Of a DNA stretch of 64,000 nucleotides, positions 1 to 64,000 are shown piece after piece (positions within the stretch are counted from its first letter, which is position 1; every line of letters begins with the position of its first letter). Both the position numbers and the translations under genes were made by a program. The DNA is from Stegostoma tigrinum. Taxonomy: Eukaryota. The notes under the pieces are model-generated. The model had not been told where the DNA came from. It worked only from the letters and a program-made list of their open reading frames with translations, and ran no database searches. The stretch lies in assembly GCF_030684315.1 (NCBI RefSeq), contig NC_081357.1, forward strand, positions 70,288,629 through 70,352,628, read 5' to 3'.

Positions 1-871
1 TTATAAAGCCTTCCACAAATCGTCAGTCCATCTGAAATCGATTTAACCTGTTATAAAAGCACAACTATAAAATTCAGCCTTTAGTTAAACTATATACTGG
101 ACAATTACTGTTAATCATGTTTATTATTTGCCTTGAACTTCTCAAAGCATCATTAAGGCTTGTAACATGGGAACAGATTGATATTACCAACATTATCAAA
201 CAATCTTTGCAACTGTTCATGCTTTCCAACTATCTTTCCTATCAGTACTTTCCTTCTTTGAATCTTTACATTTTAACACTTCTTTAATAAAATAAATCAA
301 ATTAGGTGAATTGAAGAGGAGATATTCACAGACATACATGGGGTGCGAAAGATCTGATCTAGGTGAATTGAAATCTGAGGCAAAACTTAAGACCAGGAGT
401 CCCAGGACAACCAGAGGTCCAAAGTGTTCCTCCACCTCTAACAATAAAAAAAATTCTAAGACCACAGCAGCCACCTCAGAAACTGCTCCTCTTCCCCACA
501 GGCTTGACCTTCAGAAACGGCTGATGTAGTAGATTTTGCTCCTAATCAGACAGCATGCTGTAGCAGAGTTGCTGGTGTTACTGAGGGTCCGGAAAAAGCT
601 TGATTATACCCAGTCCTGAAAATAGTTCTATCTGGAGTGCCATATTGGCTGACAGACCTGGACTCATGATGTGTCACTGAAGTCATCATATTCACGAATT
701 AACCCAAAACCTTCCATGGTTTCCACATGCATGCAACATTGACTGACTTTAAAGTGACTTATAGGGTTATGAATCCCTTTGAATCCCTTTCCTTGATGGC
801 TCTGACAGCTAAGGGCTGATTTTCATGTGGCTATTAGACAAGAGTTACTTCAAGAATGTCTATGATCAAGT

Positions 872-1224
872 GACGGCCAAGTGGTATTATTTCTGGGCTG
901 TTAATCCAGGGACCCAGACACTGTTTTGGGGACCAGGTTCAAATCCTGCCATGGTAAATGGTGGAATTTAATTTCAAAATATTTCTGGAATTAAGTATCT
1001 AATGATGACTGTGAATCCATTGTTGATTGTTAGGAAAACCCCTTCTGGTTCAATAATATCCTTTAGGGAAGGAAACTGCCATCCCTCATTGGTCTGGCTG
1101 ACATGTCACTCCAGACTCACAGAAATGTGGTTGACTCTTAACAGCCTGCTGGGCAATTAGGGATGGGTAATAAATGCTGCCTGGCCAGCAATGACCCCAT
1201 CCCATGAATAAATAAAGAAAAAAA
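872..1224 (+). mobile_element. tRNA-derived SINE (called family B here), near full length
   Basis: B-box GGTTCAAATCC, body shared with three other copies in the window, tail GGGCAATTAGGGATGGGTAATAAATGCTG...CATCCCATGAAT followed by an A-run. Confidence 0.85.
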
Positions 1225-1478
1225 TGCTTGTTGTCTCTTACCTTAATTCTGTGATTTTATGGACTAATGTTTTGTTTGATTACACTCATGCACATTTTGG
1301 GGTGTTATCCACCTCAAAGGTGTTTCTTGAATACAAGCTGTTGTGGTTGAGAAGCTAACACTAATAATGTAGGAGCAAAACATTTACTGCCCTGCTTCAT
1401 CTCACATCTATGTCAGGGCCAACAGCTTTTCATTGTAACCCCAGGTACACGTTGGATGTAAGCAGAGCCTTCACTTAC

Positions 1479-1681
1479 ACACACAAGCAGAGGCCATATA
1501 CAATCCTAAGATTCCAGTGCAATTTTGCAATGTCAAATGAGCTTTGATCATTTTCCACATTTATGCAGCAATTTGGGGTTTCTGTCAATGTTATGCCCAC
1601 AGACCGAAGACAGTGTTCCTCTCCCGGGTGTAATTTCCCAAAGTGGCATGTTGAAAAACAGATATCCCTTTCATGGTATAT
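1479..1681 (-). other. Candidate internal exon of an unidentified minus-strand transcript
   Basis: On the minus strand: acceptor TTGTTATCTCTCCAG, 203 nt, then donor GTAAGTGA. One frame is open throughout (IYHERDICFSTCHFGKLHPG...VYGLCLC). No protein family recognised. Confidence 0.35.
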
Positions 1682-2262
1682 CTGGAGAGATAACAATCCC
1701 TAAAAGACACCTTCAAGAATCAATACAAAATAAGCATATATCCATGAATGATGCTGAGGAAGAATTTCAAATCAAATTGTTCAATCTATAACACATGCTG
1801 AAGCCTACAAGACACATGCTACAACGGGTGCATGTTCAGTATGAGATAATGCACAATAGTCAGACAATGTGAACTAATGTACAGAGTCATGAAATTGACT
1901 TTCAAAAATGGAAAGAAGGAGTATTTAAATGAAAATATTCAAGATTTACTGGAAGTACTATGTTGGGCTAGCAATGTTATATGAATATTGAAGAATGTGC
2001 TTCTACATGCATTAGTTAAAGGGTAATTTTAAGATTGTATAACTAACTGGTTAGCCAAAATACAAGATATTGACCTGGGTTTTGCAGTGAGCAATGAAAC
2101 AATGACACTCCTTGCTTACATCATGGAAAGCACCTTACACAGATCCAGCAAACTTTGTCACCCAGACTTCCCCTTTGCCTTTAGCAATTTCAATTTCTTG
2201 CCAAGTTAAGGACACCACAGGCAATACAGCAACAGTAGTATAAGCAAGTATCCAATCAGTTT

Positions 2263-2433
2263 GAGATAACACAGTATGGAGCTGGAGGAACACAGCAGGC
2301 CAGACAGCATCCGAGAAGCAAGAAAGTTGACGCTTCGGGTCAGGTTGGGACCTGATGCTGCCTGGCCTACTGTGTTCCTCCAGCTCCACACTGTGTTATC
2401 TCTGACTCCAGCATCTGCAGTTCTTACTATCTC
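2263..2433 (+). mobile_element. PLE-end-derived fold-back mini-element (family 1)
   Basis: Inverted arms GAGATAACACAG...CTGTGTTATCTC plus a 31-nt tail TGACTCCAGCATCTGCAGTTCTTACTATCTC. Flanked by TCCAATCAGTTTGA (2251-2264) and TCCAATCAGATTGA (2432-2445). Confidence 0.85.
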
Positions 2434-4569
2434 CAATCAGATTGAAGTGTTTTCATGGGAGGCCAACCAGAAAATTACAAGCACTGACACCATTTCACTT
2501 TTAATTTAAAATTGAAGAATGCAAAATAACTGTTCTTTGATTTTTCAGAAATAAAATCTAAAATAAAAATAAACAATATTTTAGAGAAAACTATTGCAAA
2601 AGCATGCGGAATTTTTTTTCACATTGGAAACAACTGACATTCTGCGAATATAATAATAGTTTTCTAAGGCAGTATTTAACTCTAATTATTAGGTCACTCA
2701 GGCGCGCCATTTTAAAAAAAAGTTACACCTCATTCAACAACATGTGAATGCAAGTGTTCATCAGTTCATGGGTTTACTATAGTTTGGCGTCTGGGTGACC
2801 TCAACCGCGCACCTTCTCAAGTGCTGTAGTATTACTGACCGTAGCTTCAACTTTTCTATAATGTATTGTGGATATACAGATGCTCAAAGTTGTGACTGTC
2901 AAAGTTTCCATTACCTTCAGTGCGGTAAAGATAGTTAATGCTGAGTTTTGCTGTCAATGCAAAATCTGGGCCATTACCTTGTAAAACAGTATGCTGAATG
3001 TGTAGAGAAAACAGCGGTAAAGACATTCCAGAAATTAGATTTTCAGGTTACAAACAAGGATTTAGAAATTCTAATTGATTTTTCAGGGAAGAGGTTTCAG
3101 AAATTGTATGACTGAGGTCATAAGTAGTTGATTGTATGATAATATTTGCATTACTTCAACGCAAGTTCAAATTTGCAGCAATGCAAACTATGAAGCCATG
3201 TGTCAAGAACATTTCAGTACTTTGATACCTTGAGGTGGTTTGCTCATCCCATTTCATCTTCATAAGAAGCAGATACATGAGGTGGACCATAGAATACCTA
3301 GAAAATTCATGAATTTTATTTTATTATATTAACAAGGAGCCCATTTGTCAATTTGCAAAACGTTGTGTCCTCTAAACCAAGGTCTGTTAGCTCTCTGCTA
3401 GAAGCTATGGGTTCAAGTTTCAGTCCAAGACTGTAAGGAGCATTATCATGCGGTCAAGCTGGTTGATAATCAATCTGCTAAATCTTTTAGTATGCCATGA
3501 GAGACAGTAAGAGCTGACAATGCACCTTGCCATATCTAAATATGGCACAAACCTCTAATAAAAATGTACGGGGACTCTATATCACTGAATGAACGCAACA
3601 GAAGATACTCACAAGATAGCCTTTTGATAAAAAAGGTGAAATTAAATTAGTAGAAGCACCTTCTGTGACATAATAGAACATTCAGAGAAAGAACGTAACC
3701 ATCTCAACAAAGAAGGCGGTGGGCAATATACATGTTAATGCTGGTGACATATAGCTATGAAGTATGGGCGTTAGGTAAGAAACAAGAGATTGAATCAATG
3801 GGTTCGAAATATGGTGTTACAGAAGAATGTTAAAAGTCAATTGGTAGAGTAAGCGATAATGTTGTTTTGGTTTGAATGAAAGAAAGACAAACTTGTTGAA
3901 GAGCAGCACTGAAATTTGTCATTGCTTGGGATGCAGCTGGAGGATCGAATTGCAAAGTATTAATCAACATCATAGATGTTTACTTTGAGGGTAAAAGAGT
4001 GCAAAGATGACAGAGACGAATGTAGATGGATAACATGAAGTCCTAATGGAAGGACTACCGGAGATAGAGATACGTGACAAGCCATGACCAGCAATCTTTG
4101 GACGACCAAAGATACTACATGAATGGAAGCAAAAGGCAGGCAACAATAAAGCACTGAGGCAATGTTCTTGTTCTATCATTCTTGCATTGTTGTTAGCATG
4201 ATTATGCAAAGTACAGATTAACTATTGTTGAATTCCATCAGACAGTTTTATAGCTGGTACTTTCATGGACTGAAACAGTCTTGATGAGGAACCAATACAT
4301 TCACTGGGGTTAGTGAGTAATAAAATTGCTCTTTCTTTCATTTGAGAAAACTTTGTGATTGGTTTCTTAAGGGTTACAGTAAAAATATTTTACTTTTAAT
4401 TTGGAAAAGGTTTTAGAGGCCTTCATTTGTTAGTTCAGAACTTGAATATTCTGTCAAGAGACATTTTGTTGGAAGTTTTCCATCATGCAGTTTTATGTCC
4501 ATCTCTAAGAATACCAATTTAAAAGGCAAATCAACATTATTCCTGTTTCAGAGGAGAGTGATGATTACT

Positions 4570-4862
4570 TGGTATGAGGACCCTGATTGTAAGCATTAAC
4601 CACATTGCTGAGTCTGGAATCACATGTATACCAGACTGGGCAAGGATTCTCTAAAGGGAATTACTGAACCAGATGTTTTTTCAAACAATTGATGACAGTT
4701 TCATAGCCACCATTACTGTGGTTAGCATTCAATTCCAAAATTATTAATTGATTTTAGATTCTACCAGTGCCATTATGACATTTGAACCTATGTACTCAGA
4801 AATAAGTCTGGGCCAATAGATTACAGGTTCAGTTGGTGTGCCACTACACAACTAATGTCCCA
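4570..4862 (-). mobile_element. tRNA-derived SINE family B, diverged copy
   Basis: CCACATTGCTGAGTCTGGAATCACATGTATACCAGACTGGG...ATTTGAACC aligns by eye with the other family-B copies. Confidence 0.7.
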
Positions 4863-5699
4863 TGATAGTGGTAAACACGGAGTATCAAATTTTAGCTGCC
4901 ACCATCCGATTATTATACTTGAGATCTTACATGGACTTTTTCTTCAGTCAAAGAACAAATACTAAACCAACACAGCAATTGTGATTACCTGACCACAAAT
5001 TAAGGCAACTCAAGACAAATGGATTGGAATAAATAAAACTATCTGCACAGAAATTACCATTTTACCTAAAGACATCAAAAACAAGCAACTGAGTTATAGT
5101 GAAGAAATTTGCATCCTCTGTTTCAGTTCACACTGGTATAATAAATGCTCATGTTGGACATGAAAGGTTTCCGGCAACCATTCAGTTTTGAAAGATAATG
5201 GAGCCAGACATAGGAGTATACAAATAAACCATATTTCAGTAGCAGTTTCTGGGAAGCTGAGAAAGAGCGCGAAAACTTAATTTGTAGCTGCAAGAACTAG
5301 AAATCTTTGTCTCACTTGTTTTTTTCTCTCAGACTCTCAAAAGACAATGTCCAATGTATTTCATCAAGAAGTAAAAATAGCCCTCTACAACTGAACTACA
5401 GAGTCTGGTTACAAATCGAACAGCTTGAAGACTCCAAGGACTTTTAACCTATATATTCTTTATTTTTTCCTGTCTGTACCAGACTGTCCCTTTTTAAAAT
5501 TATTACCTGTTCTTGTGTGTGCATCTGATGTTTTATATTTCTTGAGGTTAAGAGATAATGAAAATCCTCTTTCATTTACTCAAGAGGCTGAAATTGCCTC
5601 CCTAATTTTTAGTACTACATTTTAAGTGTGACAGCTGTACATTAAAATGAAATTTAAGCATTTGTTGTGACCAGCTGAAAGGGATTCAAAACAAGGGAG

Positions 5700-6230
5700 C
5701 TGAATTATCCTTCCTCACCTGATCATAACACTTCTCAACACAAGCCTGAATGTTATCCAGTTCTTGCTGTATATGAAAATGAAGTTCTTCAATATCTGAG
5801 AATGCACAAATCTGGCTGAATTCTGTTCAATCATCGGTGCACCTCCCCAGTTCCAACCTTATGACAGTGAAAAAGTAATTGATGAAGCAGCTGAAGATGT
5901 TTGGGTTTAGGGCAGTATGTTATGATAAATCTATAGAGACATCCTGAGCCTGAGATAACTTAGTTATAGTCGGTCTTGTTCAGTAGGACTCTAATCAGTG
6001 AATCGTTTTCCTCATAATTCACCTTGATTTTAACATTGCCAGGACTCCGTTGTTATCAGCGGACCCAAACCAGAAATGTTCACCAGCATGTTAAGGTGCC
6101 AGATGTGACACACCAAATCATTAAACTCTTGGGTGAAGTGACAGGAAAATTTCCAGAGAACAGAAACTGAGGGTCACTGAGCAGGTTATTGCTGCCTACG
6201 TGCTCCTTGATAGCTCTGACAATGACAGCT
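5700..6230 (-). mobile_element. LINE RT fragment, same family as 40905-41785
   Basis: CCTGAATGTTATCCAGTTCTTGCTG resembles 41698-41722; TTGATGAAGCAGCTGAAGATG reads IFSCFIN on the minus strand. Confidence 0.65.
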
Positions 6231-7004
6231 TTTAATAAACTGTCACAACCCTGGCTTTAGTCTGTTCAGAATGCACACCCAAAGCTATGTCCTAATGATA
6301 TGATAATAGGGGCGTAAAGTAAACTTAAAAAGTTCTCTTCCACAAAGCAATATGTATGTAGAATAAGTTTCAATCATAAGAGTTCAAACTCCACTAGAAT
6401 CATACATTATGTGAGCTGTGAAATATATATTTATGACTTCTTTTATATGCATATAGATCAGTAGATACAACAGTGAACAAATATCCTGCTGCTTACACTG
6501 AATAAGAAATTTCAAACTGCTTGTTTTTGGCTTGTGGTCCCTCAACTCCTTTAGGTCATAAAAGAAGAGTGAATTTCACAACATGTTACTTATAGCAGCT
6601 TACAGAATGTAGCACACGTTTAAGATTTGTGATACATTCAAATAAAGAGAGTGCAAAAAATTAAAACAGTTACAGAGTTTTGTAAGATATATGTTGGGAG
6701 AGTGAGTTTTTTTTGTAGTAGTTCCTGGAAAATTTGATTCCTTGTGATATCAGAAATAATTAGAAGCTTTTTGTGTGTGTGAATTAAATTTAAGGGGTGA
6801 CTTATGCTGTATACCAGATTTATGTATGACTATATTGCTACTTTATCGACACGGGTGGTTTGAAGTGTAGAATATGGTTGCAATGCTTGTAGCAATAATA
6901 TATTTTATAGGGACCCCGCTATTGAAATGTATCCTGAGTAGGCAAATCCTGCAGTCAATTCACGGTAACTTGCTGAAGGGTGTCCTTGGAGATAGCCACT
7001 TACC

Positions 7005-7308
7005 ACAGAATTCCTACAATGTACAAGTAGGCCATTTGACCCATCCAGTCTACGCGGACTTTCTGAACAGCATCCAACCCAGGCCCAACGCCATTACGCT
7101 ATGACCCTACATTTCCCATGGCTAATCCACATAACCTGCACATCCTCTCTGGACTGTGAGAGGAAGCCAGAGCACCCAGAGGAAACCCACGCAGTCACAG
7201 GGAAGAATGTGCAAACTCTGCATAGACCTCCACCCGAAGCTGGGATCAAATCCATATCCCTGGTGCTCTCAGACAACTGTGCTAACCACAGAGCCACTGT
7301 GCCGCCCC
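7005..7308 (-). mobile_element. HE1-like V-SINE
   Basis: Reverse complement shows a GGCGGCACAGTGGCTC tRNA-like head, the V-domain (GAGTTTGCACATTCT...GCGTGGGTTTCCTCTGGGTGCTCTGG) and a CR1-type tail. Confidence 0.85.
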
Positions 7309-7804
7309 AGTTACTTGCTCTTGAGAATCAGTGCAGCATTTAACAGCTAGCACGGATTCCTGGTTCTGACACCAAGAATGTTTATGGGAAGCTCACTCCC
7401 TGCTCCCAACAACGGTGCCGCAGTCCTTTGACATATATTGGGCTGTCCCCTGTTGGCCATCTATTTGGATGGAAGCTGGGCGGCTCCAGCTGTGTCACTG
7501 AGTGGTGCATCAAATCCTCCTAAAGAAACACAGCCGGATGCAAGGCAAGTCTTGGAGTCAAAAACAGAAGTTGTAGCATTTGTGAAGAGAAATCAGGCTG
7601 AACCTTTCGGGTCGAGTGACCGTACCTAAGAACTTTCTTAGAAGTCTTGGGGTCTCTCCGCAGGATTGCGAGCAGCACGGCTGCGGGGGGCGAGTTGAAC
7701 AGGGCATGACTGAGAAAGGAGGTTCATCAAGGATGCACCTTCTTCCTACCTGTTCGCAGCCCTGGCCCTCTCCAAAACCTGGCTGGATGTTTGGTAAAAG
7801 CACA

Positions 7805-7875
7805 CAATTAGTAATTGGCTGCTGAGACGTCTCAGTAAAGAGAGATTTAGGCTGTGCCTCCGCCCTCTATAAAAC
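7805..7875 (+). promoter_or_regulatory. Core-promoter-like motif cluster within a second CpG-retaining region (~7400-8640)
   Basis: In order: reverse CCAAT (ATTGG ~7814), perfect 14-bp palindrome CTGAGACGTCTCAG (7822-7835), GC box CTCCGCCC (7858-7865), TATAAAA (7868-7874). Confidence 0.45.
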
Positions 7876-8784
7876 CACAGCAAGATCTGGGGGATGGGAG
7901 GGAGGAGTAGGGGGAAAGTCACCTACGGAATATTCTACAAGAATATCCCTCATCTGCAAACTCTACCTTAGAATCATCCCTGCACAGAAACGGAGTCAGT
8001 CTCACTCTTTCACAAGTATTTTAGGTAGCCTGCTTTATTAAAAAAAATTCCTTCTGTTTTTGATTCAAGTAGTCACGTTATCAGGCTGGAAGAAGTGCAG
8101 GAATTGACATGATCATTTGCATTAAATAAAAAAAAATCATATTGTTAAAAAGTTTGAGATTTTGGTTTCAAACGTGAGATTTTCTGCAACTGTATTTTGA
8201 ACAGATTCCGATCACACGCAAGTCTTTAAAAAACACTAAAGAAGTATTAGGAATGTAGGTTACGGATTTTCTGTCGGAGGGTGCAGTCTAATAAGCCCTT
8301 TCTGTTCCAATCACACTGATCGTTCTGAAGCAGTCGTGAGGTCAGCAGATCAGAGTTCAAAAGGAGAGTTCGGAATGTTCACAGAGTGGCCACACCCACC
8401 AGTAATCAACGTCCAAAGGTGCCAAGTTGCGAATTCGCAGTGAATTGCTCTGTAAAATCTCTGCATATTCCTGAAAAATCGACTCCAGGGTTGAGAGTAT
8501 TCCTAGCAGATAGTCTCGGTGGAGCCGGCTTTCAGAGTACTTCGCCACCATAGCAAAATTAATGTGAGACATCGAGATAATTGACAGAGTAACTGATTGC
8601 ATGTGAAATAAACCGACCAGAGTACAAAAGACGTCCCGGAATTTTATGTCATTAAAGCAGGAAGTTTGTAATTAATGTTCGCAAATTTCCATTTCAGAAT
8701 CTGAGCAGTGTCTGGAGTTGAACTCACCTCTGGATGCTGTTCTATCTAGATTGAAACAGTGCATATTAGTGCAAGTCGTTAAAG

Positions 8785-9070
8785 TCATAGTCACAGTCAT
8801 ATAGCATGGAAGCAGACCCTTCGGTCCAACACTGACAATGTTCTCAAATCTGCCTGCATTTGGCCCATATCCCTCCAAACCTTTCCTATTCATGCACTTA
8901 TCCAAATGTCTTAAATGTTGTAAGGAACCTGCATCCACCACATCCTCTGGCAGTTCATTCCATTATAGGTACACTCCCTATGTAAAAAAAGTTGCCCCTT
9001 GGGTCTTAATAAATCTTTCTGCTCTCACCCCTAGTTTTGAACTCCCTCACCCTAGGGAAAAGACCCTCAC
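8785..9070 (-). mobile_element. CR1 LINE 3' end
   Basis: Reverse complement of the CR1 ORF2 end and tail (HLDKCMNRKGLEGYGPNAGR; GGACCGAAGGGTCTGCTTCCATGCTATATGACT). Confidence 0.85.
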
Positions 9071-10129
9071 AGTTTGCGGAATCTACATGGATTGGAAAGT
9101 GAGTTCTGACATGCTCTCTTTGATGCACAGTAAAGAGCTTGTCAGATTAAAAAGAATTATTCCTGGATTAAAATAGAGAGAAAAGACTTTGGTAGGAAGA
9201 CATCATTCATAACTTCAGGGGCTACAATTTTCTTTGGGCCAACATTTCTTGCGTTACAATTCTGCTTGTAACACTCAAGTTGCACCCACTAGTATTCCTG
9301 CAGCATTACCTCGGAGGGTGTGTACAGGAAAAGCATCAGAAAGATGAGTTCCTTACATTGCAGTGAAGTATCTCATCTTGACTGAGAAACCTCCACCTAC
9401 TGCTGGAATCCCCAACACTGCATAAATAAACTAAAAGCTTGGTCAATCTAGGGTCTGTCTTCATTTATTATTCAGTCTAAACATCCAGAAAATATTCTGA
9501 GTTTACACCCATTCTCCAGGAACTTTAGTTCTTCCTAAGCAGGAATAATATCCTTGTAATGAGCATTGACTTTCAGTTGCAATAAGGGCAAGGTACAAGC
9601 TGTAGCCAAGTTTGTCTTTTTTTTACATTTACACTAGAAGCTGCTGTGACTGATTCGACATGACTCATTGATCCATTGGGAAATGTTGTTAGACAGGAGA
9701 TTGCTTTGGTTTCCAGGCAGTGTTTTATCTTTAATTGATAAGAAATCACAAGTCAAGTCATGTGCTAAAAAATGAAAATGGTCAACCTGGCATGGATATG
9801 GAGAAGTCTCTTGCTGTTAAAATCTACTTGCTGTTTTATTTGTAGCTTTGGATCATTTTATGACAGTAATAGAGATGAGTCTTTCTATTTGAAATGAAGT
9901 ATACAGATGGAAAAATAATCAACATATCGAGTTGATCCGAACGGCCAGAAAGCTATTACAATCTCCACTTTAAAACCCAAAAGAGATGCCAGGAAACAGC
10001 AGTGGAGAAAGGGAAGAATATTTAATTATTTAACTAAGCAATAATCAATTAAAAGATTTTGTGATGGGGAAAGCAAAATACAGGAACATTGAAATAAAAA
10101 GACAAAATTCCAGAAATGCTTAGCAACAA

Positions 10130-10370
10130 TAACAGAAAAATCTGGAAAATCTCAGCAGGTCTGGCAGTATCTACGGAAAGAAATCAGAGTTAACATTTCA
10201 GATCTAGTGACCCTTCTTCAGAACTACAGAACTCCAGAACCGAGGAAGGATCACTCGACCTGAAATTTTAACTCTTATTTCTCTCCACAGATGCTGCCAG
10301 ACCCGCTGAGCTTTTCTAGAATTTCTGTTTTTATTTCTGGTTTACAGCATCCACAGTTTTTCAGTTTTTA
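10130..10370 (+). mobile_element. PLE-type fold-back mini-element (family 2)
   Basis: Inverted arms (CTCAGCAGGTCTGGCAG.../...CTGCCAGACCCGCTGAG) meet at two opposed hammerhead motifs, followed by a tail containing CAGCATCCACAG. Confidence 0.8.
10188..10225 (-). ncRNA. Minimal hammerhead ribozyme motif (mini-element family 2)
   Basis: Minus strand reads AGTT-CTGAAGA-AGGGTCACTAGATCT-GAAA-TG-TT-AACT: stem I AGTT/AACT with both cores intact. Confidence 0.65.
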
Positions 10371-11154
10371 TTGCAATTTATAACATGCATTATTGTTCTG
10401 CTAAGATCTTTGCAAGGCTATAAAAAATAATTAACAGTGTAGAGATATAAAAAATTGGATCAGCAGTAAAATCATCTGGCATGTTGAGTCTGCCAGGCCA
10501 GTCAAGATTGTGGCTGATTTAATTTGGCTTTTGCTCCACTTTCCTACCAGCTACTTATAACCCTTGTCAATCATACATTCTGTCTAACTCAAGCTTTGAA
10601 TATATTCAATGACCCAGTGTTCACTGCTCACTGGGAGATAGAATTCTAAACACTATAGTCCTCTAATGGAAGAAATTCTTCCCTAGCTCCACCTTAAATG
10701 GCAGGCCCTCTAATTTAAAACTGTGGCCACTAGTTTTAAATTCCCAATGATGGGAAAAATCCTCTCAGACTCTACACAGTCAGGCCTCCTGAGAATCCTG
10801 TACGTTTCAATAAGAGATCACATCTCATCCTTCTGAATCCCAATGTGAATTGGCCCAAACTGCTCAACCTTTCCTCATATGGCAACACTTTTGTCCAAGG
10901 AATCAGTCTAGTGAATCATCCCTGAACTGCTTCTAATGTACGTATGTTTGTCCTTAAGTAAGGTGACCAAAACTACATGGCATGTTCTCAACAATACCAT
11001 ATACAGATACAGGATGTGGCAACTCTTCCCTACTTTTATACTTCATTCTTCTTTCATAAAAGCCAACATTCCAATTGCTTTTTTAATTACATGCTGTACA
11101 TGCATTGTGATTTGCTGTGTTTCATGTACAAGGACACCCAGTTCCCTCTGTTCT

Positions 11155-11965
11155 AATGGGCCAAGGAGTGACAGATGGAGTTTAATTTAGGTAAAATGTG
11201 AGGTGTTGCACTTTGGTAAGGCAAACCAGGGCAGGACTTATGCGGTTAATGGAAGGTCCATGGGGAATGTTGCTGAACAAAGAGACATAGGAGTGCAGGT
11301 GCATAGTTAGTTGAAAGTGTAGTCACAGGTAGACAGGGTGGTGAAGAAGGCAAATGGCACGTTTACCTTCATTGGTCAGACATTGAGTACAGGAGGTGGT
11401 ATGTCATGTTGCGACTGCACAGGACATTAGTGAGACCATTTTTAGAATACTCCTTATAATTTTGGTTGCCCTTCTGGAGGAATTATATTGTTAAACTTGA
11501 GAGGGTGCAGAAAAGATTTACAAATATGTTGCTGGGATTGGACGGTTTGATTTATTGGGGGAGGCTGAATAGGCTGGTGCTATTTTCCCAGGAGCTTCAG
11601 AGACTGAGGGGTGACCTTAAAGAGGTTTATAACGTCATGAGGGGCTTGAATAGGTGAATATCTATGGTCTTTTCCTCAAGGGGTGCTCAAAACTAGAGGG
11701 CATAGGTTTAAGATTTAAAAAGGACCTGAGGAGTAACTTTTTTCATGCAGAAGTTTGTGTGTGTATGGAAGGAGCTGCCAGAGGAACTGGTGGAGACAGG
11801 TACAATTGCAACACTCAAGAGGGATCTGTATGGGTAAATCAATAGGAATTATTTAGAGGGTTGTGGGCCAAATGCTGGCAAATGGGATTAGGCCAGATTA
11901 GAATGTTTGGTCAGCATGGATGAGTTGACCGAAGGGTCAATTTGTATGACTCAAAGATTCTATGA
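11155..11965 (+). mobile_element. CR1 LINE 3' portion nested in an older CR1
   Basis: KCEVLHFG, LVRPFLEY, IVKLERVQKRFT, RLRGDLKEVY and tail GACCGAAGGG...TATGACTC...TTCTATGA. Confidence 0.9.
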
Positions 11966-12477
11966 CATAGCATTTAAATAATAATGTCATTCTTCTCTTC
12001 CTGCCAAATGGTTAATCTCACATTTCCCACACTATATTCCATTTTCAATTGTTTGCACACTCACTTAATCTATCTATATCCCCTTGCAGAATCTTTGTAA
12101 CCTTCTCAAAAGTCACTTTCCTATCTCACCAGCACATTTGGTTACAATACAGTCTATCTCATCATTCTTTCATTTATAGCATAGATATTTGAGACCCCAA
12201 CAATGACACCTGTGGCCCTCCACTAGTTGTAGTTTGTCACTCTGAAAATGATCTTTTAATTATGATTGTTTCTAGTTCACTAGCCAATCTTTTATTCATA
12301 AAATATTGCACACAATACCCTAAAGTCTTATCTTGGCACAGTGACATTTTATTGATTGCCTTTTGGAAATCTAAATGTACTGCATCTACCAGTTCTTCTC
12401 TATCAAATCTACTTTTTACATCCTCAAATTTGCCAAATGCTATTTCCCTTTACAGAACCATGCTGCCTCTGCCTGCA

Positions 12478-12605
12478 AAGGCAAGGCATTCCAGGTGCTG
12501 CTAGTCTGAAATAAGAGCAAAAACAAAGCTGGAAAAATTCAATGAGGTCAAGCAGCATTCGTAAAGACAAAGAGTTAACATTTTGAGCCAGTGGCGTTTC
12601 TGAAA
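12478..12605 (-). mobile_element. PLE-type mini-element (family 2), diverged, inside a CR1 fragment
   Basis: GGTGCTGCTAGTCTGAAATAAG...GCTGGAAAAATTC...GCAGCATTC...AGAGTTAACATTTTGAG resembles the other family-2 copies. Confidence 0.55.
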
Positions 12606-13299
12606 AAAAATGACTAACTCAATATGATTGTTTAATTGTTTTCTAATTATGCTTTATGATGTGTCTAATAATATTTTCCCGTGACCAGTATTGAACTAAC
12701 TAATCATTAATCTCCTTCTTTCTGTCTCCTTCATCTCTCAAATAAAGGCGTTATGTTTGCAACTTTCCGATCTGTTAGGATCTTTCCAGAGTCTTGAGAG
12801 TTATGGAAGATTACAATCAATGTGTCCACAGTCTGTACAGTCACTTTTTACGACCCTAGGATGGAGGCCATCTGGTCCAGGATTCTCTTCAGCTTTAAGT
12901 CCCATTTTAAAACAAAATTACTTGAGTGATTTTTCTAAATACTCCTTTCCACTTTGCCACATGAATTTTAACTACCCTTGGTGATTTTTGTGACTTCTGT
13001 TGTGAAGGCAGATGTACAATATTTGTTTAAAGTTTCTGCTGTTTCAATGTTTCCCATTATTAATCCCTCTTTCTCACTAAGGGACCAATGCTTACTTTAG
13101 CTACTCTGCTTTTATGTACTTTCAAGATGTTTTTTAAAAACATAATTCATTAGTTTTCCGTTGTAATTGTTAAACGATCACAGTTTAAGCTGAGTTCAAT
13201 GCATTGTTCATATGTGAACGTTTTATGGACTGGATTGCGTATGTATCAGATACTTGAGAGGTAAAACTAAAAGTAAGTTGAGTTGTTTATTTGCTAGTT

Positions 13300-14860
13300 C
13301 TGACCTGTGTTAAAACTTGGCGTCGTCAGCCCTTCTCCTTGAGACATTGGATTGCATGGACAGAACTCTAACCAGTGAATTCACATTCAGGGTATGGTAT
13401 CCACCTTTCTCTAGCTCTCTCAGTGTGAGGTTCGACCATTGATATGGAAAGGGAGAGACGCTCTAACAACGATAGACAGATGCAGGAAATCGAAATGACC
13501 AATGAGCTCCTAAGCGGAGCTGGACGTTGCTGTGGCATTAAAGAGAATGGAGAGTGGGCGGTAGACCAGAGGCTCCTCGTTTCGATGTGCGTCACATTCC
13601 GTGTAAGGAAAGCATCACGTGGGGGACTGAAAGTCCCAGTTTTCTTTGCTGTCCAACACCTCCAAAGTCAGCATTTAGTATGAGCTAGCCAGCTAACCGG
13701 GGAGAAGAGACTCTGGGCGTAAAACTCAGTCTAAGTAAGTAGTAATTAATAATCACCAGAGACAAGTTTACCAGAAATCCTCACCCTTCAGTTCTAAGGA
13801 TGCACCGTGTGTGAGAATAACTTGCAATGCTAGTAACAATAATTGTCAGAGTACTGCATTTTGTTTCTTGCTTTGAAGACCTGAAGTGATAGCAAGTCAA
13901 CTTTTCTTTTCCCCCCTTTTCAGTCCTTCGGTGGTTATGTGTGCTGAGAGCTGTAACAGTCAGTGGGCTGTGTGTGATCATTTCATTCTGTCTATAGGCA
14001 AATACTGCCAAGCGCGGGTCGTGCCGCTCCTTTGTCTTGCCGCCTGGAAAGCGCCCAGAGCTTGCTTCATTTTGGGAATAGTTGCAAGGTCAAGTCCACG
14101 ATGACCGATAATGGAAGCGAACGAAGGGAGTCAGAACTGTTCAGCAAAGAGCTAAAAGGTTGCTAGTCGTTCCCAGCAATAGCAGGACATCGCGGCTGCG
14201 AGAGAAAGTTAAAACGATGCAGATGGCACTCTAAGGAGCTCGATCCACTGAACAGATTCCATTGGACATCGGATTGCGCTCCGCTGAACGGATCCCTTTC
14301 AGTTTCAGGCTGTCGACACAGACTGGATTCTATCCCTCCACAGGAGCCCGCTCTTTCCTCCAGGTGAGAGGTTCCCATTTAAAACAAGGGCAATGATCAA
14401 ATCCAACACGTCTCCCAAACGAGACGATTAAACCTGCATTATATGATCAATTAACTGCGAGAACAGCCTGCCTCGGATGTTGCTTTGACTGTGAATGAGG
14501 ATAGAAATAAAACAGGGTCTCCAATTGTCGGTTAATATCGTGGCTTTGCATCGAGTAAGTGAGGAATGCTGTTAACTGGGAGGTGGATTCCCAGATCGTA
14601 GGTAGGGCTGTCAGTTGGAAGGATACCAGTGTAGAGCTGCGAAAGGCGTTCCGTGTTGGTACTTGTTGCAAATGTGAACAGCGCTGGCGGCTAGAAGTGT
14701 GGGAGAGGACCTCCAGCCAGTTTGCTAGGTACTGCCGCTCTGACCTAAATAGTGATAGTATTCAAATAAAAGCTGGGAGTTTGAAGCCGCTTATGTTTGA
14801 AATGTAGCTGACCTGCACACATCCCTCCGATCAGCTCTAGGCGGACCCCTCTCTGATTGT
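13300..14860. promoter_or_regulatory. CpG-retaining region, probable TMEM200A promoter / 5'UTR exon(s)
   Basis: Visibly higher CpG density (e.g. AGCGCGGGTCGTGCCGCTCC at ~14011, CGCGGCTGCG at ~14191) than the CpG-depleted flanks, and no recognisable repeat. Plus-strand donors AG|GTGAGA (GT at 14364) and GA|GTAAGT (GT at 14555). Confidence 0.6.
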
Positions 14861-17800
14861 TCCTTTTGGAACAGGGCAGCAGTATATTCACAATGATTTA
14901 CAGCCTTTCATCAAATTGTTCCTCTTTAAAGAGACATACCAACCCCATTAGACAACACACATGGAAGGGCCGGATTTGATAGGGAAGGAGCACGTTTTTT
15001 TGATGGGCTATCGTGATTCTGATATTTTTTGAAGCTGTCATGTATTTCTTATTTCCCCTACTCTCCCCCTCCCTCAAGAATTGATCTTTGATTTCATGTC
15101 AGTTTTGCAGATTATGAATAAATCTGTAGATGAAGTGAACAAGGTTAATGAAGTGCTCTCGAAAATAAGAAACGGTGACAAATAGCAATGGAAAACTAAA
15201 TAGGGCTCATATTTTATTTACCATTAATCAACTCAGTCCGAATCTAATCTAACCGCGTGAGGACTCAAGCGTTAGATAGCATGGCAATAAGAAGGAAAAT
15301 ATCTTTTGAAAATAAATTGACAAAGATGGTACCTAACAGTTACAGTTAGGACATTCGCAGATAATTCGTTAGTACCTCCGTCAAAATCACAGTGAAATTT
15401 TCCAACCACGCAGCTTCAACTATTCACATCATGAACTGAAATATATAAACTTTTGCTTTGAGCTAGGAATCATGAATCGTAAATATGCAAGTATCTCTTA
15501 CAAAATCTTCCAGTTTGTTCCATTTTATACATAATTTCTCTCACCACTATTTAATACTGCACGAAAGCATCATTCACAATCACTGGTTAATTGGTGATAT
15601 ATAGAAGAATGTTAATGTCACGCCTTTGTCGTCAAATGATACTCAGAAGACATCACTGGTAACTTTCTCTCCATAGTGACCATATTGCAATTGGTGACTT
15701 TTCCATTTTAGACACAAGCATATAATGAGTGGTGGCTCTTTTTGTTGTAGGACTACCTATGAACTGTACCAGCCTTCACTAATTCCGCGCCCCCCCCCCC
15801 TTTTGCCCAGCTGACTGAGATTGCTTTTTTTCTATCCAGTCAAGGCCAGAGAATCAATGACTTGCTCTCTTGATCTTGTCCTATTCACTCTGGAATTCAT
15901 CAAAGATTTATCCTTGATCCTTTCCTGTTTTTTTGGCTGCATGCTGACCCTAACATATTATTCGTAGTCATGGCGTCAGATTGTGTGTCTGTACTTTGCA
16001 ACTATAAAGATGGGAATGAAGAAATGCATGTCTTTTCATTGCAGAGGTTTGTGATTAAAGAAGTTGAATTAATGTCAAAGATTTGCTATTTCAATTTAAT
16101 ATGTACTGACCATGTCTAAAGCCAAATGAAAAGAAAAGCTACATAAATCTCCAGAATTAACAAAGTTAAGGAGTTAGTTTTATTGTAAATTCACTCAAAT
16201 AATGTGTAAAACTTATTAAAAAGGTAAAGCATGTCCTGAATCCTGGCAAATACACACACACATTAGGATGCAAAATATAACAAATTATAACATGGAGAAG
16301 GTGGATTTGAAATAATAATGAAAGTTCATTAGTTGGAAAGAGTTTTATACGCTAAGGTTTATTGGGTTGACTTCTGGGGTGGGGTAGATGTCGTGGCCAA
16401 TGCAAGCTGGTTATTCTTCTGAAAATGTTTTAAAATGTATTCCATGCTTTTCCAAAGTGCATGCTGTGAGACTAGAAGTTTCGCTTATTTTTAATTTTCC
16501 ATCTCTTTGATGTATTCAAACTCCTAGCAGAGATTGGATCTGAGTTTGAACAAAAAAATCTGTTGAGAGAGTGAACTGTTGCTATTCTGTCCAGCAGCCC
16601 TTTTTACTGTTACTCCTGCTGTAACAAATAAGATTATAATCAAAGCTTTTCATAAGAGGAAGGTTTGGTAATAAGGTGGCTAGCTATTGGATGTGAAGCA
16701 ATGAGGCAATCCATAGTAACAAAGAGGTTTTGGACTTCCCAATGTCAAAACTGTCAAGGCATCATTCAACCAGATGACTGAGTCTTAAGGTACCTTTTGC
16801 ATAATGGATTTCAATAAGTTTCCTCAGTCTTTGACAGTTGTTGCAGAGATGGTTGTTGCTTGTTGTCCTTAAGCTTTTTTTCCAGATGGATCAAACAATA
16901 ACAAGTGTGAAATTGTTCAGAGAAACTGCCCAGACATGTTTCCTGTTCATTCACATCAGAGGCTTTTTAGAAACTTCACCCCTCTCATAGGCCAGGTGAC
17001 TTTCTCAGCCGTTTTAAACTCGTGTCCTGTTGTTTTCTTTCAAACAGAAGTCCCAGGTATTAATTTAGTCAGTTGAATTAAAAGGTTAATTGTCTACCTA
17101 TTATGACGTTGTGACATTAGTGATGACACACAGCTCTAATTACCAACAGTTCTTTTGATTTGTCCGCAGAATCTGTGTTGTCACCCTACTTGTCTGATCA
17201 CCAGCCCTGCATGAGCTCCAATTTTCTCCATTTAACATTGTGAAGATCAAGACCATTGTCTTTTGTCTATGTCACAAACTTCACACTCTAGCCACAATTA
17301 TGATTCGCTCTACTGGTGTGGATTCAGACGAATCCAAAACATTGACTCGTAATCCATTCATCAGCTAAAATTTAAAAGTCTAACCCTTATCTTCACTTCA
17401 TCTTCCCTATATCTCTTTGCCTTTCCTATTTAAGATTCTCATTAAAAAACATTATTTTGTTAATCTTTTAGTTGTCCTAGTATCTCACTTACTGGCTCGG
17501 TGTAAATTCTTAGGATTACACTGCTGTGAAGTATCTTTAGATTATTTTTAAGACTACGTTAATGACACATATTACAATAGGTTATTTATTGGAATCATAA
17601 ACATGTCATTATAAATCACAATGATAGTAAATGCAATTTTTAACCTTTACTGAAATATGTAGTGGCTTTCTCAATTTTGGCGATCTTGGTGTAATCTGTT
17701 TGAACCTTCTAGGTTACAGTAAGTCATTGTTTCTTTTCAAAAATTTGTCTAATAGTCTGTGTATGTGTAATATGCATACTCCAAGTATCAGAACACTGAT

Positions 17801-18079
17801 TTATCTTATAATTTCAGACTTTCATTCCCTGCTCCAGAATATCACTTTAGTTTTTATATGAAAAGTAAAGATAATATTAATATACTGTGTACAAATTGAT
17901 CTAAATTTACTTATTCAGATCTCGTCATTCTTTTTCCCTTTCTCCAGTGATCCGAATTAGTGTACCAAAGTTGCAAAAGGGATTAAGTATTTGCCTCCTT
18001 GATCAGTCAGTAGAATCATTCTAAGGACCTGGAACCAATGTCCAACAAAATTGACTGCCATGAGAATGCTTATAAAATA

Positions 18080-19050
18080 TTTCCAGCACATGCCATGTTA
18101 TTGTGTTTGTTAATAAAGCCTCAATTCCGGGTGTTAACTGAAAGCCCTGTAAACATCAGAAAACTAAGATCCTGTTCCAACCACTTTCTACAGCACAACA
18201 TCTACCCTCCCCCAATCGATTGATAGCAATATTTTCCTCATCTTCGGAACCATTTCTCAACAAATGCAAGTATAGACTGAAAAATTCATCATCGCCTCCA
18301 TTGTGCAAGCTTGGGGTTCAAATGACTGAGAAAAAGTATTTGAGGACCAGCATCGTAAGTCCATAGACACAGTTTATTGGGCAGCCGTGATCTGTGTACT
18401 TCAAATGTTTCAGGATTTGGACAACCCAGGCACCTTAAAGCACTGGAGACGTATAATCTGGACGTATAGTCCCCTTGCAAAATCCTCCAAATCTGGAGAC
18501 AAGAAAGGCACCAACTGCATCCCCCCCTAAGTTAACACCAAGGTGATAATCACTCAAAAACAGCTCATATGGGCAGGTCACGTCATTCATATGCCTGACA
18601 CCAGATTCTCAAAACAACTGTTGTATTTCAAATGCGTTTTTTGCAGTAGGCTCCTGGGAGGATTTTGGCAAAGTTTTTACAATTACAATGAAACATCTCT
18701 GAAGAAGCCAAATATACCAGTCCAGGATGAGCTCCAATTTTCTCCATTGAACCCTGGCTTGTGGGAGTTTCTGGATTGTGATTGACTGAAATGGAGAAGG
18801 TGCCTTTGGAAAAGCACCAAACTCAGGGAGACAAGTCATTGGGAACATGTAGAGGTGAAGTCAAGATATTAGAGAGGGTGCACATATCTCCCTAGAAATC
18901 ATTAACCAAACCTTCCAAGCATCACCTGCCTCACTTATAACAGATATTAGATCACCCATTAAGTTTGACAGCCATGCCAGAACCCATCAAGCCAAAGTGG
19001 GACAAAGCCATCTTTGATCCTGAGGAACTGCCGAAGATGAAGAAGAAAGA
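18080..19050 (+). mobile_element. RTE-clade LINE 3' portion, decayed
   Basis: QLIWAGHVIHMPDTRFSKQLLY (RTE LRWxGHVxRM motif), ILQIWRQE, and an AAG-rich end. Confidence 0.82.
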
Positions 19051-19913
19051 AAGCATTTGGAATCAGTTTTATAATTTACATTTATCTAAGCAATTTACAG
19101 TGGCATTTAATTCAGAGCAGACCAGTCTAATATTTACATTGGTGAGTTTTAAAGTAAAGAAAGCAAGGGAATGTTAGCACTTCTAACATGTTATTTCCAC
19201 TCGCAATCTTCTATAAAATTCAGAATATTTGTGGTAAAGGATGATAATACAGGAGATCAAAGCAGATTAGTTTCAGCCGTTGAGCAGTCAAGAATCAGAA
19301 GTCATATCTACAGGATTAAACATAAAAGGTCAGAATTGAAGAAAAAATGTTACTATACACGGACAGTTCCTAAGCTGGAGACTATGAGAATATATAAAAC
19401 TAAATTAAAGAAATTCAAAAGAAGAGAAATGGTAACAACATGGACCAGAACTATTAGCTTGTGTATCGTGAAAATACTGATATTACCTGGTTGGATGAAT
19501 GACGTGGTCCTGTCCTGTAGCTGCTCTGTTTTTCAATGAAAGTTTGATGATGCTGACAACGTGAAGAAACCCCGTCTATAGCTCCAGGTAGAACTAACAT
19601 CTACCAAATATTGCAATAGTGTGGCTAAATCCCAGTCTCAGCATGTCATCTGCTCCTGCATCGTCATAGCTCTTTCATGCATTCTTTCAATTTCAAGTGA
19701 GATTACTAAGTTATGAACAATGTATAAGTGTGTTTATACATCTCTTATGTTACAAGTTCCACATTTTACATTTAGTACCAGTTACAGAAGACATAATTTT
19801 TCATTTTTCATTGTATTCAACAACTTGGCAATCATTTTTCATTCTTAAATGATGTAAGAAAGATTAAAGTCTTAAACATATTTCTCAAGAATAGATTTTA
19901 AACTAGATCTTCA

Positions 19914-20258
19914 TTTTTTAAATACCCATTCACACATAAAATATAGCTTTTGCTGAATAGGCCAGCATTTTGTTGCCCATCCCTAATTGACCAGAAGGCA
20001 ATTAAAAGCCAACCGTATTACTGTGAGTCTGGAGTCACATGTACACCAGACAGGGTAATGAAGACAGATTTCCTTCCCTGAAGGACATTGGTGAACCAGA
20101 TGGGATTTTTCTAATAATGGTTTCATGGTTATCAGATATCTGCTGAATTCAAATTCAGCCATCTGCCATGGCAGGATTCAAACCTGGTCCCCAGAAGATC
20201 ACCTGGGTCTCTGAAACTAACAGTCTACTGATGATACCATGAGGCAATCACCTCCCCT
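19914..20258 (-). mobile_element. tRNA-derived SINE family B (in the presumed TMEM200A intron)
   Basis: Reverse-complement homolog of 872-1224, including tail and tRNA-like head. Confidence 0.85.
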
Positions 20259-20339
20259 GACAATGTTCTATTTCACTTATGTTTAATATGTCTTTAATTA
20301 ATAATCTGCAATTAATTTACAAAATAACAAATGTTGTGA

Positions 20340-21170
20340 TTCAAAATATTGCCATACGGCCATCAATCATCTCTAAAAATGTGACAGTGGAGGTTCATGA
20401 TGCTTTACATATCCACAATCACCAACAATCTGTTACTTGATGTAGAACTCAACACACACATTACAAATGATACCATTGTTTTGTCTAAGCTGAGTAAGAA
20501 AATTTGGAAAACTGAACATGACAGAGAACGTGAAATGTGCGTCTACCAAACCTGTGATCTTGATGCGGCCGTCTACAGTCATGAGACTTGGTCAACAAAT
20601 GTTAAGCAAGAGAAAAAGTTGAGTTGTTATCAGTTTTCTTCCCTCAGATGGAACCTTGGCATCTGTTAATAGGACAAGGTGATGCAGACCAAATTAGAGG
20701 TCCTGAAATGCACTAATTCCACCTGCAGACACTCATTTCTAAGCTTGCATTGGTTCAGCTACATTCATTGGATGAATGATGGCTATATATCTGAAGACCA
20801 TCTCGTCAAAGTGTCTTGACCTGTTGATTGCCCACATCAGTGCTACAAACAAGCAAGACACAAAGTTAGTGAACAATGACACAGATATCTGGGTGACTGT
20901 TGCCAATAGTTGTGAGTTCTGGAGACTAACTGGTTGGAGAGGCTTTGGAAGAGGTGAGGAGATGCAGAAAACTCAGTTGGCCATGAAAAAATGCTAGAGA
21001 AAACAAGAGTCTAGCAAATCCTTCACTTTCTCAGTCCTTGTTTACCTCTACAGCAAATGAAGCAGAGCCACTATGCCAAATTGAAGCTCCTGACTGACAC
21101 CAGATGATGTTTCATAATGTTGACTATCACAGCAAACTATCAACTCGAGCCAGAAGACAGCTAAAGCAAG
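20340..21170 (+). mobile_element. RTE-clade LINE 3' portion, second family, decayed
   Basis: VYQTCDLDAAVYSHETWSTNVKQEKKLSCYQFSSLRWNLGI matches the RTE VYxACVLSxLLYGSETW...LRRILGI pattern. Confidence 0.8.
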
Positions 21171-21624
21171 CTAGAACGGTTAATTACTAATTTTGACTAT
21201 TGAACATTCTAACATTTGTAATTCCAGATAGTTGCACATAGTAAAATGTTAGTACATATCGTTTGACCGGAGACATGCTTAACTCTGTGTGGAAATAGGC
21301 TGTGAACTTTCACCAAGCCAATTTATGGCCCAATGTTTTGCTAACCTCTGTTCATAATAGCTTTCATTTTACCTATAATGTTATTGATATTTTAAAGCAC
21401 CTTACTGTAAGGAGCCATGAAGGGTGCTTTTGATGTCAGTGCGCAATTCTTTGTTGAAGTAAATTTGAAGCAGTCCGAATTTCTAATTTAATTCATTGAT
21501 GTTCCTACTTTTAACTTGCTAAATAGGCCTCCAAAATATAATGTTTCTGCAAGTTGTTTTGCGTAGTTGTCTAAAGAATGTTCTTGTGCATGCTGACAAA
21601 AGTTAGCTCTACCATCTGAAATTG

Positions 21625-21648
21625 TATATTCCTATTTTTGCATTCAAG
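21625..21648 (+). other. Splice acceptor of the TMEM200A coding exon
   Basis: Pyrimidine-rich tract TATATTCCTATTTTTGCATTCAAG ending in AG at 21647-21648, 15 nt before the ATG. Confidence 0.7.
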
Positions 21649-21663
21649 GAAGAAGACAACACC

Positions 21664-23127
21664 ATGATAGCTACAGGGGGTGTAATAACAGGACTGGCAG
21701 CCCTGAAGAGACAGGACTCAGCTAGATCACAGCACTTTCATCTTCCTCCTCCATCCTCCGCTCCAGTGAAAAGGAAACCCAAACGTAAGCCCAAAGCCAA
21801 CATTGTCGTAGTGAGAGGCAAAATCAGACTCTATTCACCTTCAGGATTTTTTCTTTTCCTTGGAATTTTAATTTTGATGTTTGGGATTGCAATGGCAGTC
21901 CTTGGTTATTGGCCACAGGAATCAGATAAGAGATATCCTGTCGCTTCGAAATCTGAAATTCCACACAATGGGTCCCATGTGACAACAGACGATGCTGGAA
22001 TATTAATGGAGTTTTTTGAGCAGCACTTACACTCTGATAAAATGAAAATGATTGGCCCTTTCACCATGGGGATAGGGATATTTATATTTATTTGTGCTAA
22101 TGCCATTCTACATGAAAATAGGGACAAAGAAACCAAAGTGATTCATATGCAAGATATTTATTCCACAGTCATTGATATCCATAGCCAAAGAATTAAAGAG
22201 CAGAGACACATGAATGGTGCTTGGATTGGCCAATCTGGGGATTCTGAAGCCAAATGTTCTGACAATCAATGTGCTGCTAAACTGGCTGCTAATGTATTGT
22301 TGTCATTTTCTGGGTCATCTAACGATGGAATCACTCCACACAAATGGAATACTTATGAGGAAGAGGATGGACTGACTAAGAATATTACTACACTCTTACA
22401 CCCAAAAAATTCAACATCGTCAGGCTTCAGCAGTAGGCAACAGACAGAATCTCAAAGAGAGAAGTGTACCTATCCTAAAAAGTGTGAAACTAAATCTATT
22501 GTTTCATCTTCTCTCAGTGCTTTCACACTTCCTGTTATTAAACTTAATAACTGTGTGATTGATGAGCCTGAACTTGATAATATCACAGAGGATTCTGACC
22601 TCAGTAAAGGCAGGGTTAGACATACATCTATGACATCCTTAATAGTACCGTCAACTGATATTAATGATTTCTATAAGCCACCGAATCCACGGTTGTTAAG
22701 AAGTAACAGCACAATAACAGATGGAAAACCACCCACCATATCTTCTGGTGCATCCATGGGAAGATTTCTATCACCAAGTTTCTCCAAGAAAGAATATGGA
22801 TCAAACACTTCACTTCACATGTTGTCCTGTCATTCAAAGTCTTTGGACTTGGAGGGAGGTCCCTCAACACTCACAGTGCAAGCAGAACAAAGAAAGCATC
22901 CAAGCTGGCCAAGACTTGATCGCAGTAACAGCAAGGGCTATGTGAAACTGGAAAACAAAGAAGATCCAATGGACACGCTACCTGTCCCACAGGCTAGTGT
23001 AAAAGGCAGTTATACAAATAAAGAGAAATTACTTATGATCTCAAGATCCCACAATAATCTAAGTTTTGAAAATGATGAATTTTTAGATAACAAGTTATGG
23101 CGTGGAGCTTCAGAAACAAGGTTTTGA
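21664..23127 (+). CDS. TMEM200A: Transmembrane protein 200A, complete single-exon CDS, 487 aa
   Basis: The only long ORF in the window. Starts at ACCATGA with the TMEM200-family N-terminus [23 protein letters not shown]. Contains [14 protein letters not shown], two hydrophobic helices ([23 protein letters not shown]; [30 protein letters not shown]), [36 protein letters not shown] and C-terminal SETRF. The 14 extra codons in the ORF track start from a TTG upstream of the splice acceptor. Confidence 0.96.
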
Positions 23128-23521
23128 AGGAGCATTGGTTTGTACCATGTGTTATATTTTAAGGCACTTTTAAGAAATGTATTTACGTGAGAAGTGCATG
23201 TCTATTTTGCAGAGATGTTATTTTCAGTACAAATTAAAGATTGAATACTTGTAGATTGTGATCAGAACTGGCATCTTTGCATCTGTGGGAATTCTTTTCA
23301 TGCTGGTTTGGAGTGTCGCAGATATATTTCATGCTGTGTTTGTCAGTTCTGCATTAACCAGCGGCTCAGGTATTGGCCAAATTCAAATCACAGTCCAGAC
23401 AGATAATAGCACCAGAATGGTATTTAGATTTATTGTTCATCTCTGATGAATGGACAGGATTTACAAATCTAAAGTGTGAGTGGCATTAAATCAAAGCAAA
23501 GAAAGTATTATTTTAATGTCG

Positions 23522-23661
23522 AATAAATTGGGATGGGAGTGTTCATTCTTTGAGTACAAAGCTTGAGTCTGTGTATTGGACCGTATTTTGGCAGGTATTT
23601 TCCTATTAACGTCATATTAGTGTCCTTAATATACATTTTGCTATTTTTGGAACAAAATAAA
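23522..23661 (+). promoter_or_regulatory. Candidate TMEM200A polyadenylation signals
   Basis: AATAAA at 23522-23527 and 23656-23661 in AT-rich, repeat-free sequence 0.4-0.5 kb after the stop codon. Confidence 0.45.
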
Positions 23662-24629
23662 ATGTGCATATCATATGGATGTTCTACATGTTTCTATGAA
23701 TCATCAACAATCATTTGGTCCTGTGAGAGTAGAATTTGCTGACAAAATGTTCTTACAGCAAGATCTGAACCAGTGGAGGATGGAATATTATGATTAAATG
23801 AACTCACCAACTCCTTGTATCTCACGTGGTGCACAAAATTCCGGAGCTGGATATCGACCACCTGTACATCCACTTCTCTGGAATGTTTGAGAACCTTTAT
23901 GAGGCACCTACATTTTATTCAATAAGAAGCATAATAGTTCCAGTATTCTCCAGTGTAATACTGCATTTTTCCCTGAAAAATAGGCATTGAAAAGCCAGCA
24001 ATATACACACATTTTTGTGACTATTACATTACAAATTATACACCTTCATTGCTCCTTCATGGTAGGATCACAATAAGAATAGAAGGTGACATGGCAAGCA
24101 AGTGCCTCTGTTGCCAGATTACACACACTGTAATCATTCCTTTAACCTTCTTCCTAGATTTAGGAACAGGTAATTGGTAATGTTTCTACAAGGTACATTG
24201 ATCAGGGCAACTGTTGCATAACTGTCATTGACTGAAGCCTGCTGCGAGCCTCTATAACACTATAGTGCTGGCACTGGCAGTCAAGGTGATCTTTGCCCTC
24301 TGATTCCTTCAAGGCTAACATAGGGAACATCATATTGTTGGCCAATTTACTTCCAATCAATGTATGAGCCAAGCAATTCATGCATTAACTGCAGCTCAGC
24401 ACTTTTATCTCCTTGCTGACAGAAGAGCAACAGAAACATCTTTGCTTGGCCCTTTATCTCACCAGGCTGTCAAATTTCTCAAAGAGCACTGGTTTACTTA
24501 TGGCATAAACAGGTCATTTTGATAAGAGATTAATGCTTCTCTTCTGGGGCAACCACACATTCCCGCTCATTCTTATTCTGTGAGTCTATCAGTAGTACCC
24601 TCTCAAGTTTGCTGGGCATGAAGGTTTTA

Positions 24630-24850
24630 AACGTTCATCCAGGGATGTTGGGCCATTGAATAGTTTAGTATTTATTACCCGTCCTGGATGCCCCTAAGAA
24701 GATGCTGATGAACTGCCTTCTTGAACCGTTATAGTCTATGATGTGTAGGAAATCCTAGTGCTGTTAGTGAGTTCTAGGATTTTGACCAGTCAGGTTGCCA
24801 ATCAACCAGACTGCTTTGTCCTAGATACTGCTGACTTTCTTGTGGGTTTC
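24630..24850 (-). mobile_element. LINE 3' end, same family as 40905-41785
   Basis: TTTATTACCCGTCCTGGATGCCCCTAAGAAG...TGCCTTCTTGAACC...GAGTTCTAGGATTTTGACC. Confidence 0.6.
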
Positions 24851-25434
24851 CGAATAAAGAGAGAAGAAATGATGAAAGCATTCCTGCAAACCATCAGCAT
24901 TTCAAGCTTGGAGTACTCAAATATCATGTTGATTTCTTAGCATTTCATTGAAAATATGCTTTGTAATTTGTGTTTTGCACTGACAGCACCAACTAATCTG
25001 AGAAGGAAGGGTAAACTGGGAATTTATAGAACTAGCAAGATCAGACAGAGAGTATTGCTGACAATATAATGCTTTTAATTTTCATACAGATATTTTGGAA
25101 GAATGCACAATGTTTTTTCAGATGTGAACTTATTTAGTAGAAACTCAGCATTTGAACAGCCAGTTTGGGAACATGGAAACTTTGTGCTCTATAGAAATTA
25201 TTGTACAATTTTATAGATTCCAGACCAGACATGGAGTGTCTCATTACGCAACAACTCGATATGTGACATCCTGGTATAAAAATCCTCATTTTCAGTCACT
25301 CCTGATTTAGTTCAGTGGAGTCAGTAGACCGTGTTGATTCATTCAGTTCTGTAATGTAACAGGAATGGTAAGCAAAGAAACCAGATTGTGTGTAAATGTG
25401 ATATCATAACAGTGTAAATAATGTTGTCAGGAAA

Positions 25435-26646
25435 CTTCAAGACATCGGTTTCAACAGTTTTTTGAAGGGGTGACCAAGAAAGTAGATGAGAACAGTGCAG
25501 TAAACATTGTCTACATGGATTTTAGGAAGGCCTTTGACAAGGTACTGCATGGTAGGTTGTTGAGTGAGATTAAGCTTCAGCCAATTTAATACAACATTTA
25601 TTTGACAGTAGAAGACAGAGGGTAGTAGTAAAGGGTTGTTTTTCAGACTGGGAGCTGCTGACCGGCCGTGTGCCATAGGGAATTGATGCTGGGTCCACTG
25701 TTATTCATCATTTATATAAATGATTTGGATGAGAATAAAGGAAATATGATTAGTAATGATTGGTGGATGACAGCAAGATTGGTGGTATGGGCGATAGTGA
25801 AGAATGTTATCCAGGAATACAGCAAAATCTTGATCACCTGTGCAGGTGGGTTAAAAAATGACAAATAGAATTTAAATTAGATAAAGGCAAGGTGTTGCAT
25901 TTGGAAAAGCAAGCCAGGGCAGGACTTGCACTGTCAATGGTAGAAGCCTTGGCAATGTTATAGAACAAGGAGATCTATGAGAACAGGTTCATAGCCCCTT
26001 GAGAATTGAGTCACAGGTAATCAGGGTGGTGAAGAAGGCTTCCAGCATGCTACCTTCACTGGCCAAAGCATTGATTATAGGAGTTGGACCAACTTGTTGA
26101 AATTGTACATAATGGCGGTGAGGCTACATTTGGAGTACTGCATGCAGTTCTAGACACTCTAGGAAGGATATTACTAAACTAGAAAGAGCGCAGAAAAGAT
26201 TTACTAGGATGCTACCTGGACTCAAAGGTTTGAGCTATAAGAAGAGGTTGGATAGGTTGGGACTTCTTTCCCTGAATTGTAGGAGACTGAGGGGTGAGCT
26301 TATAGAAGCATATGCAAGGCATAGATAAGGTAGGCATCCAACAGCTTTTCCCCATGGTAGGGGAGTCTAAAACTAGAGGGCATAGTTTTAAGGTGAGAGG
26401 GGAGAGATACAAAAGGTTCCAGAGAGGCACTTCTTTTCACACTGAGGGTGGTGGGTGTCTGGAATAGACTGCCAGAGGTAGTGGTGGAAGTTAAGAAATA
26501 TTTAGACAGGTCCGTGGATAGGATAGGTATGGAGGGAGTATGGGCCAAATGCTGGTAAATAGGACTAGTTTAAATTGTGAAAACTGGGCAGCATGGGTAA
26601 GTCGGGCCAAAGGGCCTGTTTCCATGCTGACATCTCTGATTCTAAG
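25435..26646 (+). mobile_element. CR1 LINE, RT domain to 3' end, decayed
   Basis: VYMDFRKAFDKV, LGPLLFIIYINDLDE, LERAQKRFTRMLPGL, tail GGGCCAAAGGGCCTGTTTCCATGCTG. Confidence 0.9.
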
Positions 26647-26699
26647 AAATCAGACTTTATGGTATATGATATGTGAGCTAACATGTAGCGAAGCAGAAA

Positions 26700-26812
26700 A
26701 GTACAAAGAACTGCAAATGCTGAAAATCAGAAACACTAACAGAAAAGGTCTGGCAGCATTTGTGGACAGAAAGTGAAGTCAATGTTTCAGGCTCAGTGAT
26801 CCTTCTTTAAAC
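26700..26812 (-). mobile_element. PLE-type mini-element (family 2)
   Basis: AAAGAACTGCAAATGCTGAAAATCAGAAAC...GGTCTGGCAGCATTTGTGG...ATGTTTCAGGCTCAGTGATCCTTCTT; ends at a decayed hammerhead. Confidence 0.7.
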
Positions 26813-27203
26813 TTTTCTTCAGAATACAGGGAAGCACTTAGTCCATAACATACAGGCATTTTACCAAGAAACATCACCAGATGTACTTAGAACTTAAAGC
26901 ACAAAAACAATCTTTTCAGTTAATAAATTTATATAGATGTACATGATCTACACAAACCTGTTGATACCTGCCATTAAGTCTAACAGCATAATATATTCTT
27001 CCTTTACCTCTTGCATTCAACTGCATGCTGTCACTCAGCAACACCATTTAAAAGCACACATAAGGTACCCCAGATGCATCAACAATGTCCGTCTGTATCT
27101 CATTATTCTCTCATGTTTCCACTGTCTCTAAATTGTCAGGTTGTCTGTTCAAAATTCAGCACTTGACATCAAAATTGTTCTTCAACCAGATTCTAGAGAA
27201 ACA

Positions 27204-27295
27204 GAGATAATAAAGTGTGAAGCTGGATGAACACAGCAGGCCAACCAGCATCTCAGGGGCACAAAAGCTGATGTTTCAGGCCTAGACCCTTCATC
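27204..27295 (-). mobile_element. PLE-end-derived mini-element (family 1), single arm
   Basis: GAGATAATAAAGTGTGAAGCTGG...GTTTCAGGCCTAGACCCTTCATC. Flanked by TCTAGAGAAACAGA (27192-27205) and TCTGGAGAGACAGA (27294-27307). Confidence 0.8.
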
Positions 27296-27404
27296 TGGAG
27301 AGACAGAAGTCATTGCCTACGAACACTGCTGCAAATTGTGTACAATCACCATCAGCTCTATACATCTCAGTGACAAGTATTTGAAGCTGAACCAAACTTT
27401 TGAT

Positions 27405-27512
27405 AAACAAAAGCAAATGCTGCCAATGCTAGATATCTGAAACAAAAACAGAAAATGCTGAAGTACTCAGCAGGTCTGTCAGCATCTGTAAAGAAAGAAG
27501 CAGTTTCAGATC
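27405..27512 (-). mobile_element. PLE-type mini-element (family 2), single arm with tail
   Basis: AATGCTAGATATCTGAAACAAAAACAGAAAATGCTGAAGTACTCAGCAGGTCTGTCAGCATCTG. Confidence 0.7.
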
Positions 27513-27664
27513 TGAGGATAAATGTAACATCTTTATTTAGAAATGGAAGGGGACTAACGCACGTAACTACAGATAGTTAGCTTAACACCTATTGTGGGGA
27601 AAATGTTCAAAACCTTTCTTCAAAAATAAACCAAGACAAAATACGTCTCTTAAAGCCGCAGCAT

Positions 27665-28030
27665 CATCACAGAGGTTTGTAAAATCATGGTGGGCACAGA
27701 TAAGATGAATAACCAAGGTCTTTTTCCCCAGAGTAGGGGAGTCCAAAGCTAGAAGGCATAGGTTTACAGTGAGAGGGGAAGGATTTAAAAAAGAAAAGAG
27801 GGACAACTTTTTCACACAGCAGTTTGTGCGTATATGGAACAATCTTCCAGAAGAAGTGGTAGGGGTGTGTACAGTTACAACATTTAAAAGATATTTGGAC
27901 AGGTACATGGATAGGAGTGGGATATGGGACAAACACAAGACAAATGAGACAAGTTCAATTCAGGAAAGGCATAGGTTAGTTGGGCTGAAGGGCCTGTTTA
28001 ACTGCTGTATACCTCCATGACCCTATGACA
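27665..28030 (+). mobile_element. CR1 LINE 3' end
   Basis: NFFTQQFVRIWNNLPEEVV...TFKRYLDRYM and the CR1 tail. Confidence 0.88.
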
Positions 28031-28106
28031 ATGTGTAGATTCTATTATAAAGGTTATAATCACAATGCATTTAGAAATACATAATATGACATAGTGTAAT
28101 GACAAA

Positions 28107-28402
28107 GGGTGGCACGGTGCTCAGTGGTTAGCACTGCAGCCTCACAGTGCCAGGGACCCAGGTTCAATACAAGCCTCTGTGTGGAGTTTGCACGTTCTCC
28201 CTGTGTCTGAGTGGGTTTCCTCCGGGTGCTCCGGTTTCCTCCCACAGTCCAATGATGTGCAGGCTAGGTGGATTGGCCATGCTAAATTGCCCATAGTGTT
28301 CGGGGTGTCTGGGCTATAGGGGGATGGGTCTGGGTGGAATGCTTCAAGGGGCAGTGTGGACTTGTTGGGCCGAAGGGCCTGTTTCCATACTGTAGGGAAC
28401 CT
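28107..28402 (+). mobile_element. HE1-like V-SINE
   Basis: Head GGCACGGTGCTCAGTGGTTAGCACTG, V-domain TGTGGAGTTTGCACGTTCTCCC...GGGTTTCCTCCGGGTGCTCCGGTTTCCTCCCACAGTCC, and tail GGGCCGAAGGGCCTGTTTCC, which resembles the CR1 3' ends in this window. Confidence 0.9.
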
Positions 28403-28429
28403 AATATGACTTTTTAAAAATCATAATCT

Positions 28430-29060
28430 GAAAAAAAAGGTCAGAATGGCTTCATGAAAGCGAAATCATGCCTGACAAATTAACTAGAATTCTTTGAGGA
28501 GTTAAGTAAAGTAGATACAAGGGACGCAGCAAGTTATATTATGTTTGGATTTTCAGAAGCCATTCAATAATGTACTACACATTAGGCTACCTAATAAGAT
28601 AAGAGCCCCATGGTTTTGGAGACATCATATTAGCAAGGATAGAGGATTGGCTAACTGAGGGAAGGTAGAGATTTGGGATTAGAGGCTCAGTTTCAGGATG
28701 GCAACCTGTAATTAGTGATATTCCTCAGGGGTCAGTAATCAGATCACAATTATTTTCAAATCTATGTTAATGTCTTGGATGAGTAAAGTGAATGTATTAT
28801 AATTACATTTGTGGATCACACAAAAATTGATGGGAAGGTGAATGAAGAAGATGACACAAAGAGTCTGCAGAGGGGTATAAACAAGTCAAGCTAGTGGACA
28901 AAGTATGTGACAGAGCAAATAGTATGTGGGAAAATATGAGGTTATGGAGAATGGAGAAAGATTGGAATAAGCCAAAATCAGAGGAATCTGGGAGTCCTCG
29001 TGCTTGTATCATGAAAAGCAAGGATCCTGGGTAATCCAAGATGGGGAACATGAAAAAATT
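28430..29060 (+). mobile_element. CR1 LINE RT fragment
   Basis: GFMKAKSCLT..LEFFEE, LDFQKPF, SDIPQGSV. Confidence 0.8.
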
Positions 29061-29243
29061 TGTGGCCATGAGGGCTGCTCCTTTTTTGAGGCATTTTCAG
29101 TGTTGGAACTGATTTCCTCAAATTCTATGAACAGTAGTTACTGTTTTATAAGCTGTTACATTAGAACAGCACTTTAGAAAAGGAGGAAGGGAGACAAAGT
29201 TAGTGAGCACATGTTGGGAAGTGAATCAATGGAGAAAGAAGCT

Positions 29244-31575
29244 GAGTCAATAGAGTGTGGAGCTGGAGGAACGCTACAGATCAGGCAGCAGGGAAGTCGA
29301 TATTTCAGGTCAGGACCCTTCATCAGGACTAGGGAGGGGAAAGAGAGGTCAGAAAAAGGGGGTGGGACTGGTTGAAGGAAGGTGGAGTTGTAATAGATGG
29401 ATGCAGGTAGGGGGTTGTGGAAATTAGTCAATGGGAAAGGTGGGGCAGCTAGGTGAGAAGGAAGATGGTCGTGTCAGGGCAAGGAGGTGGAGATGAGAGG
29501 GAGGGCTTGACGTGCGTTGAGACTGGGGGTGGGAAGATTTTGAAGCTAGTGAATTCTATGTTGAGGCCATTGAGCTATAAGCTCCGGAGGTGTTGCTGGG
29601 TATTGTTCTTCCAATTTCCATGCAGACTCATTGTGATATTGGAGAAAGCTAGGATTGACATGTCAAGGGAGTGGGAAGGGAGTTGAAATGGCTGGCAACT
29701 GGAAGGTGATATTACTTAGAGCATACAGAGCGCAGATGCTCTGTGAATCTGTCACCGAGTCTGCGCTTGGTCTCCCCAATGTAGAGTGGAGCACATTAGG
29801 AGCAACGAATGCAGTAGACTAGGTTAGAAGATATACTGGTGAATCCCTGTTGGATGCACAATGATTATTTGGGGCCTTGGATGGAAGTGAAGGGGAGGTG
29901 TATGGACAGCTGTAGCACCTCCTGCGGTTGCAGGGAAAGGTGCCGGGTGTAGTGGGGTTAGTGGGAAGTTGGAGTGGACGAGGGAGTCGCAATGTGAGTA
30001 ATCCCTAGAAAAAGCAGATGGGGTGGGGAGTAGAATATCTACTTGGTAGTAGGGTCTGATTAGAGGTGGCAAAAGTGGTGGAGGATTATATATTGGATTC
30101 GGAGGTTGGTGAGGTTTATGTGAGCACCAGGGCTGTCCGCCCTTGCTGTTGTTGGTGGGAGGGGGTTAGAGGGCAGAAGTGAGGAAAATGCAGCAGATGA
30201 GGTTGATGGCATTACAAATCACAGGAGAGGGGAAGTTATGGTCCTTGAAGTAGGAGGAATTCTTGGATGTCTGGGAGTGGAATGCTTCATCCCTGGAGCA
30301 GATGCAGCAGAGGTGGAGGAATTGGGAGTATGGGATCACATCTTTGCAAGACGGTGGGTGAGAGGAGATGTAGTTAAGGTATCCATGGGAGCCAATGGGT
30401 TTGAAATAGATGACAGTGCTGAGTCGATTGCCAGAGATGGAGATAGAGAGGTCCAAGAAAGGGAAAGTGGTGTTGGAGATGGTCCAGGTGAATTTGAGGT
30501 TGGGGTAAAAGGTGTTGGTGAAGTGGATGAACTTTTTGAGTTCCTCATGGGAGCATGAGTCAGCATCGATGTAGTCATTGATATAGTGGAGGAAGAAGTT
30601 AGGGATGGTGGCTGTATAACAGCAAAAGAGGGACTGTTTCACATGTACTACAAAAAGGGAGGCATAGCTCAGACCATGTGGGTGTCCATAGCCACCCCTT
30701 CAGTTTGTAGGAAGTGGGAAGAGTTAAAGGAAAAGTTACTAAGGGTGAGGACAAGTCCTGTCAGGCAGAAGAGAGTGCCAGTGGAAGGCAGGTGTTTAGG
30801 CCTATGGGAGAGGAAGAAACAGAGGGCTTTTAGGCCCTCCTTGTGAGGGTTACAGGTGAAGGGAGACTGAATGTCCATGATGAAGATGTGGTGTTGAGGG
30901 CTGGGGAATTGAAAGTCTTGGAGGAGGTGGAGGTTATTTGTAGTGTCCCAAATGTAGGTGGAGAGTTCCTGACCCGGGGAGAGAGAACAGAGTTGAGCAA
31001 GATGGAGATGAGTTCATTGGGGCATGAGCGGGCAGAGACAATGGAAAAACTGGAGTTATGTGGGTGCGGAACAATCATGTTGGAGGCTGTAGACAGGAGA
31101 TCTCCTGAGGAGATGAGGTTATTGATGGTCTGGGAGATGATGGTTTGGTGATCAGGGGTGGGGTTATAATCGAGGGGATGGTAGGAGAAGGGTCGGAGAT
31201 TTGGTGTCTAGCCTCAGTGATATAGAAGTCAGGAGACCATATCACCACCGTACCCCTTCTCCCTTATCAGCAGATTTAATGGCGAGGCTGGGGTTGGGGT
31301 GGAGGGAGTGGAGAGCTGCGTGTTCTGTGGGGGAGAGGTTGGAGTGAGTGAGAAGGGTGGAGCGACTAAGGCGATTAATTTCACGATGGCAGTTGAGATG
31401 AAGAGATCGAGGGAGGGTAGAAAGCTGTGGAGTGGAGTCCAGGGGCATGAGATTTGCCAGAGGTGGGAGAAGGGGTCTGCAGAGGGTGTGTTGGACTCCC
31501 ATTCGAAGAAATAAGTGCAGAGGTGGAGGCATTGGAAAAAAGAGTTCAACATTGAGGCATGTGTGGAATGTTTTA
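29244..31575 (-). mobile_element. Penelope-like retroelement (Neptune-type), decayed and 5'-truncated: RT + Zn knuckle + GIY-YIG + terminal hammerhead
   Basis: Minus-strand fragments: IKSADKG; FLQTEGVAM; FFLHYINDY (YIDD motif); LKFTWTISNTTFPFLDLSISI; FKPIGSHGYLNYISSHP; IPYSQFLHLCCICS; PCNRRRCYSCP; LVYCIRCS*CAPLYIGETKRRLGDRFTEH. Many stops and frameshifts. Confidence 0.92.
29295..29330 (-). ncRNA. Minimal type-I hammerhead ribozyme motif at the PLE 3' end
   Basis: Minus strand reads AGTC-CTGATGA-AGGGTCCTGACCT-GAAA-TA-TC-GACT: stem I AGTC/GACT, intact CUGAUGA and GAAA cores, stem II AGG/CCT, self-complementary ATAT at stem III, and C at the cleavage position. Confidence 0.75.
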
Positions 31576-33098
31576 CACTGCTGTCTGACCCAGCAGTGAA
31601 CTTTCACAGCTACTGCCTCTGCTGTTTGATTTCAAATAGCTCTGGACATTGGTGTTTTTCCAAGAAAAATAAACAAAGAGTGAGCTTTACAGCTGAACTC
31701 GGAGAAACCTGTGTGGGGTGATCACAGCAGGGGAGCAGCTAAGTGACTAGGTTTTTAACTAAATCTTCAACTGTTGAGTAGAGTGGGTTCTTTTTGATGA
31801 TATGTTTTTATCAATATCGGTCTCTTGATTAAACTTTAAAAGTATAAAACATTGTTACTAAGTGAGCCTGGAGTAGTGTTTTTAGAGCAGTAAGATTGTT
31901 CTTTTTTCTAGGTCTGTAGATTGTGAATGTACAAAGATAGCCCTTAGTAGATTGATATGCTCTTCCTGTTGAATGTCGGAGATTAAGGAGAGTTTCCATG
32001 TTACTGATGATTGCGTCTGCAGGAAGCGTGCTTAGTTCCTATAGGATCACACGGATCAGTTGAAGAGGCAGCTAGAGGCACTGAGGAATTTACAGGAGCT
32101 GGGGGAATGATGGATGGCAATTGCGGAAAGGGAAACAAACTGAAGATACAGTCAGGTAGATGGGTTACTGCTGGGAAAGATAGGAGGGGTAGACAGGTTG
32201 AGTGGGAGTCTCCTGTGGCTATCCCCATCTCAAACAAGTATGTTTTGGAAAATATTGGGGGTGATAGACTCTCAGGGGAATGTAGCACTGATGGCCAGGT
32301 TTCTGGTAACAAGACAGGCTCTAATATAACAAAGGGGAAGCCAGGTTCCAAGTAATTGACTGTGATTGGGGCCTCTTTAGTGACAGGCACAGACAGACGT
32401 TTCTGCAGCTGACAACACGACATCAGAATGGTGTCTTGCCCCCCGGGTCCAGGATCAAGGAAATCTCGGAGAGGGTGCAGAATATTCTCAAAGGGGAGAG
32501 GGACCAGCAAGAGGTTGTTGTACACATTGGAACTAATGACTTAAGAAGAGCTAAAGACGAGATTCTGGGAACAGAATTTCACAAGTTAGGTAGGAATTTA
32601 AAAAGTACGTCCTTGAGGGTTACTTCCAGTGCCACAAGCGAGTGAGAGTAGGTATAGGAGGATAGAGCAGATGCATGTGTGGCTGAGGAGCTGGTGCAGG
32701 GGAGAATGATAGGCATTTTTGGATTGTTGGAACCTGTTCTGGGATGGAGGTGACCTGTATAAGAAGGACGGATTGCATCTGGATTGGAAGGGGATTAATA
32801 TATTGGCAGGGAGGTTTGCTAGAACTGCTTGGGAAGATTGAACCTGGTAAGCTGCGGGGTTCGGTGGAGGGAGGTAAGGGTAAAGGCGCGTGCATTTGCT
32901 GTGTGACCCAGGGAGATAGAGAGGAGTCTGAGACTGTTACAACTGTGCAAAGTAGAAAATCAAACAGTCAGGGCAGGCAAGAACAAAGCAGGGACTGAGG
33001 TAGGACTGACAAATTTAGCTCCATTTATTTCAATGCAAGAGGCCTAACAGCTAAGGAAAATGAACTCAGGATGTGGCTGGGGACATGGGACTGGGATT
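31576..33098 (+). mobile_element. CR1 LINE 5' portion: 5'UTR, decayed ORF1 (Cys motif + SGNH esterase) and start of the ORF2 endonuclease
   Basis: ICSSC...CVCRK, PVAIPISNKY, VIGASLV (GDS block), VVVHIGTNDL, KDGLHL, then IYFNARGLTAKENELRMWLGTWDWD, where similarity stops. Confidence 0.85.
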
Positions 33099-33829
33099 TC
33101 ATATTTGGAGTTGGGGGCTTGTAAAATAAAATGGGTGGTCTTCCCACTGCTTTTCTGCCCAACCTGTCTCCAAGTTGAGACTTCATTCTGCCTTCCCTGC
33201 TGTTTATATGCATTAGTGGAAGGCGGTAGCAAAGCAGGATTCCCGGTAGTTTTTAACCACATGGGTTCCTTTTAGACATGAAGAAGAGGTCATTCCATTG
33301 GAATGACTTTCCTAAGATTGTGACCACAATTATTAACACTGATGTTAGGGTCTCACAACCAGACCCTTGGCGTCTCCTCCTGCTCCCACCTGTCCCACCA
33401 CCACCAGACCCCCCCAACCGCCTCCCCACACACACATTTGCTAGGGATCTGTCAGCGAGACCCATCCAAATCCCAGCCTTACCGATAAGCTTTGGTTCAA
33501 TCAGGCTTTTTTCTCAGGGGCTGCTTGTAGCTCCTGTAATGCCTACCACTCACCTTTGTTGTTGCTGAGGTTACAAAACTGATGGCAATCAAATTCACCA
33601 CCAGCTCTCGAAGACAGGAAACCTCACTCTGAAACAATTAAGCCTAAACAGAAGGAAGAGCCATTAAAACTTTAAGACTTACAATCGGTACATATTTTTC
33701 CAAGCGTTACTGCTTTTTCCACATTTCTTTTACCCCAATGGAATGCTCTCAACATGTAAAGCAGCCAGGTTTCCGGCGGCAGATTGGTGGCCAACTTTTC
33801 AGTTGGGAGAGTGAATATCGTGTCCCATG

Positions 33830-34530
33830 AAATTGTGCATAAACTATTGAAATGGAAGACTGCAGGGAACAGTTAGTAAAGCATGCAGCACTCTGTGTAT
33901 ATCAATAGTTACATAAAATGTGGAAAATATATCCTTGTATTAAAAAAAAACAATTTGGCCTTGATTGGAGTATTGTATCTAGATCTGGGCATTACACTTT
34001 TGGAAGAATGTCAAGGCATCAGTGAGGGTGCAGAACAGATTACCAAAATTTGTTCCAGGGATGAGCAACTTCAAAGGTAGAAGATTGGTGTGAAATTTGA
34101 TGAAGGTAGTCAAAATTATGAGGGGGCTGGACAGAGCAGACAGGGAAAAACTGGTGGAAGAATGCAGGCCTAGAGGCACATATGTGAGGTAATAAATAAA
34201 AGAAGCAATGATTACACCAGGAAAGTCTTCTTGTCTGAAAGTGTGGTGGCAGCCAGTACAACTGCAGCATTCAAGAGACACGAGTTCTGAGGCAAGATTT
34301 TAAATTTGTTTCTTCCCACAGTTGTTGCCCGACTTGATTATAATTCCAACATTTGCTGTTTTCATTTAATGCAAAAGAGAACTTGATTATTATTTCAAAA
34401 GGATGAACTTGCAGGGCTTTGCAGAGAAGGAAGGGAATGACATGTGATGAATAGTTCTTTCAGAGAGTGAACAGAGAAATGACTGACTGAAAGATCTCAG
34501 TCTGTGTTGTAGCCATATTGAACAATATTG
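33830..34530 (+). mobile_element. CR1 LINE 3' fragment, highly decayed
   Basis: TTGGAGTATTGTATCTAGATCTGGGC...GAGGGTGCAGAACAGATT, followed by a CR1-like tail. Confidence 0.65.
34283..34367 (+). mobile_element. Diverged PLE-type mini-element (family 2) inside a CR1 3' end
   Basis: AGTTCTGAGG...TTCTTCCCACAGTTGTTGCCCGACTTGATTA...TTCCAACATTTGCTGTTTT interrupts CR1 sequence. Confidence 0.5.
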
Positions 34531-35269
34531 CTTAGTTTTAAGAAGTTTGTGTTGGTAATGCATATATCAAAACTATACCTCCTTATGTCAATGTTCTTTC
34601 GGACAAATAACTAATTGCCAAAACATTACTTAGGCTGCAGTTTTTCATTTCCACACTCCACAGTACCCAATCATCCACCCATGTGAATGAGTGGGTTGAA
34701 AATTATGGGTTGGAGAGTGGAGAAGCAGAAATTTCTGGCTTATTAGTTCAGGATGTACTGAAAACATGAAAGCTCCATCAAAGTGGAAGTGAAGAGACAA
34801 GACCTGAAACGATAAGAGCTTGATGCAAAACTTGGTTTTTATAGATTGTAGAAGGAAAGACACTTGTGACACCATGAGTACAACATTTTCTCATACAGTC
34901 ATTATTTTTTGACGTTTTCTTGACTCGCCATCAAGATTAATGGTAAATGCTTCATGTAATATAGTGCTAAGCCAGGAGATATATATGACAATTGCATTTG
35001 TCTATCTTCCTTGTCATAAAACATCCTACAGCATGCTACAGCAGAATAACCTAATGAAAGTTGGCACAAGAGTGGACAAGATGGAGAACAAGTCAGGTGG
35101 GCTGGTATCCAACTTACACTGGTGGGAAAATTGTTTTGCTTTTGCTGAGGTATGACAAGACAAAACCTGCTCTCTGGCAGCAGAATGTCTCACTAAATAG
35201 CCATTTGAGGCCACTTACTCCAGCTGCAGTAGGTATACATTTTCAAGATTTGAACTTCACAAAGCAATG

Positions 35270-36945
35270 GGCACCAGATAAGAAGGATACCCAAGGATAT
35301 TAAAGGAAGTGAATGCGGACATTATAGCATTGCACTAGCAATTAACATTCTATCTTTCCTTTCTCCAGGGGTGGTGCCGGAGGATCAGAGACTTGCCCTG
35401 TAAGGTTTGACTTAGCAATTATAAACTAATTAGTTTAAATTTAGTGGTGGGGAATCTTCTAGAAACAATAGTGGATAAATGTAATCAGAGATAATGGGAT
35501 AATGGATAAATGTAGATTGATTTGGAAGAGTCACAATAGATTTGCTAAGGGAAATTCAGGTCTGACTAACTTGCTGCATTGTTTTAAGAGATGACAGAGA
35601 AGATTGTTGGAAGGAAGGTCATTGATGTGGTGTACATGGACTTTCACAAGGCATTTGATACATTCCCCACAATAGACCTCTGAGTGAAGTTATAGGACAT
35701 AGGATAAAAGGTACAGTAACAATGAGGATCTGAAATTGGCTGCGTAGTAGGAAATAGAATGTAATGGTTGATTGGGTATGTTTCAGGATGGAAGAGGGTT
35801 TGCCATTCTGCAGGGATCATATTGGGATCCTTGCTTTTGCTGGTATATATAAATGAAGTACAATGTTGAAGTCCAGGAACAATTTTAGAAATTGTGAGTA
35901 ACATAAAACTTGGGAGATTTATAAACTGTGAGGAGGACAGTGTGGAACCTCAAAAGGTCATTGACAAGTTGGTGAAATTGACAAACTGGTGGCAGATGAG
36001 GTTCAATGAAGAGAGGGGTGAAGTGATTCAGTTTGGCACAAAGAACCTGGAGAGACAGTGTGAAGTAAAGAGCACTGCTCTAAAGGATGTGCAAGAGCAG
36101 AGAGACCTTGTGTATAAGTGCGTGTGGCGTTAAGTGTAGCAGGGCGGTAGAGAGAACTGTTAATACAGCCTAGATTTTTCTAGGCTTCATTAATAGGCAT
36201 AGAATGCAAGAATAAGAAAGCTATGCTGAACTTATCTAAGAAATTAATTAGACCACGGCTGAAGTATTGTGTACAGTCACATAACAGAAAGTATCTGAAC
36301 TCATTGGAGGGAGAGCAGAAAAGGTTTACATTAATGATTGAGGGATAGAAAACTTTAGTAATGAAAACAGATGGGAAAAGTTGGGACTGAATTCCTTGGG
36401 GAGGGGAAGGCTGAGGAGAGATTTGATAAGAGATTTCAAAATCATGAGTGGTCTAGACAGAGTAGGTAGGGAAAAACGTTCCGACTCGTAATAGGACTGT
36501 GAACCAAAGGGTGCATTTTTAAAGTATTTTGAAAATATTTTTTCACACAGTGAGTGGTTATTGTTTTGAGCCAACTATCTGGAAGCATGGTGGGAGACAA
36601 GTTCAATGGGGCATGCAAAAGGGCATTTTCCTTTTCTATATCCAGACATGCTAAGACACACAACCTAACATTTTTTATTCCCATCACCAAATCATTATGA
36701 CATTTTAATAAATGTTTTTAACTACTAACCACTGCCGGTAAATGACCCATGTAGACAGTTGAATATTTAAAGCAAAGTCTGTTGTGGTCAATGCAAACCA
36801 TCAGAATGCAATAGGGCATGAGATGATTACTTAAATAGAAACAATTTGCAGGGTTATGAAGAAAAAGCAGGAGATTGGCACTAAATCAAAACGCTCAGAG
36901 AGCCTATTGACCTCCTTTTGTGCTATAACAATTCTGTGATTTCTC
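35270..36945 (+). mobile_element. CR1 LINE, RT to 3' end, decayed
   Basis: LTNLL, DVVYMDFHKAFD, LGSLLLLVYIN, WQMRFNEE, RLRRDLI and tail; carries a 179-bp insert at 36627-36805. Confidence 0.85.
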
Positions 36946-37069
36946 AGATACTACTCTTTACTTAGACTTGGTTTTTAAGTTCCTTATTCTCAATAGACCA
37001 TTGGACTTAGCTACAGAACTCATAATTTTACACCGCTTCTGGGTGTCAGTGGAAAGATAGGATTTCTGA

Positions 37070-37423
37070 AATATTTGTTCACAGGGTGAGGGTGTTGCTG
37101 ACTGGGCAGCATTCATTGCCCTTCCTGAATTGCCCAAAGGGCAGTTAAGAGTAAATGACATTACTGTGGGTCTGAAGTCACATGAAGGCCAGACCAGGTA
37201 AGGATAGCAGTTTCCTTCCTGAAAGGACACTAGTGAATCAGATGGGTTTTTGCAACATTTGACAATGGATTCATGGTCACCATTAAGCTTTTAATTCCAG
37301 ATATTTATTGAATTTAAATTCCACCATCTGCAATGGCAGGATTTGAACCTGGCTGCCCAGAACGTTATCTGGGTCTCTGGATTAGCAGTCCAGTGATAAT
37401 ACCACTAGGCCATTGCCTCCCCC
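37070..37423 (-). mobile_element. tRNA-derived SINE family B
   Basis: Reverse-complement homolog of 872-1224 over its whole length. Confidence 0.85.
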
Positions 37424-37989
37424 TAAATGGGGATGGGGCCATAACATCAGGTCAGATAACAAGTGGAGTACCTATGGTTCCATGGCACAAGGGTCTGATG
37501 TCCTCTGTCAGGGTGACCACAGCATTTCTGCTCGAGCATTGGCACTCCACCAATGCCACATGTGCTGTGTTTGTCAGCCAATCAGCACAGCCTACTGCCA
37601 CCCAAGCCAAAATGGTGCAGTCCTGAAGTCAGCCCATAGGGTCAGAGCTGCTTGTTATCTGCTGTCTCAGCCAGCAAAGGTCAACTGGCTGCAGAAGCTG
37701 GGGTAAAACTATGTAGGAGCATTAGGGCAGGCAAAGGCACTTGTCATTGTTGTGATGACATTTTAAGTGAACCAGAGTCCAGAGGCCACTCCTGGTCAAC
37801 CCATGCAGAGTGAACAGTTCACCTCAATTCCTTCTCCTTGTCCACTTCCTGAGTTGCCCATGTAACTGGTACTGTTCCTTCATTAGAGTGGGGTTTTGGA
37901 AAACCCACCATGGATTTGAGAGTAATCAAGAACTTCAGCATGATATTTCGTGGTGGCAATATGACTTTCACCAGAGGTGCACTGCTGAT

Positions 37990-38900
37990 AATATCTATTG
38001 TTGGCAAGAAGGGAACCACAAGTCAGGTTGCGAGCAACATACTATGTCACCAATCAGCCAATGGCTTAAGTTATTGTGGTGGATGGAATAGGGCGATCAG
38101 TTGTGGTTGATTAGTGAACCATGGCTACTGCCAGGTTGGCAGATATTCACATCGTAATGCTCTGTGATGGGTACACACCGATAGCACTCTGGGGGAGTGG
38201 TAGCTCTTGCTGTTGTGGTACTTCTCCTCATTAATATGTGGGATCCACAGATCCACAAGCCTGGGTAGCACCTTATACCACTGAGAATTTCCTGGTAAAA
38301 ACCAAAAGAACTGTGGATGCTGAAAATCAGAAACAAAAGCAGAAATTGCTGGAAGAGCTCAGCAGGTCTGGACGCATCTGTGGGGAGAAGTCAGAGTTAA
38401 CATTTTGGGTCCAGTGTTCTGAGGAAGAGTTACTGAATGTAAAACGTTAACTCTACTTTTTCTCCACAGATGTTGCCAGACCTGCTGAGCTATTCCAGCA
38501 ATTTCTGTTTTAATTTCCTGGTGAAACCTGATAAAGCCATCCGTTCACTCTACCTGGTCACCTCCAGCAAATAAAAATCTATTAATCTCCTGATGTTCAA
38601 TACCTCCGTCATCTCCCCAATGCTGTGATACATCACTAAACAGGAATTTTTGCCCACGTTGCCTGTTCCTATTCAAAGTGTCCTCTGGTGTAAAGATTGA
38701 GTGTCACAGTTACACGTACAGCTCCTGGCAGGATAATCCTCCTCTGGTATCTGGCTGTGGGTCCACTTGCAGAAGATCTCACAGATCAATACCTACCTGC
38801 TCAGTGAAACACAAAACACTTTATGCACTGTTCCTGGTTGAGGTGGAGATGGTAGACAGTGTCAATGAAGTTTCTAACACAGTACCTTACACTGATGGCC
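37990..38900 (-). mobile_element. PIF/Harbinger (HARBI1-like) transposase relic
   Basis: Ordered minus-strand peptides across frameshifts: LNQEQCI, DLLQVDPQP, LPGAVRVTVTLNLYTRGHFE, HSIGEMTEVL, FSVV*GA, YHNSKSYHS, VNICQPGSSHGSLI, HWLIGD. They parallel the HARBI1-family motifs LPVAVKV..ALNFYA.GSFQ, GFP.V.GAID, NRKG.HS, PGS.HD and WLLGD. Confidence 0.75.
38301..38511 (-). mobile_element. PLE-type fold-back mini-element (family 2) inserted in a Harbinger transposase relic
   Basis: Tail plus inverted arms AGAAATTGCTGGAAGAGCTCAGCAGGTCTGG / CCAGACCTGCTGAGCTATTCCAGCAATTTCT. TSD AATTTCCTGGTAAAA (38286-38300) / AATTTCCTGGTGAAA (38512-38526). Confidence 0.85.
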
Positions 38901-40904
38901 CTCTTGTTTGCCTCTCTTACAGCTTGCTATCTCTGCTGCCTGCGTTTCATCTTCCTGTTGTGCTGTATCCGGGAACGATGTGTGAGTGAATGGAAGAGCA
39001 TCTCCAAACTCCACAGAGCTCCTTGTCAAAGCTCAAACAGACCCCTTTCTATTTCAAAACTTTTCTAAATTCCTCTAAGACCAGTAGACAGTATTTCCAC
39101 TCACTCTGCAGCAGCAGAATAAATCAAAAGCCCCTCAAATTAGAAATTGGAGGCTAATTTCCTTAAACAGTAGGGATGGAGATTAAGGAACAGGGGTATT
39201 GGAGAGGGGTGTCCCTTTTACAGCTGAGGCCATGTTTAGGGTATTTAAGAAAGGGCTGTTACTGGAGCTACAAGGTCAAAATGGGGAGGTCGTGTGCCAA
39301 TACAGTGTAAGATGATGTTGAAATCATGATTTTCCATCTCTGTATATGTCAGCACCTAAGCTATATCACCTTTACAACTTTGGTATATTGTGTGGACAAT
39401 GCTGAAAGTAGCTAGAAGAGAAATTGCCACCAATTTGGAAACGCCAATCTTCGTTTGCACCTCCATCATGTCCAAGGATAACAGTAAGTTACATGTATTT
39501 AGAGCCTTCTCAAGGATAATTGGGAATAAGCAACAAATGCTGGCCTTGCCAGTGACTCTCACGAATCTCATCATAAGAAAAAGAAATGTAAAGTGTTAAA
39601 AAGATGGCGCCGTTAAAACGAGGATTATTGAATAGATTTGGATCTGTCGTAAAGTGATTAAGAGATGTTACTGATAGACTAATCACAACAATATACTCCA
39701 AGAAAGCTTTAAGAATAGAAAAATTGAGTCATTTAGGAAGCTATGGGGCTGAGGTTGTTTAAGGTTGGGTATAAGTGGTAGAGCAAAAAGAATGGAAACC
39801 CACAATAGGCCAATAAGAGAAGACAAAGGGATGTGTGATGCAATAAAAGGCTGAAGATTTTAAATCCCAGATTAAATGTAATATTGCAGGGTTTGGAAGG
39901 CATGAGGGAGAATTTTAAATGTCATGCCTTAGGAGATAGGGAAACAATGTTGTTCTGTGAGATGAGGAATGATTTATAAAACACAATGGTTTCTGCTTTC
40001 TCAGTCTTCAGTTGTGGGAGATTGTGACTCATCCTTGACTTGGCATCAGACTGTCTGACAAGCAGTTCTTATTGACAATTTTTCCCAATGGACCAGGCAT
40101 TACAAATAATGGCTATCTCTTCCTCACAATGGCAAACCTCACAGACTGAGGATTAATCAAAATCACATCGTGTTCAGATTTAGCTTAAAAATGGCAGAGG
40201 CTATATTTGGGATCTACCTTTTGCAGTGAGCACCAGAATGTTGGAAATAGCTAAATTGCTATAAATTGTGTAGTAACAACTTCCGGGTATTTGATCAGAG
40301 CTTTCTTCTATTTACGCATGTGTTTATTACTGCCTATTAAAAGTTACATATCATGGGTTCACGTCCCCAATATTTAGGAATTTGACTTATCTGAATTCTG
40401 CATAAAGGCGAGTTGAATCTCAAATAGGCAGAGTGAATCAGAGTTCACGTTTTTGTTGGAGAGTGATTAATAGTTATTTAATACAAGATTCATTGTGGGG
40501 AGAGGGGGGTTGTTGATTTTAACTTACTTCATCAAGTAGAAGAAATGCTGCAAACATGATGGACTTATTTCCTCATTCTGGCTTCACCATTTCTCCTGAG
40601 CCCTCTGGTTGGGTAGCGAGGTGTCTGCCTAAAAGGCCAACAAACGAAACAACAAAGATATTTTAACTGGGCAGAGCGTGCTCTTTGGATGTCCAGTGTA
40701 GTAAAACCTGGATCAACAGCAGAGCAAACCCATAAATGTGAACGTTCAAACTACTTTTGTGGGGTCAGGAAGGAAAAAGATACTGGATCATAGCCACCCA
40801 GGTTACCCACGTCATGTTCATGCTTGCAACCTCCCTGCTGACCTTCTGTTTTCTACTTTGGTCAGCCTCTGACCAATGCATTGGTTGAGAGTTGGAAAAC
40901 TGAC

Positions 40905-41785
40905 TTTTTAAAAATTCCATTATGAGTGTGGGCATTAAAGTCTGAACCACCATTTGTTGCCCATCCTAATTGCCTTCGAGAAGCTGGTGGTGAGATGCCT
41001 ACTGGAACAGCTGCAATCCATTTTTTGCAGACAAATTCATCATGGTGTTGGGCAGAATTTCAGGATTTTGACCCAGGCAGCACTGAAGGAGCAATTGTAT
41101 ATTTTTAAGTCTGGATGATGAATGCCTTGGAGGGCAAATTGCAGTTGGTGGTGTGCCAATATATCTGTGCCCTTGTCCTTCCAAATGTTAGTAGGGATGG
41201 GGATTTTGAAAGGTACTGTCTAAGGACCCTTAATGAATTTCTGCATGTTACAGAGGGTACACACTGCTGCTGCTAATAAACTGGATATTTGTGGATGTGG
41301 TGCCAATCAAGCGGATCACTTTGTTTTGGTGTCAAGTTTCTTGAATTATTTTGGAGCTATATTCATCCAGGCAATTGGGGGAGTGGGGGTGTAATATTCC
41401 AACATACTTCCTGCTTGTATCTTGTAGATGGTGGGCACGCTTTGGCAAGTCAGGAAATGGATTATCCAAGGATGGATTCTTGACATCTGACCTACTTTTG
41501 TAGCTGTTGTATTTATATGGCTTGTCCAGTTCAGTTTCTTGTCAACGGTAAGCCCCCAGGATGTTCTAATGGAGGATTCAGTCATGGTAAAATGATTGAC
41601 TTTCAAAGGATGGTGGTTAGGTTTGTCTCTTATTGGAAATGGTCATTTCCAGTCATTTGTGTGATATGAATGTGACTTGCCACTTTTCAACCCAAACCTA
41701 GATATTATCCAGGTCTTGCTGCATTTGGACTTGGACTACTTCACTATCTGAGGAGTTAAAAATGGTGCTGATCATCGTGCAATTA
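40905..41785 (-). mobile_element. L2/CR1-superclade LINE 3' portion; probable partner of SINE family B
   Basis: GLTVDKKLNWTSHINTTATK...TIYKIQAGSMLEY...IAW. Its 3' end (CATTTGTTGCCCATCCTAATTGCC on +) matches the family-B SINE tail. Confidence 0.82.
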
Positions 41786-42749
41786 TTTAATACCTGCAAT
41801 CTTTTGCAGATATCTTAATGACCTCTGCCTTCAGGTTGGAATGGTATTCCAAATGGAGTTGGTTATCTAGCGATCAAAATTTACTTCAATGTTGTTTAGT
41901 CATTATAATTAATTATATTGCTGCAGAAAACATACATTTCGTTAGCTTTCCCATATTTTAGATATTAGATCAGAGTGATAATGAAGACTTGTTTAAAAAG
42001 GTACTCAGGATTCTTCTAGCAGAATATTTTCACTTAGAGAACAAACTTTCAAGTAACATACTAAAATATTGATTTGCAACTGTTGCTCTCAGCACAACAA
42101 AGCCTTCTCTGGCAGTCATTATGTTTACTTCCAGGTTTCTTTGTAATAAACATGACTTGATCACTAGATTGTACTCGACCCATTAGTGATTAATAAACAT
42201 AATTAAGTGTCAGCTGTGGCTCCATGGGTAGCTCTCTCACCTTTTGATTTTGATCCATTTTTATTCCTGAAAGCAAATAATTAGCCTTCAGATTTTGCGA
42301 GTTAAAAATGTACCCGCAGTGACATGAGTGTGTCCAACCCTCATTCCATCTGTGCGCCAGAAGGTGAATACATCATATAGGAAGGATGGGTTGAAAATAT
42401 TGCTGTTTGAAACTTTATCCTTTAAGCTTGGAGAATGCTTAATGAGAAAGCACAAAAGAGAAGAAAATGACTTTTCTCCAGTCCTTATATGTCACCATAG
42501 GATTTTCAAAGTTCTCTCTGAGGAGCCTAATGGGGGAGATGGAATGGTCGTAGTAGGAACAACTGAGGATGAACCATTTAAATGAAGTGGGAGAGACCTT
42601 ACAGACTCTATTGATAAACTCTTTGACGCTGATAAGATGGGGTGAGTGTGTAGGATAAGTAATATTAAATTTATTGTCAGACACAAATGGGTAATGGTGG
42701 ATTAGCAATCTGCTTATTATCTTTATTTCAATTTTCTAATGTTGTTGTG

Positions 42750-45700
42750 CTCAGTAACCACAGAAAAGATACCAAGGAGAGCTGTTCTCTTCCCCTCGAC
42801 CCACCAGAGGTGGCCACAACACCAGACCCTGCCACCCCAGGTCAGTGTGGTCTCAGTTGTTTGGCAGATGGCCTAGAGATGAAGGAGCAAAGTTACTGAC
42901 TTTCTCTGCTCTGTACATGTTACCACCTTCTCTCTGCTTCCTCTCATGTTGTTAATATCTGCTACTGCACCCACCTCCAACAAAGCTGATGGTGTACTCC
43001 TCTCACTTTCATATGCACCATCTTCTCTTGTTCCCTCACACCCACTCCAATATCCCCCACATATTATAAACACTGCATGCCCTCTCTGCTACCTATTCAC
43101 TCACTTGGGTCACCTTACTACATTTCGACCACGTGCAATTGCTCTAATAGATATCTCAAACTCCCTTTCTCTCATTCCAGGAGAAAACTGCCCATAATAG
43201 GTGCCCAACATTGAACCACCACCCCGATGTGGTGAAGATCCTGGCATTGGCCGGAGAAATGCCAAATCAACTAAGCACTCATGATCCCTGCAGTGCAACT
43301 TTCATATTAATTCCAGTGTCAATGTTGATTTTTACCTGCCACAACTCATAACCATTGGTTGCAATGCCTTCTTGCTTTCATGTCTTTCAGTGGCAGATCC
43401 ACCGACTCAGCAGGTAAGATGCTGTTACACTACAGATCTGGTGCAGCATCTCTGAAGAAGAACCTACAAATCCCTCTGATGATGCATTGGCAAGGTCCCC
43501 TCCCGTATCTCCAACCAACTCCGATCTTAACATCTTGATGAGTATTTTAGATACGTTAGAGTTAGGAGCACTTGCTGTTGACCACTTCATTGCCTATTCT
43601 TCATAGCTGGTCAAGGAAGAAGCATTGCAGCTCATTGGCACTTAATGGTCTGCTGGAGGCCAGGTATCTGCTCAGACACACACGGGAGTGAACCCCATGA
43701 TGTCAGGCACTTATGACTTCATACAAATGCACAAGCTGATGCAAGAGCATGAAGCAGGCTTGTTAGGGACTGTGGCTCTAGAAATGTAACAGAATGGGGA
43801 TCCCATTGCCTCAGGCATACCATCATCATCTGACTGCCTCCATGCACTGTTGGCAGCTACCAAGGAGAGCAAGGTTCAGCAGTCTCAGAGTCTGCTGGAT
43901 GCACAAATGGACCTGCACCCCATCACCTTAGCTATTGGTCCTTAGCACCAATGGCAAGGCAAGAGAGGAAACGAAAGAACTTGACCTCACTCTCGGTGCC
44001 CCTATTTCACAAAGAGTCAGGGCAAAGCCATTAGGCAGCTAGCCAGAGATGGAAATACATACAGGCCCTGCCCAAAATGTCTCCTCTCAGGACACTCCAA
44101 AGGTGTCCAGGCCCGCTACCTTCACTCTACCTACCTCTGGTAAGGACATGCTCAACATGCCTGGGCCCATTAGACACAAATACCCATCTGGTAGGCTGAG
44201 CAATGCCCCAAGGGTAAAAAGTTTCACTTTACAGTAAGCTTCCTTCGCTGTAGCACACACCCAGAGATTACTCTAAAATGCATTAGGAGGAAAAAGAAAA
44301 TTAGATAATCTTTTGATAGAACAGTGGTTGCATGGGTGACAAGTGTAAATTCCCACATTTATTAGTACATGTTAACTTCTGACTATCATCTGTTTGTGCA
44401 AATGTCTGTGTTGCTGAAAATGCAGCTATAGAAGTACTGAAGCCACTGATCCTTATCTAGAGATGAAGTTCCATGGATCATAGTGTAAATTGGGCAGCTG
44501 AAGTAACCAGGCAATGGCTGACTGGCAGGTCACTTTGAGCTTGGTAACTAGGCTCCAAATCCCCAAAGGGCCCAGATATTGCGATTGTATAGGAGAAATT
44601 GGGGCGGGGGGTGTTCAGTATTAGCTGGTGTGAAATAATTGGCGGGGGGACAGGGAAAGAAGCTGAACTATACACAGTCAGCTAATGCCCAGAGGGCACA
44701 AAGGAATGCTGATCTCCAACGTTATGGTTCACATCACCTATGGGCTAATGTTTACTGACACTGTCCTTTGATGGGACTCACAAAGCTCTAAGAACTAACC
44801 CCACCCACTCCAGGTGTGAGCGCTGCCATTTTCAATTCCATTGCATAGGATGATGGAAGGCAAGTGAATTCCAGGTTGCCCTTCACTGTGGAGGTGAGCT
44901 TCCAAGCATCAACATGTCCTCCTGGTAGTCTCCCCATCAACCCTATAGAAACGTCTTCAAAGCCCCACTCAACCCATCTATCTGAGTGTGTGCCTGCCCC
45001 AAACCGTCACAAACCCCAGGCAGAGAAGCTGTTGTCTCTCCTTCCCCCACCTCTCATGAAGCCAGGGTGCTGCGCCCTGTCAATGACAGCTTCATTCTGC
45101 ATGACATCTTTCCATCTCATGCTCTATCATCTTCCCTTTTGTCTACTGAGTGGCCCCCTTCTGTATTGTCACTCCACTGTGCCCAAGTAGGTTTCCTTCA
45201 TTCCCAGCTATGAGGATCCCCAGCCTCTCTCCCACAATACCAGCCTCCCAAAAAGCCCACCCCTCTTGACATTTAGTGAACAGAACCACTTTCACCCACC
45301 CAGACTGACTGTGGGACAACCTTTCAAATAACCTTGATTGACAGCCTCAACCAATGAGTGACCCAAGCCCTTGAGTGATATCTGTACCGCTCAAGAAACA
45401 TTCATTGGATTAGTTGCATTTGGACCCACCGGGCTGACCATGACCCATTCCCTGGACTGAGGAGGAGCATAACGTTTACTTGTTAGCAGCTTGACTCGAA
45501 GTCTGACTGTGCCCTCGACCAATATCGGAGGCTGCCTATGATTTGTTGCGCTGGGACTCTTAGACTGATGGGTGCTTCCCTGGACATCAGTGAGGACTAT
45601 TCCTCCAAGAGCGAGATATGGCCACTTGCTTGAAGCACATGCAACATATTTGCCATGTATGCAGCCGGCACTGGTGCAAGAGTGAGATTTATATAGTAAT

Positions 45701-46560
45701 GTACCTGCAGCAACATGTCCACCCTCCTGATTGCTAGCCACCATAACAAGCTGTGTAGCTTTGTGTTAGCAGTAAACATCAAGATATTGTAGCATTACTA
45801 GGAACCTTTGAGCTCTGGCTGAGAGGAGAAAAGTACAAGAAGGAAAGGCAAGACAAAGCAATCGTGTTGGCAGCATCCAGGATGGTTCTAAGTGAGTGGA
45901 CACTAATACAGCAAGCAAACAGACCTGAGAGGCTCCCAGTTTGGGTACCTGTCTCTGCACATAATGTGCTCGTTGCAACTCTTCAATGATAGTTGCTGCA
46001 TGCTCAAAAGTACAGCTCTGATGTGCAGCAGCTTTGTGTCAGTGCATCAGAGATGTGCCATGATAGCACATAGAATGCCTACAGTGTGGAAGAAGGCCAT
46101 TTGGACAATCAAGTCCATGCCAACATCTACCCTACCCTATCCTTGTAATCATCCATTTCCAATGGCCAATCCACCTAACTACACAGAGCATCCAGAAGGT
46201 AGACACACAGACACAGGGAAAATGTGCCAACTCCACACAAACAGTCACCCGAGGATGGAATCGAAATCTAGTCCCTGGCGCTGTGAGGCAACAGTGCTAA
46301 CCAATGAGTCAATGTGCTGCCCATGTGTTGGGTGCCATATTTGTTAGATTTGAGGTGCATGTGGCCACTGCCTATGGAGTATTCCCTGAGACATTGGTAC
46401 CAGGTGTCCAAGATGGTGGTCTGGAGGTGGAGTTGCTAGGAGCCTGCTCAGACTTGCAAGTTGACAATTCTTGGTGTCCAGTTTCTTTGCAGAGGGTGAT
46501 GGGATGGGAAGCTGTATGTCCCTCAGGCAATAAATGAAGCTGACGGCAATTAATAATTCC
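42750..46560. mobile_element. Highly decayed PIF/Harbinger element: Myb/SANT-like gene (+) converging on a transposase remnant (-)
   Basis: Plus 42770-42920 AVLFP...QVSVVS...KVTDFL, then acceptor CTCTCATTCCAG|GAGAAAACTGCCCATAAT (EKTAHN). Minus 45400-45830 has weak, ordered matches: RAQRF, NQEGGH, AGCIHG, LVEGTVRL. Confidence 0.5.
46068..46322 (-). mobile_element. HE1-like V-SINE, internally deleted
   Basis: Reverse-complement head, partial V-domain and tail; inserted in the putative Harbinger relic. Confidence 0.8.
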
Positions 46561-46694
46561 CATTGACATCTCACCACTGCCTTGAGAATGTTGTGTTGAA
46601 GCCGAGAACTCTGCTGGAAAATAAGACTCACTGCTATGATGTCAAGAAAGGCTTCTCTGAACTTCCCCTGTGATTTTCTCAAATTTCAAAACCA

Positions 46695-46820
46695 TTCTGA
46701 AGAAGGACCACTGGTCACAAAATGGTAACTCCATTTTCCTTCCACGGTTGCAGCCAGATGTGCTGAGTTTCTCCAGCAGCTTCTGTTTATCTTTCAGATT
46801 TTGAGCATCTGATGTTTTAC
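46695..46820 (+). mobile_element. PLE-type mini-element (family 2), single arm with tail
   Basis: Starts at TTCTGAAGAAGGACCACTGG (hammerhead 5' core), then GCAGCCAGATGTGCTGAGTTTCTCCAGC and a tail with GAGCATCTG. Confidence 0.65.
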
Positions 46821-47749
46821 TTTATCCGTCTAAAATTCTGCCTATATCTTCAAACGCTTTGTCCCACCCAATGCCCCACTACCCTGACATATTTTTCAAT
46901 GTCCTTCAATTTTATCTCCCTTCTTTGCTTTCCCATCACTCACCAATTAATCTCTATCAGTCATGGCTCATACCTAACATTCATAACTTCATCTTACCTC
47001 TACACCTTCAGCTTTGTAGTAAACCTCACAGTTCTACTTCACAGCTCTCAGTCACTGACTATTCAACTAAACAGCCACCTCACCCAAATCATATTAATTG
47101 GGCTGAATTTTATCACAAGGTCACTAGAAATATGTGCCCTTCTGCTTGCCAAACATAGTCGTGATGCAGACAGCTAATTAACTTGGAGGTGGTACTGAGT
47201 CAATGCTGTGTCAGCCAGGAAACAAGATGTCAGCTTGGGTAATATAATTCACTGATGATTGGTTTCATTGAAAGCCTATCTGACTGGTTGCTGGACCTTG
47301 CTATCTGACTATCTGCACTCAGCAACTGAACAAAAGCGTGTAGTGACAAGGAAAGCATGAAGATACCAGCAGACCCCATGGTTTTCTGATGTCTCCAGAT
47401 TGTAAAAGCAAAAGGGGAGGCCCTCTTCCCAAGGAAAAGTAGATTCAAAGATGTTTATATGACACTTTTAATTTCCAATGTGCCTTGATTCCTGACAGTA
47501 GATTATGCAAGTACTCATTTTGAAACTAAATTAAATGGTGGTAAGTATTGCATTAAGAGTCTTATGCATCCGATCAAGAAAGGCATGCAGAGGAAGCCAA
47601 CTCACAATAAATTACTTCCCAACGATGAGTGCAGAGCCACAAATGCATTAATGGCTTCCTTTGGTCTTTGAAGATGAGTTCAAAAATTCCGTTTTCTTCT
47701 TTGGGGTTTGCATGTCATAACATGAGAGAAAGTGCTGTGTGGCAGGGAG

Positions 47750-48106
47750 ATGGCGAAGGCAGCATATTGACTAAGTGGTTAGCACTGCTACCTCACAGTG
47801 CCAGGAACCCAGGTTTGATTCCACCCTTTAGTGACTGTCTGTGTGGAGTTTGCATGTTCACAGTGTCTGTGTGAGTTTCTGCAGGGTGCTTCGGTTTCAT
47901 CCCACAGTCCGAAGATGCACAGGTGAGGTGGTTGGTCATGCTAAATTTCCCATAGTGTTCAGGGATGTGAGGTTAGGTAGATTATCCATGATAAATGTGG
48001 GTTTAAGGGATAGGGTAGGGTAGAGTGGGATGCTCTTTGGAGGGTTGGTCCAGATTCGATGGCCTGAATGGCCTCTTTCCACATTGCAGGATCCCTCTGA
48101 CTCTAT
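47750..48106 (+). mobile_element. HE1-like V-SINE
   Basis: GTGGTTAGCACTGCTACCTCACAGTGCCAGG head, V-domain, and GATGGCCTGAATGGCCTCTTTCC...CTCTATG tail. Confidence 0.85.
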
Positions 48107-50879
48107 GCTAAGGGACCACCCATACAGTGGCAAGAGTGTCAAAATGCAGCACTGGCATGGCAGCACCTAGCCAAATGCACAAGTCTGTCTTTGGTCACCC
48201 CTCACAAGGTCCTTCAAGAGGTTACATTCATGTTCTCCCCATAAGGGCAGCTGGTCTGTCACCAGCATGGATACAATCTTCACCTCTGTGGAAAAACTAA
48301 ATCTTCATTTTTTTGAACTTGCAGAAGAAGCATCTGGACTCATAAGGAATGCTGTACCTCCTGGTGCAGCAGCAGGAGTAAGGGGACATTTGGCTATGAA
48401 TGGACATTGTTAGAATTCACCAAGGCCACAAATGCTACTGTGTCTCTGATGCATGTGCATTTGACATCCCATGTCATGACAATAGTGAACATCATGGAGA
48501 ACCAGATCTCGCAGACCAGTCAATAGATGCTGGAGATATACACAGACCATTGGCTTGCCTGTAATCTTAACATTACAGCAGCAAGGCAAGAGGGGGACAA
48601 GGTAGAACTGATTATTTTATTCAGCATGTGCTTTAATAGCAGGTTTTAAAATAGGATTTGGAATAATCTTTTCCTAGGAATCAGTGAATACTAATATTAA
48701 AAATGGACTCCTTATGTACAGGAAATCCTCATCCTAACAGGATGAAGAAAATAAAACAGTGATTCCAGCTATATTTAATAGCTAAAAATTAAATTGAAAA
48801 TGAAACATAACAATTTTGACCATTGCAGTCCATGGCAGAATTTTATGAGTTTTTTTTAAGTTTAGTTAATATTGATTTGGATACTGTTAAGATAGTAAAT
48901 GTTTCATATATGTGGCTGTTAGGCTACAGAATGATTTTGGGAAAATCATATTTATGTCAAATCCCAGGTTTGAAATTTCCCATAGCCCAAAATAATGCTC
49001 CAATAAGTTGAGAAAATAGTTGCTCTCATTCATTTGAATGTAAAATAAGTTGCAATTATAGTTTTACTTTGCACTTCTTCCTTCGCATTTACTGTTATAA
49101 AGACTATATGACTTGGAAATATCAATACCAATTTTGGGAAAAACTAGTCGAAGTAAATTTGACTATTTCACTTTGGTTGTATTCATTTTCCACCTCCTGA
49201 ATGCCTCATCCCTCTGTCCCTCTCCTAATCTCTGCAGGCAGTGGAGTTCATTACCATAACCGTGCTGAAAGTGAGGTTCTATGCTTAATGTCTGCTGGCA
49301 AGTTGTATTTGACTGCCAATTGTCTTTTATAAACAACTTCGAAGAAAGTTTAAAAGGTACCTCAATTCAAAAGAATGAAACTCTGCTCTCAGTCAGTAAG
49401 TAACAAACAGTTTAAAAGTTCATTTCAGGGTCAGTGTGCTTTCAATGAGATTCCAAAACCACATTAGGTTGAAACTCAGCATATCACCAAGTATGGAAAC
49501 ATCCCTGGAAACTAGCATGTGCTACTTAAATGTGCAAAGTTTATAAATTTGACTTTGATTGTGTCTGAATGTTGTTTGCTCATTAAACAGCAGTTGAAAA
49601 ACATAACATACAATGAGTATTGCACAATAGAAACTACTGTGGTAAAATGTATTCATAATTATTCCTACTATAATTTGATAGAAAAATATACAGTTAGAGC
49701 TTTGGGAACAAAGCAAATAAATACAGATATTCTCTTGATCTATCATTACAACTGTTGTAGAAGATCAAAGACGATTTGCTTTTTATTATTCATTCATCGG
49801 CTCTTTGAATCACTGGTTGTTGGGCCAGCACTTATTGTCCATTCCTAGTTGCCTCTGAAAAGGTGCTGCTGTCCTTTTCAGAGGTTCAAAAATCTCTTCA
49901 TCGGTTCAGTTTCTACTGATCTTTTGCTCCAGTGACAGTTGAATACTGGGCAAACAGTGGAAATTAAATGCCGCAAATTTTATCTCCATTGAACTTATTA
50001 TTTTCTAAAATCAGTACCAGGAATGATGTGTACAAACCCCAAAGTAGGCAGCTCAAACCCAAAAATATTGAAGTCATTAAACTCTTGCACTGGGATCCCC
50101 AGCAGCAGCTTCCTGCCACCCAAATTTTAACAGCAGGGCAGTCTCATCACATATACTAATTTTTGCCTCTGTATATCTTCCCAGTGATTTATTTTTCTCA
50201 ATGTACTATGCACAGTGACTGACAGAATGCATCTTGAGCACAGAAAACTACGTATATAGTTGTAAGAAATGGATTTTTGGACAGCTGGGTGAAAACTCTG
50301 CAGTTTTGAGAATCTGGAATCTGAGCTGGAATATGGTATTGTGCATGAGGGTGTACTGCCTGAGATAACTGCATCATTAACAAGAAAAGAAAAGACATCC
50401 TGTTCTAAGTCTTATGGGAGTTCATTAAAGCTATTAGTGTTCACTTTCTAACTAAGCACTGCCTCTAGTATGAGTCATTCATGCAGACAAGGGAGAATTT
50501 TAATTTGTTAACACTAAAAGACTGAATAAATAAAAGTTATTTATAAAGATACTTTCCATTCTACATTCAATTAACAGGTTTCTTTTTTCTCCTTTAAACT
50601 GAAGAAGTCAGAGCTGAGCAATGGCTCACTTCTGTCTTTCTCTTAGAATAGATTAGAAGCAGGTGCAATGCAGACCACACATTACACTGTTGTACTTAGC
50701 AATGTTGCAATCCCAAACTGTGGGAAAATGACTTGTAGCACACAATTATAGAACAAGATTCAAGATGTAATATACAAACTTGTATCATTTTCCTTCCTAA
50801 CCATAGATTCTGTCTTAATGCAAATTCCTGAACTTTTTTTTTATATTTTTGCCCAAAAGTATTTGTAAATCAAGAAGTA

Positions 50880-52230
50880 AAAGAAGGCATATACTAAAAG
50901 CTGACAAGCTCCCAGATCCAAATGGATGTCATCCTAGTTTCTTGAAATAAGTGACCACTGAAATAGTAGACACGTTTGCTTTACTTTTCCAAAAGTCTCT
51001 GGAAAGAGATCAAGTTGGAAAATAAAGAAAGTGACTTCTCTGTTCAAGAAATTGGATAGCAAGAAGGAACCGCAAGTCAGTTAGCTTAACATCTTTCATT
51101 GGGAAACTTCTGAGGTCTATTACTAATGAGTTATAACAGTGCACTTCAGAAAATCACAATGTGATCAAGCAGAATCAACAATGTTTTGTGAAATTGAAGT
51201 CGTACTTTAATAATTTATTGGAATTCTTTAAATAATTAACAAAAAATGTAGATAAACGTGAACTTGTGGACATAGTATCCATGGATTCCTAGAAAGTAAT
51301 TGACAAGATGGCATGTCAAAGGTTACTAAACAAAGTAAGATAACAAAGTGTGAAGCTGGATGAACACAGCAGGCCAAGCAGCATCTCAGGAGCACAAAAG
51401 CTGACATTTTGGGCCTAGACCCTCCAGCATCTGCAGTTCCCATTATTTCTAAACAAAGTAAGAGCCTGTTTTGCAGTGTGTAACATGTTTGAACAGATAC
51501 AAGATTTCCTGGTTGGCAAAACGTCACGAGCAGAATGCCATAAGGATCTGTACTGGGGCCTAAACTATTTACAATACATATTAATAACTTGGATGGAGGA
51601 ATTGAAGGCATGGTTCTAAATTTGCTGATGACACAAAGATCTGTAGAAAGGTGAGTTGTGACAAGGACTTGAAGGGTCTGCATATTGTTCGAGATAAGTT
51701 AATTGAGTGAACTTAAATTTGGCAAATAGATCAAATGTAGGACAGTATGAATGAGCTCACTATGGCAGGAGGAATAAAAAAGCAACATATTATTTTAATT
51801 AGGTTGTACAAGGCATTTCTAAAACCAGATGTAGAGTAGCGTGTACAGTATTGGCTATCCTATTTAAGAAAGGACATAATTATAACGAAGTAGTTCAGGT
51901 TTGCTTCACTGATTCCTGAGATGAGGAATGGTTGGATAGATTGAGCAGATATCTTTTGGAATTTTGAGGAATGAGAGGTGATCTATTGAAACATATAATA
52001 TTGTCAGGGGATTTGACAAGATCAATGTCAAGGAATATTTTCCCTTGTAGGAGAGGCTTGAACTAATGGGTGAAATTTAGAAATAAAGGTTTGAAGACAA
52101 AGATAAAGAACTTCTTTTTCTGCCAGAGGTTTGTGAATCTGTGGAATTATCCTCTCCAGACAACAATGGAAACAGGGTCGTTGGATATTTTTAATGTTGA
52201 GGAGGCAAATAGGTTTTTGAGACTAACAAG
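50880..52230 (+). mobile_element. CR1 LINE RT to 3' region, decayed
   Basis: PDPNGCHP, PLFKK, GSVLGPKLFTIHINNLD, KFADDTK, RMRGDL. Confidence 0.85.
51338..51450 (+). mobile_element. PLE-end-derived mini-element (family 1) inside CR1 RT
   Basis: Inverted arm fused directly to the tail CCAGCATCTGCAGTTCCCATTATTTCT. Perfect 15-bp repeat CTAAACAAAGTAAGA (51326-51340 / 51449-51463); removing the insert restores CR1 RT codons RLLNKVRA. Confidence 0.9.
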
Positions 52231-52454
52231 TGGTTAAAGGGAATCAGTTTTAGAAGTTTGCTTTCTAATAGCCATATTTCAACTTTAGTCGTTACACCAC
52301 AGAGTATAAATTGTATTGTTCCACAATAATAAGCACTTCTAACCCTTCAGCTTTATTTTGATACATTCACAATCTTTGTATTCAAAACTGTATTTTAATC
52401 CTTAATCTGATTCTTGTTTTTGCCATTTCTTTTGTACCCATTGCCTCTTGTACA

Positions 52455-53125
52455 TGTGACGATACGTGTCTTTAAGAGGGCTTTGTTCTGTCTTGGTTGT
52501 CTTGAAGAGGGGTGTTGACAACCTGCTACTGAGCTGTCTGCTTCATGGAAAGCAGAGTAAATAGCTTTCTTTTAAAAATTAGGTAAATGCTTGAGTTGGT
52601 GGAGTCAGGCTCACACAGACCCAGGGTTTTAGTTTTGCTTTAAGTTGTTTAAGTCGGAAATTTGGAGTTGAAACTGGTGGATACAGTTCTCTGCTGCTGT
52701 TGCAAAAAGCTGGAGTTCTCTCTCTCTGTCACTAGATTCATTCTGTCAATATTCCTTCTCTTGCTTTGGAAGAGATAGCAAGTGAGGGAAATCTGTTTTG
52801 CTGAATTTGCTCTTTCCATGGCTGTGTTCAGGGGATGCTGCAATATTAAAACAGTTGATGAGTGGTGGTGATACAATATATCATCTTATTAGTATTTCAT
52901 TATTGAGTTAATTGTTTCAGTATTGAGTTAAAGTTACACCAATTTTTTTTGTGTGTATTTTAACTGTATCACAAAAATAAGATATGATTTGCTTAAAGCC
53001 TAGCAGTTTGACCAATTAAATCACATTTGGATTGCATCGCCTTATGCTTCTCTAAATAAGATAAAAGTTAGGGTCTAGGCTATCTCCTTGACATATTTTG
53101 AGGGGGTCTGGTCTGGTCCATAATA
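52455..53125. mobile_element. Solo LTR, 671 bp
   Basis: Begins TGTGAC and ends CCATAATA (read as a mutated ...ACA). Flanked by the 4-bp direct repeat TACA (52451-52454 / 53126-53129). No internal coding region. Confidence 0.65.
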
Positions 53126-55824
53126 TACAATATTGTTTCTTTCTATATCTCAATAATTCACAAGTGTTTATTATCATTTCTCTTCAGGTAGAGATTTTTA
53201 ATTTTTTAAATTTTTATTTCAGTTAAGCATCCTGCTTTTATTCAAATAGATTTATAATTTCTGCTGTAGTCATAGTCATAGACTATCTGTATATCCCAAG
53301 CATATATGTTTAAGTCTTTCCTTAATGCTCACCTTATATTTTGTGGTAGCACATTTGTTCTGTTTCATTCCAGTGCTTCAAGAATTTGAACCTATCTATC
53401 TGCACAAAGCATGGAGCCACAAACTGACCTCCTTAATTTTCCTTTCCTTGAAAATCCAATGTCACAGGAAGTAGGGCAGTGATTACCATTCATGAAACAT
53501 ATTTCTTAACTCAGTGCCTAATTCCTCATATACTTTCCCTAAAAGCTCTAACGTAATTCAACCTATTTCACTGAGTTCAGCATGGACCATGACTATCAAT
53601 TACTCTCTTTTGTGATGAAATGATTTCAAATTCTATGCTTTTTGAAATTGTCCATTAATTGGATTTCATAGCTGTGACAACCAACTTTCCTGTCTCTCTT
53701 GGTGTCTTTGGCAAATAGCCACCATATGTTTGCTCCCCCGCCCAGTCAAATTAGTTCATTCAAAAGGGTCAAATAAGCTACTCCTGCCCTTATTTATTAT
53801 GTTCTTATGCTCTCAAATTGCACTTGATTATACTGAATGCCATTTCAACAATGGTTTCTTGTCTGGTGGCAATAACATTAATCACAGAATAATTCACATC
53901 AGAGATCCTTTCTCATAATTATTCTGACAATAGATGGTGCATCTTTGAGAAATTCATATTATTCATATCTAATGAATGAGTTGTGGTGATGGTAATGTCA
54001 GACCTCTAGAAATTTTGCAGTATCGATGTTAACGATATTAACACATTTTCCAGGAAGTGTTGTTCACCAGAGCCAAACAGCAATCTTAGCACTATATGAG
54101 ATGCTTATTCAAACTCCCACTCAATCTATACTCTCGCAACAATTGTAACTCAGTAGGTTAACCTTATGTCAATTAGGATAGATTTATGCTTTTGGTGATT
54201 GTTAATTCCATTGGGATTTCCTGAATTTATTTTGCTTAATATATTAATTTCTTACATAAAAATCTGGCAAGATGACAGTATTGATCATCAGAAACAAATT
54301 TGAAGTTGATGGTGGAAGATTCCTTGTTATTTGAAGCTGTAAGTAACTTAATTGTCTTGTATGTCTTGACTGAAGATTCTGATTCAAGATCAACATGGAC
54401 ATCCACTGAACTGGCAGTTCATGTTGATATTTAGAGAACTTCTACATTTTTGAGACCTTTGGCCTCTATGTGGACATGTCAGCTGTTGTAATTTGTTACA
54501 GATGGTCCTTGCAGCACCTTCCAATGTTTGCCTCCATCAGGTCAATTAATTGTGGTGCTGTGGCCACAATGTAGAAGATTGTTTATTCTATTTCTGGCTG
54601 TACTGGTCCTGACCACCTTGATTCAGGATTTATATATAAATCTAACTAAAGCTCTTGTCTGACTGTCAGTGCCTATAGTTTCAGCAATGGGTAACGGATT
54701 TGATAAAGTATTGCACAGAGTTAGCTACACAAATCTTTTATTGACTACTATTGTCTTGCATAATTCCAATTCACTTGAAAGGCTTGACACACAAGAGTTA
54801 CAAAGTAACCTATGTCTGATAAGTTAGGATTTATAGTAAAATATGTGCAATATACAATATCAATCTTACTGGTATTTATTTGATTATTGCTTATCTTAAT
54901 GATTTAATTTTTATTTGTGTTGCTAATGTATGTGGCAGGTTAAAATTTAGTATGTTGCATAAACCATACATTTAAACACTATAAATTGTTTAAAATAAGT
55001 TTGAAGCACTGCTTCTGTATAATTAACATCGAACAGTTAATGTTCACAAGCAGTCATGAGAAAAAAAACTAAATATTTCTCTGCTTTGAAAGAAAAGAAA
55101 GAAACAATAAATGAGATGCTAACTTTAAGCTTGTCGTGAAGTGTATTGGCATTGAAGCAAAAGAGAAAATGACACAAAAATTGATATTAGATATCCAAAT
55201 TAGAGAAAATAGCAAATTTAACATGTGCTATTGATGGACAAAATTCAGGCTGGATAAATCAACTTCCCAGGAATGAAAGGTTGAATGATGATTTATTGTC
55301 TTTGTACTCTACAATGAACAACACAGTAAAATACAGTGAAAAGCTTCAGCAGTCACCACAATCCTGTTCCATTTTAGATTGTTTAAGAATAAAAAGATAT
55401 AGCTCAAAGACAGTCCATCTATGTTCTGCCTTGAGCCCTGAGCCAGCTGATCAATGACACCTGCACTGCCAGGGCGCTGCTGCCTGTGCCTGACCTACCA
55501 ATGTCAGAGTTGTAACCCTTCAGGAGCCATCTCCTTGTCACTGTGCCCACCTCGCCAATGGGCCACTAATGCCGGTTCCTGTGCTGGACCCATTCGCACC
55601 GTGTAACCAGGAGGCCTCGGGTCCGGCACTACCACAACTAGGAGTCCCAGACTCCTAGAATATAATGAGCATGATTTGGTTTATTGCTAAATTGTCAACA
55701 ATCATTGTCAAGAGTAAAATATGGCTCCTTTCAATGGCACTAATATTATGAGAACAAATTATGTTTCAAGGCTGGAAAAGTACTATCACTCAAAATCGAG
55801 AAATAAGTGAAAATGCGGACATAG

Positions 55825-56370
55825 TCCTATTTGCCTGCATTTAGCCCATATCCCTCTAAACCCTTCCTATTCATATACCCATCCAGATGTTGCAATTGTA
55901 CCTGCCTCCACCACTTCCTCTGGCAGCTCATTCCATACATGCAGCACCCTCTGTGTAAAATAGTTAACCCTCAGGTCCTTTTACAATCTTACCCCTCTCT
56001 CCTTAATCCTATGTCCTCTAGTTTGGACTCACTCACCTAGGAAAAAGACAATGGCTCTTCACCCTGTCCATGCACCCCTCGATTTTAGAAACTTCTATGA
56101 GGTCACCCCTCAGTCTCTGATATTCTAGGGAAAAAAAGGCCCAGCATATTCAGCCTCAAAACCTCCAATCTCAGCAACATCCTTTTGAATCTTTTCTGCA
56201 CTGTCTGAAGTTTAACAACATCCTTCCTGCAGAAGGACAACCAGAATTGTACACTGTGTTCTAAAAGTGGCCTCACCAATGTCCGGTACAGCCACAACAT
56301 GACTTCCCAACTCCTATGCTCAATGTTATGACCAATGAAGACAAACATGCCAAACGTCTTCTTCACTATC
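55825..56370 (-). mobile_element. CR1 LINE 3' portion
   Basis: ORF 56103-56366: LYRTLVRPLLEHSVQFW...DVVKLQTVQKRFKRML. Confidence 0.88.
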
Positions 56371-56649
56371 AGTCATTCCACCTTCAATGAGTTAAAGGAG
56401 ATTAAAAAAAATGAATGTCATCAATGTTAAATTCAAATATCTCTTCTGGATATCCACTCTCCAGGAGTGTGCTAAGGGTCAGCAAGTACAGGCAGTTGGT
56501 CTGAGATACTGTTATGAGTCATATGATTCTTCTGCCTCACCATCCTAATGCCATGATGCTCATACCTTCCTATGTACCAATCATGTCACATAGCAACATG
56601 AAAACCCAGAAGAGGAAGGCTTATGGAGAAAAGTAGGGGAGGAGTGGTC

Positions 56650-56810
56650 ATCCATGGCTGCCGATTCCTCTGCTACCTCTGTCTAGTCTTGCTTGATCAG
56701 GTAGACTGGCATCTCCTTCCTGTAACTTGGGAATTGAATTTCCTGCTTTGCCCTTACAACCTGAAGGAGTGCTTGCAATGAGGCATCAATGAAATCTGGG
56801 GCCATCTTTT
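56650..56810 (-). pseudogene. Harbinger-associated Myb/SANT-like DNA-binding domain relic
   Basis: MAPDFIDASLQALLQVVRAKQEIQFPSYRKEMPVYLIKQD*TEVAEE, with TAG at the position of the conserved Trp. Confidence 0.7.
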
Positions 56811-59168
56811 TCCCAGCATGTTGGCAGCAGGATCCTAGCCCATTCCTTCAACGCTCGGTTAAGTCAAAGGGGTTTAGGGCTCTTCAGCACAACCACAGAA
56901 GTGCAGGGATCCAGACTTCAGCCAAAGGTGGATCAAAGTTGCCATGTTCCTGATGAATGAGATAGCACCACATGTAGGGCAAGCAGACTTTCAAGTCTTA
57001 ATGTTGAGTGGTGCTGCGATCGGCACCTCATTGCTTATCCTCATTTATCCATTGGGTGTGCCCTGCATCTCCAGTTCATTTGCTGACTGGCCACTATGCC
57101 AGCACAATTGACTGGCAGTATGTTGCTCATTCAGCAATGGCAACTGCTTCCTGCCACTGTTGAGACTATGTGCATACAATTCAGCCTTAAGTGCATTTTC
57201 CTCAACATTATACTCACTTGGAAACCCAGCTGTTTGAAAGGTTGGGGAAGCAAATTGCTAGAAACCTGGGCGGAAGCATTCATGGCCACAAATTGTGCCA
57301 GAAAGGCTCACTTTCCAGGTGCAGTCATGAAAAAGAGATAAAATGGGAGGCACACAGTCTCATTAAAACAACAAATGTGTGTGCAGCTCCTGAAAGCAAG
57401 TTTGTCATTTTTGCATCAGAAGCAAAAATGGACATGTTTTAGGCAGGCCTGTGGCTCACGTTGAGATTTAGTTTTTACATCCAGAAAAGATAAACACATT
57501 CACATGGGGCAGGTGCTAAAATTGCATTCACAGTCTCCTTCGAATATTTCATCCAATTATACTAAAATTTGATTCATTATTTACTTATTAATGCCTTTTC
57601 TGATGTAGAGTAGATTGGACAGCAGTATGACATGTTTTTCTTCTGAATCTAACTATAACAGATTCTCTAATGTTCAGACATCTGCAACACACCTTTGTCC
57701 CAGGGGTTCTGCTAATAGTAATATATGCATGTTGAAATATCTTGATGTATTAGTTCCAACAAAATGTTTATGGATTACATCATACTGACAATTCATATTA
57801 TTGTGTGCACTAATATTGGGCAGAGACCTTTGTTACTATTGCCTGACAATCTGCAGGCCTCAAAATGGTAAACCATTCTTTTTTGTCTGAAGGATTCAGA
57901 ACAAGTAAGCTTGTCTGTTTGTCCATGCCAAGGGCATGTTAAAACCAGTGACTTATAACTGCAATGGAGTGGAGTGCACTGAGCAGCAATGCAGTATTTG
58001 CCAGTGATGAAAGTAAATCAGCTTTATGTTTTTATCCCATTTGCGTAAATGATTCCAATTGTGATAATCACCAGTCAGAATGTACTATCTGGCAAATAGT
58101 ACCTAAATGTGACTGAACGTCCAGAATGGGATTTTCTATTATTAGCCATGAGACGCTAGGTTACCAAAGAGCTGTAAAACCAACTGTCTGGGCTTTGTAA
58201 CACTTTTAGATATGCAACTACCCACCACACTAAATCTAGAATGAATTATCACTATGGACACAAATGCCTAGGGATTCCAACAAATCTGTGCAGATGAAGC
58301 TACACTTTTCACAGCCAATCACTTCTTAGTTCTGGAAATAACTGCCGAAAGAACTAATAAGACATAACATCAGGGAAGGGAATAATCAAATTTGGGATTT
58401 AGACTCAGCTTTTATAGCAAGAATTCCAATGACCCAATTATGTCTATAAAAGTGCCCTCATGAATATTTCTGAGAGTGTTTCAAGTGTGTTGAAACAGAA
58501 TTGTCTCTGTATGTTTTTATTTCTTAATATTCAGGTTTAGAGATTAACTTTGCAATAATATTGGAGGAATATGTGGTATGTTCCTGCTTGCTATTTAAAC
58601 AGGCCATCAACCTTTTAAAGTAACCAGCTAATACATGTTAAAATAGTGAACACAAGATTGCCAAAGAAAGGCACAGAGCATTCATCCTCTAATATCAATA
58701 AAAATAAATTCCTGGTCCCTTTGCTTTTCTCTGAGATTTGGATAATCCTGGAATTAAGCTGCCCTTTATCTGCAATTTAAAATCTTCTTCAGATGTTTCT
58801 TGTCGTTATGTGTTGTGTATTGAAATGAGCAGAATGATTACTATGGCAGAAATTAAGTTGAAACTATCCAAAGCCAAAATGAAAACATCCAAAATCGTAA
58901 AGCTTCAGTTTTAAGTGCTATAACTTGAAAAAACATTTGTAAGCATTAACAATGTCTTATAAGCTTCCACCACATACATTCATTATTGAGCTAGAAGTAA
59001 CAGTGTGCGATCATAACAAATTACATATGCCTCAGAGACCTGAAAAGTTCAATAAATTAATGACCAATTAACCAACTAACCATGTAGTGCACACATGGAA
59101 GGCCCCAAAGGGCAAATGCATTTATATATAAAAAAATGCCAAGCAAAAGCATAGTATAAGAAGTTAAA

Positions 59169-59375
59169 GAGATAACAAAGTATAGAGCTGGATGAGCACA
59201 GCAGGGCAAGCAGCACCTTAGGAGCACAAAAGCTGACGTTTCGGGCCTAGATGAAGGGTCTAGGCCCGAAACGTCAGCTTTTGTGCTCCTAAGATGCTGC
59301 TTGGCCTGCTGTATTCATTCAGCTCTACGCTTTGTTATCTCGGATTCTCCAGTATCTGCAGTTCCTACTATCCCT
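59169..59375 (+). mobile_element. PLE-end-derived fold-back mini-element (family 1), best-preserved copy
   Basis: ~82-bp inverted arms around ATGAAGGGT, a 34-nt tail (59342-59375), and a perfect TSD GTATAAGAAGTTAAA (59154-59168 / 59376-59390). Confidence 0.92.
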
Positions 59376-59559
59376 GTATAAGAAGTTAAATATTATTCTA
59401 CAACTATGTACACTTGTTGAAGCTTAAAAAGAAAGAGGCAAGGCAAGACCTTCAAGAAGGAAATAGTTTGGAAACAGTTTAAACATCCCCACAACGAGGG
59501 AAGGCCATCCAAAACTAGGACTCTCTGAATGACAAAAAAAGTAAAAATGATAGTCAATG

Positions 59560-60285
59560 AAGAAATGTCAGATTCATAACTAATAGAAACCCAACCTGAA
59601 TACTGACTATAGAGAATAAAATGAAAATAGAGAGTGCAGAGGTAAATTGAGTGTATAAGAACAGGTTTGTTAATAATTAGATATTCTTCTATTCTGACGT
59701 ACAAAAAGGATGAAATGTGTGTTGTAAGCATACAAATATTAAAAGTGCAAGAAATTCAAAGGTAGGGTTGATTTGGAGCAAAGTTTGGTTGTTGGAGAAG
59801 CAGAAAGCATGGCTGGGGTATAAATGAGTACTTTTTGGATAAATTGTATTTGTCTTCATTAAATAAGAGAATGTTTGTAATGTCACAATAAATAAATGTC
59901 ATTGGATAGCATAAAAACAAAGAGGAGGTGCTTAAAAGGTCAGAAGTTCTTAAAGTAGAAAGATTACAGGTCTTCATGGGATATATCCAAGGTTTCTAAG
60001 GGAAATAAAGGTGAAAATTGCAAAGGTACTGGCCAGAATCTTTGAATACTCCTAAGAAATGAAAGTGGTACCGGATCTTTGGTAGATTGCATTTTTCATA
60101 ACCGGGTCAAAAAAGGGAACAGGAATACATCTGAAAATTATAAACCAGTCAGTGTAATGTTGATGATGGGTCTACTTCAGGCAACAATAACCTTGGATAA
60201 AATATGGTAATATGAGTTAGTGAATGAAAGCCAGCACGGATTGTTAAGAGTATATTTGACTAATTTGACTGAGTTCTTTGATAGA
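59560..60285 (+). mobile_element. CR1 LINE ORF2 fragment
   Basis: GIYPRFL, KKGNR..SENYKPVS, ESQHG, LTNLTEFFD. Confidence 0.75.
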
Positions 60286-60289
60286 AAAG

Positions 60290-61850
60290 CAGCACATTCC
60301 AAATCCTAACAACTCTCGAAGTAAAGAAGTTCCTCCTCATCTCACTTCTTGATGACAATTCTTGAAATTATGACTCCTAGTTACTGATATACCAACTATG
60401 GAAATAGAATATCCTTCTTTAATCTGTAAAAATTGTTCATAATTTCGAATCCCTGAATATTTCTCAAAAGAGATTAAGTTCAATTTCTCTAATCTTTTCT
60501 TGTGTCTAAAATTCTGAATTCCTTGTCTCATTCTTGTTAAACTTCTTTGCACTCTCTTCAGAGCTTTATCATCCTTCCTCAAATAAAGTGCCCACAACTG
60601 AGCATAGTACTCCAAGTCTGTCCAATGATTTATAGAGGTATAGCATCACTTCCTTGTTTTTGTTCTCTATGCATCCATTGAAAAACCCAAGGATCTGAAA
60701 ATCCTTCTTAGCAATTGTTTTAACTTGCCTTGCTGCCTTCAGAGAATTATGCACACGAACCCTGAGGTCCCTCTGCCCCTATACACCCCTCAAAGTTGTC
60801 TAATTTAGCTTGGATTGTTTCTTTTGTTTCTTCTACCTAAATGCATTATTTGACATTTCTCTGTATTAAAATTCATCTGCCAGACGTCTGACCATTTGGC
60901 CAACTTGTCAATGTCCTTTTGAAGTTGCTCAGCATCATCCCCACAATTCACTATTCTTCTGAGCTGAGTATCATATGCAATTTAGAGATTTTGCCCTCAA
61001 CACCCATGTCCAAATCATTAATATAAATCAGAAAGACAAGGTCCCTAAACTGGTCCCTGGGAACATCACTTTCAACCCTTCTCCAATCTGAGAAATGCCA
61101 TCTATACCTAGCCTCTGTTTCCTGTCTTTTAGCCAAATTTAATCCAGGTTGCCAAGAACCCATTAACCCCAAGCATTTCTAACTGGCCTGCTATGTGGCA
61201 CCATATCCAAATACTCAACATCCACAGCACAACCCTCATCCACTGTCTGGGTCACCTCATCAAAGAACTCAATTAAATTTATCAGATATGATCTGCCTTG
61301 GACAAAGCCATGTTGACTGTCTATTATTAAATTATTTTCCTCTAAGTGTATATTTACCTTATCATGTATTATGGCCTCCATCAACTCTCTCACTGTTGAT
61401 ATCAACCTAATGGATCTGTAGTTTCCTGGGTTATCCTTTGCCCCTTACTTCAGCATAAGTGTCACATTTGCAGTCATCCAGATCCGTGGGTCTAATCCTG
61501 TGTTCAGACAGGCCTGGAAAATCTTCATCAATGGCTTTGCAATGTGTTCCTTTACCTCTCTCAGTAGTCTAGGATGCATCCCATCCAGGCCTTGCAACTT
61601 TTCCACCTGGAGTGCTGCCAGCCATTTTTAGCACCTCTTGTTGATCTACCACTAAATTGTTCGGTTGCTTGACACCTGCATTTTTGCAGGCTGTGCGAAA
61701 ACAAATAATAAAATGTTTTTCAAACATATTAATGAAAAAGGATTAGAGAAAGTTGAAATGGGAGCCAGATGGAACATACAGGGTAAGCTGCTCATCGAAG
61801 TACAGATTGTGCTTCTGTCTTTCCCAAATTAGAAAATAGTGACAGTGACA
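60290..61850 (-). mobile_element. CR1 LINE RT fragment with an apparently inverted 5' segment (61690-61850 on +)
   Basis: Minus strand: DSQHGFVQGRSYLINLIEFFDEVT, FLIYINDLD, EYYAQLW...LKRVQR. Plus strand 61690-61850: KTNNKMFFKHINEK...ASVF, the ORF2 segment that normally lies just upstream. Confidence 0.8.
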
Positions 61851-62471
61851 CCAAAAGTGATCCCAATGTGCCAAAAATCTAAACCCTCCCTTCTACACCA
61901 TCCTTCAAGCCATGAATTTACTTTCTTTGCTTGAATAGTGAAGTTTATGGCAAGGCTAATATTTCTGAGATTGCAACCTCGAAAGTCCTACATTTCAATT
62001 TACTCCCTAACCCCTGAAACTCCTCCCGCAAGTCTTCCACACTTGCCCTCCCTATGTTGGTGGTTCACCATACCTTTCCAAAAGTTTATCCACATATTCC
62101 ATTATGCCCTGAACCCTTGCACTTGGAAGGCAGTAGATCATAGGGGACTCAAGTCCCTGCTGCAAAAATTAGACTGTCTATCCCTTGAACTACTGAGTCA
62201 CCCACTACTATTATTACCTTTCTAACCCAGCCTACCAGCCTCTCTCTATTTTTCCAGAGCAACTATTCTTTGACACTGGGTCCTCTGCAAACTCCTTCTC
62301 TGTCATGGTGAGGGGGCTGACGTCTCCCACAATTCTCCTCTGTCACCTCCCACCAATGCCCTCTATTGGATACTCTTCCTCCTTTTGAGCACTGGATCCT
62401 CTATATTCCCCTGGTCTTGAAGAAGACAACTTTCCAGGATGATGGAAGCAAAGCTGACACCAAGTTACATT

Positions 62472-62600
62472 TCTAAAGAAGAGTCCAGACCCGAAACGTC
62501 ACCTTTTCTGCTCCTCTGATGCTGATGGGCCTGCTGTGTGCATCCAGCTCTACACTTTGTTATCTCAGATTCTCCAGCATTGGCATTTCCTACTACCTCT
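62472..62600 (+). mobile_element. PLE-end-derived mini-element (family 1), direct arm plus tail
   Basis: Begins TCTAAAGAAGAGTCCAGACCCGAAACGTC (mutated hammerhead). Flanked by ACACCAAGTTACATT (62457-62471) and ATACCAAGTTAAATT (62601-62615). Confidence 0.85.
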
Positions 62601-64000
62601 ATACCAAGTTAAATTGCTTTGTCAAAGAATCAGCACAGATACAATAAGTTAAATAACTTCCTGGTGTACTGTAATACTCAACAGAGAAGAAATATTGATT
62701 TTCCACCTTCTTGTGTAGTGTGCAATTTCCCTAATATTTGCATCTTATAAATTATTAAACTGATTTCAAATTTGCATTCGTCACCTGATAGTTCGATGCA
62801 TATAGGTTGTTCTACAGAGACTGCTACATGATCATGGGAACAAATATATCACCATGACAACTATAATCACCTTGGAGACTGATTACAACTAGTAGGAGCC
62901 ACATGGAAATCTCATCAGGGGATTAAGAACAAATTACACCAAAGCTCTCCTTAACTATCTGATTGTGACAATGAATTTAACACAAAAAGTAATTTGAAAT
63001 TTAATAGCATCCCTTAGTTGATTGATTTCATTCAAATATACTTTGAAAATATTACACATTCTTATTATTGAAAGACTTTAATTTGGAAAAATGAGTATTG
63101 GGTTAATTTAAAATCAAATATATTCTTTTTAACGCTTCTAAAAACATCTCAGTGTATGGCAGATATTTAAGATTTCTTTGGGAGAAATTACCTCTGACGT
63201 TCTCAAAAATCACTTTGAATGAAAGAATCCCCTTTGGGCTTCGTAGAAATGATACAAATAGATATTTGGACAACTTTTATTTATGCTATTATCACCTTGA
63301 GAGAAATGAGGCAATAAATGTTACAGCATTTGAATATGAATTGCACTGCCTTAAAGTGCAAATTTCATCCCAGCATCATGAAGTCTTTAAATAAGTGCTG
63401 TGTTTTTTTTAAAAAATCTGTACCGTATTTCTTAATTGAGCTTAGCAACATTCCTGCATCCCTTTAAATAAAGTTCTAATCAAAATTTCTTTTTTTTAAT
63501 CTTTACCACAGTTGAAATGCAATGAAATCTGTAGATAAGTATCAGGAATTTATTGCGAAAAGAAAATGCTAGTGATAAAGTAAATTTAGAAAATATTAGA
63601 ACTCAATTTTCAGCAACAAATCTCAAATCCTTTCCTTGTGAGCATGATTTCAAAGACATGAAATATGCATTTATCATCTGTGTCTTAGCGCAACCAGGGG
63701 CACACAAAAGAAAAACATGATGAGGTTTCAGAGGAGCTGGAAAGATATTTGTCCCCCATCACATTTGACAATGATTCCAATATAGCTGTTCTGGTACTGT
63801 GACAACACTGTCTTTTACCTGGCAATGTGAACAATGTCTCAGCTATGGCCTGTCCATAAAAACTAGGACAAATCAACTCTGACCAAGTACTATCCTACCA
63901 GGCAATATTCGATCATCAGAAGTCATGAATGGTGTTCACAACAGTTCTATCAAGCATACTCACTCAGTAACAATATGCTCAGCATTTGCTAAGTTTGAGT

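Follow-up and report, generated by a model that had tools for sequence, protein, structure and literature searches.

A total of 13 short insertions were examined in a 64-kb window of the zebra shark genome, the window being the whole stretch of 64,000 nucleotides analysed here. The majority of these, 12 copies in two families, had been listed in a first-pass annotation and were all recovered by self-search and nhmmer, and one additional copy was found at 7560-7641. The insertions are 82-242 bp long and, counting all 13 copies over the whole window, occur once per 4.9 kb, in agreement with the earlier estimate of about one per 5 kb. They sort into two related families, which give cross matches with E-values of 1e-4 to 5e-2 and are split in the tree with 99/98 support. 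Family 1 comprises the copies at 2263, 27204, 51338 and 59169, together with a family-1-related copy at 62472, while family 2 comprises those at 7560, 10130, 12478, 26700, 27405, 34283, 38301 and 46695, the weakest being 34283 and 12478 (nhmmer E about 4e-4 to 7e-4). Subfamilies can be told apart in family 1, and the window contains neither a long parent matching this family nor a long parent of family 2; apart from one long element at 29244-31580, no ORF pieces of Penelope-like elements (PLEs) of intermediate length are present in it. On the evidence of their sequences, the short copies are the hammerhead-arm-tail end of Neptune-type PLEs. As had been reported, neither a poly(A) tail nor a tRNA head is seen: no tRNA gene overlaps any copy in a scan of positions 1-27900 and 29000-64000, no copy carries the tRNA-, 5S- or 7SL-derived Pol III head of a SINE (tRNA scan, Rfam), and the copies end at PLE start sites, not in a simple-repeat or poly(A) tail. 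Metagenome, viral and prokaryote contigs were also scanned for exact motifs and yielded no loci, as expected for vertebrate DNA. The features are as follows, with arm starts in hammerhead numbering (C3 is +1).

2263..2431, both strands: family-1 fold-back copy; tail-less arm on - (start about +13), short filler, tailed arm on + (start about +42); duplication 2251-2264 / 2432-2445
7560..7641, - strand: new family-2 copy; internally deleted tail-less arm, start -4; 7-nt inverted snap-back; 12/13 duplication
10131..10372, both strands: family-2 fold-back copy; tail-less arm on - (start -4, hammerhead core intact), tailed arm on +; element's first 7 nt repeated three times at the junction (10219-10241); duplication not significant
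12478..12625, - strand: decayed family-2 tailed arm, start about +13; possibly then an inverted-start remnant
26700..26825, - strand: family-2 tailed arm with internal deletion; element's first ~11 nt doubled at the 5' end (starts -2 and about -4)
27204..27297, - strand: family-1 single tail-less arm, start +1 to +5; 12/14 duplication overlapping both ends
27405..27515, - strand: decayed family-2 tailed arm, start about +12
29244..29330, - strand: long-element 3' end, with a complete minimal hammerhead and tail-less arm; helix I 4/4 pairs, both core boxes
29327..29352, - strand: long element around the helix I 5' edge; branch-point-like motif, pyrimidine tract, AG at 29330-29329
29331..31580, - strand: decayed, 5'-truncated body of a putative Neptune-type PLE; DKG motif, RT core, CX4CX2C linker, GIY-YIG
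34283..34370, + strand: highly decayed family-2 arm, start -4
38301..38511, both strands: family-2 fold-back copy; tailed arm on - (start +13), tail-less arm on + (start -3/-2); duplication 38286-38300 / 38512-38526
46695..46826, + strand: family-2 single tailed arm, start -2; duplication not significant
51339..51448, both strands: family-1 copy (51338); tail-less arm on - (start about +8) joined directly to a tail alone on +; 15/15 duplication 51326-51340 / 51449-51463
59169..59375, both strands: family-1 fold-back copy whose arms are the most alike (92%); tail-less arm on - (start +12), tailed arm on + (start +3); 15/15 duplication 59154-59168 / 59376-59390
62472..62602, + strand: family-1-related single tailed arm, start -1; duplication 62459-62471 / 62603-62615

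Significant target duplications of 13-15 bp flank seven of the 13 copies, the remaining six giving p>=0.1, based on a null of 2993 random flank pairs with a +-8 nt slack applied equally to test and null, and with insertion boundaries set by eye after the sequences had been viewed. Matches were 15/15 for 59169 and 51338, 14/15 for 38301, 13/14 for 2263, 12/13 for both 62472 and 7566 (the 7560 copy), and 12/14 for 27204 (p=0.008). The previous claim that six of the 12 listed copies have flanking repeats and are discrete insertions is upheld, six of these being significant against random flank pairs. Duplications also flank the single-arm copies 62472 and 27204, and five of the duplications are 72% AT compared with 60% for the window.

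The long element carries RT and GIY-YIG remnants, including the DKG motif in the form SADKG, and shares 66% identity with a whale shark protein that has RVT_1 and GIY-YIG matches. Its C-terminal GIY-YIG endonuclease was matched in Pfam at E=0.0014 and 19.3 bits, below the 22.6 cut-off, with two Cys and two His of the CCHH residues visible; of six ORF fragments searched against Pfam, five gave nothing and the sixth one spurious weak match. The RT-to-EN linker reads CNRRRCYSC and fits CX2-5CxxC, a motif that excerpts of PMC8557442 place in Neptune and Nematis and describe as absent in Penelope and Poseidon. Neptune elements are reported in vertebrates, and it is on this and on the linker that the clade name of this putative Neptune-type element rests; the PLE origin and Neptune-type assignment proposed earlier hold on the RT, GIY-YIG and linker motif. 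The first-pass annotation had also regarded the element as a candidate driver of the short copies. An intact ORF with a 5' pLTR was not found in it: about 190-230 N-terminal residues are lacking (relatives have 880-950 aa), and the coding remnant uses three frames, with several frameshifts and many stops, followed by a pyrimidine-rich 3' non-coding region of ~280 nt. The reported homology of family-1 arms to its end was reproduced, at 65-79% identity over the last ~85 nt with an 11-nt gap. Judged by these comparisons, the long element is a decayed, 5'-truncated cousin of family 1 belonging to a different subfamily, and is not a working driver.

The term hammerhead-bearing, applied to all copies in the earlier description, is accurate as a family pattern but not copy by copy. 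Both core boxes (CUGANGA and GAAA..UH) are intact in two of 17 arms scored, the 10130 left arm and the long element, misaligned rows having been re-checked by hand, and the full core is kept in one of the 13 short copies, the others being decayed or cut. Across the helices 71% of cells are paired compared with 11-49% in slid controls, with one compensatory pair, but the covariation of helices I and II did not exceed shuffles, which counts against the reading favoured below. RNAalifold returned no consensus structure, all six single arms folded no better than shuffles, and the Rfam search gave no hammerhead match. Rfam matches to mir-607 and MIR7723 were far below gathering scores and reflect hairpins. 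In a family-2 arm, an acceptor-like pyrimidine-AG also precedes an internal ATG.

The 3' ends of the arms fall into two classes only, about 34-40 nt apart, and all five clear two-armed copies (2263, 10130, 38301, 51338 and 59169) have one tailed and one tail-less end, which is a published PLE signature (PMC11167929 and PMC8557442, in excerpt). At the opposite end, hand-read positions put the furthest 5' end of each insertion at -4 to +5 in nine of 13 copies and at -4 to +13 in all 13. No insertion starts at the cleavage site (+29/+31) and none upstream of -4, the latter statement resting on target duplications and unrelated flanks because the window holds no long parent of either family. The same 5' limit is seen in both families and is positional, since tailed and tail-less arms stop at the same place despite a length difference of ~35 nt; for these 13 copies, all from a single window, a model of geometric truncation yields at best a P of about 1e-8, assuming independent copies. 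Three junctions pivot on the element's first bases, as expected at a template end, namely the triple 7-nt repeat in 10130, the ~11-nt duplication in 26700 and the 7-nt snap-back in 7566. The AG is kept in three of the eight insertions whose sequence extends upstream of +1 or as far as -1 (7566, 10130 and 34283), with the inner start of 26700 a doubtful fourth case, and the bases before the kept AG are unrelated.

The A of helix I in the long element also fits an initiator-like consensus, YYANWYY. The initiator motif is weak alone, matching 1.2% of positions and four times within the 295-nt 3' region. The AG at the helix I edge of the long element lies in an acceptor-like context, 3 of 8581 AGs passing a filter set from the site itself, and this counts against a transcription start there. 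One zebra shark gene model (P0159) contains, at the protein level, a putative family-1 stub that starts at the hammerhead inside another PLE's endonuclease region. An ORF start in the arm-tail was searched for: none of 157 PLE-related proteins matched and one host gene model did, so that no protein running from the arm-tail frame into a PLE ORF was found, which counts against the reading favoured below. Similar stubs are present in two zebra shark gene models.

The first-pass annotation had offered truncation or an independent non-autonomous class as the origin of these copies; they are indeed PLE end pieces, but a third option fits the window best. We consider it somewhat likelier than otherwise that the stubs are dead-end run-off cDNAs, begun at two internal RT start sites and ended where the template itself ends, at a fixed point on the hammerhead's front edge, and that most copies begin at this edge because the copied RNA begins there. 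The RT of an element would prime at either of two internal sites and, as the start region would also lie near the RNA 5' end, would yield a cDNA of 100-140 nt instead of a long one. One such cDNA would produce a single-arm insertion, whereas two, one per strand and start site, joined head to head would produce a fold-back with one tail; the template would carry its ribozyme uncut, and in most copies the ribozyme would be inert. The fixed RNA end is probably a transcription start, which would lie at the A of helix I, a step with less support than the others. In Penelope of Drosophila virilis an intron acceptor coincides with the helix I edge, and the start site is found about 120 nt upstream of it; this counts against a transcription start at this position. 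Excerpts of PMC11167929 on the anole element PAc, a Poseidon element and not a Neptune element as here, report that its protein nicks and extends both target strands, that its RNA has two internal start sites with the spacing between them corresponding to the tail, and that hammerhead cleavage is not needed for insertion. The PAc template must also reach +172 of the ORF, apparently beyond the start sites (PMC11167929, in excerpt), and by analogy inserted stubs would lack this required part.

That last point bears on a reading which we regard as unlikely although worth weighing, in which some short copies are themselves source elements, SINE-like, non-autonomous, with an internal promoter and trans-mobilised by Neptune proteins, so that the sharp 5' end is inherited from a master. 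The ratio of 13 short copies to one long element with no intermediates would fit, as would the subfamilies of family 1 and their missing long parent; D. virilis Penelope carries an internal promoter, mobilisation in trans can rely on pLTR sequences acting in cis, and PLEs are known to have non-autonomous derivatives. However, one boundary shared by two families and several subfamilies would need several independent masters, all cut at one spot, and the fold-back junctions differ in every copy, which implies that the hairpin is made at insertion and not inherited. The lack of a Pol III head also argues against such masters, as does the requirement in PAc for template beyond what a stub appears to hold. 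Slightly less probable again is a fixed end set by RNA processing or imposed by protein, either a 3' splice site at helix I or the PLE ribonucleoprotein releasing or cutting the cDNA at the hammerhead, perhaps while two RNAs are paired via the palindromic helix III. The acceptor-like context of the long element and the same coincidence of intron and helix I in D. virilis speak for it, along with four insertions that start at -3 to -1, at or after the AG (38301, 46695, the outer start of 26700, and 62472), and the stops within helix II (+12/+13) of the shorter arms of 59169 and 38301 and of the only helix-bearing arms of 2263 and 12478. A spliced template should, however, add a common first exon upstream, and none is seen; three copies retain the AG, and a helix I stall should fall on the 3' strand of the helix, and one caused by a lariat about 20 nt further upstream.

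Random 5' truncation by a poorly processive RT would be the ordinary explanation, given that PLEs are known for heavy 5' truncation, that dispersed single minimal hammerheads have previously been read as truncated PLEs, and that some arms do end at scattered internal points (the 2263 right arm and the 51338 tail alone). The hard edge at -4 common to arms of different length, which even the best geometric model places at the probability given above, and the absence of intermediate copies from the window make it improbable. We give still less credence to monomers of a non-LTR retrozyme spreading via circular RNA, the class to which the copies had earlier been compared: a type I hammerhead, a length of 80-240 nt and the lack of an ORF are shared, and retrozymes, which derive from pLTRs, are found in a cartilaginous fish, but there are no head-to-tail repeats (none of the four tandem rows in the window overlaps a copy), the cleavage site forms neither end of any copy, and the ends match PLE start sites, with tail and inverted arms arranged as is standard for PLEs. 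DNA transposons of the MITE type, having long terminal inverted repeats, would account for the fold-back shape and the target duplications; this reading is very nearly dismissed, being already largely refuted by the single-arm copies 62472 and 27204, which have duplications, while the arms are homologous to a retrotransposon end, the ends are asymmetric by a tail and the duplications measure 13-15 bp.

The families themselves are ordinary shark PLE debris, with a layout already described for that class. Canonical EN+ PLE insertion units consist of a pLTR, an adjoining inverted 5'-truncated copy, a 30-40 bp tail at one end and a target duplication (PMC8557442, PMC3846280 and PMC11167929, in excerpt), and the short copies share with them the head-to-head arms, the single tail (34-40 nt here), the target duplication, AT-rich targets and a hammerhead in the terminal repeat. 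In contrast to such units, 13 of 14 insertions here comprise the terminal 80-240 bp only and stop at a hard helix I 5' limit, a feature not found described in the excerpts of those three papers. The hammerheads resemble the type I motifs of metazoan PLEs (Cervera and de la Pena 2014, PMC4209133) in their core boxes, short helix I, extra base before helix II and palindromic minimal helix III. Those motifs were mostly single and dispersed, with some close opposite-strand pairs, and were read by the authors as truncated PLEs; the excerpted text names no sharks among its genomes and, unlike the present study, contains no target-duplication or 5' boundary analysis. Animal non-LTR retrozymes (PMC7761336; bioRxiv 10.64898/2026.07.22.740005) are similarly short, non-coding, pLTR-related and PLE-dependent with a type I hammerhead, but form head-to-tail tandems with at least two same-orientation ribozymes and circular RNA, whereas the copies here stand singly or head to head, with PLE start sites at their ends. 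No published description of these shark families or of the helix I boundary was found in the literature searched, Dfam and Repbase lying outside its scope.

What the PLE hammerhead does and how the inverted structures arise are both presented as open questions in excerpts of PMC7761336, PMC8557442 and PMC11167929. A hard 5' limit at helix I, and not at the cut site, allows the in vivo template end to be read cheaply from genomic sequence, and fits the in vitro finding that the RNA serves as template uncut; such fold-backs can also pass for MITEs or microRNA hairpins. More speculatively, shark PLEs might mass-produce discrete 'strong-stop' insertions, the RT priming internally close to the RNA 5' end and running off at the hammerhead's first base, and so leave hundreds of thousands of stubs that mark the RNA start in vivo; RNA pairs formed via the palindromic hammerhead could feed a protein dimer and give rise to fold-backs, and some stubs may self-propagate. 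If this is true, the role of the PLE hammerhead would be structural, as an end marker and dimer signal, and not one of cutting.

A self-search of the window (vertebrate DNA, 40% GC) recovered all 12 of the short hammerhead-bearing insertions listed in the first-pass annotation, as well as an additional copy at 7560-7641 (7566; copies are named by start position). These 13 insertions, ranging from 82 to 242 bp, make up 2.9% of the window at a density of one per 4.9 kb and are real as an observation. Five belong to family 1 (2263, 27204, 51338, 59169 and 62472) and the remaining eight, including 7566, to family 2; the two families are kin yet separate in the tree (99/98 split), and their arms have decayed from the family majority by 6-18% and 12-40%, respectively. 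Significant direct repeats of 13-15 bp flank 7/13 copies (2263, 7566, 27204, 38301, 51338, 59169 and 62472; target duplication 12/13 in 7566), based on a null of 2993 random flank pairs given the same slack as the copies, whose boundaries were picked by eye. Against the same null, no significant flanking repeat was found for the other six copies or for the long element, a decayed Penelope-like element (PLE) at 29244-31580 (-). The very high genome-wide copy number extrapolated earlier from this one window is plausible, and PLE expansion has been described in the whale shark (preprint 10.1101/443036).

On the sense strand, arms run from the helix I 5' strand through CUGANGA, an extra A, helix II and GAAA to a palindromic minimal helix III, the helix I 3' strand, an arm of ~65 nt and an optional tail of 34-40 nt. 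Their 3' ends fall into only two classes, tailed and tail-less, and all clear two-armed copies (5/5) combine one of each, a layout known from endonuclease-positive PLEs (PMC8557442, PMC3846280). Inverted pLTRs and 3' extensions are both listed among PLE peculiarities (PMC8969392), and dispersed minimal hammerheads, lone or in close opposite-strand pairs, have previously been interpreted as truncated PLEs (PMC4209133). In membership tests the short copies grouped with PLE insertion units, and they work like them.

The long element contains a DKG motif, an RT core, a CX4CX2C linker and a GIY-YIG domain, and its RT has its nearest named relatives in whale shark, zebra shark and bamboo shark, which makes a shark the likely source of the window. 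Judged from sequence, the linker makes it a putative Neptune-type element under a rule (PMC8557442) that Nematis also satisfies. Family-1 arms align to its end at 65-79% identity with a gap of 11 nt, and in the tree this end has a weak affinity to the 2263 arms (82/83). The first ~190-230 residues are missing, and the remainder carries several frame changes and many stops; it is thus not the working driver proposed earlier, and instead shows the type of element that made the stubs. No further PLE coding pieces were found in the window, which also contains:

21667-23127, + strand, coding exon with an intact single-exon ORF (DUF2371)
37329-37416, - strand, tRNA-Ser-like head on a dispersed repeat (ARAGORN)
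11212-11883, 25900-26629, 27722-28007 and 55829-56326, 3' fragments of another repeat
32011-32998, + strand, broken frames with a VVVHIGTND motif

We take the ORF to be a TMEM200-type host gene, the 3' fragments to be CR1-like by translated motifs, and the broken frames to resemble the esterase-type ORF1 of CR1/L2 LINEs. The repeat with the tRNA-Ser-like head, which has related pieces at 875-1214 and 19969-20213, is probably a tRNA-derived SINE.

Both core boxes are intact in 2/17 scored arms, namely the left arm of 10130 and that of the long element (misaligned rows were hand-checked; scoring left out the right arm of 2263 and the tail of 51338, in which this region is missing). Named helices were paired in 71% of cells versus 11-49% in slid controls, a value not above shuffles. 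Consensus and single-arm folding of the arms gave no signal, and an Rfam scan of the window returned no hammerhead match. Most short copies are therefore predicted to be dead ribozymes, while the two arms with an intact core are candidate ribozymes. If transcribed, the fold-back copies might form hairpins that give rise to small RNAs. The fold-backs at 2261-2404 and 59229-59281 gave weak microRNA-family Rfam matches, far under gathering scores.

Hand-read relative to C3 of the hammerhead (+1), the furthest 5' ends lie at -4 (7566, 10130, 34283), -3 to -1 (38301, 46695, 26700, 62472), +1 to +5 (27204, 59169) and +8 to +13 (51338, 27405, 2263, 12478). A 9-nt span thus holds the ends of 9/13 insertions; none lies upstream of the helix I edge or at the ribozyme cut site (+29/+31), and tailed and tail-less arms share this stopping place. 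At three junctions (10130, 26700 and 7566, the last a 7-nt snap-back at the 5' end) the first 7-11 bases of the element are repeated or folded back, which suggests that the enzyme reached the template end. At 10219-10241 the first seven bases occur three times with single-base spacers, which we infer to resemble a telomerase-related RT realigning several times where its template ends.

We give slightly better than an even chance to the stubs being run-off cDNAs primed near the RNA 5' end, and dead ends. PLE-end identity, the two 3' ends, the duplications and the fixed 5' limit are shown directly by the sequence. Other steps are modelled on PAc, an anole Poseidon-type PLE studied in vitro, whose protein cuts and extends both target strands, with two internal RNA start sites separated by the tail and an uncut template RNA (PMC11167929). 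Both target strands would likewise be nicked and primed from internal starts on uncut template; priming close to the RNA 5' end would yield cDNAs of 100-140 nt, two of which, joined head-to-head, would give a fold-back copy. Such stubs would be dead ends because they would lack the downstream template that PAc requires.

Derivation from an independent short master is unlikely, and no SINE-type head was found on the copies, with tRNA scans covering 1-27900 and 29000-64000. Somewhat less likely still is a 5' end fixed by splicing or a protein-imposed stop. The boundary A of the long element lies within both an initiator-like YYANWYY, matched at 1.2% of positions and hence common, and an acceptor-like context, which is rare (3/8581 AGs pass) under a filter derived from the site itself. 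An acceptor is favoured by D. virilis, where the edge of helix I is reported to coincide with an intron end and transcription starts ~120 nt upstream (PMC2377424); against an acceptor, no common first exon lies ahead of the copies, three of which retain the AG. Random 5' truncation is improbable, its most favourable geometric model giving P ~1e-8 if copies are independent. The retrozyme-like class suggested earlier fares worse: non-LTR retrozymes, as defined in bioRxiv 10.64898/2026.07.22.740005 and PMC7761336, are tandem and the short copies are not, making retrozyme monomers highly improbable. A MITE origin is close to negligible.

Our literature search, with Dfam, Repbase and some supplements outside it, turned up neither these shark families nor a boundary at helix I. 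As hints at the protein level, the endonuclease region of another PLE in one zebra shark gene model seems to enclose a family-1 stub that starts with the hammerhead, and a second model begins with the arm-tail frame; these may reflect either exonisation or annotation artefact. Across these two models, XP_048378042.1 and XP_059500577.1, family-1 sequence is translated at a host-model N-terminus and an SPTLC1 isoform-model C-terminus. The stub families provide one testable mechanistic clue.
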